Part shown: positions 1 to 64,000 of the stretch, piece by piece
Layout: the number at the start of each line of letters is the position of its first letter
How positions within the stretch are numbered: position 1 is the stretch's first letter
Source of the DNA: Chiloscyllium plagiosum
Lineage: Eukaryota
Reading direction: 5' to 3'
DNA: 64,000 nt
NCBI RefSeq assembly: GCF_004010195.1
Contig: NC_057749.1
Coordinates: 6,903,416 to 6,967,415, forward strand
Notes under the pieces: model-generated
The model's input: the letters and a program-made list of their open reading frames with translations, nothing else
Told to the model about the DNA's origin: nothing
Database searches by the model: none
Made by a program: the position numbers and the translations under genes

Positions 1-249
1 CAAGGCTGAATTCTCAGCTCTATCGCTCAGTCACGTACTGAGCTGACCTGGACGCTCATAGCGTCCCTGCCTTGCATTGACTTGCATGGTTTGTCCTTTC
101 GACCAGAGCTCATACCTATTTCTGGCTTGCTGTGCTATTTAGCACAGACACAAATTAAGGAAGCTTGTTTGCAAGCCAAGGGAGATGGACTTTGCTCAGG
201 GTGGTCAAAGTTAGGATGCTCTCCATATAAGGGGTGAGGATCCAAATGT

Positions 250-1003
250 CACAGAATCCCTACTGTGTGAAAAAAAGGCATTTCTGCCCATTGAGTGTAT
301 ACCAACCATCCAAAGAACATCCCAGCCCCAGATATCTACCCTTTCACTGTAACCACATATTTGCCATGCTAAACAGTCCCGTAGTGACCAGGGATGTGCA
401 GGTTAACCAGGGATGTGCAGCTAACCCACCTAACCTGCACATCCCTGGACACTACGGGACCATTTAGCATGACCAATCCACCCTAACCTGTTCACCTTTG
501 GACTGTGGGAGGAAACCGGAGCACCCAGAGGAAACCCATGTAGACAAGGGGAGAATGTGCAAACTCCACACAGGTGGTCACCTGGAGAGGGTGGCACAGT
601 TTCTCAGTGGTTAGCACTGCTGCCTCACAGCACCAGGGACGCGGGTTTGATTCCAGCCTCCGGCGACTGTCTGCGTGGAGTTTGCAATTCTCCCTGTGTC
701 TGCGTGGGTTTTCTTTGAGTGCTCTGGTGTCCTCCCACAGTCCAAGGATGTGCATGTTAGGTGAATTGGCTATGCTAAATTGCCCATAGTGTTCAGGGAT
801 GTGAGGGTTAGGTGCATTAGTCAGGGGTAAGTGTAGAGTAATAGGGTAGGGGAATGAGTCTGGGTGGGTCACCCTATGGACTTGTTGGGCCGAAGGGCCT
901 GTTTCCACACTGTCGGGATCCTTTAATCTATGATAATCTGGAATCAAACCTGGGTCCTTGGTGCTGTGAGGCAGCAGTGCTAACCACTGAGACGCTGTGC
1001 ACC
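250..1003 (-). mobile_element. HE1-type SINE, interrupted by a second HE1 inserted in the opposite orientation
   Basis: Reverse complement of the HE1 body and tail at 250-585 (ggactgtgggaggaaaccggagcacccagagg) and of the tRNA-like head at 936-1003 (gctgtgaggcagcagtgctaaccactgag). Confidence 0.8.
586..935 (+). mobile_element. HE1-type tRNA-derived SINE (V-SINE)
   Basis: Head ctcagtggttagcactgctgcctcacagc, B-box ggtttgattcc, V domain gtggagtttgca..ctcccacagtccaa, tail ggacttgttgggccgaagggcctgtttcc. Confidence 0.9.
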
Positions 1004-1949
1004 AAGCCCCAGGAGACCCACCATCCCATCTTGACTCTCTCTGCCCGACTGGGGGTTAGTTTGCTCTGAGAATGAGATCAAGGCAGATATTAAGGGCAGT
1101 GAAAGTGAGTGCCGCAGTTTTAATTTCTGGTACAGGTTAGGGACAGGAAGGTTTTCCACTGCTTGGGTCCTAATTCTCAGGGAAGACACGAAGCTGACCT
1201 GTTATGTGCCTGACAGACTCTTAATTTGGTTGGGCCCCAAAATGTTACCAGTGGGCAGGACATTCTAGGCAGCATTGAATCTATTTCATCCCATCATTTA
1301 AGACATAAGATGGAGAAGTAGGATTAGGTCTTTCAGTTCACCAAGTCTGCATCCCTTTCAAACTCCTCCATCAGTTTAAAAAAATCTACCAACTCCACAC
1401 TTAGCATTCCAATCCTCGACAAAATTACGACAACCTGTTGAGATTCTCTGGTAAATTTATATTTGAAAATCTTATTTCTAGCTTCGCAATTGCTTCAATA
1501 TCCATTTTTGCAAAGGTATACACCGTCTTGGATCACTGAATAACTGGATGAGCTTCTGGTTTGAATGATTAGCTACCTTATTGAACTGTAGCTGAAGTAT
1601 TTTTTTAAATAAGATGGAGTGCCTTTTCAATTCTTTACTCTGGCCAAGACATGGATTAAACACGGATTCAGCCACACTTAGAACACGTGTCCCATTCCTC
1701 ACGTCCAAACATTAGGAGAAATGTGCAAGCATCAGAGAGACTATGGAAAACGTTTGCAACAATGTTTTTTAGGGATTCAGTCATGTAGATAAATTGGAAG
1801 AGTTGGAACTGTATTCCTCCGAGAAGTTTGAAGGGAAATTTGACAGAAATACTTACATTGGAAGAAATTCACGGAATATTTGCATGACTGATTTCTGGGA
1901 TGAGGGTACAACTCAAGAAGAAAGATTGAGATGTTTGACCTTTATCCAT

Positions 1950-2720
1950 TTAGGATTCAGAATAATGAAAGGTGATATTACTGAAACATACAAGCTTTCC
2001 AATAAGGACTCTGTGATGTATTGGTTGTGTCTGTTCTTTCTAAGCCAGGATGCTCAGGGTTCAAGACCCACTTGCTCCAAAGGTGTCTAAAAACATGCCT
2101 GAAAATTAGGAAATTTCTTTAGGAACTTGATAGGGTGGATGCTTCCCCTTGTGGGAAAGACATCAAGCACGGGACAGAGTTTAAAAAGGGTACTCCCATT
2201 TGCATTGGAGGTGAGGAGAAGTGTTTCTCTCCAAAAAAGTCAAGGGTCTGTGGTTTCCTTCCCCAGGGTGAAGATTGGATCATTGAATATTTTCAAGGCA
2301 GATGTAGATAGATTCCAGATTGACAAAATGTTAAAAAGCATTGAGGTCAGCAGGGGTGTGGAGTTGAGGCTACATCCAGATCAGCGAAGATTTTGTTGGT
2401 CAGCAGACCAGGTTTGAGGGTCCTGCTCCTCATTTGTATGTACATGTGTTTGTTTGCAGATCTTCAAACTCATGAGAGGTCTAGATAGAGTTGATAGAGA
2501 AAACCTTGGTGAAAGGACCGAGGGCGAGAGGGCAGAGATTTAAGGTAAATGGCAAAAGAATCAATGGAGACAATGAGGAGAGACTTTTTCATGGCAGTGA
2601 AAGAGTGTAATAGAGGCAAGTTCAACTGAGGCTTTCAAGAAGAAATAGGACTGTTAACTGGAAGGTTATGGCGAAAGGGCAGGGGAAGGGCACGGGAGGG
2701 AATTGTTCATTCAGACAGCT
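1950..2720 (+). mobile_element. Degenerate CR1-family LINE 3' fragments
   Basis: Remnant MKGDITETYK motif, ttgataggg..ggat and ttcaaggcagatgtagatagatt typical of the CR1 ORF2 end and 3'UTR. Confidence 0.6.
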
Positions 2721-2731
2721 ATCATAACTAG

Positions 2732-2980
2732 AGTTGAAAAATGAGGACTGCAGATGCTGGAGATCAGATTCGAAAAGTGTGGCGCTTGAAAAGCACAGCA
2801 GGTCAGGCAGCATCTGAGGAGCAGGAGAATCGACATTTCAGGCACAAGCCCTTCATCCTGATAAAGGGCTTATGCCCAAAGTGTCGATTCTTCTGTTCCT
2901 CGGATGCTGCCTGACCTGCTGTGCTTTTCAAGCGTCACACTTTTCGACTCTGATCTCCAGCATCTGCAGTCCTCATTTCT
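2732..2980. mobile_element. Palindromic head-to-head PLE pseudo-LTR pair (family 1) with two degenerate hammerhead motifs
   Basis: ~120-bp inverted arms meeting at cccttcatc|ctgataaaggg; TSD agct(a/g)tcataactag at 2717-2731 and 2981-2995. Confidence 0.8.
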
Positions 2981-3998
2981 AGCTGTCATAACTAGGATAG
3001 GCTCAATGGTTCTGAAGAATACTCCTGGACACTTTGTATGTTTGTATCCTTTGAAATAAATACCTAGTCATAAAGAAACACGTATGAGGTAATGAAGCTG
3101 CTTGCTAAGATCACAGAGATGGAATATAACTGTGATTACATTGCGTGATTTGACTTGAAGTAATTTGAACTTTGAACAAGCCGTGTACATATTATTGGTT
3201 TCTAACATTTATAAGATCAGACATTTCCTTCTTTCTTGCGACATATCCTCAAGGCTTTCTTGCAACCTTTCGAACAGCGAGGGATCATGCATGAATGTAT
3301 ACTGGGAGGGGGAGCGCAGGAAGGACCCACACACATTGAAAGAAAGGATGCAATCTGCACACTACACCCTTTGCGAACCGTTCCAAAGACACTCAACAGA
3401 AGTCTGCTCAATTTCACCAGCCTTCATCTCCCTGCAGAAGTGTAAAGTCCACTTTGGGATAGATTTGTGGTTGCGTCAAGAATACTTCTAAAAGAGGCAT
3501 GCATTTATTGCTGAGGAAAAGAAGGGCCACATGACAAGAGTGTCTTTTCAAGTGTCCATTATGTTAGTCTCTCTTCTACCTGGTGTAAGGAGATACTTAT
3601 CTCATACCTTACCACAGTTTCTTAATATTACAGTCTTGGTATGGTTCCAGAACAACTGGACCTTGCTCCAGTCTGTCGTAGTTGAATTGAACATAGATTA
3701 GATTTAGATTACTTACAGTGTGGAAACAGGCCCTTCGGCCCAACAAGTCCACACCAAGGGTAACTAAACATGTTCTTTTTCATGGAATCCCAAACTGTCA
3801 CTGAGAAAGTGCCTTCTTGAACATTTTCGCACAATCAATCTCTAAGCCATTTCATAGGCTGGTGAAGGGGTCACCCACACTGCTGTAGGTCTGCAGTTAC
3901 ACATTGACCCTGGTGAGACTGCAGGTCTTCTTCACTCAAGGAGTCAGGTTACTTTTTGTATAACAATCATAACACCATCAGTGAGGTTAGTATTCAAT

Positions 3999-4127
3999 CC
4001 TGAAAATGTGTTGCTGGAAAAGCGCAGCAGGTCAGGCAGCATCCAAGGAACAGGAGAATTGACATTTCGGGCATAAGCCCTTCCTGCATCTGCAGCATCT
4101 GCAGCATCTGCAGTCCTCACTTTCTCC
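3999..4127. mobile_element. Short inverted PLE pseudo-LTR insertion (family 1)
   Basis: Minus arm contains gggcttatgcccgaaatgtc; plus arm ends gcagtcctcactttctcc; TSD tagtattcaat at 3988-3998 and 4128-4138. Confidence 0.75.
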
Positions 4128-4369
4128 TAGTATTCAATTCTAGTTAGTAATTGAACCCAGTTGCTGTGCAACATTCCCATGAAGCTGTCTGCGCAGCTCC
4201 TCCGCCATGTGATCGGCATGGTGTCATGGATTGTGGCACTGACTCCCGGTTCCAGAGGTAGTAGCTGTGCAGGAATCGCAGGGATCCGTGCAGAAGAAAA
4301 ACTATTTAGATATAACGCTGCTGCGGATTTCTACTTGTGTCCTAGGGCATCTGGCTGACTAGTCCAGTG

Positions 4370-6090
4370 TCATTATTTGATTTATTTACCATCAGGTGCA
4401 CCTTGTTACAAAAATGCTGTGAAAAGTGTTGTATAGTCTCGTCACTCCAGCACCATCTTAAAACACAGAAAAATAAACCATAACATGGAATATGAAGGGA
4501 AAAGAATGAAGAAGCAATGAAAAAGTATGCAACTTTACAGTCCTTGTGGAGTGCTCCACCATAGGCTATGGGCCTAGTGACCAGGCCCATGTCCCCTTCA
4601 CCGACACTGGAATGAAAGTTACCCACTCTTCAGTGCCATCTTGCCTCCACTGACACCCTCGCCTCTCGCAGTCCTCAATAGATCTCGCCACTGATGCTGC
4701 CCGGTACTGTACCAGTCCAAACTCGATTCCGCTGTTGCCATGAAACCACTTCGGGCCCACCTCACCGATGCAGCAGCTGCTGATGCTGCCAGGTCTCATG
4801 CTGGACCCGAACATGCCAACACCACCATCTCCATGAATCTGCACTGGACACAGATGCTGCTGGAATTCCAAACTAGCGTCCACTACAGCAGACATGCGTC
4901 AGTGTTAGGAGCGCCTCAACAATGAAGAAGCCGCTGGGAACCCAAACTCACTTCCAACATCACTGCCATGAGTCCATGCTGCTGGTCCCACTCGGGTCCA
5001 TGTTGCTGGGCCCACTCCAGTCCGTGCTGCTGGTCCCACTCCAGTCCGTGCCACTGGGGCCCACTCCAGTCCGTGCTATTGGGGCCCACTCGAGTCGTGC
5101 TGCTGGGCCCCACTCGAATCCATGCTACTGGGCTCCACTCGAGTCCATGCCTGCTGGGCCCACTCCAGTCTGTACTGCTGGGCCCACTCCAATCCATGCT
5201 GCTGGGCCCACTTGAGTCTGTGCTGTTGGCCCCACTCCAGTCGGTGCCACTTGGGGCCCACTACAGTCCATACTATTGGGGCCCACTCGAGTCGTGCTGC
5301 TGGGCCCCTCTCGAGTCCATGCTGCTGGGCCCACTCCAGTCCGTGCTGCTGGGCTCCACTCCAGTCCATGCTACTGGGCTCCACTCAAATCCATGCTGCT
5401 GGGCCCACTCCAGTTTGTACTGCTGGGCCCACTCCAATCCATGCTGCTGAGCCCACTTGAGTCTATTCTGTTGGGCCCACTCCAGTCTGTGCCACTGGGG
5501 CCCACTCCAGTCTGTACTATTGGGGCCCACTCGAGTCGTGCTGGTGGGCCCCACTCAAGTCCATGCTGCTTGGCTCCACTCCAGTCCATGCTGCTGGGCC
5601 CACTCCAGTCCGTGCCACTGGGGCCCACTCCAGTCCGTGCTACTGGGGCCCACTCGAGTCGTGCTGCTGGGCCCCACTCGGAGTCCATACTACTGGGCTC
5701 CACTCGAGTCCACGCTGCTGGGCCCACTCCAGTCTGTACTGCTGGGCCCACTCCAATCCATGCTGCTGGGCCCACTTGAGTCTGTGCTGTTGGGCCCACT
5801 CGAGACGGTGCTGCTGGACCCACTTGAGTCTGCGCAGCTTGGCCCACTCGAGTCCAGTGCTGCTGGGCTCACTCAGGTCCATGCTGCTAGGCCACTCGAG
5901 TCAGCACTGCTGGGCCTATTCAAGTCCGTGCAGCTGGGCCTACTCAGGTCCACACTGCTAGGCCCACTTGAGTCCGTGCTACTGGGACTGTTCACTGCCA
6001 CCGATGTTATTGCCGTGACCTCTGAAATGCAGAGCTTCAGCAGCACCATCACAGCTTCGCGGGGCGTCCATGCCAAGGCAGAGAAAGACA
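4370..6090 (-). mobile_element. Putative non-autonomous retroelement with a Rex1/Babar-like 3' tail, enclosing the minisatellite
   Basis: Minus strand ends acttttcacagc...gtaaataaatcaaat, resembling the Rex tail at 47070-47128; the 5' boundary is uncertain. Confidence 0.4.
4968..5990. repeat. GC-rich minisatellite, ~24-bp unit (gtccatgctgctgggcccactcca), about 42 copies
   Basis: Directly visible tandem units; 8-aa periodicity (LLGPLQSM) in the ORF track; unit length varies 23-25 bp. Confidence 0.97.
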
Positions 6091-6839
6091 GATTCTGAAT
6101 CAGTCAGGGATTCAAGTTTAATGTCGATTAGCCATGATCTCATTGAATGATGGGCTGAATGGCCTACTTCCGATCCTACATTTTATGGTCTTAAAGACTT
6201 GATCACAATCAAGGAGCAGGCTTTGTCTGAATATTTATTCGGAAACTTATAACAGCAATGGTATTCATTTGAGTAGGCTTTATGCAATCTTTTTCCAGAG
6301 ATTAGAGACTACATTATCCCATCAAGCACTGGATATCATTTGGCCCATCCTATCCATGAAATTCTCCGTCAGTACATATGAAAACAAATTTCAGTGCCTT
6401 GTCCTCTTCACCTCCCCTTATCTCTATCTCTGGTTCAAATATTTATTCATTTCTTCCTTGAAGGATAAATTAATCTTTGGCTCAACTCTGTTGGAAAGCA
6501 CCCCGCGCTGTAAGCATGTCTCTTAACCTCTCTTCATGATGATTAAAATCATGACCTTTTGTCACCAACTCACAAACAAAGGTAGACTTCCCTTAATTCA
6601 ATCTATCAAAACCTTTAGAACTAAATGAAACCGCAATTAAATCTCATTTTAGCTTTATCTTTTCCAATGGGAAACAATTACAACATTTCAAGTCTTTCAG
6701 TGTAACTATAACCTCCTATCCTCAGTAATGATCTTGCTGAATTGACGCTTCAACATCTCTTCATTTATAATATACTTTCTATTATGGCATATTGTATAAG
6801 ATCTTCCTGATCTCTTTAATCTTCTTTACGCGTTTAGGG

Positions 6840-7410
6840 AATTTAGAAGAATGAAAGGAAATTTCATTGAAGTGTACAGAAGTTGAACGGGGCTCATCAG
6901 GGTGAATGCAGGACCGATGTTTTCCTTGGCAAAGAGGAACATGGGTGTCCAGAATTGGGTGACGTACTCTCCAGATAAGATATATATCATTAGGCCTGTT
7001 AGGGCTGACATGAGGAAGAGTCTCTCTGAGGCGAATGTGATAACCACTACACTACAGAAACACCACATTCCTGATGAAGGGCCTATGCCCACAATGTCGA
7101 CTGCCCTGCTCCACGGATGCTGCCAGTGTGGCTGTGCCTTTTGACTCTGATCTCCAGCACCTGCAGTCCATGAGGAAGAATCTCTTAATCTTAGGAGTGA
7201 TGAATCTTGGGAATTCTCTATCGTAGAGGACCGCAGACATCCAATCATTGAGCATACTCAAGATAGAAATCAATAAATTGCTAATTATTAGATATTAAGT
7301 GATGCACGGATAATGCAGGGAAATGGTATTGAGGTATAAGCCACGACATGATCGAATGGCAGAGCGAAATTTATTGACTTACTCCTGCTCTTATTTCTGA
7401 AGTTCCTATG
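6840..7410 (+). mobile_element. Degenerate CR1 3' fragment with a nested PLE pseudo-LTR (7020-7168)
   Basis: RMKGNFIEVY remnant; the insert contains ctgatgaagggcctatgccc and is flanked by TSD catgaggaaga (7009-7019, 7169-7179). Confidence 0.7.
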
Positions 7411-7565
7411 CTCCAAAGTACTTTTGATTCTTGCAATGTAGCATCTAAAATGCACACAGCAAGGTCCCTGAGACACTAATGTGATAATGACCAGATCATC
7501 ATTTCTTTCCCTGATGTTGGAGGAGGGCTAAATGTTATCCAGGATTCCCCATTCCTTCTTTGAAA

Positions 7566-8078
7566 TAGAGTCATACAGCACGGAAACAGACCCTTTGGTC
7601 CAACTCATCCATGCCGACCAGACATCCTAAACTGAACTAGTCCCATTTGGCAGCATTTGGTCCATATCCCTCTAAACCCTTCCTATTCATGAACACACCC
7701 AGATCCTTTTTAAAAGTTGTGACTGTATCTGCCTCCAACACTTTCTCCAGCAGCTCGTTCCATACATGTAATACCCTCAGCATTGAAAAGTTGTCCCATA
7801 GGTCCCTTGACCATCTTTCTCCTCTCACCTTAGACTCATGCCCTCTAGTATTGGACTCCTCTACCCTGGGGAAAATACCTTGACTATTCACCCTATCCAT
7901 ACCCCTCATGATTTTACAAATTTCTATAAGGTCACCCCTCAGCCTCCAATGTTGCAGGGAAAAAAAAACCCAGCCTATTCAGCTTTCCTATAGCACAAAC
8001 TTCCCAATCCTAGCAATATCCTTATAAATCTTTCTGAACCCTTTCAAATTTAACAACACCCTTCCTGTAGCATGGAGA
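7566..8078 (-). mobile_element. HER1/CR1 LINE 3' fragment
   Basis: ORF 7637..7909(-) MRGMDRVN..TRGH..WNEL..TFKK.L is the CR1 ORF2 C-terminus; tail gggtctgtttccgtgctgtatgactcta. Confidence 0.9.
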
Positions 8079-8764
8079 TCATCCACTGGAGAGCGAAGAT
8101 GGGAGATTGGTTTCATGTCTCAGCACTCTGCGTACAAAGTCTCGGTCTTACACTCTCAGTCTTTGGAAAGGATCTTGAACCTTCCAACTCAAACACAAGG
8201 ATTGAGCCACTGCTGACTCTGCCTGTTTCTTGGGGCTGAAGTAAACTCGGAGACACTGGGCTGGGATGATTCCATGACAGAAACCATTGCAAATATGGGT
8301 TGTGAAGCAAGTGGACTCCTGATGCCAAGAGATCTTTTCTCATTCTATCTTTCTCTGAGGTTGTAAACTACGAAGCCTTCAGAGGATGTGAAACAAGAAG
8401 TGACATTCAAGTGAAATACACTTAAAGGACAATTCTCATCAACTAAATCGTTTTAAAGGCCTATTTATTAGTTTAGTAAAATAAAGTAGAGTGCAGTGAT
8501 GCAATTGGTAATGCCAGTCAGGTTCAAAGCTGATGTAAACATTCTGAAGAATCTCTCTAAAACTGTGTCTCAAACTCAATCAGGTAGTAGAGAAGCAGGC
8601 TTGAAGGACGCACTGGGGTGAAGTCCGAGTATCTGTGATTATCTTTGTCGGCCGTCCTTCATGCTATTAATACTGCACATTAATTTTTGACAACCGGTTC
8701 AACCCAAATTGCGGCAAGGCCCATCTTAAAATTTATTTCGAATAAACAACCTCCAACTGTCAAG

Positions 8765-9045
8765 AGAGACTTGCATTTGTATAGCACCTTTCTTGAGCTC
8801 AGTGCATCAAAGTGCTTTGAAAAATGGCCATCTATGTCAAAGTCGGATACGCAGCATCCAATTTGCACAACGGCAAATTGTGTCACCAACGGCAATGAGC
8901 TAAATACAGGGTAATTAGATTTAAATGTGTGTTAAATATTGGCCAGCACAGCAGATAGAAAAACCCTTCTCTCCTTCTAATAGTGCCAAAGGATCTTTTA
9001 CATCCACAAGAGGGAGTAGAAGGTACCTCAGCCTAAAACTTCATC
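8765..9045 (-). mobile_element. Degenerate Deu-domain SINE (SacSINE1-like)
   Basis: Reverse complements of aaaagatcc..ggcactatt, tggccaatattta and the tail gaaaggtgctatacaaatgcaagt. Confidence 0.6.
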
Positions 9046-9072
9046 CTTGATATGATCTTTTATCATTCACTC

Positions 9073-9415
9073 ATAGAGTCATAGAGATGTACAGCATGGA
9101 AATAGACCTTTTGGTTCAGCTCATCCATGCCGACCAGATATCCTAAATTAATCCAATCCCATTTACCAGCACCTGGCCCATATCCCTTTAAACCCTTCCT
9201 ATTCAGATATCCTTCCAGATGCCTTTTAAATGTTGTAATTGTAACAGCCTCCACCACATCCTCTGGCAGCTCAATCCAAGCACGCACTACCCTTTGTGAA
9301 GAAGTTGCCCCTTAGGTCCCTTTTAAATCTTTGCCCCCTCACATTAAACCTATGCTCTTCTAGTTCTGGGCTCCCCTACACCAGGGAAGAGATCTTGCCT
9401 GTTCACCTTATCCAT
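9073..9415 (-). mobile_element. HER1/CR1 LINE 3' fragment
   Basis: ELPEDVVEA.TITTFKRHL..Y.NRKGL.GYGP motif; ctctatgactctatg tail. Confidence 0.9.
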
Positions 9416-10349
9416 GTCAATGCTACTGGATGTGCCTACACATATTGCCCATCCTTAGTTGCTCCTGAGAAGGTGTTGATTGGTTGCCTCCTTGAACTCA
9501 TACGGTCCAAGTGCTGTGATTTTGAGCTCAGATTTCTCGAGTGAGATTACTTTCTCAAACCCATGTTACAAATTAAGGTGCACCTGACCCTCTAAGCAAC
9601 GAACAAATCTCACTGACATTTTCGGAAAGCAGTAAAAGAGCATGTTACTTTTCCAAACTGCTGAATTTGGGCAAAAAGAAAACTGTTACCTGTCTTGAAG
9701 AAGGAAAGTGAAAGGATTAGGGCAAGTTTCTAATAAGAAAAAGCCAGCAATTATCACATTATGTGTGAAATTACACTTTGGGCTTTTAATATGACTTATG
9801 TCAGCAGTTTTATTTTTAAGCAAAACTACTTCTGCTGCTCAAAGAACAGGAAAAATGCAGACACACAAATTTCTGAATCCTCGTCCATTCTGACTGTCAA
9901 TAGACTCATGTTTGGTACCTTCTCTGTTACTAGGGTAAAGTGCCTGTCAAAAACAGGCATGAGTTGCTACTGGGAGAGGCACCTAGCAATTGGAAAACCA
10001 CACCATGCTGGTGTCTGCTGTTGCAAACTATTCGTATTTGCAGTTTTAAACTTCGGTCCTTACGTGATCTAGCAGGGGACTGTCAAACAATTGTGAGAGT
10101 TGGAAATGGTTTGCTGTCCTTTGAAATGGCTAAATGCCACTGATATAAAGGTTAATATATAAAATGAATACTGCACAGTTTGGATCCAAGACTCCACAAA
10201 GAGTCATTTCAAAGCCCCGAGATATAAATGTTAAAAGGTTTTGAAAAACGCACAAACTGGTGCAACATCTGGGGTGAGCTGGCTGTCGTGCTCCAGGGTG
10301 GAGCTTTTCAAAAGAAAAATGTGTCATCAGCTGAGGGCCGTAAGTTAAA

Positions 10350-10645
10350 GTGGTGGCTCATTGGCTCAGTGTTAGCACTGTGCCTTACAGCGCTAGGGAC
10401 CTAGGTTCAACCTCAGGTGACTCTCTGTGTGGAGTTTGGACGTTGGCCCTGTGTGTCTGTGTGGTTTTCCTCTGGGTGCTCTGGTTTCATTCCACAGACC
10501 GAAGATAAGCAGGTTAGAGTGGATTGGCCATGTTAAATTGCCCATAGTGTCCAGGAATGTACAGGTGAGGTGGATTGGCCATGGAAAAGGCAGGGTTATT
10601 GTGTAGGGAGTTGAGTTTGGGCAGGATGCTTTTCAAAGGGTCTGC
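10350..10645 (+). mobile_element. HE1-type SINE (diverged)
   Basis: tggctcagtgttagcactg head, V domain, ggattggccatgttaaattgccc. Confidence 0.8.
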
Positions 10646-11139
10646 CTCTATGCTGGACAGACTCTATGAAAAGGGACATGAAGTACATGGTACAAAACAG
10701 AGGATGCTGGAGAAACTCAGCAGATGTGACAGCATCTGTGTAGCGAGAAAGAGCTAACATCTTGAGTCTGGTATGAATATCTGGGGTCCCTGTAACTTAT
10801 TATGCATGCTATTCTCTGTTTGCATCCTCTGTTTGGCTGCCATTATCTTGTCATATCTGTGAGTGGTGTAGCAAGAGGCCTTTCTCACTGGAGAAAAATG
10901 GTCCTTAATCATTTAGTGCTCCATTGTCTGAGGAACTGCATATTTCTATCCACAACATTACGAATATAGGGAGGGAAATCTACTTTCTTGGGAATTACTG
11001 AAGAGACCTGAATTAAAACAAAAAGGGATGTTATAAATGCACAGCATCCCAAGTCAACATCCAAGAGAGAAAGATGGATATATGTTCATTGGGATGAATT
11101 CCTGGCTGCTTTTCAGAATGTCACTCTTTCTTTTTGACA

Positions 11140-11450
11140 AAGTAGATGTCTCCCTGTGGAGGGTGATCTAGAATGAGAAGTAAGGGGGTGAGCAGATTCA
11201 AAACAGAGATGACGATAAATTAGTTCTCTCAAAGGGTCATGAGTCTGTGGAATTCAGTACTCCACAGTGTGGTAGAAGTTGGGATATTGAAATTTAAGGA
11301 GGAGATAGACTGATTCTTAATTAGTAATGGATTCAGGGATTATGGGGAGTGAGCAGGAAAGTCGAGTTGAGACCGCGATGAGATCAGCCATGATGGCGGA
11401 GCAGGCTAGAGGGGCTAAATGGCCTATTCCTGTTCCTAATTCTTATGTAT
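11140..11450 (+). mobile_element. CR1 3' fragment
   Basis: tttaaggaggagatagac..ggggctaaatggcctattcctgttcctaattcttatg 3'UTR motif. Confidence 0.65.
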
Positions 11451-12559
11451 TTGTTTCCTTCGACCAATGTTGACTCTGCCACTGACCATTGGCACAATCC
11501 TTCTTCTTGCCCTTTTAGAGGGTAGATCTGAACATCAAGGTAAATGCCCATGGAGACAGAGGGAAATGGGATGTCAACTTAAACTCAGTCAAACCACTGC
11601 TCTAACAAGACACGCATGACTTAATTGCAATAGGAAGCTATCTTATTGCTAAAGAAAGGAAAGATTTTCAGCCCATAAATTGCCTTGTAACAGAGTTACA
11701 CTCAAATGGGATAGTGTCGGGCATTATTTGTGCTATTATAATTCAGCATCTCCAAGAAAACACACATCACTCAATTTGAGTCTGCGACAAACAGAGTGAA
11801 AATTCACCTCAGTGCCGACAGTCCATTGTTTATTATCTTCAAGTCAGATGCAACTATCAGAGTTCATTCTCGACTGTGTCCACTAAACCTCAGGTCTAGT
11901 AAAAGAAGGATTATGTCTGCCTTCCCTTGATTAACTGAGAAAGGAGAAAACAGCGATGGGACAAGAAAAACCAGTCAGTCTTTTTATGGCTTCCCATGAA
12001 GTGAGAGGCTGGAAGCTCATATTTTTTAATTCGCCCGAGGGAGGTGGGCATCATTGCTGGGACAGCATTTATTTTCTATCCTTAGTTGCCCTTGAGAAGG
12101 TGGTGATGAGCTGCTTTCTTGTCGTGCTACTGTTGACACACACACACTTAGGGGGAGCTGAATGAAACAGAAAGGTCTGATTGTGTGTGACCCGTAAGAA
12201 CAGGTCCTTCACTCCAACCTTGGAGATTGATCAGGGTGGTCAGTCCAGAAAGCTGCCTCAGTGTGATCAGGCACAGCCTTGAGATTACAAGCCGAGAGGA
12301 AGTTTGAAAAGGACAGCAATGTAATTATAAACCAATTAAATTGATCAAAAACAGGCACCCAGCATCAGGAAAGGGTACAAATGAACCTTACAGAGAAAAA
12401 AAAAACATTTGTTGCTGCAGTTTGTCAGCTATTCAGAAGATGCTATTCGATATCTGTCAATAGACTGACCATCTGAGATGGACCCTGGCTTCTAAACAAA
12501 TGATTATCATTGTGGGTGTGTCTTACTGTTTAGTAATTTGAGAAAAGTTTTGCTTTTAT

Positions 12560-12790
12560 ACACTGAATGTGGGCGTTTATCAGTGTTGATTGCCTGTCCC
12601 TAACTGCCCCTTGAACTGATTGGCTTGCTGGTGGCTATTTCAGAGGGCAGTTAAAAGTCAACCATATTGCTGTGGGTTTTGGAGGTCACATTTGAGCCAG
12701 ACCAGATAAGGATGGTCTCCCCTAAGGGACATGAGTGAACCAGATGAGTTATACGACAATCCTACAGTGGTTACGTGGTCACTATTAGAT
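12560..12790 (-). mobile_element. tRNA-derived SINE family B fragment
   Basis: Reverse match to the 54897-55263 element (tttcagagggcagttaaaagtcaaccatattgctgtggg, gtgaaccagatg). Confidence 0.7.
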
Positions 12791-12804
12791 GAGCTTTTTA
12801 AGAA

Positions 12805-13205
12805 CAAAGAACAATACCGCATGGGAACAGGCCATTCTGCCCTCCAAGTCACATTTTGCCCTTCCATCCTAAAACTATCTTCACTTACAGCATCCATTTC
12901 CCTTCCTATTCATGTATTTGTCCAGGTGCTTCCCGAATGCTGCTATTGTACCTGCTTCCACCACCTCCTCTGGCAGCACATTCCAGGCACTCACCACCCT
13001 TTGTGTGAAAAACACTCCTCGCACATCTCTTTTAAACATCCCCACTCACACCTTAAACCTGTGTCCCATAGAAATTGCCCCCTCTACCCTGGGAAAAAGC
13101 CTCATACTTTCCACTCTATCCATGCCATTGACAATCATATAAACTTCTATCAGGTCACCCCTCAACCTCCTGCGCTCCAGTGAAAACAAACCCAGTCTAT
13201 CCCAG
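12805..13205 (-). mobile_element. CR1 LINE 3' fragment
   Basis: RLGLFSLERRRLRGDLIEVY..GMDRV..RFKV motif (ORF 13046..13231-). Confidence 0.9.
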
Positions 13206-14210
13206 ATTTTCATTGCTTCAAATTTCAACACCTGCCCCGGGGAGGTATTTGAAAGTCTTACCCCAAAGCCTAGATGCTAGTTCAGCAACAATCCCACTGG
13301 GCTGCCAACTGCGTTTAACATGTACCACATTTCGGGGATCAGCATCCAAGTCGTTTCGTGTCATTGATACCTGGGCCAGGAGCATTGGACTAAATAACGG
13401 AAGTTACACAGTGCCTCATCACAAATCCTCTCTCAGGACTTTTAAAGGATCTGTTTGCCTTGTTCGCTTTGCAAACCTCATGTGTAAGTTTTATCCTCTC
13501 TGAGACACCCACTCTCCTTTCCTGTTTCGTGGCAACAGTGCAGTGCAGAGCAACAGAAGGCTCACAGGTTTAAAAGTGTTGCCACATTGGTGGGGGGGTC
13601 CTGGCAGGTTATGTTCTTCAAACAGTCCAACATTTCGGCCACTAGAGTCTGTTTGAGCTGCAGCAGATGCTAAATCTGTTACACTGCAAGCTGTTGCAAT
13701 TTATTCCCTCCGCCTTTTTTTTAAGCGTATAATTAGAGTTTAAAAATGTCCTGGGATAGACATGACTGGTATAACAATACTTGGAGTAGAAAAGGGCACA
13801 GCATCTATTAGGCTGAGTAAATAACCAGTATAAACTAGTTCTTGGTCTGAAACGAGGGCCTGTGACATTGCAAAGGAATTGTTGGCTTCTGGCTCAGGGT
13901 TCCAGTGAAGGTGTCTCCATTTACCAAGGGCATTGTTAAAAGTCTCATCCATATTTCCAAATCTCGTAACAGCTTTTTCACCTCTCCCTGTCCTGGGAAC
14001 GTCTACCAATCGCATCCTCACACAAAGTTGCCTTTTCCTCGCCAACGTTTGTGGAAACTAATTGAAAAACGCCATCTTCTTTCATCGGGCCTTTCAGGAG
14101 GTGAAATGAAATCTACAAATATTAGGCTTATTGAAGTTCAAAATGCTGTATAGTTACCTTTCTTTTCATATTGGCTGCAGTTAAAGGTACAGCAACCTTT
14201 TACCTATTTA

Positions 14211-14370
14211 CAGAGGACCCTCGATTATCCTGCATTTGATTATCCAAATGTCAGATTATCCTGACCAGTTCGCAAGGTCCCAATGCTTGGCCAAACTATG
14301 ATTATCCAGCTTTTGATTAACTGAATGAAATACTCCCCACCCTGGCGTGCAGATAATCGAGGTTCCTCTG
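14211..14370. mobile_element. pogo/Tigger-like MITE
   Basis: TIRs cagaggaccctcgattatc / gataatcgaggttcctctg, flanked by TA on both sides; internal gattatcc repeats. Confidence 0.85.
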
Positions 14371-14734
14371 TATTAGTTCATCTTCTGCACAGCTTATCAA
14401 CCGAGAGATTTCTTGTTCTGGAAGAAGGGTGACTGAAAGTGAACCATAAATGCTGTTCTTTGTCCACCAGTGCTGCCAGACCTGCCAGACCTGCTGATTC
14501 ACAGGCAGATTCTGATTTCCAGCATCTACAGTTCTTTGACTTACTGTGTGTGATGCCACAAATTTGGAAAGCAGTATACGTTTGGCAGAAAGCCTGTTAG
14601 CTCCCAATGTTCGGATGTATCTTTCACCAACCCCTGTCATTGCTGCAATCAGCATGTAAAGGCTAAAATGTCACAGACAGCATGGCCAAGGGTTTGAAAT
14701 AACTATAAAGACCGGTATCCCATCACCGTACACT

Positions 14735-15055
14735 TATGCCCTCTAGTTCTGGACTCTCTCCCACCCCAGAGAAAAGACCCTGTCAATTTACCCTATCTAT
14801 GCCCCTCATGATTTTATAAACAGATATAAGGTCACCCCTCAGCTTCCGACGCTCCAGGGAAAGCAGCCCCAGATTATTCAGCCTCTCCCTATAGCTCAGA
14901 CCTTCCAACCATGGTAACGTCCTTGTAAATCTTTTCTGAACCCTTTCAAGTTTCACAGCATCCTTCCTATAGGAGGGAGACCACACAATATTCCAAAAGT
15001 GGCCGAACCAACGTCCTGTACAGCCACAACATGACCTCCCAACTCCCAACTCCCA
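14735..15055 (-). mobile_element. HER1/CR1 ORF2 fragment
   Basis: WSPSYRKDAVKLERVQKRFTR..LGLLSLERRKLRGDLI motif. Confidence 0.9.
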
Positions 15056-15543
15056 ACTATTCATTTATCACACTGTAGAAGATAAATAAAAAAACAATAT
15101 TTGCAATTTTATAGCTTTTTAGAATGACCCAAAACAGTACATGAAGTTCCTTTACCTTTGAAGGGTGGTCACGGCTATAAGTTGGGAAATGTGATTGCCA
15201 ATTTGCGCTCTCTGATAATGCGATAAGACCAGCCTGTTGCTTTGTATCAAAATAAATATTGACCAAGTCACCAGGATGTGGAGAGAGGGTGAAATATTTG
15301 CTCCTTACAAAGTGAAGCAAAATTGCGGAGCTGCTTGTGAAAAAGATACTTGTGACTTGGCTACATCAATACCTAATTTTTCTAACACTGCAATCCAAGA
15401 GCAGATTGTCACTCACCAGAGAACGTGTCGAGAATGTCGAATTTATTTTATAGTCTATTGCCTCCAATATCCCCCTCCCAACTGCATGTATGTCCCAAGT
15501 ATGAAAGCGGGAAGAGTGTGTAAAATAACTGAATGCTTAATTC

Positions 15544-15848
15544 CTAGTGGTTAGCACTGCTGCCTCACAGCACCAGGGTCCCAGGTTCGATTCCAGCCTT
15601 GGGTGACCGTCTGTGTGGAGTTTGCACGTTCTCTCCGTGTCTGCATGGGTTTCCTCCGGGTGCTCCGGTTTCCTCCCACAGTCCAAAGATGTGCAGGTCA
15701 GGTGAATTGGCCGTGCTAAATTGCCCATAGTGTTAGGTGCATTAGTCAGAGGGAAATGGGTCTGGGTGGGTTACTCTTCGGAGGGTCAGTGTGGACTTGT
15801 TGGGCTGAAGGACCTGTTTCCACACTGTAGGGAACCTAGTCTAATCCA
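15544..15848 (+). mobile_element. HE1-type SINE
   Basis: agtggttagcactgctgcc head, B-box ggttcgattcc, full V domain and tail. Confidence 0.9.
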
Positions 15849-16011
15849 AAATGTAAGATTTTGCATAGGAAGTCACACATTACTAATATTAACAAAATTA
15901 ACTGTTTCTTTGTCACTTCCAGGAGAATCTAAATTTTGACTTTGCTTGAAGTATTAATGTCTTTAACTGGCCAGTTTTCTCAGATTGTCTGACCATTACG
16001 TGGTGAGTTTC

Positions 16012-16780
16012 TGAAAACAAAAATGCTGAAAATCACGGCGGGTCAGGCAGCAGCCATGGAGAGACAGCAAGCTAACGTTTCGAGTCGAGATGACTCTTCA
16101 CTAGAACGGACATGGAGTGTAGAGGGGGCAGCATTTACAAGATAGTGGGAGTGCTGGGGGAGAGAGGATGTTGATAGCTCAGGTTAAGTGATCAGATGTG
16201 AGAATGGCAGAACAATGGTGTGTCTAACCTCCAGACTGGAAAGAGCACTGGGTTGGCGGGACAGACAAGAGGACATGGTGACCGAGAATGTAAGAAGCAA
16301 AGTTAGAGGAAAGGGAAGGAATGGGATCACAATCTGAAGGTGCTGAACTCAATATTAAGATTGGAAGGCTGTATAGTGCCAGGTCTGAAGACGAGATGTT
16401 GCTGGTCCAGTTTACGCTGTGATTTACTGGAACACTGCAGCATGACGAGGACAGACACGTGGGCATTTGAACAGGATGCTGTGGTAAGATGGCCGGACGG
16501 GAAGATCAGGGCCATGCTTGCTCATGGACTGGAGGTATTCCGCAAAGCGGTCATCCAGTCTGTGTTTGGTTTCTCCAATGTAGAGTAGGCCACATTGGGT
16601 GCAGTGAGTACAATACACAAGACTAGAGGGGGTACAGGTGAAATGCTGCTTCACCTGTTTAGGCCCTGGGAAGGTGAGCAGGGGGGAGGTGAAGGGACAG
16701 ATGTTGCACCTTCTGCGGTTAAATGGGAAAGTGCCATGGGAAGGGAGGGGAGTGGTGTTGTCGGTTAAAAAAATGGGAGT
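16012..16780 (-). mobile_element. Penelope-like element 3' fragment: GIY-YIG endonuclease remnant plus pseudo-LTR with hammerhead motif
   Basis: ORF 16424..17008(-) CNIC...HFTCTPSSLVYCTHCTQCGLLYIGETKHRLDDRFAE; minus-strand ctagtgaagagtcatctcgactcgaaacgttagc at ~16071-16108. Confidence 0.85.
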
Positions 16781-16964
16781 TTCATTATCTCTGATGTTTT
16801 CTGATGTGATTTGGACAGGGTAAGGGGTGCACCAGGCACTCCACACATCCTGCGATGATTTTCTTTGCAAATAGGAGCCTACATTGTGTACTTGAGTTAA
16901 AATCGAATGGCTGCCTAATTTATATATGTGCTCAACATGTTGCAGGGTAAGTTTAACGGCTGTG

Positions 16965-17138
16965 CTCATGACTGGATATTCAATTCCTCTATCGGCTGAG
17001 GCTACCATGAAGGACTCTCCTTCTCAACCTCTCCCCTCATCTGAGGTGTGGTGACCCTCAGGCTAAAGCATGATCAGTTGCCTCTGTCTAATGAGAGAGC
17101 AGCCCAATGGTCTGGTCGACTACAGTGACTTTACCTTT
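16965..17138 (+). mobile_element. tRNA-derived SINE family C
   Basis: ggctgaggctaccatgaaggactctccttctcaacc..ctgaggtgtggtgaccctcagg; same motif at ~24400, 31800, 41950 and 49060. Confidence 0.75.
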
Positions 17139-17956
17139 AAGTCTCTCCCAGCGTTAAAGGATGGAAAGATTGCCAATGTATCTATTTCAAATTTGAAGTC
17201 CATCATTTCATGATTTACATCAGCAGATGCTTAGATTATGAATGTATCATTTGCATTATGTTTTAATATTTAGTGCACTTCTACACTGGCTTCTGGGTCA
17301 GATGATACGAAGAGCTGTCATGAAATGGCAGAAGGATCACTACCCCAGTATCATAGAAACTGACAGTTTCCACCCCACTGCCCTTACAAATGCACTAGGA
17401 ATTCACGATACGGTATCTATCAAAAATCCTAAAATGGAAAATGTATCGATTAATCACACCAAAGCTGTTCTGTGACAAATTGAGCGACTGAATACGTGTC
17501 CCCCTGCTAAAAGGCAGATAAAGCATTGTCTGGACTTTAGAAATCTCTCCAATCACCCTTCCCATTGTCGCTATCTTTCACCATAATCACATGAAAGTAA
17601 ATGTCTGAGGGAGTTGAGGACAAAGATACCAATCCACAAGAAGATATACAACAAATGACTCTGAGACAGCCCAATCCCTGAGAATTTAATGAACTTAACT
17701 GGCAACATATGATTTATGAATGGTAATACAAAATGCACTGTGAAATAGATCTTTCATTTTTAACTATGTAAATTAAGGAGACCTGCCTTTTGCAACACAT
17801 TGTAATTATTGATATACTTAAATATTTGTCATGATCCAATTTTTCCATTAGTTTATAATTTAATGTTATTTTAATAGTTGTCTATAACTGTGCTATGAGC
17901 TATGATTGCTTGTGTTATTTTTATCAAACTGAATTGGGCACCTACCACTCTGACAT

Positions 17957-17986
17957 TTTGTCTCTCTCTGTCTGTCTCTGTGTCCG

Positions 17987-18025
<39 letters not shown>

Positions 18026-18085
18026 TTCTGTCTCTCTGTCTCTGTCACTCTGTGTCTCTGTGTATCTCTGTCTCTGTGTCTCCAT
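17957..18085. repeat. Compound (TC)n/(TCTG)n microsatellite
   Basis: Directly visible. Confidence 0.95.
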
Positions 18086-19075
18086 CTAAACCTATATATA
18101 ACTGTCTATATATATAAATATATAGATATGTCTTTTTCTATCTAGTTATCTACTTATATGTCTATCTCTACAATTAATTGTTTGTAGTAGACTATTACAC
18201 TGGCTCTAGCTATAGTTAATAATTTCCCTTTTTGCTGCAGCAATTGGGTGTAGCACCTCTGATGCTAACTCTGTACTTTGTATTGCCATCTTTGTCAAAT
18301 GGTATCAATAGTGCCAGTAGATATAGCAAGTGGAAGGCAAGGTGTTGTTGAGGCTGGAATTATCTCTTGTATAACATATGGTTTGCTTTCCCACCTGCAA
18401 TCTGTGTGATTCTCCATCTCCATATGAAAAAGTATATCATCGAGAAAAGCAGTTTATCAGAATACGTAAATTTGTATTTATGCCCTGCACTCGCTATTTT
18501 GTTGACCTTAATTTAAGAAGATAAAAATCTTGTGCAAGAAAAAGCCTATCAAGCTCATTTCATTCACTGCCCGTGTATGAAAGCCTTAGTTTCATGTATT
18601 TCTCCATATCTGACTGACACATCCAGTTAACCCTCCTCTGATGCTGACCCATCTGACACTGATTCTTTTCTCCCTGTCCTGGCGGGAAATAATAAACATG
18701 TTAGCACTAGTCTCATCCTTCCCCTCACAAATGAATCATGCGAACATAGGAAATAAAAGCAGGAGCAGGCCCTTCAGCCCATTGAGCTTGTTCTGCTAGT
18801 CAAACACATCCTGGCTGATCATCAATCTCGACCATTTTTACCCTACTTTCCCCATATTGCTTGATGTCATTGGTATCCATAAATCCAGTGATTTTTATCT
18901 GAAAAACAAACTGAATAGAACTTTTCTTTCTGCCTTTGGAGGCAATGGTATCAATTGTGCCAATAGATATAGCAAGTAGAAGGCAAAGTGTTGTTGAGTC
19001 CAGTATCATAACTCACATCACAGTTATAGACAACCATTAAAATAACATTAAGTATAAAATAATGGAAGAATTGGG

Positions 19076-19149
19076 TAATGACAAATATTTAAGCATATTA
19101 ATAATTGCAATGCGTTGCAATTATTAATATGCATGAATATTTGTCATTA
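19076..19149. repeat. AT-rich inverted repeat: 35-bp arms, 4-nt loop
   Basis: taatgacaaatatttaagcatattaataattgcaa-tgcg-ttgcaattattaatatgcatgaatatttgtcatta; 33 of 35 positions complementary. Confidence 0.95.
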
Positions 19150-19185
19150 GCCGATGTGTCGCAAAAGGCAGGTCTCCTTATTTTG

Positions 19186-19350
19186 GTGAAAGTGAGGACT
19201 GCAGATTAGAGTCTGGAGTGTGGTGCTGGAAAAGCACAGCTGGTCAAGCAGCATCCAAGGAGCAGGAGAGTCGACATTTCAGGCAAAAGCCCTTTATCAG
19301 GGCTTTCATCCTGAATAATGGCTTTTGCCTGAAACGTTGACTCTCCTGAG
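19186..19350. mobile_element. Inverted PLE pseudo-LTR pair (family 1), degenerate
   Basis: Minus arm ..gacatttcaggcaaaagccctttatcagg, followed by plus arm ctgaataatggcttttgcctgaaacgttgactctcc. Confidence 0.7.
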
Positions 19351-19383
19351 AAGACTTGGAGTCTTTGTGCCCATGAAGGGATA

Positions 19384-19699
19384 CACAGCACCATGGCTCA
19401 GTGGTTAGCACTGCTGCCTTACAGCACCAGGGTCCCAGGTTCAATTCCAGCCTCGGGCTACTGTCCGTGTGGAGTTTGCACATTCTCCCTGTGTCTGCGT
19501 GGGTTTCCTTCGGGTGCTCCGGTTTCCTCCCACAGTCCAAAGATGTGCAGGTTAGGTGAATTGGCCATGCTAAATTGCCCATAGTGTTAGGTGCATTAGT
19601 TAGAGGGAAATGGGGCTGGGCGGGTTACTCTTCGGAGGGTTGGTGTGGACTTGTTGGGCCGAAGGGCCTGCTTCCTCACTGTAGGGAATCTAGTCTAAT
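19384..19699 (+). mobile_element. HE1-type SINE
   Basis: A-box tggctcagtgg, B-box ggttcaattcc, V domain, tail. Confidence 0.92.
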
Positions 19700-20299
19700 A
19701 AGGCAAACAGTGGCAGATATTTCAGTCAGGAGAGATGAGAACACAAGGCTGATCATGTGTGAAAAGCTTACAAACTGAATTCACTTACCCCAAAAGCATT
19801 TCGGATCTGCAAATCATGACCGGCAAACTGACTTTGAGCCAAGGCTCGGAAATTACTTTAACTCAGAGTTCGTCAGTTGCTCGCACAGAGAAATCTCAAA
19901 GGGCATAAGAAAGGAACTGAATTAGCTGGGTGGATCACGTGGAGGGCAATGCCATTACAGATGGTTCTGTAGAACTGTCACATATACAACATAACGCCAC
20001 TGGTATAGGCGGACACTTGCTCCAGACTGCTCTTATGGGTTAAGCTGATTCTATGGAGAAAGGTCGGGCTAATCAGTAAAATTACCATGAAAGCAAAAAA
20101 GGCTGTGTGAGAGGTTAGAGATAGGGCTGTTGTCCAATGACTTTTCTTCGGCCCTGACAAAAATAAAATTAACGTGAATAGCTTCACCAAAACATTGTAC
20201 GTATTGAATTGTGAGAATAACACAGTTGAACACATAGGATTAGATGAGACAAATGGGAGAGATGCATTGAAAGGGAAACCAGACAAACCAGGGAGAAAG

Positions 20300-20535
20300 G
20301 ACAATGGACAATAGATAATAGGCAGGAGTAGGCCATTCTGCCCTTCGAGCCAGCACCACCATTCATTATGATCATGGATGATCATCCTCAATCAGTATCC
20401 TGTTCCTGCCTTATCCCCATAACCCTTGATTCCACTATCCTTAAGAGTTCTATCAGAGAGTTTTTAATTGGTTATGGAATCAAGGGTAATGAGGATAAGA
20501 CAGGAAAGTGGAGTTGAGGATAATCAGATCAATCC
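20300..20535. mobile_element. Two CR1 3'UTR fragments in inverted orientation
   Basis: ccttatccccataacccttgattcc mirrored by ggaatcaagggtaatgaggataag. Confidence 0.6.
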
Positions 20536-20589
20536 ACAGATGGACTGTGGGGTGAAAGATAGCAGAATAGATTTGGCTCCGCCTGGGCC

Positions 20590-21560
20590 AAATGAACCAA
20601 AAACAGAAATTGCTGGAGAAACTCACCAAGTCAGGCAATATCTGAAGACAGAGAAACAGAGTTAGTGTTTCAGGTCTAGATTAGATTAGATTCTCTACAA
20701 TGTGGAAACAGGCCCTTCAGCCCAACAAGTCCACACTGACCCTCCGAAGAGCAACCCACCCAGACCCATTCCCCTACATTTGCTCCGACTAATGTACCTA
20801 ACACTATGGGTAATTTAGCATGTCCAATTCACCTGACCTGTACATCTTTGGACTGTGGGAGAAAACCCACGCAGACACAGGGAGAATGTGCAAACTCCAA
20901 ACAGACAGTTGCCCGAGGCAGGATTTGAACCTGGGCCCCTGGCGCTGTGAGGCAGCAGTGCTAACCACTGAGCCACTGTGCCACCCAAAGATACTCTTCT
21001 TCAGCAGGGAAAAGATTGGTATATATGCTGAAGATGGGGTGGGGGAAGGGAGGAGAAGTTAGCAATAGGTGGAGATGAAGTCTGGAGAGAGAGAACAACA
21101 GTTGGACAGGCACAGGAATGGGTAACGGTCAGCCTGGGAGAATGAATAGATGCTAATGGAGTCCATTGTGGTTGACAATGGATTGGTTGTGGTAGCAGCT
21201 CATGTGGTGACAAGGTCTGGTCTGTGGAGGTGGAGGCAAGGACTTGGGAGAAAGTTCCATTGTGAACTACTAATGGTCCCCATTAGCAGTTATCGATTCT
21301 CTCAGGCTGACCTTTACCCATTCCTTTCTCTGCCTGTTTGTCTCTTTCTCTCTCTGGGCTCATCTCCACCTAACATTTACTCGTCCCCTTTTCCCCCAAT
21401 TCACCTTCAACATATAATTCACACCAACCTTTTCCCAGCCACAATGAATAAGGGTCACTGGATCGGAAATACTAACCTTGTTTCTCTTTCCATGTTTGCT
21501 GCCAGACTTATTGCATTTCTCCAATTTCCATTTTCAGACTCCCAGCATCTGCAGTTCTTA
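20590..21560. mobile_element. Larger inverted PLE 3'UTR/pseudo-LTR structure, left arm split by an HE1
   Basis: 21020-21180 is an approximate reverse complement of 21258-21417; both arms run outward into pseudo-LTR tails (tgccagac..ctccaatttc..cagcatctgcag). Confidence 0.65.
20677..20986 (-). mobile_element. HE1-type SINE
   Basis: Reverse complement of a full HE1 including the (atcta)n tail. Confidence 0.92.
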
Positions 21561-22019
21561 CTCCCTTACAGTCAGGTCAAATGGCCTGTTCCTGCTATAT
21601 TAATAATTCTCTATAACAGTGTCCATCCTGCACATCATGTCCCCTTAGTCTAGGACTGCACATGCTAGAAATGAAATTACAAAAGAGATAACGGTAAATA
21701 TACTCTTAGAAGAAGCGAATCACACTCACAAAGAGATAACATTTGAAACTGTAATATCTCAGAATGCCAGATTATGGTGTTGGATTGTAGTGTGACACCT
21801 TTCACTGAAATATCTTCATTTTTCACAACAGTTCATGTGAAGGTAACACAGTGCCAGATCAGCAGGAAAAACCAGCTTTGCGGCTAGTTCCAGTCATAGG
21901 TAGCCTGCTGAGTTACTGATGCGACCTGACATCACTAACTTACATTTAAAATCCAGGAATAATTTATCATTAGTCATATAGAACATTACATCAGGGACAC
22001 TTAGACCATAACTCATAGA

Positions 22020-22760
22020 AGCAGACACATATTCCCCTCCCTTTCCTTGTCTTCCTTCCACAGATACCATTCCCTCTGGGACACACTGGTCCACTCCTCC
22101 TTCACTCCCAAACCTCCCACACCTCCCCCTTCCACCACCCCCGGGCCCACAGCACCTTCCCCTGCAATTGGTGTAACACCTGCCCATTTACCTCCTCCCT
22201 CCTCAGTAACCGAAGGCCAGGTGAAGAAACACTTTATTTGCACTTTTCAACAATCTCGCCAACTGCATTCGCTGCTCACAATGTGGTCTCCTCTACACTG
22301 GGGAAAAATGAAGCATGGACTGGGTGACCAATTCGCAGAACACCCACATTCTGCCCACAAGAAAGACCCTGAGCTTCCAGTTACCTGCCACTTCAACACC
22401 CCACCCTGTTGCCTGGCCAACGTCTCTATTCTGGCCCTGCTGCAGTGTTCCAGCGAAGCCCAGTGCACGCTGGAAGAACAACACCTTATTTTCTGCATGT
22501 GTTCTCGACAGCTTTTTAGACTCAATATTAGGGTCAACAATTTTAAGGCTTGGGTTTTTCCCATGTCCTCACCCTGACCCCCACACTCCAGGCTTTGTTA
22601 TCACCTCGTCTGCTATTACTCACTACCCATTGTTACCCAAATGTTCTGAGGAAGGGTCACCGGACCCGAAATGTAGACTCTGGTTTCTTTCCACAGAGGC
22701 TGCCAGACCTGCTGAGCTTTTCCAGCAATTTCTGTTTCTGTTTCTGGTTTGCAGTTCTTT
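22020..22760 (+). mobile_element. Penelope-like element 3' fragment: frameshifted GIY-YIG remnant plus hammerhead-bearing pseudo-LTR (family 3)
   Basis: SLWDTLVHS..QVKKHFICT..LGDQFAEH..HFNTP..EEQHLIF (ORF 22047..22577); homologous to 16012-16780. Confidence 0.85.
22643..22678 (+). ncRNA. Minimal type-I hammerhead ribozyme motif, core intact
   Basis: gtt-CTGAGGA-a-gggtc(accg)gaccc-GAAA-t-GTA-gac; stem I gtt/gac includes a U.G pair. Confidence 0.6.
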
Positions 22761-22956
22761 TGAATTTTAGATATAGGAGCAGAATTGGGCCATCGTCCTA
22801 TCAAGTCTGGTCCATCATTCGATCAAGGCTGATGTGTTTCTCAACTGCCTTCTTGCAAAGAAGTAACCAGCCTGATTACAGCGGCTCCAATAACACTCAA
22901 GAAGCTCGACATCATCCAGGGCAAAGTAGCTCCTTCCCTGCTCAATCGTCATCCTC

Positions 22957-23264
22957 GGGGCGACACAGTGGCTTAGTGGTTAGCACTACTGCCTCACAGC
23001 GTCAGGAACCCGGATCGATTCCAGCCTCAGGTGACTGTCTGTGTGGAGTTTGCACATTCTCCCTGTGTCTGCATGGGTTTTCTCTGGTTGCTCAGGTTTC
23101 CTCCCCCATACCAAAAATGTGCAGGTCAGGTGATACGGCTATGCTAAGTTGCCGATAGTGTTAGGTGCATTAGTCAGAGGGAAATGAGTCTGGGCTGGGT
23201 TACTCTCCGGAAGGTCGGTGTGGACCTGTTAGGCTGAAGGGCCTGTATCCACACTGTAGGGAAT
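22957..23264 (+). mobile_element. HE1-type SINE
   Basis: ggggcgacacagtggcttagtggttagcac head, V domain, tail. Confidence 0.9.
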
Positions 23265-24364
23265 GTGAGACAGTGGGTAAATTTAAGGAAGAGTTAGACA
23301 GATTTTTAATTGGTAATGGGTTGAAGGGATGTGGAGAGAAGTCAGGAAAATGGGGGTGAGGAACATATCAGCCATGATCAAATGGCGGAGCAGACTCAAT
23401 GGGCCGAATGACCAAATTCTGCTCCTATGTCTTATAAATGGGATTGGATCAGGTTGGGATGTCTGGTCGGTGCGGACAAGTTGGACTGAAAGGTCTGTTT
23501 CTGTGCTGTGTGACTTTATGACACATTCATTCCCACTTTCTCATAGCTATACATGGACCTCAAAAGATCAACGCAGTGGCTGGAAAAATTAAAGGAAAGG
23601 TAGAAGGCAATGGGACCACACTACCTCTAACCCCCAAGCCTAGTGTACTGAACTGCATGTCCATGTCTTCTACACATGCCCCTCCAACTGTTTTGAATTC
23701 AGACTGATGGAAACTCAGGGTATGATGAGTATAAAAGTGAGGTGCTGAACTGTATTCTATCTCTCAGGCGGCCTGCAGATCTACGAACCAACAACAATGA
23801 TTGTACTTTATCAATACATATTATCTTGTTTAATATTGCAAAATGACAAACATGCTATAGCAACCAACATTAGCAAGTCACCTCACTGGCTTAATGTTTG
23901 ACAATGATCCTCCGACAGTCTTAAGTTTCTGAGCTTTGTGAAAGACTGTCGTACTATTGCTGAAGCCAGAGTCATGTTGGTAAAGTTTTTTTATCTTTCA
24001 TTCATCAGGACAAACACAAGAATGTCAAATTTTAAATAATTCCAATGATTGACATTACAGGAGAAAAGAGGAGCTGATTAGTTTTCAAGTCAGTTTGATT
24101 GGCTGAGGGGTTGCCATGGAGAGAGCAATGGGGAACTAGCGGCTCCCAAAGCTCCGGGATAATTAAAATAAGGCACAAGTTTTGAACATATTCATTTTCT
24201 TTGCAGAGAATGGCTCCCTGTTTATAAATGTGCACCACTCTTCAATTAGTCACTTTACAACATTGATTAAGTTTCTTCAACTGGTTGTAAGTGTGACTAC
24301 TGGTGCACTCAGAGTTGTTCAACAAATGCTGTCCAAACTGCAGACCCACATCAAACAGTAGCCA

Positions 24365-24570
24365 TTTTGTTTTGGGTCAGTTAACTATGCAGCCAACAGT
24401 GTGGGGTCAATTTCCGCACAAGCTGTGGTTACCATGATAGGTCTACCTTCTCAACCACTCCCCTCATCTGGGGCGTGGTGACCCTCAGGTTAAACCACCA
24501 CCAATCATCTCCTTCTCATGAGAGAGCAACTCTATGACCCTCTGGGACTACAGAGACTTTAACTTTCCTT
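24365..24570 (+). mobile_element. SINE family C
   Basis: ggttaccatga..ccttctcaacc..gtggtgaccctcaggttaaaccaccacca. Confidence 0.7.
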
Positions 24571-24976
24571 TTATTTTGGGTTTTGACACCTCTCCTTAAG
24601 CTATCCCTCGAGACTGAGGAGGACTTTCATCCTTTCTGGAATTTTCGTTCCTAAGGTAACCGAACAGTTCAACAAGGGACCTGTGGCCCCTGTAGTTGGG
24701 AGAGGAAGTATTTGAAGAGGCAGGTCGGTGGGAATACTCAATGCTTCACACATTCTTATATTTTTTGTGTGCTTAGCTTCTATCTGTGCTGTTGAAATTG
24801 GTCAAGATGTTTGATCCCTTCTACTCTAGTTTAGGTGGTCTTTGACAAGATGCTCCCGTAAGTCGGAAGGACAGTTGCATTTTTTAACAAAAGCCTTGAG
24901 GATATTCTTGAAGAGTTTCCTCAACACTATGGTAACCATTTGTTGCAATAAAGCTCAGGGCAGCACTGTGGCTAAG

Positions 24977-25327
24977 GGTGGCTTAGTAGTTAGCACTGCT
25001 ACCTCACAGTGACAGAGACCTGAGTTTCATTTCACCCTTGGGTGATTGTCTGTGCCGGGTTTCCACATTCTCCCTGAAGGGATGTGCTGTTTGATTCAAT
25101 GAGCCTGTCTGTGTGTGGGAGGGGGGGGGGCGGAATGCTTCGGTTTCCTCCCACAGTCCAAAAATGTGCAGGTTAGGTGGATTGGCCATGCTAAATTGCT
25201 CCATTTTGTTCAGGGATGTGTGGGTTAGGCAGGGAAAATGCAAGGTTACAGGTGTAGGGTGGGATGATGTTCGGAAGGTTGGTGTGGACTCGGTGGGGCA
25301 AATTGCCTAGTTCCACAATATATGGAT
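24977..25327 (+). mobile_element. HE1-type SINE (diverged)
   Basis: gtggcttagtagttagcactgct head; ctcccacagtccaaaaatgtgcaggttagg. Confidence 0.8.
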
Positions 25328-27220
25328 TATAATATAGAGCTTATCTAGGAGTCTTTTGTCAGACCATGTGGACCAGCTAAGGCAGCTAGCTGACTGACTA
25401 TAACCATTGATGCTGTGGATATGGACCTGAGAGAGAATGCTGACAATGGTGCATCTATCCTGCTAGTGGAGGTTTGCTGCAATTTGCAAAGGCTTTTCTG
25501 GTGACATTTAATGAGAGATTTGAAATATCCGCTGTATGTTTTGCATTCACGAGCTGGTTAAGTGCAGTCCATATTCTGTCTGCTACGAGCAACCAAAGTG
25601 ATCTGCTGTTTGATTCAATGAGCCAATCGCTGAGCTTACGTACCTGGCAATACATCAGCACTGGAAACTCAGAGTTGACACCATCCAACCCGTACCCCTT
25701 TCTTCAGTTGTACAAATGATTGTGACTGTTTGAAATTTGATACTCTTGCATTATGTCCTGAGAGAGCATGACAAAAAAAAAATTCAGCGACCAGTCTTTG
25801 TTCGGCAATTCTTGAGTCCTGTAATTGTGAGCGACTGACTGCACTCCAGGTAAAATCCTGACTGGCAGAGTACAGATTTGCCACTTCCATGTCCCCACAG
25901 CAATGGGAAAGATCCATATTGCAGACAAATCCCACCAAGCACTGAGGTCCAAGTGACTTCGTAACACGATCAGAATTAGAGGGCAGTTGAGGCTATCAAA
26001 TCTCTCACTGCTTTCGGTCTTTACAGGATTAACCTCAATATCAGAGAAGAAATAAATGCATGAATTCACTGTTTTTTTCTTTAAAAGGAGAGAAGCAGTA
26101 TTTGGGTGGTAATCGTTTCCTAATCTTTTCAGTGAGAAAATGATTTAAAAACCTGGTGGTGACTAGCAGGCACGTCCATCTCATAGAAAGCTCTCAAAGT
26201 GTTTTGCAGACAATAAATTACTCTGAAACACGATTGCTGTTATTCAGCCTAATGCAACAGCTATTTCGCACAGATCCCATGTACAGATTGAAATGAATAA
26301 CCAGTCAAGTTAATGTGGATGTAATTTAATTGGTATTGCACCTCGTATACAGTGTAAAACACACACACACACAAATACCCACCTTATACCCATACCTACA
26401 AATAATGCAAGCAGAGAAATGGAAGGGGAGAGAGAGAAAGATGGTGGGGGGTTGGAGAGAGAGAAAGAGAGAGCACACCTGTCAGAACAGATGGAACATT
26501 TCAAAGTATCAAAAGTATTTTAATAGAGAATGAAAGGCAGCCATTTCATGCTGTTTCGTTCAGCCCTCCAGTCTGAAATCTATAAGCATTTGCCTCAATG
26601 CCAGTAATTAACCTCTAATTGGCCTCAGGTAGTTTATAACAGTGAGACACGTGAGAGTCAAGAGGCAGGTGGGATTAAATACAGCTCCACTCCAACATCT
26701 GAGCATTCCAACTTGGTGAACAGCACCAGCAGAGGTCTGCTATGTCTCCTGACTAGACAGCAAATCAAAACAGACAGTAACTGGGGTTGAATCTATGGCT
26801 GTATGAAGAAGCAGTCTTATTGAATGAAGGAGTTTACTTGCTTGTTTGGTGGTTTTGCAGAAATGTAGCTGATGTACTGTACAATTGTAAATGCTGATTA
26901 CAACACAGTAGGAGGCCTTTTGGCCCACTGTGTCCATACCAGAGGGCAAAGGGCTGATTACCCACGATCCTATTTTCCATTCTTGACCCCAAACGCTGGA
27001 GATGTTGCTCGTGATGAGAGGTTCTGACTCGATCATTCTTTCAGGTAATAAGGTCCACACTCACACCACTCATCATAGAATCCCAACAGTGCGGAAAGAT
27101 GCCATTTGGCACATTGAGTCTGCACCAACCCTCTGAAGAGCATCTCAACCCACGCACCGACACTTATTCAACAACAATGAACAGCTACTGTATATATTTA
27201 CATAACCGCTAGTCCAGTCG

Positions 27221-27858
27221 AGGCAATGGTGTCGTGATAATGTCATTGGACTAGTTATCCAGCATCGCAGGTTAACATTCTGGGAACAAAAACAGAAGTT
27301 GCTGGAAAAGCTCAGCAGGTCTGGCAGCATCTGTGAAGAGGAATCAGAGTTAATATTTCAGGTCAGCCCTTCCTCAGAATTGTTTTTGCTTCTGTTTTAC
27401 AGAACCTGCAGTCCTTTTGATTTTTATAATGTTCTGGGGACATGGGTTCAAATTATGCCATGGCAGTTGGTGAAATTTGAATTCCAGAAAAATCTGTAGC
27501 TGAAAGCTACCCTTAATGATGACCGTGTAACCATTGTAGATTATCATAAAACTCATCCAATTCATTAATGTCCTTGCAGGATGGGAATCTGTCAATTTTA
27601 TGGTCTAGCTTCCAGATGTGTCCAGATCTAAAGCAATGTGGTTGGTCCTTTACTGAACCCTGGAATTCCTGATGAAGGGCTCATGCCCAAAACATCGACT
27701 CTACTGCTCCTTGGATGCTGCCCGACCTGCTGTGCTTTTTCAGTGCCACACTTTTCAACTCTGAAATGGGCTAGCAAACCATTCAGTTCACAAACAATTA
27801 GGGTTAGACAATAAATGATGACCTACCAGTGACATCCACATCCCATGAACAAATAAAA
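27221..27858 (+). mobile_element. SINE family B with two nested PLE pseudo-LTR insertions (~27284-27425 and ~27660-27762)
   Basis: Head aggcaatggtgtcgtg..ggactag resumes at gttctggggacatgggttcaaat; tail caattagggttagacaataaatg; inserts contain ccttcctcagaa and ctgatgaagggctcatgccc. Confidence 0.75.
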
Positions 27859-28156
27859 CTAGTCAACCCCATGGAAAAGCCGACCCCTCCCCCAAAATCA
27901 TTAATTTTGTATATATCTTGTGTATAAGTCAACCCCCAGCATTTTGATCAAAATGTCTAAACTCTTTCTATTTATCGCCTCCTTGGTGCTGGAACTTACC
28001 TTGGTGTGAATGTGTTTCTGGAGTCTGATCGGCAAAAAAAATAAACTTTTGATGCCTTTTTGCTCTACTTTTTGGGGCAAGGTTAACAGGAACAATTTCC
28101 AAACTGGCAACACGCAATCAGCTGATAAGTCATCGTAAGTGAGTTGGTGACGATAG

Positions 28157-28322
28157 GAAAGTTAAAAGTCACACAACATCAGGTTATAGTCCAACAGGTT
28201 TATTTGGAGGCACTAGTTTTTGAAGTGCTGCTCCTTCATCAGGTTGTTGTGTTGGACTATAACCTGTGGTGTGATTGTTAACTTTGTCCACCCCAGTCCA
28301 ACACTGGCTCCTCCAAATCACG
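28157..28322. mobile_element. Inverted PLE pseudo-LTR pair (family 2)
   Basis: caggttatagtccaaca mirrored by tgttggactataacctg; minus-strand ctgatgaaggagcagc. Confidence 0.75.
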
Positions 28323-28474
28323 ATAGGATAGGGTGGTTTTCAACATCCTGAAAAATGTATTCATGGATGACTCGGGGCCCTCATTTGTGAAGAAAGGTTT
28401 GATCTCAGAAACACGATTTTTACACAAGAATGTACAGTAATTATAATATCTCGCCTTCCAACCCCTTGCTTGTT

Positions 28475-28700
28475 GAGCAAAAACTGAAAGAACTGTGGCT
28501 GCTGTAATCAGAAACATGAATGCAAATTGCTGGAAAAGCTCAGCGGGTCTGGCAGCATCTGGTGAGAGAAATCAGAGTTAACATTCTGGGTTGAGTGACC
28601 CTTCCTCAGAGCTGACCTGAAACATTAACTCTGATTTCTCTCCACAGATGCTGCCAGACCTGCTGAGCTTTTCCAGCAATTTCTGATTTCATTTGCTGAT
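28475..28700. mobile_element. Inverted PLE pseudo-LTR pair (family 3)
   Basis: aaattgctggaaaagctcagc..cagagttaac mirrored by ttaactctg..gctgagcttttccagcaattt; minus-strand ctgaggaagggtcactcaaccc. Confidence 0.8.
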
Positions 28701-29599
28701 TGAATTTGGCTGCATTTGAAGTTTGAGGGGCAATCTTCCCCAAATGTTTATATTTCTCTTGCACGCTTCTAAATGTTAACCCATTGTTTTCCCAATGGCC
28801 AATTATCCCCTGTAGTGTGCAATGTTGATGCTCTCTGCCCTACTCTCTATCTTTGGCCAGGCATCATATTCTCTGTGACAAGAATCCTCAGCTGCAGGCT
28901 TGGATCATTTGCGGACATGTTTGCTGAGGCTTTCATCAGCTCTTATTTGTCCTGTGTGCTCCAAGGTCATCCAAGGTCAGACTCACTGCCAGAGGTGATT
29001 GAATCACATCTAACATTGAATGAATCATTCTCAGAGGATCAAAATCAATCAGTACTAGGAACATCCAGTCAATTCAGACTTCAGCACCCTCCTCTCTCAA
29101 CTCTCTAAATGATAGACCTTACACAGGAGTCCAATTATAACTCATTCTTTTTATCCTTTAAAGCAGAGATTCTGTCCTTTTGTGCATGCTCAATTGCAAT
29201 TTTAATCCTAACGCAATAGATTTGAAGAAAAAAAAAGTGCTTCTGAAGTCTAACCTCGCTTGCAAACTAGGCTATAAGGTTAGTTTGTGAGGAAGTCAAA
29301 AAGCATTTCAAGCTTTCTTGATGGGTGAAGGCAATGTGTAACTGATCGAGGGTAAGTTAGGAAGGTGCCATGTTTGGCTCCTCGTCTACTTTTACTCAGT
29401 CAGGACATTATTGGCAACTTTGTTGACTCCATATCGAAAAAGATGTAGAACTCAAGTGAGAAGAGTTTAGGGCTCGCCATTATGCTTCTCCCCTGCCCAT
29501 TGCTCCATCAGACTCTTGCCCAGCTTGATATTACTTTACACCAAGAGTGACCGAAGATTACACAGCAAGTACGTGACTACTGACTCAGTACAAGCGAAT

Positions 29600-30563
29600 G
29601 AGGAAAGGACATTTGTCACGTTTATAAATGACCTGGATGAAAGTGTTGAAAGGTGGGTTCGTAAATTTACAGATGACACTAAAGTTGGTGCACTTGTGGA
29701 TAGTACCAAAGGATGTTGCAGGTTACAGAGGGACATAGATAAACTGCAGAGCTAGGCTGAGTGGTGGCAAATGGAGTTTAATGTGGAAAAGTGTGAGGTG
29801 ATTCACTTTGCAAGGAGTAACAGGAATACAGAGTACTGGCCTAATGGTAAGATTCTTGGTAGGGTTGATGAGCAGAGAGTGTCCATGTACATAGATCCCT
29901 GAAAGTTGCCACCCAGGTTGATAGGGTTGTTAAGAAGGCATATGGTGTATTAACTTCTATTGATGGAGGGACTGAGTTTCGGAGCCACGAGATCATGTTG
30001 CAGCTGTACAAAACTCTGATGTGGCCGAACTTGGAGAATTGCGTACAGTTCTGGTCACCGCATTATCAGAATAATGTGGAAGCTTTGGAAAGGGTTCAGA
30101 GGTGATTTACTAAGATGTTGCCTGGTATGGAGGGAAGGTCTTATGAGGAAAGGCTGAGGGACTTGAGGCTGTTTTCGTTAGACAGATGAATGCTGAGAGG
30201 TGACTTAATTGAGACATATAAGATAATCAGAGGGTTATATATGGTGAACAGTGAGAGTGTTTACCCTCAGATGGTGATAGCTAGCGTGAGAGGACATAGC
30301 TTGAAAGTGAGGAGTGATAGATATAGGTCACATGTCAGAGGTAGTTTCTTTACTCAGAGAGAAGTAGAGGCGTGGAATGCACTGTCTGTAACAGTAGTAG
30401 ACTCGCCAACTTTGACGTCATTTAAATGGTAATTGGATAAACATATGGATGAGAATGGAATAGTGTAGGATAGATAGGCTTCAGATTGGTTCCACAGGTC
30501 GGCGCAACATCAAGGGTCAAAGGGCCTGTACTGCGCTGTAATATTCTATATTCTATGTTCTAT
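29600..30563 (+). mobile_element. CR1 LINE 3' ~1 kb (RT C-terminal half, disrupted)
   Basis: FINDLDESVERWVRKFTDDTKVG (the FADD RT motif), LQRDIDKL, LRGDLIETYKII; stop codons present; (ttcta)n tail. Confidence 0.93.
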
Positions 30564-31336
30564 GACATTGAAGAATGTGGATACAGCCCACTCACACTAT
30601 TCCATGTCTCTGGTTAAAAACTTCATCATGTCACATCACAGACAGTTTTGTATGACATGTCTGCCTGTGTGCTGCCTTGCATAAAGCATAAAACAAAGAA
30701 TTAAGAATAAAGGAACACTATTCACTCATCTTCCTTTTGCCGTTGAAGATTATATGACAACTTAGCAAATCTATCAAGCATTTAAAAGTCCATTTGAGCA
30801 TATTGTGTACAGAATAATCGATCACATTCAGCCCCTTTACAGACAGGAGCTGGAAAGAGATTTCAACCACATAGGAACAAGTCAAAGGCAATTTTATTGT
30901 TTAACTTTCAAAGTGACAATAGTTTTTCTTCATGCCCCATGGAAAAGAGAACCCTGTCAGCTCAAAAGATGATCCTTTATTCCCCCCATAGCCTGAGTAT
31001 ATAGACCTTTAGATAACACCCATTTCATTATGACTTTTTCTGTCAATGTTTTAGCCCGCTCACGGGTCAGGAGCTAATTGAAATGGTCTGCTGGGTGTAT
31101 TAACGGTACACCTTTGCTAGTTCTCCACAGTACACACTTCTCGCTATGCTACAGTGACCGCTCCTGTGTTGACAGTCATCAGCACAATGTAAATCGTTTT
31201 TGTCCAATCACTCGAGCATAGAATTACTTTTTCTAAAACCTCGCTGGTGCTGAATCAATGATTCCAAACATAGTCGCGGTCCAGAAGCTACAATTTACTG
31301 GCCCCAACTACGACTGCTCCTGTTGAGAAGTTTAGT

Positions 31337-31550
31337 GAGTGTCTGTGTATGTGCCTGTGCATATCTGTGTGTGTGTGTGCATATCTGCATGTGTCTGCGT
31401 GTGTATGTGTACCTGTATGTGTCTCTGCATGTGTGTGTATTTGTGTGTCTGTGTGATTCTGCGTGTGTATGCGTATGTGTGTGCGTCTGTGTGTATCTGT
31501 GCATATCTGCATGTGTGTGTGTGTGTTTGAGTCTCTGTATGTGTGTATAT
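31337..31550. repeat. Degenerate (TG)n microsatellite
   Basis: Directly visible. Confidence 0.95.
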
Positions 31551-31782
31551 CTACTTTAGGACAGCTCATGGAGAGTTTTAGGTAATACTTTGATACCCCA
31601 ATGCTGGTAATAAAAATAATTCCAGAGGGCTGAAATTTAGCACCTTCAGAGAAGAGATAGGGAAAATTTTGTTGTGATGGCTCAAAAAAACATCAGGAGT
31701 CTCCTCGTTCCTTTTCTGCAATGAATAATTCCTATGCTACTTTACGTGTATATTCAATGTGAATGTAAGTCATACACATTGA

Positions 31783-31980
31783 GTCAGTTGGCTGGTTTGT
31801 GATGCAGAGTGATGCCAACATGACAGGTTCAATTTCTGCACTAGCTGAGGTTACTATGAAGGTCCCATCTTCTCAACCCCATCCCTCACCTGAGGTATGG
31901 TGACCCTCAGGTTAAACTATAACCTGTCATCTATCTCTCTCTCTACTGAGTCTGCTAGGATGACAGTGATTTTACTTTAT
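31783..31980 (+). mobile_element. SINE family C
   Basis: tcagttggctggtttgtgatgcagagtgatgccaac..ggttcaattt..cctgaggtatggtgaccctcagg. Confidence 0.75.
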
Positions 31981-32164
31981 CTTTAAGTCATGCACAATAC
32001 AGACATGTCTTAGCTATGGTTAAGACTATGTCAAGTTGAAAATACCCTCCAATTTCTGCTCACCTCAATTCATATGGCTGTTAATGTATCCAGGATCGGG
32101 CTGGTCTCTAGCATGCCTGACACTCCCTGACGAATTTGGCAGAAGACCCCAAAAGCAGCGCAAT

Positions 32165-32578
32165 TGCTGCTGAGTCAGAGGGTTCTGTGTTCATGTTCCT
32201 CTCCGGAGACTTCAGAACACAAACCATACAGAGATATCACTGTCGTAATGAGGGATCTCAGAGGGTGTCGAGTATCTGAGAAGGTGTCCTTACTGCCTCT
32301 ATCCAGTCTGCCTCTTAGGTGGTAGTTAAAGATCCCACTGTTTAAAGAACAGTAGTGGAATTTTCTCAGTGGCCTGGACCAATACTTTTCTTTTGAGCAA
32401 CCCAAGACGTTATCTGACTGCATTTTATTGCTGCCTGTGGGAGTTTGTTTTGTTCAAATTGGTTGCCATGTTTTGTGCATTATGACAATGATCACACCTC
32501 AATGATATTTCATTGCTGATAAAGTCTGCTGGAATCTCCTGAGGTTGTGAAAGGTGCTACAAAATGCAGAGCTTGCTT
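32165..32578 (+). mobile_element. Near full-length Deu-domain SINE (SacSINE1-like)
   Basis: gtctgcctcttaggtggtagttaaagatccca, ttgctgcctgtgggagttt..caaattggttgcc, tail cctgaggttgtgaaaggtgcta..aaatgca. Confidence 0.7.
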
Positions 32579-32599
32579 TCATTCCTTTATACATCTGAC

Positions 32600-33010
32600 A
32601 GGAAGGTAAAATTTGCAAAGTGGGGATGTTATGCTCAACCAATGGTCAATCTCAGCTAGATCACCCTGAATACCACGTGCAATTCGGGTTGGCACATAAG
32701 AAAAAGGCTCGAGATGCATTACAGAGGATACAAAGAAGATTTATCCAGGCAATTTCAACAATGCCGAGGTGTATATATCAGGAAACCATTGACAGGCTAG
32801 TTGCCTTTATTCAAGAGAGCAAATAGATGTCTTTAAAATTCTGGAAGTTGTATATAGAGAAAATGTTCCCTCTTGTCGGGAAAGGCATAACAATATAATG
32901 TAGTCACCATAGAAAGCACTACAGAATTCAGAAGAAAATTCTTTATCCAAAGAGTGATGAGAATATTGAAGTCTCAATCACAGGGAGTGGTTAAAGTAAT
33001 TCAGTGCATA
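32600..33010 (+). mobile_element. Highly degenerate CR1 ORF2 fragment
   Basis: HPEYHVQFG..DALQRIQRRF remnant. Confidence 0.55.
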
Positions 33011-33394
33011 AAGGGAAGAGGGGTGGTTGTCTTGTGGCTCAGTGGTAGCGCCTCAACTTCTGGGCCGGAAGTCCCAGGTTTAAGGCATCTCTGCCACCAG
33101 GCATGTACCATAACACATTTGAATAGTTGGATTAAAAAAATCCACATTAAAGCTTGATATGGTCAATTATGTTAAGGGGCACTTGTGGCACAGAGATAGT
33201 GTCCCTGCCTCTGAGCCAGGAGCCCAGGTACAACTTCCACATTCTCCAGAGGAATGTCATAACCTCTCTGAACAAGCGCACTTAAAATACTGATAAGGGA
33301 AAGAGGTTTATGAGGATATGTGGGAAATTGGGAAGAGGAGCATGAGTGTCATTGTCAGCCGAATGGCCTTTTTTGGTGTTTTGTATTTATAAGA

Positions 33395-34071
33395 ACAAAG
33401 AAAGAACAAAGAAAATTTACAGCCCAGGAACAGGCCCTTCAGCCCTCCAAGCCTGAGCCAATCCAAATGTACTGTCTTAACCTGTCGCCAATTCCTAAGC
33501 ATCTGTATCCCTCTGCTCCCCACCTATTCATGCATCTGTCCAGATACATCTTAAATGAATCTACCGTGCCTGCATCTACCACCTCTGCTGGCAACACGTT
33601 CCAAATGCCCACCACCCTCTGTGTGAAGTACTTGTCATGTGTATCCCCCTTATACTTTCCACCTCTCACCTTGAAAGCATGACCTCTCATTATTGAATCT
33701 TCACTCTGGGAAAAAGCTCTGTCTATACCCTTCATGATTTTGTAAACCTCAATCTGGTCCCCCCTCAATCTCCTTTTTTCTAGTGAAAATAAACCTAACC
33801 TACTCAACCTCTCTTCATAGCTAGCACCTTCCATACCAGGCAACATCCTTGTAAACCTTCTCTGCACCCTCTCCAAAGCATCCACATCCTTTTGGTAATG
33901 TGGCGACCAGAACAGTATTCTAAATGCAGCCGAACCAATGTCTTGTACAATTTTAACATGACCTCCCAGCTCTTGTACTCAATACCCCGTCCAGTGAAGG
34001 CAAGCATACTATATGTCTTCTTGACCACTTCATCCACCTGTGCAGCAACCTTCAGGGTACAATGGACCTGT
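33395..34071 (-). mobile_element. CR1 LINE 3' fragment
   Basis: ORFs 33439..33885 and 33804..34037: MLKLYKTLVRLHLEYC, DALERVQRRFTRMLPG..RLRGD.IEVYKIM. Confidence 0.93.
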
Positions 34072-35199
34072 ACTTTATGTAAAGAATAAATCTATGACCT
34101 ATCTTAGATTAGTAAAGTAGAGCTGAGATGTGGCACATATGGCAACATGCGATTAGTTCCACAATTAACAACTGGTGACAGCTAGCATCACTGTCTAAAT
34201 CCAAACCAGGCTTCAATCCTTCTCTATTTACTGTTACTGAAAGACTAGAGTTGAGCCTATTAATCACAACAGGCATAGTTTTTAAATTACCAAGTCCCTA
34301 TTGTAAGTTCGAGCTTCATTATGGCTTTCTCAAACAAAGGGGTATGGATTTGGGGAGATGTGTGAAGTTACATGGTTTTAGACCTCATCGAAGATCACAT
34401 GATTACCATTGAACTCCCTTGCCACTGAAATTCAAAAGCAATGGGAACTTAAAGTCATCGTAAAATACCATCAGTTACCTTGTAATTGTTTATTTGATTT
34501 CAGATGACACCCTACATTTTTTTAACACTCCATACTCGCAGAAAATCAATGCGATACATAGTTCCTCGAGATTGAAAAATGCATTGGGCACCGGCGACCA
34601 ATTGATAAAATAAGAGACATATAGTTTGCTGTTATACTTCACTTACTCAGCTTAATTGCACTTTTCATTACTTCTGGAGGGCAGTCTTCTTGGCTTTCAT
34701 GTGACGGGCGTTCTCTCCAAACCCTCCGCCCGACTCCTTCAGAGAAGGAAAAAAAAACAATTCCGAAGACATCTGTTTAAATCTGTCTTTCTAGAGATTG
34801 CTGCGCGTCGGGGAGTCTCGGCAAATTTTGAAGATGCTGAGACAGTGCTGAGTGAACACAACTGGGCCACATGACAGGCTGCACATACTAGAAAGTGTTC
34901 CTTGCAACCAAAAGTCTGAGACAGCCATCAAAGATCCACAGTTCTTCTTTGGACTTAATGGGGGGGAGCTGGTGGTGGGGAGTGCAGGCGTGCCCTGATG
35001 TCAAAATGAGTCAGGGGCTCTGGACATAGCTGGGCATGTAAGTCAAGTCCCGCAAAGATCAAAATTTGTATTGTTTGAGATAATGGCTGACATTTGCAGC
35101 ACAAGAAGGTGACAATTGAAAGGTAAATTAAAGTGCTTGGTAGAATTGACCTCGATCTACTACACAATCTACTACATTGTCAAAGGACAATTAAATAGA

Positions 35200-35497
35200 T
35201 GGAGCCTAAAACTAGAGGGCATAGGTTTAAGGGGAAAGGGGAAAGATTTAAAAAGGGCTAAGGGGTAATCTTTTCACACAGCAGGTGCTGTGTGTTTGTA
35301 ATGAGTTGCCAGAGGAAGTGATGGAGGTAGGGAACACAACATTTAAAAGACATCTAGATGGGTACGTGAATAGGAAAAGTTTTGAGGGATAAGGGCAAAA
35401 TGCTGGTAAATAGGACTAGATTGGTCTAGGATATCTGGTTGACATGGACGAGTTGGACCGAAGGGGCTGTTTCTGTGCTGTGCAATTCTGTGACTCT
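35200..35497 (+). mobile_element. HER1/CR1 3' end
   Basis: aactagagggcataggtttaagg..catggacgagttggaccgaagg tail. Confidence 0.85.
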
Positions 35498-36016
35498 CAG
35501 ACTTAACTGGGAAAGTTGCATATTTAAAAAAAAACTCTCCACTTATCTGGTGGAGCTATTCTCTATCAGCTAACATCCTCAGGAAAGGGAACAAATAAGT
35601 GGATACTCTGAAAGTCAATGTTAGGCCTTGCATGATGATTGTGTCTGTCTTTACAGCATCAACTCACAGAGAGTGCACACCAAGGGGACCTGACTATTCT
35701 TTCAAACAGTGGCTTATCAAGATTTCATCGACATCCATCTGCCCAGGATCAGAAGCAGCTCATTCTTAACATACTATACACAACTGGGTTTTCATTTCAT
35801 CCCGGTAGGACTGACTTGCAGCTCTTGAGCCTCTCAAGATGTTTTGACTTGATATGCTAAATTTAATGGATAATTCAGCACATGAACTCCGACCTTGTCA
35901 AGGATTCATTTCCACGTGCGTTTGGATGGGATAAACGCAAATGGAAAAGAAATCTGGACAAATTTCAAAGTATTCTATCCCAGAAAATGGACAAAATTAT
36001 AACCAACAGATTTCAA

Positions 36017-36234
36017 AGTTAAAAATCACACAACACAAGGTTGTAGTCCAACAGGGTTATTTGGAAGCACTAGCTTTCATAGTGCTGCTCCTTCATCAGG
36101 TGGTTGTGACCTCATGAAGAAGCAGTGCTTTGAAAGTTAATGCTTCCAAATAAACCTGTTGACTACAACCTGGCATTGTGTGATTTTTAACTTTGTCCAC
36201 CCCAATCCAACACTGGCACCTCCAAATATCACGA
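36017..36234. mobile_element. Palindromic PLE pseudo-LTR cassette (family 2)
   Basis: ~90-bp inverted arms with hammerhead-like cores at the centre; TSD caacagatttcaa at 36004-36016 and 36235-36247. Confidence 0.82.
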
Positions 36235-37519
36235 CAACAGATTTCAATTCAGCATTCTGACATCCATCTCTAAGCAGTAATCTCAAACAGCCTCACACAT
36301 TTTCTTCCCACACTAACTGTTCTTTCATGTTGTATGAATCGTATCTGCACTGAACAATGTGCAAGACCTGAAACGTTGAGGATGCTCATCTGTAACATTG
36401 ACAAAGGATCAATTATCCCATTATATAATCAGAGAGAACAACCTCGGCAACTGAAATTTAAATAATTACTAAGATCGCCATTAATGCAACTTGGGCCAAA
36501 TACACTGAACAGTCTGGTTGTCAATTATATGCTTCTAATTTTCAGAAGTTTAACTGTGAAGATTTCTTGCCCCTTTCCTCACAATCCACAATTAAATAAC
36601 TTGAATTTTGACTATGATATGATTGAACTATTCTTCTAAAATCCTAAGTTTGATCAGATAAACGCAATCCGCTGGGTACATGCTTCCTATGATCTTCCAT
36701 AATCCAAAGTGATCATAGACTGGGAGACCACCAGAATCTATTGAAATGGATTAACTCTCAGGAGCATTGTCTACACACTCTTGCCACTGGAACCATCCAA
36801 GTGAAAAATTCACCATTCAGACACTTCAAAAACAGTGGTCATGTGGAATCCAGGAAGTATCCGACAGATATCCCGAGAAATTTAATTATTACAATAGTTT
36901 GAAGATCAGAAATTCCTGACATGTATCCTGCAAGTTTTACTCAGGAGATCAATCCATTTTGGATTCACTGCAGACTGAGAAGCGTGAAAGAGAGAATAAC
37001 ACTTGGCTTCACGTAAAACTCAACTAATAGGCTTTGCTGTTGGAAGCAGGCAGGGGATTAACAAGGTTTCACTTACCCTGTGGGTCTTATTAATCTCCAT
37101 AGTGTTTACTATGCTCATGCGGACGGAATAATGTAACAGTAGCAGAAATATACGTTGACATCATCCCTATTGTTGAAACATTTTTCGAATACAATGTGCT
37201 AAATCCTATTTTTATTGGACCCTTTAGAATGTGTGGTGACACATTGTGTTTCATGGCATTGTTTCCATTGTTCTATTTAATTCTGGCCTCTTGCGCATCT
37301 CTGACTTCCTTTACTTCACCACTGGTAGCTGTGCTTTCAGCTACCTGGGGTCTCAGCTCTAGAATTCCCATCTTTAACCAATTACGCCACCAAATACTGC
37401 TTAAAACAAGGTGCATGTTGAAGGGTCAGTCTCAAGGAAAGGGAGTTACTCCTCCACTTTTGCCAATGATCAGGCAACAGGGATAGTTCAATAGACCACT
37501 TTGTTTACCTACACCACGC

Positions 37520-38262
37520 CCATGGGAAATGAGAATCACTGGCTGGGCCAGCATTTACTGTCCATCCCTAGTTGCCCCTTGAGAAGGTGGTGCTGAGCTG
37601 CCTTCTTGAACCACTGCAGTCTTTGTACTGTAGGGTGGACCCAAAATGCCCTTAGGGAGGGAATTCCTAGACTTTGAGGAATAGTGATACACTAAAAAGA
37701 ACCTCGATTATCTGACGGACATGATGGGGAGTATTCCATTCAATTAATCGAATTCCAGATAATCAAATGCCGGATAACACAATTTAGCCAAGCATCAGGA
37801 CCTTGTGATCTTGCCAGATAAACCAATATTTGGATAATCGAATTCCAGATAATCGAGGTTCCTCTGTATTTCCAAGGCAGGATGGTGTGTGGCTTGGAGA
37901 TGGTGGTGTTCCCATGTATCTGCTTTCCTTGTCCTTCTAGTTGGATGTGGTCATGGATTTGGAAGATGCTGTCTAAGGATCTTTGGTAAATTTCTGCAGT
38001 GCATCTTGTATATGCTACACAAGACTCCCACTGACCATCATTTGTGAAGAGAGTGGATGCTTGTGAATATAGGGCCAATCAAGCGGGCTGCTTTGTCCTC
38101 GATGGTGTCAAGCTTCATGAGTGTTATTAGAGCTACACTCATCCAAGCAAGAGGAGAATACTTCATCACATGCCTAACTTGATGAACAGGCATTGTGGAG
38201 TCAGGAGGTGAGTTATTCACCGCAGAATTGCTAGCCTTTGACCTGCTCTTGCAGCCACTTGA
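37520..38262 (-). mobile_element. CR1/L2-group LINE 3' fragment (shares its tail with SINE family B), containing a nested MITE
   Basis: MKYSPLAWMS..KLDTIEDKAARLIG; tail ccttctcaaggggcaactagggatggacagtaaatgctggcccagcc. Confidence 0.75.
37695..37866. mobile_element. pogo/Tigger-like MITE
   Basis: gaacctcgattatc..gataatcgaggttcctctg followed by TA; homologous to 14211-14370 in the opposite orientation. Confidence 0.8.
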
Positions 38263-39121
38263 AGTCATAGAGTCATAGAGATGTACAGCATGGAAACAGA
38301 CCCTTCAGTCCAACTTGTACATGCTGACCAGATATCCTAGACTAATCTAGTCCCATTTGCCAGCATTTGACCAGATCCCTCTCAACACATCCAGATGCTT
38401 TTTAAATTGTACCAGCCTCCACCACTTTCTCTGGCATCTCATTCCAAACACACACTACCCTCTGTGTGAAAAAGTTGCCCCTTAGGTCCCTTTTAAATCT
38501 TTCCCATTTCACCTTAAACCTCTGCCCTCTAGTTTTGAACTCTGCTATCCTGGGGAAAAGACTTGGCTATTCACCCTATCCATGCCCCTCATGATTTTAT
38601 AAACTTCTATAAAGTCACCCCTCAGCCTCAGACGCTCCAGGGAAAACAGCCCCAACTTATTCAGCCCCTCCCCATAGTTCAAACTGTCCAACCCTGGCAA
38701 CATCCTTGTAAATCTTTTCAGAACTCTTTCAAGTTGCACAACCTTTTTCTGATAGCAGGGAGACCAGAATTGAATGCAGTATTCAAAAAGTGGCTTCACT
38801 AATATCCTGCATACCCATAATTCGACATCCTAACTCCTATACTTAATGCACTGACTAATAAAGCCAAGCATGCCAAACGCCTTCTTCACTATCCTGCCTA
38901 CCTGTGGCTCCACTTTCAAGGAAATATGAACCTGCATCTCAAGGTCTCTTTGTTTGGCAAAACCTCCCAGGATTCCACCATTAAATATATAAGTCTTACC
39001 CTTACCAAAATGCAACACCTCACATTTATCTAAATTAAACTCATTCTGCCACTCCTCGGCCTATTGGCCCATTTGATTAAGGTCCCATTGTAAGCTGAGA
39101 TAACCCTCTTTACTGTCCACT
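38263..39121 (-). mobile_element. HER1/CR1 LINE 3' fragment
   Basis: LHFGKG..QRDL..VKKAFGMLGFI; EYCIQFWSP..LERV.KRFTRMLPGL; ctctatgactctatgac tail. Confidence 0.93.
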
Positions 39122-39251
39122 GCGCAACAGGAGCGGTGGGATAGCAGCCCTCCATTTACAAGAGAAAGCAATTAAGAAACGCAGAGGAAGAAACAAACCA
39201 GCATAACAAGGATTTTGGACAGAGGTTACAGTCTTAAATTGTTGGATCTAA

Positions 39252-39700
39252 TAGAATCATAGAGATCTACAGCTTGGAAAAAGGTCCTTTGGTCCAACTT
39301 GCCAATGCTGTCCAGTTTTCACAATTAACCTAGTCCCATTTGCTTGCATTTGGCCCCTTATCTCTCCATAACTATCCCATCCATGTAACTGTCCACATGT
39401 TTTTAAATGATGAAATTGTACTTGCTTCCACCACTACCTCTGGCTGCCTGTTCCAGTCACTCACCATTCTCTGTGTGAAAAAAAATTGCCCCTCTGCACC
39501 CCTTTGTATTGAGAGTATTGTAGCAGAAGGCACTAAAATAAGTGAAAAGGCAAGTTGCGAGGGGGATACAAACAGTTTACAGAGGGAGATGTTGATCAGT
39601 TCAGCAAGAAGACAAAAACGTTGGGAAATGGGGTATGATGTGGAAAATTATGAAGTTGTGCATCTTGGAATGGAGAACAGAAGAACAGAGTCCCATTGAA
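39252..39700. mobile_element. CR1 fragments: minus-strand 3' end joined to a plus-strand RT remnant
   Basis: Minus-strand tail at 39252-39500, then AEGTKI..SLQRE..WEM..VE.YEVVHLG on the plus strand. Confidence 0.65.
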
Positions 39701-40701
39701 ATGGAGAAAAGAAGGCTTTAATGTATCCAGTAGAAAGATAAGACATTGTGCATTGTCAGAACACTCTGCTCCCATGTCTTCCACTGTATCACGGAGCCTT
39801 CCCATTTGTTCTGCTTAACGCCCTCCTTATTTCATTTGCTCAAGCTTTTCTTCGTCCTGATGAAAAGTAGCTGCCACCAGGCCTGTTCAGTATTTCCAAC
39901 ATGCTCCGAATTCTTGTTAATCTTCAGCTCCTCGAGCTCTACCAGCCTTTTTTTTTCTGTGTGTGTTAGCCCATCCTAAATCTTAAAAGTATGAGGTGAT
40001 TTGATTCTAAAAGACATATTTTGTGCAGTCGCCAGGCACGCAGCTTCATAAAAACAGATTTATAAGTCTTGTACTGTCCAAAAAGATGTTTAATGTAACA
40101 ACAGTGATAGCCCTGCAATCTATTTGTTCCCATCTTAGCTATTACTAACCTGCTCCCTCAGGAGTAATGTCACATCACACAACTGAAAAAAAAACAGCCT
40201 TGCAAACAAAATCCCTGGATGACTCAGGGTCTTTAAATTTGCAAAGTCACCTGCGCCATTAATATCAAGCACAATATAATTAAAGCTGGAGGGGCTGGGT
40301 GAGGATTTGCAGTAAAAATCAGTCTAGTTTCAAAGATACAGCTGCTTTTGAGGCCATTGCAGTTGCAAATTACCTTGGCAGCAATTTAAATTTGACATTT
40401 TACGCCAAACAGATCAGAATATGGGTTCTTTCACACCAATTCACATTCTCAGCCCTGCCTCCTGGTGGTACCCAAGAGATGGACAAACCATTCTTTGGCT
40501 CTCTGTTTTATTGAATTGTCCGTGGAATAGGATTAAGATGGTACCCAGAGGGCCAGTTGTCTCCATTCCCTCTGTTGATCAATAAGCTTTTGTTTTGGAG
40601 TGTCAAATTGCACTGAGGTCAATGTGAGAGTCGAAATGAGCCCAGGGTTCTCTGCACTGCCATGCAGTTGGCAAGGCTCAAGGTCAAATGGAAGCATTTA
40701 C

Positions 40702-41010
40702 AGGCGGCACAGCACGGTGGCTCAGTGGTTAGCACTGCTGCCTCACAGCGCCAGAGTCCCGGGTTCAATTCCCGCCTCAGGCAACTGTCTGTGTGGAGTT
40801 TGCACATTCTCCCCATGTCGGTGTGGGTTTCCTCCGGGTGCTCTGGTTTCCTCCCACAGTCCAAAGATGTGCAGGTTAGGTGAATTGGCCATAGTGTTAG
40901 GTGAAGGGGTAAATGTAGGGGAATAAGTCTGCGTGGGTTGCTCTTCGAAGGGTCGGTGTAGACTTGTTGGGCCGAAGGGCCTGTTTCCACACTGTAAGTA
41001 ATCTAATCTC
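40702..41010 (+). mobile_element. HE1-type SINE, young-looking copy
   Basis: ggcggcacagcacggtggctcagtgg, ggttcaattcc, CpGs retained, (taatc)n tail. Confidence 0.93.
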
Positions 41011-41949
41011 AATCCACTCTTGCGTTAAGTGAACAATGGGGCAATGATGACTGCAGGCTTACACTGTGTGTGTTATGGGGTCATTGGATGTAGCTTTGTT
41101 GTTGAGAGATCAACCACTTGCTGTGCTAAAATGCATAACTTCAAAGAACATGGTTGAAAGCAATTGTATGTGGAATGCAAGAAATTAAAGGATGCAAACT
41201 GCTCTATCTACTTATGATCAATAACTCTCTCTCTTATGAGCAGAAATTTCATAAAAAGATTTTCTGAAGCGGGCAGTACTGCAATGATAGAGAGGGCATG
41301 AAATTCGATTAAATTAAATTCACCACAATCAGCAAATTATCTCAGGGAGAAAATAACCTGGATTTAAAATTTCCTTTCTCATTGACCTTGAATTTTTCGT
41401 TGTGAATTTCTTAATAAGAAAGCACAGGAGAGTGGTTTATCGTGCACTTTTCATTGTCATCAATCCCTGGAAATATTTCGTGTGTCTTGAGGTGAGTCAG
41501 CGGGTCGGTCTAGAGCCACAGCTCCTTCGACAGAGAGTAGAAGAGTTGTGATAAAGAAGTGGAGGTGGGGAAAGGCAGCTTGTCAAGGTAAGGATCTCCT
41601 TCCTTCTCTTTTCAAACCCATTTCAACATTCTGATTCTGCCAGGTGCAAGAGCAAAACGCCAGGTGCAAAGAACCAAAAACAACATGCCTCCCTTTTCAG
41701 CAAGATCCAAATTCTGCCCCACCAAGCGACTTTTCAATCATCAGTAATGCTCATGGAGAATGTGAATAATAGGGGATGCAGGAGAAACTTCTATCGCCAG
41801 AGATAATGTAAAACTCACTGCAACACAGAATGGTTGTGACAATTTGTATCGTTACATTACACAGAGAAGCTAGATGAGAAAGGAATAGAAGGACAGGATT
41901 ATAAATTGAGATGGACAGAAGAGGTTCGTGTGAAGCACCAATACCAGCA

Positions 41950-42162
41950 TGGCTAGCTCAGTTTGCTGGCTGGCTGGTTTGCAATGCAGAATAATGCCAA
42001 CAGAGTGGGTTCAATTTCTGTATTGGCTGAGGGTGACATTAGGTCTCTCTTTTTCAATCTCCCCCTTGCCTGAGGAAGGATGATTCTTGGTTAAACCACC
42101 ATCAGTTGTCTCTCTCTAATGAGAGAGCAGCCCTATGGTCTGGTACGATTATGGTGACCTTG
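41950..42162 (+). mobile_element. SINE family C
   Basis: tagctcagtttgctgg A-box-like, gggttcaattt B-box-like, ctaatgagagagcagccctatggtctgg. Confidence 0.75.
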
Positions 42163-43829
42163 CCGGTCGAACTGAATGACCGGTTTCCATGCTGCAACGT
42201 GCTAAGTCAAAAAGCAAGGATTCAGCATCTGTTGCCTGTGGCTGAGTCAATATTCATTCAATTGGGTAAATGACTGGTGGGAAATGGACTGCATTTGCTA
42301 TCAGAAGCACAATACTCCCATTCTGCAGCTGTCTCTGTCTCCAAAGCTCTCTCAGCAGAGTTTGACACACACACACGCACACATCCAATTTTTTTACATT
42401 AAGCTAAGCTACTCAGGAACGCCAAGGTTCAATGGCCTCTCCACGAAGGCAGCAGTGAGGATTAAAGCCTCAGCTACAGCCATCAGTGCTCAGTCCCATT
42501 AGCAAGCTGTCAGACTGCAACTGTGCTCTGAATGAAGCCACTGCAACGACGTGCCTGGACAAATGAGAAACCTGAATGGGAAGGCATGAAATTGGAAATG
42601 TGAAGTGGTGGAATGGCAGGGAGAGGACTTACTGAGATGGGGAGAGAGAGAGAGGAAGAAAAAACAGCATGTGATGAGGTAATCAGGAAAGCCTGGGAAG
42701 ACTTTAAATTAGACAATCCCACAGCTCTAAGGAAATAAGAAAACCAGGTGGTGACACAAACCAATCATGTATTTCTCTATCAAATTACAATCACTCTGCA
42801 CGAGCTGTGTGGAATGCTAAAACAACTATTAGACTTTTAGCAGCCCTTTATCCTGCTTTTATTCCTGGCCTGATCTCATCCTCACATACATCCATCAGAA
42901 TGGTTATTCCTTTTTGACATCCTGCACAGAGTCTCAAAATGCATCACGGTTCTTGGCGGGGGTTAAAATTACACTGCACTGGGTTTAGCATTCTCGCCTG
43001 GTTCCAAAGAATTTCATCACTTTGCCTGTTGTTTCCCTTCCTTCTCCTAACACACATATATGCGGGCTCCAATAAGAGGGATAACTGCATTGAGATGAGT
43101 TAGGTCACAGGCTCAGCATTTACTAGCCCACCATGCCCGACCAAGGGGATTCGGAATTTCGCGCAATTCAGTCAGATGGAAAAGGATAAGCTGATGATCC
43201 AGACCGGGATATCTGCTTATTGAAACAGTAATTGGATGTATACAACATCAGACAGGAGACAGATCACCAAATCCTACTGGGGAGGAAGCAAACAGATGCT
43301 GTTTAGATAACAAACCTCGACCATCAGACATTATCAAGAAAGGGAACCATCATTTAATACCAAGCGGGACAAAGAGAATGAGATCAGATTTATTAAGGCC
43401 CAGTGATAAAATGTGTACTCTTCTCTCTTGTAAAACATTTACACAACTTTTCAGGGAAATCTCGCTGCTTTCATTCTAATTACAGGATAGAATTTGTATT
43501 CCAAGCTAAGTCACATGATATTCAGTGAAGGACAGAATAAAAGTAGTAGGCTCATTTCCAAAGCTCAGAATTGTTGTTAATACTCGGCCATGCTGTCCAG
43601 TTATTTTACCATCTCTCTGGGTTAGTTGGAGTGTTTCAGCCAATATCTTGTGATAGGCAAGGTGCACTTAATATCACAGTTGATTTTCTGTTAACTAAAT
43701 AAATACTAGATGCAATGTATTCTTTGATTGGAGACCTTTGAAAGGGATAATGACAATGTCATCATGCTTCTTCTTAACCAAGCTCATGTGGATGTGTTGT
43801 TTATTAAGAATAGGAAAGGAATAAGACAC

Positions 43830-44250
43830 AGGGTTCCATAACGGGTTTTGAGAAGATTTGTAGCTCAGGTTGAGATTCTGGAAGTAGGTTTTGCTCGCTG
43901 AGCTGCTAGGTTCATTTCCAGATGTTTTATCACCCTCCTTGGTAACATCTTCAGTGGGCCTCCGGGCGAAGCACTGTTGATAAATCCTGCTTTCTATTGA
44001 TATGTTTGGGTTTCTTTGGGTCGGTGATGTCATTTCCTGTTCTTTTTCTCAGGGGGTGGTAGATGGGGTCTAACTTGATATGTTTGTTGATAGAGTTCCA
44101 GTTGGAATGCCATGCTTCTAGGAATTCTCATGCGTGTCTCTGTTTGGCTTATCCTAGAATGGATGTGTTGTCCCAATCGAAGTGGTGTCCTTCCTTATCT
44201 GTATGTAAGGATACTAAAGAGAGAAGGTCATGTCATTTTGTGGCTATTTG
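43830..44250 (-). mobile_element. Penelope-like element 3' fragment (family 4) with degenerate hammerhead motif
   Basis: Minus translation SLVSLHTDKEGHHFDWDNTSILG*AKQRHA*EFLEAWHSN..SINKHI (end of PLE endonuclease); ctgaagatgttacc..gggtgataaaacatctg at ~43918-43957. Confidence 0.75.
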
Positions 44251-44269
44251 ATGGCCGTCTCTCACTAGT

Positions 44270-44782
44270 TAGGAATGACACCATTCAGGACAAAGCATTC
44301 TGTTTGACTGACATCATATCTGTCACCTTCACTTCTTCCAACATCATTATTCGGTGGGTTCAAAGTTTTTTTTTATATACAAGATGCTCTGTGACACTGT
44401 AAACTCTACCACCAATGTACTGTAGCAGCAGTGCGTATCATCTAAAAGATAGACTGCAGAGGTTTACCAATGCCCTTTAGTTAGCATCTTCCAACAACAA
44501 CCACTTGCATCTCAAAAGGCAAGGGCAGAAGATACATGGGAGCACTCCCACCTGCAATTCCCCTCTCAGCCACTCATCATCCTGACTTGGAAATACATCA
44601 CTGTTTCTTCAGTGTTGCTGGGTCAAAGTCCTAGAACTTCCTCTCTCATTGCATTGTGGGTCTGTCTGTAACATGTGATCTGCAAGAAGGCAACTCACCA
44701 CCACATTCTCCAGGGCAACCAAGGATGGGTAATAAATGCTGATCCAGCCAACGATGCCCACACCTCATTAATGAATAAAAAT
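44270..44782 (+). mobile_element. CR1/L2-group LINE 3' fragment
   Basis: gacaccattcaggacaaagca..caagaaggcaactcaccaccacattctccagggcaaccaaggatgggtaataaatgc; homologous to 37520-38262. Confidence 0.7.
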
Positions 44783-44969
44783 GAGCACAGTGAGCAAAAG
44801 GAAATTGTGCATCTTTGTGTCTAGTGCAAGCTTGAAAACTTGTTTATCAGTCATTTCAAAATTGCTGGCAGGGGGTACTGATTCCCACGCCCAACTGCCT
44901 TCTGTGTCACCAGAGACTGGCATGATTGACGTTGCTAGACATTTCAGGTTCTGGGGTTGAATTATAGGA

Positions 44970-45130
44970 TCATAGAGTCATGGAGATGCACGGCACAGAA
45001 ACAGACCCTTCTGGTCCATGCAGACCAGATATCCTAACCTAATCTCGTTCCATTTGCCAGCACTTGGCCCACATCCCTCCAAACCCTTCCTATTCATATA
45101 CCCATCCAGATGCCTTTTAAATGTTTTAAT
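44970..45130 (-). mobile_element. HER1/CR1 3' end
   Basis: catagagtcatggagatg..aaacccttcctattcatatacccatccagatgcc. Confidence 0.8.
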
Positions 45131-45684
45131 CGTTCAATAAAATACAGCTGACTGAACTGCTGGCTTTTGCTTTATGTTGACAATGATGTAAAGAACCCCA
45201 AAGTGTAAGTATATTTTTAGATATAAACAGCACTCAAATGCAGTCATTATATATTTCTCTACTCCACCAAATGAAATGGCAATCAAAGTGGCAAATGCAG
45301 CAGCAGCATCTGCTTAAACATCAACTTATATTAAGTTTATATTAAGACATTAGCATCGTTGAAGGTTCCTCGCAAGAAAGACGATCAAACAATATTTGAC
45401 ACTGAGCCGCATAATGTGCTTTTGGGATTGGTGACCGTAAAGCTTGATCAAAGAAATAACATTTCAAGAGGCATTAGGGGAAAGATGTGGTGAGATGGAG
45501 AGATCCAGGCATCAAACTCAAAGCCTACATGCCAGGCAGCTACTGCCATTGGTGAATTAAGAAATATAGTACTTCAGCGGCTAATGAGTTACATCTGAAG
45601 GCCAAATGTGAATGGCAAGCTTCACAGAATACGATCCCCTAGACATCAGTGAGATGAATGACCTGCTAATCTGCTTTGTTGTGG

Positions 45685-45945
45685 ATAGAATCACACAGCA
45701 CGGAAACAGACCCTTCGGCCCAACCAATCCATGCTGACCATAATCCCAAACTAAACTAGACCCACCCGCCTGTGCTTGGCCCATATGCCTCCAAACATTT
45801 CTTATTCATGTCCTTATCTTTGAACTGCTGCAACTGTATCCATGTCCACCACTTCCTCTGGAATTTCATTCCACTCATGCATCACACTCTGTGTAAATAA
45901 ATTGCCCCTCATGCCTTTTTTTAAATCTTTCTCCTCTCATCCTAA
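45685..45945 (-). mobile_element. HER1/CR1 3' end
   Basis: cagcacggaaacagacccttcggcccaacc..ccacttcctctgg. Confidence 0.8.
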
Positions 45946-46419
45946 TAATACGGATCACCTGAAGTTAAGGAATAGCTATGAATCTAAGTAATTTGAGAAT
46001 TCAATGTTCTCCTTCACAAAAATGGCAGGGGTTTTTATTTTCTTTAAAAAATGATTCTGTTGGAAAATGCGAAGAGAGTAAATGGAGTTTTGATGACCGG
46101 TACGGTACTGATGGATCGAAGGACCTCCTTGCATGTGATGAAAGCTCTGTGAATCTCTGCACGACTCTTCCTGGTCATTGCTGGTCCATAAATGTCCTTG
46201 AGAAGATGGTGGTGAGCCTTCATCTCAGGCCTCTGCGTCTTACCGTGTGGGGTGGATTGTTGGGTCTGCGGTTTTGAAGATTTGGAAGGGATAGTGCGTA
46301 AACCCACAGGCATCCACAGGAAAGCAGTTCCGGGATTTTGACCCAACACTAATGAGTGAATAGTAATACAGTTTCAAGTTAGGATGATTTAAGGTTTGAA
46401 GGGGAACTTGCAATTCCTT

Positions 46420-47128
46420 CAGGAAGCAAGGTGGCGAGCACGTCCATGTCTACATCAATGGTGCTGAGGTGGAGATGGTCGAGAGCATCAAGTTCTAGGG
46501 AGTGATGATCACCAACAATCTGTCCTGGTCCACTCACATTGATGCGATGGTCAAGGGAGCACAATAATGCCTCTACTCCCTCAGAAGACTAAGGAAATAG
46601 GGCATGTCTGTAAAGACTCTTACCAAATTTTTATAGATGTGCCATCGAATTCAGATACTAGCATGGCAACTGCTCTGCCCAGGACTGTAAGAAACTATAG
46701 AGTTGTGAACACAGCCCAACCTTCAACACACAAACCAACCTTCCATCTATTGACTCCATTTGCATTTCCCACTGCCTCATGAAGGCAACCAACACCATCA
46801 AAGACCCCTCCCCACCCCAGTTATAATCTCTTCCAACCTCTTCCATTGGGCAGAATCTATGAAAGCTTAAACACACGTACAAACAGATTCAAGAACAGCT
46901 TCTTCCCCACTGTTATTAGACTTCTGAATGGTCCCTTCAAATTTCAAACTTAATGTTGATCTTGCTCTTTGTTAACCTTCTCTGTAGCCATAAGATTGTA
47001 TTCCTTGCTCTGTTCTATTGTCCTAATGCACTTTGTATGGTATGATCTGCCTGTACTGCATGCAAAACAAAACTTTTCACCGTACTGAGGTACGTATGAC
47101 AATAATAAACCAAATCAAATCAAATCAA
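46420..47128 (+). mobile_element. Rex1/Babar-type LINE 3' fragment
   Basis: Translates INGAEVEMVESIKF*GVMITNNLSWSTHIDAMVK..LYSLRRLRK; agattcaagaacagcttcttcccc; (caaat)n tail. Confidence 0.8.
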
Positions 47129-47989
47129 GAAAATCACTTCAAAGTATAGACTAGGCTGCAGTCCAATTTCTCACTGAAAGACAGTACCTCTTACAGCGCA
47201 ACACATTCTCTGCACTCTACCTAATGTGGTCATTTAGATCACCTGCCCAATATATTGTCAAGTGTAAACTCCCCTCCCAGAGTGACGGGCCATCGATGAA
47301 GTAGAGCAGGCACACACAGGCAAGGAGGAAGAAAAACTACTTCAGGAATTGTCATCCAGCATCAGTGGGCGCACTGAGACAGGGTTGGTTTTGAGGGGGA
47401 TGCCTTGCGAATATAAAAGGGGCAGGGGGGTCTGACAGGCATAAACAGGGCAGAATGGCTGTCCAACCCACTCCCCAAACCCCAACTAATATGGTTAAAA
47501 ATATATTAAATTAAGAATGAAATTGTGACATCAAGTACTTTTTTTTTATTCTGGGCTCTGTTCTATTGTAACTACAATATGCATTACCGTTCCTGCCTTC
47601 AGGCTTGATTAGACATGTAATCTCGTGTGAAAGGGAATGAGAAGGGAAAACAAAAGGATAAATGAGCTCTTCACTGCTAAAGTGCGCGGCCGCCATTAAA
47701 TTAATTGCCTCCATTCATGTGTGTCGTCCATCAGATGTTATAATGCCTGGACTTTCACAAAGGCAAACCAAACTTCCCTCTCTTAACTCTTAAACTGCCT
47801 GCTCCCTGCAATGTGCTCTGCTCTCTCCTCCCCAAACCTGCTTCGAATCATACCTATCCAGGTAAAGGATGTCAATGCAAGGGAATTGAACCCTATTTAT
47901 GCCAAGTGTGGGTGCGGCAGGAGAAGCCTGATAGGTCGGTAACTCTGTATTCTAACTCTTCAACCAAAAGTGCTGCCTTGTGTATTTCT

Positions 47990-48190
47990 GTGACGTGGAG
48001 ATGCTGACGTGTGGTGGACAAAGTCAGAAGCCACAGGTTACCAGACTATAGTCCAATAGGTTTATATTGAAATCACAAGCTTTCGGAGCACCGCTCCTTC
48101 GTCAGGTGAAAGCTGTGATTTTTGTGAAATTTGTGATTTCAAATAAACCTGTTGGACTATAATCTGGTGTTGCGTGACTTCTGACTCTGA
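47990..48190. mobile_element. Inverted PLE pseudo-LTR pair (family 2-like)
   Basis: ccagactatagtccaataggtttat mirrored by ataaacctgttggactataatctgg. Confidence 0.75.
48073..48109 (-). ncRNA. Minimal type-I hammerhead ribozyme motif, core intact
   Basis: Minus strand tcac-CTGACGA-a-ggagc(ggt)gctcc-GAAA-g-CTT-gtga; 4-bp stem I; palindromic AGCT stem III. Confidence 0.65.
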
Positions 48191-48439
48191 GTTTTTCCAG
48201 CATTTCCTGTTTTTTTAGAATGGATGCAATGCAGCCTGAAGCAAAGTAAGTCTCCTGCCAAACAATCACCTCTCATTGTATCCAAACAGAATCTGTCTAA
48301 GATCCTTCGGGTGGTCACTGTCTCTCTCGAAGGATGGAACCAAGGTATTGACTTAAGGCCAGCTTTCTGCACTCAGTCAACAGAGCCATGGAGGAGTTGA
48401 TCAGGGCAAATAGGTTCCTTCACCACTACACAGAAACAA

Positions 48440-48780
48440 TCAAATTCGGATCAGGAGTAGGCCTTTCAGCCCTTCAAGCCTGCTCTATTATCTAACATGA
48501 TCATGGCTGATCATCCAATTCTGTAGCTGTTCCCACTTGCCCCACCCATACCCTTTGACCTCTTCATCTCTGAAAGCTATACCGAGCTCTTTGAAAACTT
48601 TCAACCGTTTGGCTTCAACTGCTATCCCCAATCATCAGAGATATCTTTTCTGCACTAACCCTGTCTCACCATGTTAGAATTTTGTAAGTTTCTATGAGAT
48701 TATCCCCCAACCTCCCCTCCCGGTTCTTCTAAATTCCAGTGAATATGATCCTAACCCATTCAGTCTCTCTTCCCAGCCAG
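48440..48780 (-). mobile_element. Degenerate CR1 3' fragment
   Basis: aggagtaggcctttcagcccttcaagcctgctc..atgatcatggctgatc. Confidence 0.6.
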
Positions 48781-49054
48781 CAGAGTATCTATTTAATATA
48801 TTCTCAAGAAATAAGCATCAATAGCAAAGCTGCCTGTGCTTAGTTGCTGAGGAGAAAGTGGTTTTGAACTTTCTCCTTGAACATCTGTAGTCCTTCTGGT
48901 TGTGTGCAGCCACAGTGCTATTAGGCATGGATTTCAGGACAATAAACAAGTGACTGATTTACATCCTAGCCGGGATGGTGCGTGATTCAGAGTTTAAAGA
49001 GTGCTTTGTGCTTGTCATGCTGTGGCGGGGGGGAGGGGGGGGGGGAGGGGGGGG

Positions 49055-49270
49055 AGAGTTGGTTAGCTCGGTTGGCTGGTTTGTTATGTGGGGTGACACC
49101 AAAAGTGTGGGTTTAATTCCCTCACTGCCTGAGGTTACCATGAAGGACTCTCCTTCTCGATCTTCCTCCCCTCGCCTGAAGCACGGTGACTCTCAGGTTA
49201 AGCCACCACCAGTTGTTTCTCTCTCTCATGACAGAGCATTCCTATGGTCTGGGAAGACTATGGCGGCTTT
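49055..49270 (+). mobile_element. SINE family C
   Basis: ggttagctcggttggctgg, gggtttaattccc, ctgaggttaccatgaaggactctcc. Confidence 0.75.
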
Positions 49271-49623
49271 TGCATGTTTGCGAATTTAATGGTAATGGTT
49301 TGATAATCAATCACTCATCAGGGGACACTTAAAACTGTAAAACACATTTTAAGTTATGAAGCAGGGGTGTCACAGCAAAGCAACTGGATTCTGTGAGTGT
49401 AGCTTCCAAAAACAAAGCAGGAATACTGATTAAGAGCTTATGCTCAAAATGTAGATCCTCCTGTTCCTCAGATGCTGCCTGACCAGCACGACACTTCTTG
49501 ACTCTGATCTCCAGCATCTGCAGGCCTCACTTTCTCCTCGATAAACTGACAGGCAGTGTCGGAGCCACATATACACGCAGCACAAGGCATCCTTGAAGGT
49601 TTCCTAAAGGGAAGGTTCAAATA

Positions 49624-49771
49624 CAGAGGGACCTCGATTATCCGAAGGACACATTTAATCGAATTCCAGATAATCAAATGCCGGATAACATAGTTTAGCC
49701 GAGCATTGGGACCTTGCGATGCTGCCAGATAATCCGATATTCGGATAATATCTGGGTAATCGAGGTTCCTC
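49624..49771. mobile_element. pogo/Tigger-like MITE
   Basis: TA-cagagggacctcgattatcc..gggtaatcgaggttcctc; internal sequence matches 37695-37866. Confidence 0.78.
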
Positions 49772-50254
49772 GAAACAGAAGAATCTACTGCAAAGCTAAA
49801 AGAGGCAAAATTAATTGCATCGACAGAGCTGCAAATACATGGAAACAAAACCATATGCAATCCAGTCTTAGCTGCATATGATCCTGACTTGGAGCTATAT
49901 CATCATGGTGGTTGTAGGGGCGTTGGGAGGAGTTCTGTGCTCAGAGACACACCCAGCACCTAGTCAGGGAACCTGGCCTCAAGAATGACCTGGAGCTGCT
50001 CAAAGTCATCCCTTGTCCAGCAACTCTCTCTCCCTGAACCATGTGACTGGCACCCCACCCTCATTCAGCTGTTGCCTGGATCCTTCTCTCATCCTGACCC
50101 CCTGCTGGATGCATTCTGGGCTGCTGCTGGCATTAGGACTCTAATTGGCCAGCAGCTCTCATTCGGCAGTATGTCCAATCAGCCCTGGGTTCCTCCTTAT
50201 TCTCTTGCTGTACAATATTCCAATCTTTAAAATAGACAACAGCATGAAGAACCC

Positions 50255-50983
50255 AGTAGAGATGGTTTGAAGGCCACAATGTCAGATCCAACGCCAAACT
50301 GATGGTGTACAGAGCTGTGGTGGTTCCTACCCTCCTATACGGCTCTGAGACATGGACTGTCTACAGCAGACACCTCAAGGCCCTGGAGCGGTTCCACCAA
50401 CGATGCCTGTGCAAGATCCTGCCAATCCACTGGGAAAAACAACGCACCACAACAGTGTCCTCGACCAAGCCAACGTCCCCAGCAGCAAGGCACTGACCTC
50501 CCCTTGATTGTCCATGATTGTCTGGGCACGTCATCCCCATGACCTACATGAGACTCCCTGAGCAGGTGCTCTACGTCCAGCTCCAAAACGACAGGCCAGC
50601 CCCAGGTGGGACAGAGAAAGTGCCTCAGAGATACCCTCATGGCCTCAGTGGGGAAGTGCAGCATTCCCACAGACGCCTAGGAACCACTGCCCCCAGAGCA
50701 TCCAAAGTGGGGGAGGAGCACCTGGGAAGGCATTGGCTCTGAGTCTTGACTCGGAAAAATGCAGAAGCCGGGGGAATCAGCATAAGGAGCGATCTGCCTC
50801 ACCAATGTTCCACCCACCCCCTTCCATGACCATCACCTCTCTCCAGTGTAACAGAGCCCGGGGTAGCTGCACCAGTTTGTACAGCCACCTACAGACTCAC
50901 CCTGAGAGTGGTAGAGACTCATCCCTGTCAGTGAGGGACCGCTGATGATGATGATGATGATGATAATGATGATAGTGATGATG
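50255..50983 (+). mobile_element. RTE-clade LINE 3' fragment
   Basis: KLMVYRAVVVPTLLYGSETWTVYSRHLKALERFHQRCL.KIL.I.W; C-terminal C..C....GLYSH..TH-like knuckle remnant; (gat)n tail at 50944-50983. Confidence 0.85.
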
Positions 50984-51379
50984 AGGTTTGTCCATGCTGC
51001 TCTTGATGTACAGGGCACACACATTCTGCCAGTTTTTCTTCAGCAGTGAAGCCAGGAGGTTGATGGCCAAACAAATGTTGTATACCAGCTCCTCCTCAGT
51101 TATTTTAATGTGACTGCCAAGCACAGCACCTCCTTCATGTGGAATTTGATGGTTTGACTTCATCCATTTTGGTCAGCATGTTTTCGCTGTGAGTAAGGCA
51201 GGAAGAGAATTTTACCAGCCTCATCACTCCTGGACCCAGAATACAAGAAATCTACTTAATAAAGGCAAGGAAGGCATCATATTGCTTTGCCAGCTTCTTG
51301 ACCATTTTCTTATGCTTGTTCAGCTTCTTTCAAGCTTCAATATCCATATGAGAGACAACATCAACCGCACTTTAACACA

Positions 51380-51600
51380 GCAGCACATACATGGGAACAC
51401 AAACCTTCCCAAGGTCCCATCCAAGCCACACAATATCCTGATTTGGAACTACACCATCTTTATTTCTCACTGGGTCAAACTCCCTCCCTAACAACACTGT
51501 GTGGGTGTCCCGACAGCAGATGGACTGCAGCCATTCAAGAAGACAGCTCACCACTGCCTTAGGAAGGGGCAGCAGAAGATTAGCACTGCCAACACCGCTC
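51380..51600 (+). mobile_element. CR1/L2-group LINE 3'UTR fragment
   Basis: tggactgcagccattcaagaagacagctcaccac motif. Confidence 0.6.
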
Positions 51601-52594
51601 ATCACTATAAGGCTCCAGTTCACTACTCACTGTAATGGTCTCAGTCTCCTCCTCCTGGAGGATAGATTCTGTGAGATAGCAACTCTCACTGTGGGAACGG
51701 AAGACTGAGGTTGAGTCAGAACAATTAAAAGGAGGCTCCTGATCTTTTCTGTCGCCACGATTAAAATTAATGACTGAAAAATTGGGATTGCATGAAAATC
51801 AGGTATGATGACCTCGGAATCTGATTTCCCAATCCTGCATGTCTGTCAAGCAAGACTCCCAGCTCCCTTGCCAAATCTACCTTTATATTCCTCAATTACA
51901 TCACGCTCCATAAATGCTTCCAGCTGTCTCTTGAATCATTTGTGTTGTTCACTTTAATGGCCTTTCCCTGGTAACATATTGCATTAGTCCTTGGATTAGA
52001 GGGTTCTGTTTGACCTCCCGACTTGCGGAATAATTTTCATCTGAATAACATCAATGCGACTTGATTTCAATCAATAGAATACATCCATTTAAAATCATTT
52101 CCAAAGTGCTCATGTATAAAAAGAAAAGCTTTGAACATAATCATCATATAAAAATAATGCATTTGCATTCATCCACGCACATGGTTGCCATTTTACACTC
52201 TAATGAAGTCTAATGCAATGGGTTTGAACATGTTCTAACATCACTTCGTTCTTTCCTTCAGATTTCTACAAGTGTAGCAGAATAAAAAAAAGCCTGATAT
52301 TCAAACTTGAGAAATGCCTTTCATCCAGATCCTTGCATTCTCCAATTGTTCGGTTTTCTGAGTTTTAAAAATATAGGCCCATTAATCAGAAAACAATTGC
52401 AAGAACACCCACTCCCACTCTTTATTTAAAGTTGGATCTCCTTCTCATGACTCCTTACTACTTTTTTATCAAGCTGCACTTAAATAAACTCCTCATCCTC
52501 CTCCACTCTATCACTTGTTTGCCGTCCCAACATTGTACAGTCTTGTTCTCTAACTCACTGCTTCTCACAATTCCAGAATGGTTGAAGTCCTGCG

Positions 52595-53212
52595 GCAATT
52601 ACAGATATTGCTGGAAACTGACCTAATTGAGGTTTATAAAAACATGAGGGGTATGGATAGGATAAATAGACAAAGTCTCTTCCCTGGGGTGGGGGAGTCC
52701 AGAACTCGAGGGCATAGGTTTCGGGTGAGAGGGGAAAGATATAAAAGAAACCTAAGGGGCAACTTTTTCATGCGGAGGGTGGTACGTGTATGGAATGAGC
52801 TGCCAGAGGAAGTGGTGGAGGCTGGTGCAATTGCAACATTTAAAATATGTTGGGAGGGTATATGAATAGGAAGGGTTTGGAGGGATATGGGCCGGGTGCT
52901 GGCAGGTGGGACTAGATTGGGTTGGGATATCTGGTCGGCATGGACAAGTTAGACCAAAGGGTCTGTTTCCATGCTGCACATCTCTATGACTCTATGAACT
53001 CTCAGCAGGTCTGGCAACATCTGTGGAGAGAAATCAGAGTTAGCATTTTGGGTTGAGTGACCCTTCCTCAGAATGGAAGTAGGTGATCGTTCTGAAGGAG
53101 GGTCACTGGATCCAAAACGTTAACTCTGATTTCTCTGCATAGGTGCGGCCAGACCTGCTGAGATTTTCCAGCAATTTCTGTTTTTGTTTCAGATTTCCAG
53201 CACCCACAGTTA
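52595..53212. mobile_element. Inverted PLE pseudo-LTR pair (family 3), left arm split by a CR1 insertion
   Basis: attgctggaaact|..|ctcagcaggtctggc..gacccttcctcagaa, then gttctgaaggagggtcactggatccaaaacgttaactc..ttttccagcaattt. Confidence 0.75.
52619..52996 (+). mobile_element. HER1/CR1 3' fragment
   Basis: DLIEVYKNMRGMDR..SRTRGHRFRVRGER..WNELPEEVVEAG; ctctatgactctatg tail. Confidence 0.93.
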
Positions 53213-53620
53213 TAGAGTCATACAGCTCGGAAACAGACTCCTCAGTCAAACCAGTCCATGCTGACAATAATCCCAAACTAAACTAGTCCCACCTTCCTGC
53301 ATTTGGCCCGTATCTTATTCATTCCTTATTTATATGCTTATCTCAATGTCTTTTAAATGTTGCAACTGTATCCAGTTCTCTGGAAGTTTGTTCCACACAC
53401 AAATCATTCTCTGTGTAAAAGAAAAACTGCCCCCAATGTCTTATTAAAATTTTTCTCCTCTGACCCTAAAGAAATGCCTTCTAGTCTTAAATACCCCCAC
53501 CCTAGGGAATAGACACCTGCTATTCACATGATCTATACCCCCCATGGTTTTACAAACTTTTGTAAAATCACTCACAGTTTCCTCGGTTCTAGTGTGAAAT
53601 GTCCCAGCCTATCCAGCCTG
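53213..53620 (-). mobile_element. HER1/CR1 3' fragment
   Basis: atagagtcatacagc..cccaaactaaactagtccc..cccagcctatccagcc. Confidence 0.8.
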
Positions 53621-53788
53621 TTGGGTTCATGTGTCATAGTGTGTTGTATTCTCATCTCTCAAGAGTCACAGTCTGGAGACTTCAGCACAAATTTCAGGTT
53701 GAGACACCCAGTGCAGGAATGCAGGGGCATCTCTGAAGGAGCACTGTATTTTCAGAGGTACACTACTGAGGAGGACTGTACTGTTGGA

Positions 53789-54449
53789 CATGATTTGGAG
53801 GATCCGGTGTTGGACTGGGGAAGACAAAGTTAAAAATCACACAACATCAGGATATAGTCCAACAGGTTTATTTGGAAGCATTAACTTTCAGAGCGCTGCA
53901 CCATCATCAAGTGGTTGTAGAGTATAAGATCGTAAGACACAGAGTTTATAGCTCATGTTTACAGTGTGATGTAACTAAAATGATATATTGAAAAAGACCT
54001 GGATTGTTGAAGTCTCTCATCTTTTAGAATGACCATGTTGGTTTTAGTTCTTTCGAATGTAAATCCCAGAATTTATTTAAAGTTACATTCCAAGTGACCT
54101 TCAACAATAGGTGCCATGTCTGCTCAGATAATGCATTGAAGGTGTGAGGTTAAAGTCTATCTGTTTGTCCCCCAGTCTTCAGACTGAGGCTCCCAAGCAC
54201 TGAGGATGTCACCTAGACAGGGGACGAAACGTCTGCAACACAAATTCCCAGCTCGGTGAACAGAACCACAACAAACACTGATTCTATTTCTAAAAAAGGG
54301 ATTTACAGAATCTGTAAACGTTTGCTATAAATTCTGTGTTTTACGATCCTATACTCCACAACCACCCGATGAAGGAGCAGCACTCCGAAAGCTAGTGCTT
54401 CCAAATAAACCTGTTGGACTATAACCTGGCTTTGTGCGATTTTTAACTT
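53789..54449. mobile_element. PLE family-2 insertion with ~140-bp inverted termini and a nested family-4 pseudo-LTR
   Basis: 53826-53964 is the reverse complement of ~54312-54452; TSD tgtactgttgga at 53777-53788 and 54450-54461. Confidence 0.82.
54197..54236 (+). ncRNA. Minimal type-I hammerhead ribozyme motif, core intact, GUC cleavage triplet
   Basis: gca-CTGAGGA-t-gtcacct(agac)aggggac-GAAA-c-GTC-tgc; predicted cleavage after C54233. Confidence 0.72.
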
Positions 54450-54896
54450 TGTACTGTTGGAGGTACAATACTGAGGAGCACTGCATAGCTGGGGAATTAC
54501 TAAGGAGCACTGCACCATTGGAGATAAGTTCTTCCAGTTTTTTGTCGAGTTGAAATCCTCTACTCACTCTTCTCCTTCCTCCCTTGCACCGACCTCAAAC
54601 TTTTAAGACTAATTACTGTCACCTAACCACCATGAGAAACAACAAACTACATTTACATAGAATATGCCTTCAATACAGAATAACACCCCAAAGTGCTGCC
54701 TAGTAATGTTATCAGTTTGATTCTTGGCCTTATAAAGAGATTTTTATATAATTACTGGCTATATTCTAGTAAATCTAGGGGGATCAGATGTGAAAGTGGA
54801 GTCCATGGCAATGATCAATCATGACATTATGAATGGCATTTAGGATTCAGTGGCCATGTAGTTTGTTTCTATTTCTCATGTTTCATTAAGATGTTA

Positions 54897-55263
54897 GGGG
54901 AGGCAATGGCTTAGCAGTATTATTGCTGTTCTGTTAATCTAGACACCCAGGTAATGTTCCTAGGACCTGGGTTTGAATCCTGTCATGGCAGATGGTGGGA
55001 TTTGAATTAATTTTAAAAAATAAATCTGGAATTAAGAGTCTAATGATGATCATGAATCCACTGCCAATTGTTGGAGAAATCCATCTGGTTCATTAACGTC
55101 CTCTAGGGAAGGAATCTGCCATCCTTAGCTGGTCTGGCCTACATGTGACTCCAGACGCACAGCAATGTGGTTGACTCTTACCGGCCCTCTGTGCAATTAG
55201 GGATAGGCCATAAATGTTGGCCTAGTCAGCGATGCCTTCATCCCATGAATAAATAATAAAAAA
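54897..55263 (+). mobile_element. Full-length tRNA-derived SINE family B
   Basis: ggggaggcaatggcttagcagt head, B-box ggtttgaatcc, body ggtctggcctacatgtgactccagac, tail caattagggataggccataaatg..aataaaaa. Confidence 0.82.
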
Positions 55264-57783
55264 GAAAGCCCGAATGCTTTATCAAATAATATAATTTGTA
55301 AGGACTTTCTTAAAGCAAGAGAAAGAAGTAGTGAGGCAGCGAGGTTTAAGGAGGAACCCCCCCAGATGAGGCCCATGCTTCTATTGGGTCTTACATCTCC
55401 CACCTGGAAAAATACAAAAATGTCAAATGCCAAAAGATAATCGGTCAAGCTTATCACATGGCTCACTTCTGCTCGCTTGACACATTTAACCTCACACCTT
55501 CAATGCATTGAAGAATATCTTCAATGTTTGTGTCTTTTCTGAAAGACTTGGGAGCTTGAGGGATTTTCATTTCCCATTGCCATCTGGTCAATCAGATTTG
55601 AGCTAACCAATCTATACCCTTCAACACTTGCCCAATAAATTGAAGCGATTATTTGAAGATTGGCATTTTGTACTTGACCTGATTGTGCAAAGTGAACAGC
55701 TTCAAGAACATGTCCCTCTTTTCAGCAACATTGAACGATTGTACTACCCAATAACTACTCCCAACTACCTGGTGTTTTCTTGTTTGACTGTCCTCCCGCT
55801 CCATGATTCTCTATCTAGATAGCTCATTATTTAAAGAAAATGGTCTGGAGGAAAAGTGGGACATTTGTTTAGTTGGGAAATAAGGGTGGAAGATTATGGA
55901 TTCAAGTCACAAGGGAAGTATCAATTAATTCGAACCTTGCTTTTTCTTTGTTCTCATTCCACCACACGACATATTCCTGCTTTCTGACAAAAGATCCCAC
56001 AGATAGCTAAATACCTGAAGGTTCCTCTTCAATGTTGGGTGACACATGCACATTCACAGAACTGGAAACCACCAACAAATTTGGTAGTTGTAGGAGGGAC
56101 CCCAAGGGAAATGGTGAAGCAATAATCAGAAGACACCAAAGATTTGCATTTCTCAGCCTGAAGCTTTAGCAAGGAGATTGAGAGTTAAGCTGAGAAGGGA
56201 CACAATTACAAAATTCTGTGAAAAACCAGTCAGAGTAGGGTTCTGCACGATGACTAGAGATTGCTGCGTGAGCAGAATGCACAAGGATTTGGTTTCGTGA
56301 GCAGATCTGAACCAGCATGCAGTTGCTTGATGGAGTTGGCACTCTGTAGTTTGGCAGAGGCAGTCAAGGTACCAGACGCAGCTGGTACTCGCTTGACAGC
56401 AGGTCGAACTGACTGCAATTGGATGAGATTGGCAGACAAGGCGTTTGGCTGAATGGGCAGCATCAGCAGCTGCAGTTGGCACCTATTACCAGAAGCACCA
56501 CAATCATCAGATGCCATTGGCACTCCTGCATTTGACAGTGATATCACCAGACACAAGGTGCCTGATAGCAACAGAAGTTACACAAGATGCAGTTGGCATA
56601 AATGGCACACATACTGTGCACCAAGTGGTGCAAGTACAAATGCCACAGTGATCATGTGAGAAACTGGTCTTTCACATGGCCTGCAACATATCAACATTTG
56701 TTGTTTAAACAGAGAAATAAAGAAAGTCCATAATTCACATTTTGCACATACCTCCTGTATTTTGTAACATTCCACAGAACTTAAACAGAAGCAATATTTG
56801 AAAAACAAAACATTCCCATTGTTAGATAAAATACTAATTGATTAGCAGTGAATGTTGCAACAGTTGCTAGTAAAACAATACTTGCATTTCTATGGCACCT
56901 ATTAATAACAACTTTTAAGTAGAAAGGCAAACTTTGAGATAACAGTTGAAAGAATGACATGTCAAGGTTTCATATTTTAAAACAAATGATTTAAAATGCT
57001 CTTTATGTGGACAACTTATACTTTAAAGTCCCCATTGAACTTTTAGCATAAATCATGGTGATACATTACCTCGCCCCTTAAGTGGGAAATACATCATTTG
57101 AAAGTGAATCAAAAATCATTCCCAGCTCTCAATGGCTTGCTTCCTTTATTTTAACTAGCCGAGTGAGTAGTTTGTGAATTCAGAACAGATTCACTATGTG
57201 AAAGTTACATTGGTGATTTTTTTCCCACTTGTCCGACTTTCCTTGGTTTCTTGAATCCTTATGAACTTGGTCTCTTTAATCTGAGCACAGTGAAAGACTG
57301 GCTGACTCTTCCTCCTCCTGTTTTCTCTCTTTCAGGTGACTACACAGCCCAAACCAACTGCTATTTGTGTGTCACAAAATCATTGCTTTAGATGGAAGTG
57401 TCATTAGAGATAGAGAGATAATGAGCATTGAACTTAATCTGAAGCCATCACTTCTCAGGCAATGAGCATCGTTGAATAAAGTCTACTTGGTAACCTCAGC
57501 CAGTATTAGAACGGAAACCATGCCACAGGCATCACCAGTTGTCCAGCTAACTGAGCTAACTGATCCTCTATACATATGTAAATATATACAGAGGGAGAGA
57601 GAGAGAAAGTATTATTTTAATTGTGCAAATATTATTCATGGCCAAAATATCTTCTGGAAAATCCTGCCAGAAGTGTACTGTAGTACAACATCATTATGGA
57701 ATAGCTACAGGATTAGCTCAGAATGACGATCTTCCTCATTCCCATTTAACTTTCTCAAATGTCAACACTGCCACATTGGCATT

Positions 57784-58100
57784 ACACAGCATGGTGGCTC
57801 ACTGGTCAGTACTGCTGCCTCACAGTGCTAAGGACCTGGGTTCAGTTCCACTGTTGGGTGACTGGGTGGGAGCTTGCACGTTTTCCCCTGAGTCAATACA
57901 GGTTTCCTCCCACAGTCCAAAGATGTGCAGGTTAGCTGGATTGGCCATGCTAAATTGCTCCTAGTGCTCAGGGATGCGCAGGTTCGGTGAGTTAGCCATG
58001 AGAAATGTGGGGTCACTGGATGTGGGTGGGATGCTCTTCGGAGGGTCAGGGTAGCCTCATTGGGCTAAATGACCTGCTTCCATGTTGTTAGGATTCTATG
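57784..58100 (+). mobile_element. HE1-type SINE (diverged)
   Basis: gtggctcactggtcagtactgctgcctcacag head; ctcccacagtccaaagatgtgcagg. Confidence 0.82.
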
Positions 58101-58349
58101 ATACACCTTTTAGCTGGCAGAACCTCTGCTGAATGCTTCAATCCCAATGTGATGCGATCACCATATCAGATTAGAACATCCTTTGGTGCTCTCTGTCCAA
58201 ACACCAGTGTGGTTTTCTGGTCAGTTGGTACTGCCTCGGTTATGGGCTCACTTGCGTTCCAATTCCTGAAGCACCCAGGTAGACAAATCCAACCTTTGAT
58301 AAAGAAGGACCTCAAATGTCATCATATTTTGACAGATTTAACAAGTCCA

Positions 58350-58690
58350 ATTTCAAATAACCTCCCTTCCCATCTCCTGACTCCATTCCCAGCCCCTTCT
58401 CCTCCCTTCCACTCCTCCCTGCCACCAACTGGATTAATTCCTCCCATTGACCAACCAGGTCATACCCTCTACCTGTCTTCACCCATCCCTACTTCACCAC
58501 ACTGCCACCGCCACCCCCTTTATCTGCAGCTCCCTCCACACCCCCCCCCCCCCCCCCCCCCACTCCTGAAGAAGGGTCACACCCAAAACATTGACTTCTC
58601 CACCTCCTGGTGCTGCCTGGCTTGCCTGACTGTTCTTCCAGCCTCCTGCTTGTCTACCTTGGATTCCAGCATCTGCAGTTTTTTTTTTGT
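58350..58690 (+). mobile_element. PLE 3'UTR/pseudo-LTR fragment with C-rich tract and degenerate hammerhead motif
   Basis: Poly-C at ~58540-58561, then cctgaagaagggtcacacccaaaacattgac and tail ttccagcatctgcag. Confidence 0.65.
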
Positions 58691-59184
58691 CTCTATCTAA
58701 GGCATCAGACAGGACAATGAGAGGACAGAGGTCTCATGAAAATCTACGCTTGTTCTCCTGTTTATTTTTAACAGCTATTTTATTCCCTGTTTTTGACAGC
58801 TCTTTAATCCTGGATTGGATGATTAAGGAGCTCATCCATTGAAGATGGAGCCACATGTCCACTCCAACTCTTTAAATGTTCTGGCTGTATCCCAAACTGC
58901 CTCATTTGGATACTGTCCGCTGAAAGCAGCCATTAATTGGTGCAGCTGAAATATAATTTTAAGAGAGAGTTGTCTCATGTATGCGGAGGCTGAGAGAGTT
59001 GAACTCTGCTACATGAACTTGAATCTAACTCAAGTGTCTTCCCACCACTTGGCGTACTTTCGTCTCTGCACTGCACACAGCAGTTGCTACTCCGTAGATG
59101 GTGCCACACTTTCGGAATGACCTCATGGTGGACAATTTAAATTCACTGCTGGGAACAAAACCTTTAATGCTTTGACATACAAAG

Positions 59185-60010
59185 AAAGAAAGGATTACAT
59201 TTATATGTCACCTTTCACATCCTCTGGCGCATTTTACAGCTAATTTGTAAAAGTGAATTATGATTGTTTATATCATAGCAGCCTATCTGGAGACAGCAAA
59301 CTTCTTTTTACTTATTCATTCACAGGATATGAGAGCATCACTGGCCAGGCCAGAATTTTATTGCCCATCCCTAATTGCCCAGAGGGCAATTAATAGTCAA
59401 CCAGATTGCTGTGAGTCTGGAGTTACATGTCGGCCAGACCAGGCAGTTTCCTTCCCTAAAGGACATTAGTAAACCAGATGGGTTTTTCCCAACAAAGGAA
59501 TGACAATGGCCTAGTGGTATTATTGATAAATTATCAATTCAGAAATCTGGGGACCTGTGTCTAATGATGACCATGAAGCCATTGTTGATTGCCAGGGAAA
59601 ACCCATCTGGTTGATTCCCTGAAGGGTATTTCTGAGCATGATGGGTATTTCAAACAGCTGACAGTGAATTCATGATCATCATTTACTCTCTTACTTCCAG
59701 GTTTTTATTCAATTCAGTTCCCACTGTCTGCCATGAGGGAATTCAAACTCAGAACACTACCTGGTTCTCTGGATTAACAGTCCAGGGATAATGCCACTAG
59801 GCCATCACTTGCCCTGCAAACAGCAACATGGCATTGACCAAGGTAATTTGTTTTTAATGGTATTTATTGCAGGATAAACATTGGCCTTGTGACCTCATGT
59901 TTCCTTCTACAAAACAGTGCCATGCTCCTTTGATGCCAACCTGAGAGAGCAGAATATCTTAAATGTCTTATTTGCAAGACAACATCTCTGACAGTGCTCT
60001 GACAGTTGGA
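59185..60010. mobile_element. Cluster: minus-strand Deu-SINE remnant interrupted by three SINE-B fragments (~59305-59815)
   Basis: ttacatttatatgtcacctttcac (Deu tail, reverse); tttattgcccatccctaattgccc; tggcctagtggtattatt; aacagtgccatg..cctgagagagcaga. Confidence 0.6.
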
Positions 60011-60149
60011 TGAGAAGAACTGTTACCAAAAAGGAGTACACATTTCATGACCTCTTCACCTTTTCTGATCAGTTCTCTTTTGTCTACTCTCAAAGTAAGT
60101 TATACCACCATCCAGATCATTTCTGATCATTTACCCAACCTCAATGCAG

Positions 60150-61035
60150 TACTCTCAACTTTAGCATCACTTTCCTGCATGATCCCTTCATGTCATTAGT
60201 ATCTAAACATCCATCAATTTCTGTCTAAAACATGCTCAATGATTTACCTTCCACAGCCCTCTGGGGCAGAGAATTCCAAAGATATGCCACTCTCTGAGGG
60301 AAGGTATGATAAATAGACAAAGTCTTTCCCTGGGCTGGGGGGATCCAGAACTAGGAGGCATAGGTTTAGGGTGAGAGGGGAAAGATATAAAAGAGACCTA
60401 AAGGGCAACTTTTTCACACAGAGGGTGATACATGCATGGAATGAACTGCCAGAGGAAGTGGTGGAGGCTGGTACAATTGCAATGTTTAAAAGGCATCTAG
60501 GTACATGAACAGGAAGGGCTTGGAGGGATATGGGCCGGGCGTTGGCAGGTGGGACTAGATTGGGTTGGGATATCTGGTCGGCATGGACAAATTGGACTGA
60601 AGGGTCTGTTTCCATGTTGTACATCTCTTTGACTCTGTGACTCTATCTCAGTCTTAAATAGTTAACTCTTTATTCTGACACAATGCATCCTGGTTCCAGA
60701 CTCATCAGCCAGTAGGAACATCCATCTACATGTATCTTGTCACACTCTTGAATAATTTTTTAAAAGTTTTAATGGCATTGCTGCTTATTCTTTTAAGTTC
60801 TAGAGAAGACAAGCCCAGTTTCCTCAATCTCTCCTCATAAGACAGTGCAGACATCCCAGCCTGATGAACCTTCCTTGCAATTATAACCTTCCTTAGATAA
60901 GGAGACCAATGCTGAACACAATACTCCAAGTGAGGTCGCCTTGAGATTCCATACACCTGCACCAAGACCTCTTTACTCCCATACATAAATCCTCTTGTGA
61001 TCAAAGCCTTCCTAATCGCTTGCTGCACTTGCAAG
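60150..61035 (-). mobile_element. CR1 fragment interrupted by a plus-strand HER1 3' end (60310-60645)
   Basis: RPHLEYCVQHWSPYLRK..LSYEERLRKLGL.SLE (ORF 60726..61049-); the insert matches 52660-52996. Confidence 0.85.
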
Positions 61036-61237
61036 ATCCCTTTGGACACAAGTCACTTTGGACACTGCATGTCACAGTCTGTCATTGAGAACTGGAGCAT
61101 TACAATTACAGTTTCAGTTACAATTACAGCCACGATTCCTGCTCCTGACTGCAGTCCGATCTGCTGTCTTCCCACTGATAAATGACACGTCCAGGAAATT
61201 CTACCAAAATGTGCTTTATGCATTAAAATCCAAAAAC

Positions 61238-61625
61238 AGAGTCGTAGAGTCATACAGAACAGAAACAGATCCTTCAGTCCAACCAGTTCACATCAACCAT
61301 GTTCCTAAACTAAACTAGTGTCACCTGCCAGCATTTGGTCGCTATACCTCTAAACCTTTCCTATTCATGTACTTCTCCAAATGTCTTTTAAATGTTGTAA
61401 ACTACCACTTTCTCTGGCATTTCATTCCACACACGAACCATCTTTTGTGTGAAAAAGTTGCCCCTCAGGTCCCTTTCAAATCTTTCTCCTCTCGCCTTAA
61501 ACCGACGCCCTCCAGTTTTGAACTCACTCACCCTTAAGGAAAAGAGCTTTGCAATTCACTTTATCCATGCCCCTCATGATTTAATAAACCTCTGTAAGGT
61601 CACCTCTCCTACGGTCCAGTGAAAA
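61238..61625 (-). mobile_element. HER1/CR1 3' fragment
   Basis: agagtcgtagagtcatacag..tgtgaaaaagttgcccctcagg..ccatgcccctcatgattt. Confidence 0.85.
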
Positions 61626-63057
61626 TAAAGGGAGAAGGGGCAAAGCTCCCCTTTTAAAAATTAAGCAATGACAAACCTGAAATCTAAAGCAAACATTGAC
61701 ATTTTGCAAAATAAAGGCCATGTAGAGTTGCTTCAATGTCATCAGATACACATTCATGCTCCATGCACTGATAGACAGAATTTAAATCATGAGCCATTTA
61801 CAAGGTGTACAACTTATCATTTCTATCCTGTCACAAGCTTCAATCTCTGTACTGCCATCACCATGCAACATGGTGTCATTATCCATCAACTTGTGACTGT
61901 TGTCAATCAGCAAATGTCATGTTAACAACTTTGGTTAAAGGAATAAGGAAGCCAAAGGTTATGCATGATAAGAAAATTTTAAACTTGTACGTCTTACACC
62001 CAGTAAATGGGTGAGCTTGTTTTATTGATGGCTCAGAAAGTATGGAATTTCTCATTTCCAAAAGACGAAAGAAGCTGAGATAATTGCACCTTACAAAATG
62101 AATAGATTTTTGTTCGGTAATGCTACTGAGCAGTAGGAGTCAAGTGGAAATAAGGCACAGAAGCAATAATGTTAGTGAAGGAAAGAATATGACTGAGGGG
62201 CTGAAAGGTCTACTCCAACTCTCCAAAGGCATGTTAGCCACTGAAAAATATGTGCCAACCAGTAGACAGTTAAACTTTATTTGAAATGAGTAAAATCTCT
62301 ATTTATGAAGCTAAAATATTTACATGCTGAATTAGAAACCTTGGAAGCGTAGTATTCTGACAATGAGGTGATATTTGTGCAGAGGTTGATGGGCTACAGG
62401 ATACAAAGAGAATGGTCATGGATCACTCATGTAAGGCCTTTGTGTTTTGCTTGCCCGTACAATGACATGAACCACATGAGACTCTCTCCACTGTGTTACT
62501 GTGAAAGAAACCATGAACTCTCCAATTCACCCACTACACAATACTCTACAAAGCTTTTATTCATGAAGACACCACCCTCTTAAAATTCAAAAAACAATGA
62601 CACGCCCCAGCACAATATCAAATTTATTTGTCATGGTGAGCAAATAAATTGTTACATTCCTTTGTTCATTTTTGATAACTTAGAGAATCTGTTTGATAAC
62701 TAATGAAGAATTGACTAGGCTACTCATGGTACAATTGGAGGAAATAGCTGAAATGCGGATGATATAATCAAGGAAATTAATGTACATTCTTGCTGACATC
62801 TTCAGGGGGTGGTAACAAATTTTCACTCGTGTATAGAGTAGATGAGTGAAAATGGACGATGGAACAGACGCTGAGGAATGAAGAAAGGGTTGTGAGCAGA
62901 AACTACCTGAAAACCGGGTCCATGCAATGGGCTTTAACAGGATGGAGCGACAAACTAAAAGGGTTTGATGGCAGCTTTTAAAGAGTAAGGTCAATGTAAT
63001 TACCATTCTGGCCAAAGGAGAAATGGAGAGCCACAGAGGGTTAAAGTCAACAGATTA

Positions 63058-63231
63058 TAGAACAACCTCGATTATCCAAACATCAACTATCCGAATTTCA
63101 GATTACCTGAGCAAGATCTCAAGGTCCTGTAAAAATGCTATCCATTATCCAAACAATCTGTAATCCAAACTCTCAATTATTCAAACAAAATACTCCCTGC
63201 CCATCTTGTTTGGATAATCGAGGTTATTCTG
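63058..63231. mobile_element. pogo/Tigger-like MITE (related subfamily)
   Basis: TA-tagaacaacctcgattatccaaaca..tgtttggataatcgaggttattctg-TA. Confidence 0.8.
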
Positions 63232-64000
63232 TATTGGTGCTGCAATGGAAGTAAGGTCCAAGGACGTAGTTGAGATTGGGAGAGTTTGAGGGAGATGTGG
63301 CAGGAGAAACGAAATTCAATGCTTTTGCAGATGGGAATTAATAATTGTCAACAATGGGATTGGATGGAGTGACAAACAGGACATGATCTTATAGCCAGGA
63401 TGTTAACATATTGGCATTTTATGGAGGATTGGAACCGAGCATTGGAGAAATTGAATCTTGAAACTAATGGAAAGTTTGGCAGTGATGTTGAGGTTACGGT
63501 ACAGCAACACTGAGTTAGAAATAAGTGGTTTTAGTATATGGATAGAATACAAGGCTTTTGAAACTCAGCTTTGGGTCAAAGGTAATGCAAAGATTTGATG
63601 CTGTGAATGTCAAAAGAAAGGAATGAACTCAGGAGGGCAGAGGTTCATAATTTTCCAGAAGTATTAACTGGTCGTAATGGAGCACGGTACTGAGGTGAAC
63701 AAGATAACTTGGAACAGGATGGGATCACTTTCAAGTTTTACTGTATTTCTCTCCTGCGTTAGGGCATCTGTTTCTCTGAAGCTCGATTGGATGAATTCTT
63801 GTCTGATCCATGGCTAGCCTAATGGCACGGTTGAGGGAGGTGGTGGAGGGGTTGGCTAGCCCAATGGCACAGGTCATGTGTCGAGGGCAATGGTGGAGGG
63901 ATGTGACAGGGTTTACCTGACAATAGATGGCTCCATGGTTACAAAAGCGAACACTGAGTGACTGCAGGCAGGCACAACTGAGAAAAAGCTGAACGTTGAT

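What the first reader, a model, noticed from the sequence alone, without database searches (positions are those of the whole stretch)
2732..58690. Dense population of minimal hammerhead-ribozyme motifs from at least four Penelope-like pseudo-LTR families
Seen: about 20 or more short repeats share the layout CTGANGA + 1 nt + hairpin + GAAA + short palindrome + flank complementary to the bases before CTGA. The stems differ between families but still pair. Family 1 has stem II gggc/gccc (2858, 7070, 27669). Family 2 has ggagc/gctcc with stem I cac/gtg (36068-, 48073-, 54363). Family 3 has gggtc/gaccc with stem I gtt/aac (22643, 28575-, 53089). Family 4 has gtc..gac with stem I gca/tgc (54197, 43918-). 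A further variant has gagtc/gactc (16071-). Established: PLE pseudo-LTRs carry minimal type-I hammerheads whose very short palindromic stem III is thought to need dimerisation. Inference: fixed core boxes with covarying stems indicate a selected RNA structure. At about one motif per 3 kb, this genome would hold a very large ribozyme-derived repeat population that standard annotation misses. I cannot tell whether these shark families are already described.
Basis: partly seen in the sequence, partly recalled or inferred. Interest (0 to 1): 0.78.

Follow-up and report, generated by a model that had tools for sequence, protein, structure and literature searches.

The report
Penelope-element hammerhead motifs, shark genome
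The window is littered with mostly decayed end pieces of Penelope-like jumping genes that each carry a small hammerhead self-cutting RNA motif, a kind of element described in 2014, here present in very large numbers.

Summary
Two covariance models built from genomic copies find 21 solid matches to the motif region (24 with marginal ones) in 64 kb. They cover 11 of the 12 named sites; the twelfth (43918-) is a diverged family-4 copy. Only 3 copies are fully intact (22646+, 48105-, 54200+); the rest are decayed, largely at CpG.

The interpretation also holds. The five families share CUGANGA, one unpaired base, G10.1-C11.1, GAAA, a palindromic ACGU or AGCU in place of helix III, and a non-G cleavage base, while helices I and II covary. 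These are the published hallmarks of minimal hammerheads of Penelope-like elements (PLEs). Reverse-transcriptase/GIY-YIG coding remnants lie just upstream of the motif in families 1, 3 and 5, and by linkage in family 2. Fold-back pairs, 11-15 bp target duplications and an optional ~38-nt tail fit PLE insertion.

Genome-wide, 204,558 sites match a box pattern, against 2,734 for the control.

New here, and inferred only: a TATA box lies about 30 nt upstream of the common 5' end of the short copies. They therefore look like run-off cDNAs from the transcription start to an internal reverse-transcription start.

This is a known kind, and the scan already reported it on other pieces of this genome. 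Cleavage is untested.

The parts
2732..2980 (.). Family-1 fold-back insertion: two inverted copies (arms 2739-2857 and 2860-2978) that meet at the hammerhead boxes. It is flanked by the 15-bp target duplication AGCT[A/G]TCATAACTAG at 2717-2731 and 2981-2995.
   Evidence: I1: 119-nt arms, 92% complementary
2818..2867 (-). Family-1 hammerhead region, left arm; boxes decayed
   Evidence: (E 1.3e-5)
2850..2898 (+). Family-1 hammerhead region, right arm; CTGATAA and AAAG replace the boxes
   Evidence: (E 2.8e-7)
3999..4127 (.). Family-1 insertion made of an inverted piece plus a direct 3' end piece. Target duplication TAGTATTCAAT at 3988-3998 and 4128-4138. The hammerhead region 4048-4093(-) lacks the first box.
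   Evidence: E 7.7e-6
7063..7112 (+). Family-1 hammerhead region; CUGAUGA intact, GAAA decayed
   Evidence: (E 6.5e-8)
16067..16112 (-). Variant family 5 (stem II GAGUC/GACUC); first box mutated to CTAGTGA
   Evidence: (E 5.6e-5)
16366..16744 (-). Decayed PLE coding remnant (linker plus GIY-YIG endonuclease, residues 309-439 of P0001), just upstream of the 16071- motif
   Evidence: tblastn E 5.6e-20; Pfam GIY-YIG E 0.079, below cut-off
19259..19345 (.). Family-1 fold-back pair: 19259-19308(-) and 19303-19345(+, marginal)
   Evidence: E 8.7e-8 and 0.067; I8
22293..22493 (+). Decayed GIY-YIG coding remnant (residues 366-432 of P0001), upstream of the family-3 motif
   Evidence: tblastn E 1.8e-7
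22638..22687 (+). Family-3 hammerhead: boxes and the 5-bp stem II intact; 15.2 changed C to U
   Evidence: (E 1.2e-11)
27340..27385 (-). Family-3 copy; boxes intact, deletion in stem II
   Evidence: (E 2.2e-8)
27661..27710 (+). Family-1 copy; CUGAUGA intact, G12 changed to A
   Evidence: (E 6.7e-11)
28201..28250 (-). Family-2 (subtype with stem I CAC/GUG) copy; decayed
   Evidence: (E 1.5e-6)
28524..28682 (.). Family-3 fold-back pair. The motif is at 28568-28617(-); the partner arm 28579-28638(+) lacks the core.
   Evidence: I3; E 1.6e-9 and 0.012
36049..36161 (.). Family-2 fold-back pair: 36058-36107(-) with both boxes exact but stem II broken, and 36108-36152(+)
   Evidence: I4; E 6.6e-8 and 6.5e-5
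43915..43954 (-). Diverged family-4-like copy; G12 lost
48064..48113 (-). Family-2 hammerhead, fully intact: UCAC CUGACGA A GGAGC GGU GCUCC GAA AGCU U GUGA. It has an inverted partner in 48095-48189(+).
   Evidence: (E 1.2e-13); (I6)
49419..49466 (+). Family-1 copy, decayed
   Evidence: (E 0.002)
52997..53166 (.). Family-3 fold-back pair: 53030-53079(-) and 53084-53133(+)
   Evidence: I2; E 9.1e-9 and 4.1e-9
53869..53918 (-). Family-2 copy, decayed
   Evidence: E 7.3e-4
54177..54275 (+). Family-4 unit, with an intact motif at 54200-54237. Positions 54186-54275 are 97-100% identical to the 39 best other genomic matches scored (a young family).
   Evidence: (E 2.8e-5)
54358..54407 (+). Family-2 copy (U4 changed to C), 166 nt downstream of the family-4 motif on the same strand
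   Evidence: (E 3.4e-9)
58558..58594 (+). Family-1/3-like copy with a deletion in stem II; preceded by a C-run
   Evidence: (E 2.5e-5)

Best explanation
**What it is.** The repeats are 3'-terminal fragments of endonuclease-positive Penelope-like retrotransposons (PLEs) of a shark genome. At least five families are present. Each fragment carries the minimal type-I hammerhead that PLEs hold beside the end of their ORF.

**Layout shown by sequence.**
- RT-linker-GIY-YIG ORF
- 130-350 nt of untranslated sequence
- 3-4 nt forming the 5' strand of helix I
- CUGANGA, then one unpaired base
- helix II of 4-6 bp, always opening with G10.1-C11.1
- GAA, then ACGU or AGCU, with no loop III
- the cleavage base H17 (C, U or A), then the 3' strand of helix I
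- about 75-125 nt of tail that ends the insertion, with no poly(A)

**How it most likely works (inferred from the literature, not tested here).**
1. The four-base palindrome can only form helix III between two copies. The ribozyme would therefore cut as a dimer, or with help from the element's protein as shown for the anole Poseidon element, 3' of H17.
2. New copies are made by target-primed reverse transcription that starts inside the RNA, about 75-125 nt 3' of the ribozyme. This explains the fixed 3' end and, in family 4, the two alternative 3' ends about 38 nt apart.
3. Priming on both DNA strands explains the fold-back pairs.

**My own inference.** A TATA box about 30 nt upstream of the modal 5' end of the short copies marks the element's transcription start, immediately 5' of helix I. 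Most copies would then be run-off cDNAs from that start to the internal reverse-transcription start. They carry no promoter and decay in place.
For: **Motif hallmarks.**
- Alignments of 90 distinct genomic copies plus the window variant were examined.
- On the 62 family 1/3/4/5 rows, 80.6% of 551 cells form standard pairs, against 12.6-50.7% when partners are slid.
- 6 of 10 pairs change on both sides (64 cells).
- The covariation score is 0.287, against at most 0.076 for slid partners; 0 of 500 shuffles reach it.
- The 10.1-11.1 pair is G-C in 52 rows, G-U in 9 and other in 1, of 62.
- Family 2 has GGAGC/GCUCC, UCAC/GUGA and AGCU.

**Link to PLEs.**
- P0001 is a 486-aa protein. Pfam gives RVT_1 at residues 1-120 (E 0.0077) and GIY-YIG at 354-386 (E 2.5e-4). 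Both are below Pfam's cut-offs.
- P0001 matches family-1 loci directly upstream of the motif: L005 residues 23-486 (E 4e-92) and L010 residues 1-370 (E 2.7e-78).
- It also matches window 16366-16744(-) (E 5.6e-20) and 22293-22493(+) (E 1.8e-7).
- Family 2: upstream homology extends at least 907 nt. A decayed endonuclease piece in L066 has 7,490 first-look relatives. One of them, L092, matches P0001 residues 145-411 at E 1.9e-19.

**Insertion signatures.**
- Target duplications of 15 and 11 bp.
- Of 90 sampled family 1-3 copies (one not assessable, so 89 classed), 32 have an inverted partner within 100 nt, 45 are solo and 12 are long.
- Family 4 has two 3' ends; RNA reads run on into the longer one.

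**Abundance.** 204,558 matches to the pattern, against 2,734 for the reversed control.

**Transcription-start idea.**
- Column identity upstream of CUGA stays high only to -5 (family 1), -3 (family 3), -6 (family 2) and -27 (family 4).
- TATA-like heptamers start at -34 to -37 (family 1, 4 copies), -34 (family 3, 1 copy) and -53 (family 4, 5 of 5 copies that reach that far). In family 2 one was seen by eye at about -35.
- Seven solo copies bounded by target duplications start 0-21 nt before CUGA.

**Literature.**
- PMC4209133: main text read (parts 1-2 of 4).
- PMC11167929: main text read.
- PMC8557442, PMC2377424 and PMC6765202: passages read.
Against: - No cleavage was or could be tested. 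The published in vitro activity of metazoan PLE minimal hammerheads is low (PMC4209133).
- In the anole element, ribozyme mutants did not affect insertion, and no RNA-seq reads began at the cut site (PMC11167929).
- Rfam's hammerhead models find nothing, even at E<=10.
- Single-copy folds are not more stable than shuffles in the hammerhead fold: z = -0.90, 0.08 and -0.93. The one significant fold (z = -3.22) is a different pairing.
- Most copies have lost a core base; only 5 of 24 in the window keep both boxes.
- Family-1 helix I is only 2 bp plus a mismatch.
- Family 4 has no ORF link.
- No full-length element with two pLTRs was recovered. Of 150 scored family-1 tails, none runs on into a long open frame; the longest is 193 aa.
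- Pfam does not recognise the decayed window remnants at its cut-off.
- One family-2 long copy (L091) lacks the 27-nt core altogether.
- The transcription-start reading rests on a few long copies per family and on spacing alone. The laid RNA reads showed no pile-up of ends. D. virilis Penelope has a TATA-less promoter (PMC2377424).
Confidence: 0.9

Rival explanations
1. The short units (motif plus tail, about 100-160 nt), above all the young family 4, are separate non-autonomous, SINE-like or retrozyme-like elements. They would be mobilised in trans by PLE enzymes rather than arising as by-products of autonomous PLE RNAs.
For: - Family 4 shows no ORF link.
- The 39 best other matches scored (of 861 first-look candidates) are 97-100% identical over 90 nt, except one at 94%.
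- Half of the sampled family 1-3 copies are solo units with a sharp 5' end.
- The 2026 preprint 10.64898/2026.07.22.740005 (abstract and passages read) argues that animal retrozymes derive from PLE pLTRs.
Against: - Long copies of families 1, 2 and 3 run without a break from the ORF remnant into the same motif and tail.
- Family-4 long copies extend at least 110 nt upstream.
- The short units lack the TATA box, so they could not sustain a lineage.
- No head-to-tail arrays of one family occur among the window hits.
Confidence: 0.2
2. The conserved hammerhead-like module is kept for something other than self-cleavage. Candidates are a binding or positioning signal for the element's protein, a 5' leader or promoter-proximal element, or a start of translation. 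On this view the copies never cut.
For: - Published activity is low (PMC4209133).
- In the anole element, insertion was unaffected by ribozyme mutants and no reads began at the cut site (PMC11167929).
- Naiad and Chlamys PLEs thrive without hammerheads (PMC8557442).
- One family-2 long copy lacks the core.
- No pile-up of RNA ends was seen here.
Against: - The invariant bases are exactly the catalytic ones, while N7, the stems and the loops vary freely.
- H17 is never G in any family's majority sequence.
- The palindrome is kept through a double change, ACGU to AGCU.
- Anole C3G and G8C mutants lose cleavage, and the double mutant regains it (PMC11167929).
Confidence: 0.25
3. The fold-back repeats are miniature inverted-repeat DNA transposons, or chance motif matches, and are not retroelement fragments.
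For: - Several copies are near-perfect palindromes.
- Rfam assigns weak microRNA-hairpin hits to such palindromes, for example 19265-19344.
Against: - Target duplications differ in length (15 and 11 bp).
- The two arms are copies of one oriented unit with a fixed 3' end and a variable inner end.
- Many copies are single-armed.
- Long copies continue into RT/GIY-YIG coding sequence.
- The pattern excess over control is 75-fold genome-wide.
Confidence: 0.02

Closest known systems
Minimal hammerhead ribozymes (min-HHRs) of metazoan Penelope-like elements (Cervera & de la Pena 2014, PMC4209133; Lunse, Weinberg & Breaker 2017, recalled and seen only as reference 134 of PMC6765202)
   Same: - Type-I order.
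- CUGANGA and GAAA boxes.
- An unpaired base between 9 and 10.1.
- G10.1-C11.1.
- No loop III, with palindromic 15.2-16.2.
- Short helix I.
- Many covarying consensus families per genome.
- Mostly single or oppositely oriented copies from truncated elements.
- The lamprey entry in the paper's supplementary alignment even shares stem I UCAC/GUGA with family 2.
   Different: - Host: no cartilaginous fish appears in the main text or in the one supplement file that could be searched (file 1 was not searchable).
- Helix II here is 4-6 bp, against 7-8 bp reported for schistosomes.
- Numbers: about 2x10^5 box-intact sites here, against about 2,000-9,000 min-HHRs per genome reported there. The search patterns differ, so the figures are not strictly comparable.
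Poseidon element PAc of Anolis carolinensis (Frangieh et al. 2024, PMC11167929)
   Same: - The hammerhead lies at the pLTR/ORF junction.
- Insertions end at an internal reverse-transcription start roughly 90 nt 3' of the cut site.
- There are two adjacent start sites, giving an optional tail.
- Both DNA strands are cleaved and extended, which fits the fold-back pairs seen here.
   Different: - The shark ORFs carry a CX4CX2C linker before GIY-YIG (seen by eye in P0001 and L005). The literature assigns this linker to the Neptune/Nematis clades, not to Penelope/Poseidon (PMC8557442 passages).
- Nothing biochemical was tested here.
Drosophila virilis Penelope promoter region (Schostak et al. 2008, PMC2377424)
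   Same: A promoter in the pLTR, with the transcription start a short distance upstream of the hammerhead. In D. virilis the start lies 46 nt before a 75-nt intron, and that intron ends at helix I.
   Different: - That promoter is TATA-less (Inr plus DPE) and has an intron.
- The shark families show a TATA-like box about 30 nt before the inferred start, and no intron was seen.
- The shark transcription start is inferred, not mapped.
Animal non-LTR retrozymes (de la Pena and co-workers, PMC7229834 listing only; Li, Clavereau & Pollet 2026 preprint)
   Same: Type-I hammerheads with a short palindromic helix III, likely derived from PLE pLTRs.
   Different: Retrozymes are head-to-tail arrays that yield circular RNAs. 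In this window the copies are dispersed or inverted, and no same-family tandem pair occurs.

Membership tests
PLE minimal hammerhead (min-HHR) | Catalytic boxes CUGANGA ... GAAA in type-I order | tested here: met
   This is the majority sequence of all five families. Both boxes are exact in 5 of 24 window copies. Genome-wide there are 204,558 pattern matches against 2,734 for the control.
PLE minimal hammerhead (min-HHR) | One unpaired nucleotide between A9 and 10.1 | tested here: met
   It is A in families 1, 2, 3 and 5, and U in family 4. The column is nearly invariant within each family.
PLE minimal hammerhead (min-HHR) | Conserved G10.1-C11.1 pair | tested here: met
   G-C in 52 rows, G-U in 9 and other in 1, of 62. 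Family 2 also has G-C.
PLE minimal hammerhead (min-HHR) | No loop III; positions 15.1-15.2-16.2-16.1 palindromic, so helix III needs a second copy | tested here: met
   ACGU in families 1, 3, 4 and 5; AGCU in family 2. Dimer formation itself was not tested.
PLE minimal hammerhead (min-HHR) | Helices I and II kept through compensatory changes between families | tested here: met
   6 of 10 pairs change on both sides, and 80.6% of cells are paired against at most 50.7% when slid. Caveat: there are only about five independent lineages, and cells count sequences, not events.
PLE minimal hammerhead (min-HHR) | Lies in the terminal repeat of an element that encodes RT plus GIY-YIG | tested here: inconclusive
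   Adjacent to the 3' end of the ORF in families 1, 3 and 5, and by linkage in family 2. Not shown for family 4. No element with both repeats was recovered.
PLE minimal hammerhead (min-HHR) | Self-cleavage 3' of H17 | not testable with these tools
   H17 is C, U or A in the family majorities. The laid RNA reads showed no pile-up of ends, which is no test.
Rfam hammerhead families (Hammerhead_1, _3, _II, HH9, HH10; names recalled) | Score at or near the family's gathering threshold | tested here: not met
   No hammerhead hit at gathering score or at E<=10. My inference is that these models include a real helix III, which the minimal form lacks.
Endonuclease-positive Penelope-like element | RT followed by a C-terminal GIY-YIG endonuclease in one ORF | tested here: met
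   P0001 has RVT_1 at residues 1-120 and GIY-YIG at 354-386. Both are just under Pfam's cut-offs. L005 matches residues 23-486 at E 4e-92.
Endonuclease-positive Penelope-like element | Inverted 5'-truncated partner copies, an optional 30-40 bp tail, and target duplications of variable length | tested here: met
   32 of 89 sampled copies have an inverted partner. There are 6 fold-back pairs in the window. Family-4 3' ends lie about 38 nt apart. Target duplications are 15 and 11 bp.
Endonuclease-positive Penelope-like element | Partial tandem organisation giving pseudo-LTRs | tested here: inconclusive
   None was seen in the window or in the 104 loci. The sampling was aimed at short copies.
Neptune/Nematis-type PLE | CX2-5CxxC motif in the linker before GIY-YIG | tested here: met
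   CHRRNCKTC in P0001 (print) and CLPKKCNTC in L005 (print), read by eye. No phylogeny was made.
Non-LTR retrozyme | Head-to-tail arrays of hammerhead units | tested here: not met
   Window hits are dispersed or inverted. The only close same-strand pair (54192+ and 54358+) joins two different families.

The most novel reading that the evidence does not exclude
In these shark PLEs the hammerhead forms the very 5' end of a TATA-driven transcript. Helix I begins within about 5 nt of the start in families 1-3, and about 25 nt after it in family 4.

The bulk of an estimated 10^6 genomic copies would then not be randomly truncated elements. They would be complete run-off cDNAs of the 100-160 nt between the transcription start and the element's internal reverse-transcription start. 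On this reading the element's 5' leader behaves as a promoter-less, dead-on-arrival mini-retroposon. It has seeded about 2x10^5 still box-intact ribozyme motifs. Family 4 is young enough (the best-scoring copies are 97-100% identical) to suggest that the process is still running.
Probability: 0.4. Interest if true: 0.5.

Novelty: new member of a known kind. Interest (0 to 1): 0.3.

Why it matters
- It extends the PLE minimal-hammerhead class to cartilaginous fish.
- It shows a very large population: about 2x10^5 sites with intact catalytic boxes, one per 17 kb. Extrapolating from this window gives on the order of 10^6 decayed copies. Any RNA-motif scan or repeat annotation of shark genomes has to account for this background.
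- The young family 4 and the intact family-2 copies are convenient natural substrates for testing dimer or protein-assisted cleavage.
- The regular TATA-to-5'-end spacing and the fixed 3' ends offer a genomic read-out of two steps that have so far been studied mainly in vitro in one lizard element: where PLE RNA starts, and where reverse transcription starts.
- For this window itself the copies are ordinary decayed retroposon debris.

Tried and rejected
- **Rfam** at gathering score and at E<=10 gave no hammerhead, only weak microRNA-like hairpin hits on palindromes.
- **Pfam on ten natural coding remnants** gave only a sub-threshold GIY-YIG hint for window 16427-17023(-). The identification had to come from a better-preserved database protein.
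- **BLASTP of the L066 endonuclease piece against P0001** was weak (E 0.047), so the family-2 link was made through L092 instead.
- **L092** was chosen for a reported 1,403-aa open frame. It turned out to hold a run of N from base 3145, so the frame is an artefact and its 3' end could not be read.
- **Search for a 5' pLTR/ORF junction** with the 26-aa reading of the family-1 tail: 85,871 first-look candidates, but none of the 150 scored has an open frame above 193 aa.
- **Exact-match search for target duplications** found only 7 convincing solo cases in 104 copies.
- **A mixed MAFFT alignment** put family 2 one column out of register. Family 2 was therefore modelled apart and left out of the pair count.
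- **Single-copy folding** gave no significant stability for the hammerhead fold.
- **RNA evidence:**
  - No RNA holder was listed.
  - The one raw-read RNA run that laid reads (X21, poly(A) single-cell; 185 reads, 81% running on into unlike flanks) shows family-4 sequence in RNA. By the usual library convention the reads are mostly in sense: depth about 100 against about 4.
  - The reads show no pile-up of starts or ends at the inferred transcription start or at the cut site.
  - X22 laid nothing. X1 and X3 are contigs of unproven kind.
  - This is no evidence on cleavage.
- **Papers and libraries:** Lunse et al. 2017 is not held. No Dfam or Repbase was on hand, so I cannot say whether these shark families are already catalogued.
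- **A 3' splice site at the 5' edge of helix I**, as in D. virilis, was considered. Only family 3 has a pyrimidine tract followed by CAG there, so it was dropped in favour of a transcription start.

Full report
**Observation**

A looser two-box pattern gives 14 matches against 6.2 expected. A strict descriptor with a paired stem II gives 3 sites, against 0.33 expected (maximum 3) in 100 dinucleotide shuffles.

Self-comparison shows that the sites are copies of a few repeat families, and that many copies are fold-back pairs. I built two covariance models from genomic copies and searched the window without filters.
- R1 (families 1, 3, 4, 5) gives 15 hits at E<=0.002, plus two weaker ones (E 0.012 and 0.067).
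- R2 (family 2) gives 6 hits at E<0.001, plus one marginal.
- Together that is 21 solid hits, or 24 with the marginal ones, in 64 kb.
- Eleven of the twelve named sites are among them. 43918- is a diverged family-4 relative, with local score 56 against at most 37 in 500 shuffles.

Only 5 of the 24 keep both boxes letter for letter. Only three are intact throughout: 22646+, 48105- and 54200+. Much of the decay is CpG to TpG or CpA, which hits G12 and position 15.2. Rfam reports no hammerhead, even at E<=10.

**What the motif is**

The window's genome is held (3.56 Gb). Queries from families 1, 3, 2 and 4 gave 3,339, 2,694, 2,875 and 861 first-look candidates, which are lower bounds. I took 30 loci each for families 1-3 and 12 loci for family 4.

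The majority sequences are listed below; a dash marks the predicted cleavage site.

| Family | Majority sequence |
|---|---|
| 1 | (A)UUC CUGAUGA A GGGC UUAU GCCC GAA ACGU C-GA |
| 3 | (A)GUU CUGAGGA A GGGUC ACCG GACCC GAA ACGU U-AAC(U) |
| 2 | UCAC CUGAYGA A GGAGC AGY GCUCC GAA AGCU U-GUGA |
| 4 | GCA CUGAGGA U GUCACC UAGACA GGGGAC GAA ACGU C-UGC |
| 5 (window variant) | stem II GAGUC/GACUC |

These sequences show every sequence feature that Cervera & de la Pena list as emerging from PLE minimal hammerheads (PMC4209133, parts 1-2 of 4 read). The features are families with compensatory changes, a base between 9 and 10.1, G10.1-C11.1, and palindromic 15.2-16.2.

A pair count on 62 rows of families 1, 3, 4 and 5 gave these results:
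- 80.6% of 551 cells are paired, against 12.6-50.7% with slid partners.
- 6 of 10 pairs change on both sides.
- The covariation score is 0.287, against at most 0.076 for slid partners.
- 0 of 500 shuffles reach the observed value.

Two caveats apply. The rows fall into about five lineages, so events are few. Family 2 had to be left out because MAFFT placed it one column out of register; its own stems are shown.

**Link to Penelope-like elements**

Long family-1 copies continue upstream into frames with RT and GIY-YIG motifs. Pfam did not recognise the decayed pieces at its cut-offs.

A database search with the L005 piece found two shark proteins. P0001 carries RVT_1 at residues 1-120 and GIY-YIG at 354-386, both just under cut-off. 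tblastn with P0001 gave these matches:
- L005, residues 23-486, E 4e-92
- L010, residues 1-370, E 2.7e-78
- window 16366-16744(-), E 5.6e-20, directly upstream of the 16071- motif
- window 22293-22493(+), E 1.8e-7, upstream of the 22646 motif

For family 2 the link is indirect.
- Upstream homology runs at least 907 nt.
- L066 holds a decayed endonuclease piece with 7,490 first-look relatives.
- One relative, L092, matches P0001 residues 145-411 at E 1.9e-19.

Family 4 has no ORF link. It does show the PLE 'tail': two alternative 3' ends about 38 nt apart.

P0001 and L005 carry a CX4CX2C linker before GIY-YIG. This is the Neptune/Nematis criterion quoted in PMC8557442 (passages read).

**Insertion anatomy**

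- The unit at 2732-2980 is a 119-nt-armed palindrome between 15-bp target duplications.
- The unit at 3999-4127 joins an inverted piece to a direct 3' end piece, between 11-bp duplications.
- Insertions end at a fixed point 75-125 nt 3' of the motif, without poly(A).
- Of 90 sampled family 1-3 copies, one could not be classed. Of the other 89, 45 are solo, 32 have an inverted partner within 100 nt and 12 are long. This is by my script; by eye, 12 rather than 7 family-1 copies are long.

This matches the published PLE picture of heavy 5' truncation, inverted partners and tails (PMC8557442). It also matches the anole Poseidon element. There, reverse transcription starts inside the RNA about 85-90 nt 3' of the hammerhead cut site (my subtraction of the reported positions), at two adjacent sites, and both DNA strands are cut and extended (PMC11167929, main text read).

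**Abundance**

The pattern CTGANGANGN{10,22}CGAAAS matches 102,458 forward and 102,100 reverse sites in the genome. The same pattern read backwards matches 1,325 and 1,409.

The window holds 2 such sites, against 3.7 expected from the genome mean, so the window is typical. At 21-24 detectable copies per 64 kb, the genome would hold on the order of 10^6 decayed copies. That figure is an extrapolation from one window.

The 2014 paper reports about 2,000-9,000 min-HHRs per genome, found with a different descriptor.

**An added inference: the 5' end**

In copies that include the motif, identity to the family stops abruptly at -5 (family 1), -3 (family 3), -6 (family 2) or about -27 (family 4). Seven solo copies bounded by target duplications begin 0-21 nt before CUGA.

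Long copies carry TATA-like heptamers that start at the following positions:
- -34 to -37 in family 1 (4 copies; one at -49)
- -34 in family 3 (1 copy)
- -53 in family 4 (5 of 5 copies that reach that far)
- about -35 in family 2, seen by eye in L091

In every family the heptamer therefore sits about 29-30 nt upstream of the modal 5' end. I read this as a pol II start next to helix I, and the short copies as run-off cDNAs from that start to the internal reverse-transcription start.

This fits the known promoter-in-pLTR arrangement, although D. virilis Penelope is TATA-less (PMC2377424, passages read). The idea rests on few long copies and on spacing alone. The one RNA run that laid reads shows family-4 sequence mostly in sense orientation, but no pile-up of ends.

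**Function**

The four-base palindrome cannot close helix III within one copy. Cutting, if it happens, would therefore need two copies or protein help, as the literature proposes.

Nothing here tests cleavage. Single-copy folds are not unusually stable in the hammerhead fold.

**Novelty**

The kind is known. Cartilaginous fish are not mentioned in the 2014 main text or in the one supplement file that could be searched (file 1 was not searchable). Lunse et al. 2017 could not be read. No repeat library was on hand.

This scan had already reached the same reading on three other pieces of this genome and on one other shark genome. None of those notes mention a TATA box or a transcription start.

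Noticed in passing
L091 (G000:C3:87191200-87194420), near its 3' end: A long family-2 copy lacks exactly the 27 nt from C3 to 16.2. The sequence runs ...CTCTCAC|TTGTGATTTC, so the 5' strand of helix I abuts U16.1-U17 and the 3' strand. Only one case has been seen. It may be a plain deletion or a variant without the ribozyme core.
   Followed up: no
window 54186-54275; loci L093-L104: Family 4 is very young. The 39 best other matches scored (of 861 first-look candidates) are 97-100% identical to the window copy over 90 nt, except one at 94%. This suggests recent or ongoing activity.
   Followed up: partly
window 54192-54407: Two hammerhead motifs of different families (family 4 at 54200 and family 2 at 54363) lie 166 nt apart on the same strand. 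This is the only head-to-tail pair in the window and results from adjacent insertions.
   Followed up: no
families 1 and 3, about 46 nt after CUGA (e.g. window 27715-27745, 22692-22725): Families 1 and 3 share the block GATGCTGCC[T/A]GACCTGCTG. Its ATG opens a frame (MLPDLL...) that stays open to the 3' end of family-1 tails. This may be the start of the ORF, as in the anole element. It is not confirmed, because no 5' junction was recovered.
   Followed up: partly
window 359-477: A 47-nt-armed inverted repeat (89% complementary). It draws weak microRNA-precursor hits (mir-3622 E 2.7e-4, mir-3174 E 2.1e-4), far below gathering scores. It is probably another fold-back repeat.
   Followed up: no
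window 19070-19155 and 20403-20506: Two further short palindromes unrelated to the hammerhead families: an AT-rich one with 41-nt arms at 90% complementarity, and one with 32-nt arms at 91%. Both look like miniature inverted-repeat elements.
   Followed up: no
window about 19390-19450; also L096 downstream flank: A tRNA-like head of a SINE (GGCTCAGTGGTTAGCACTGCTGCC...GGTTCAATTCC) lies next to PLE fragments. It is a separate abundant repeat.
   Followed up: no
genome-wide: A 26-aa reading of the family-1 tail gave 85,871 first-look candidates. All 150 that were scored are significant, which shows that tails far outnumber box-intact motifs of that family.
   Followed up: no
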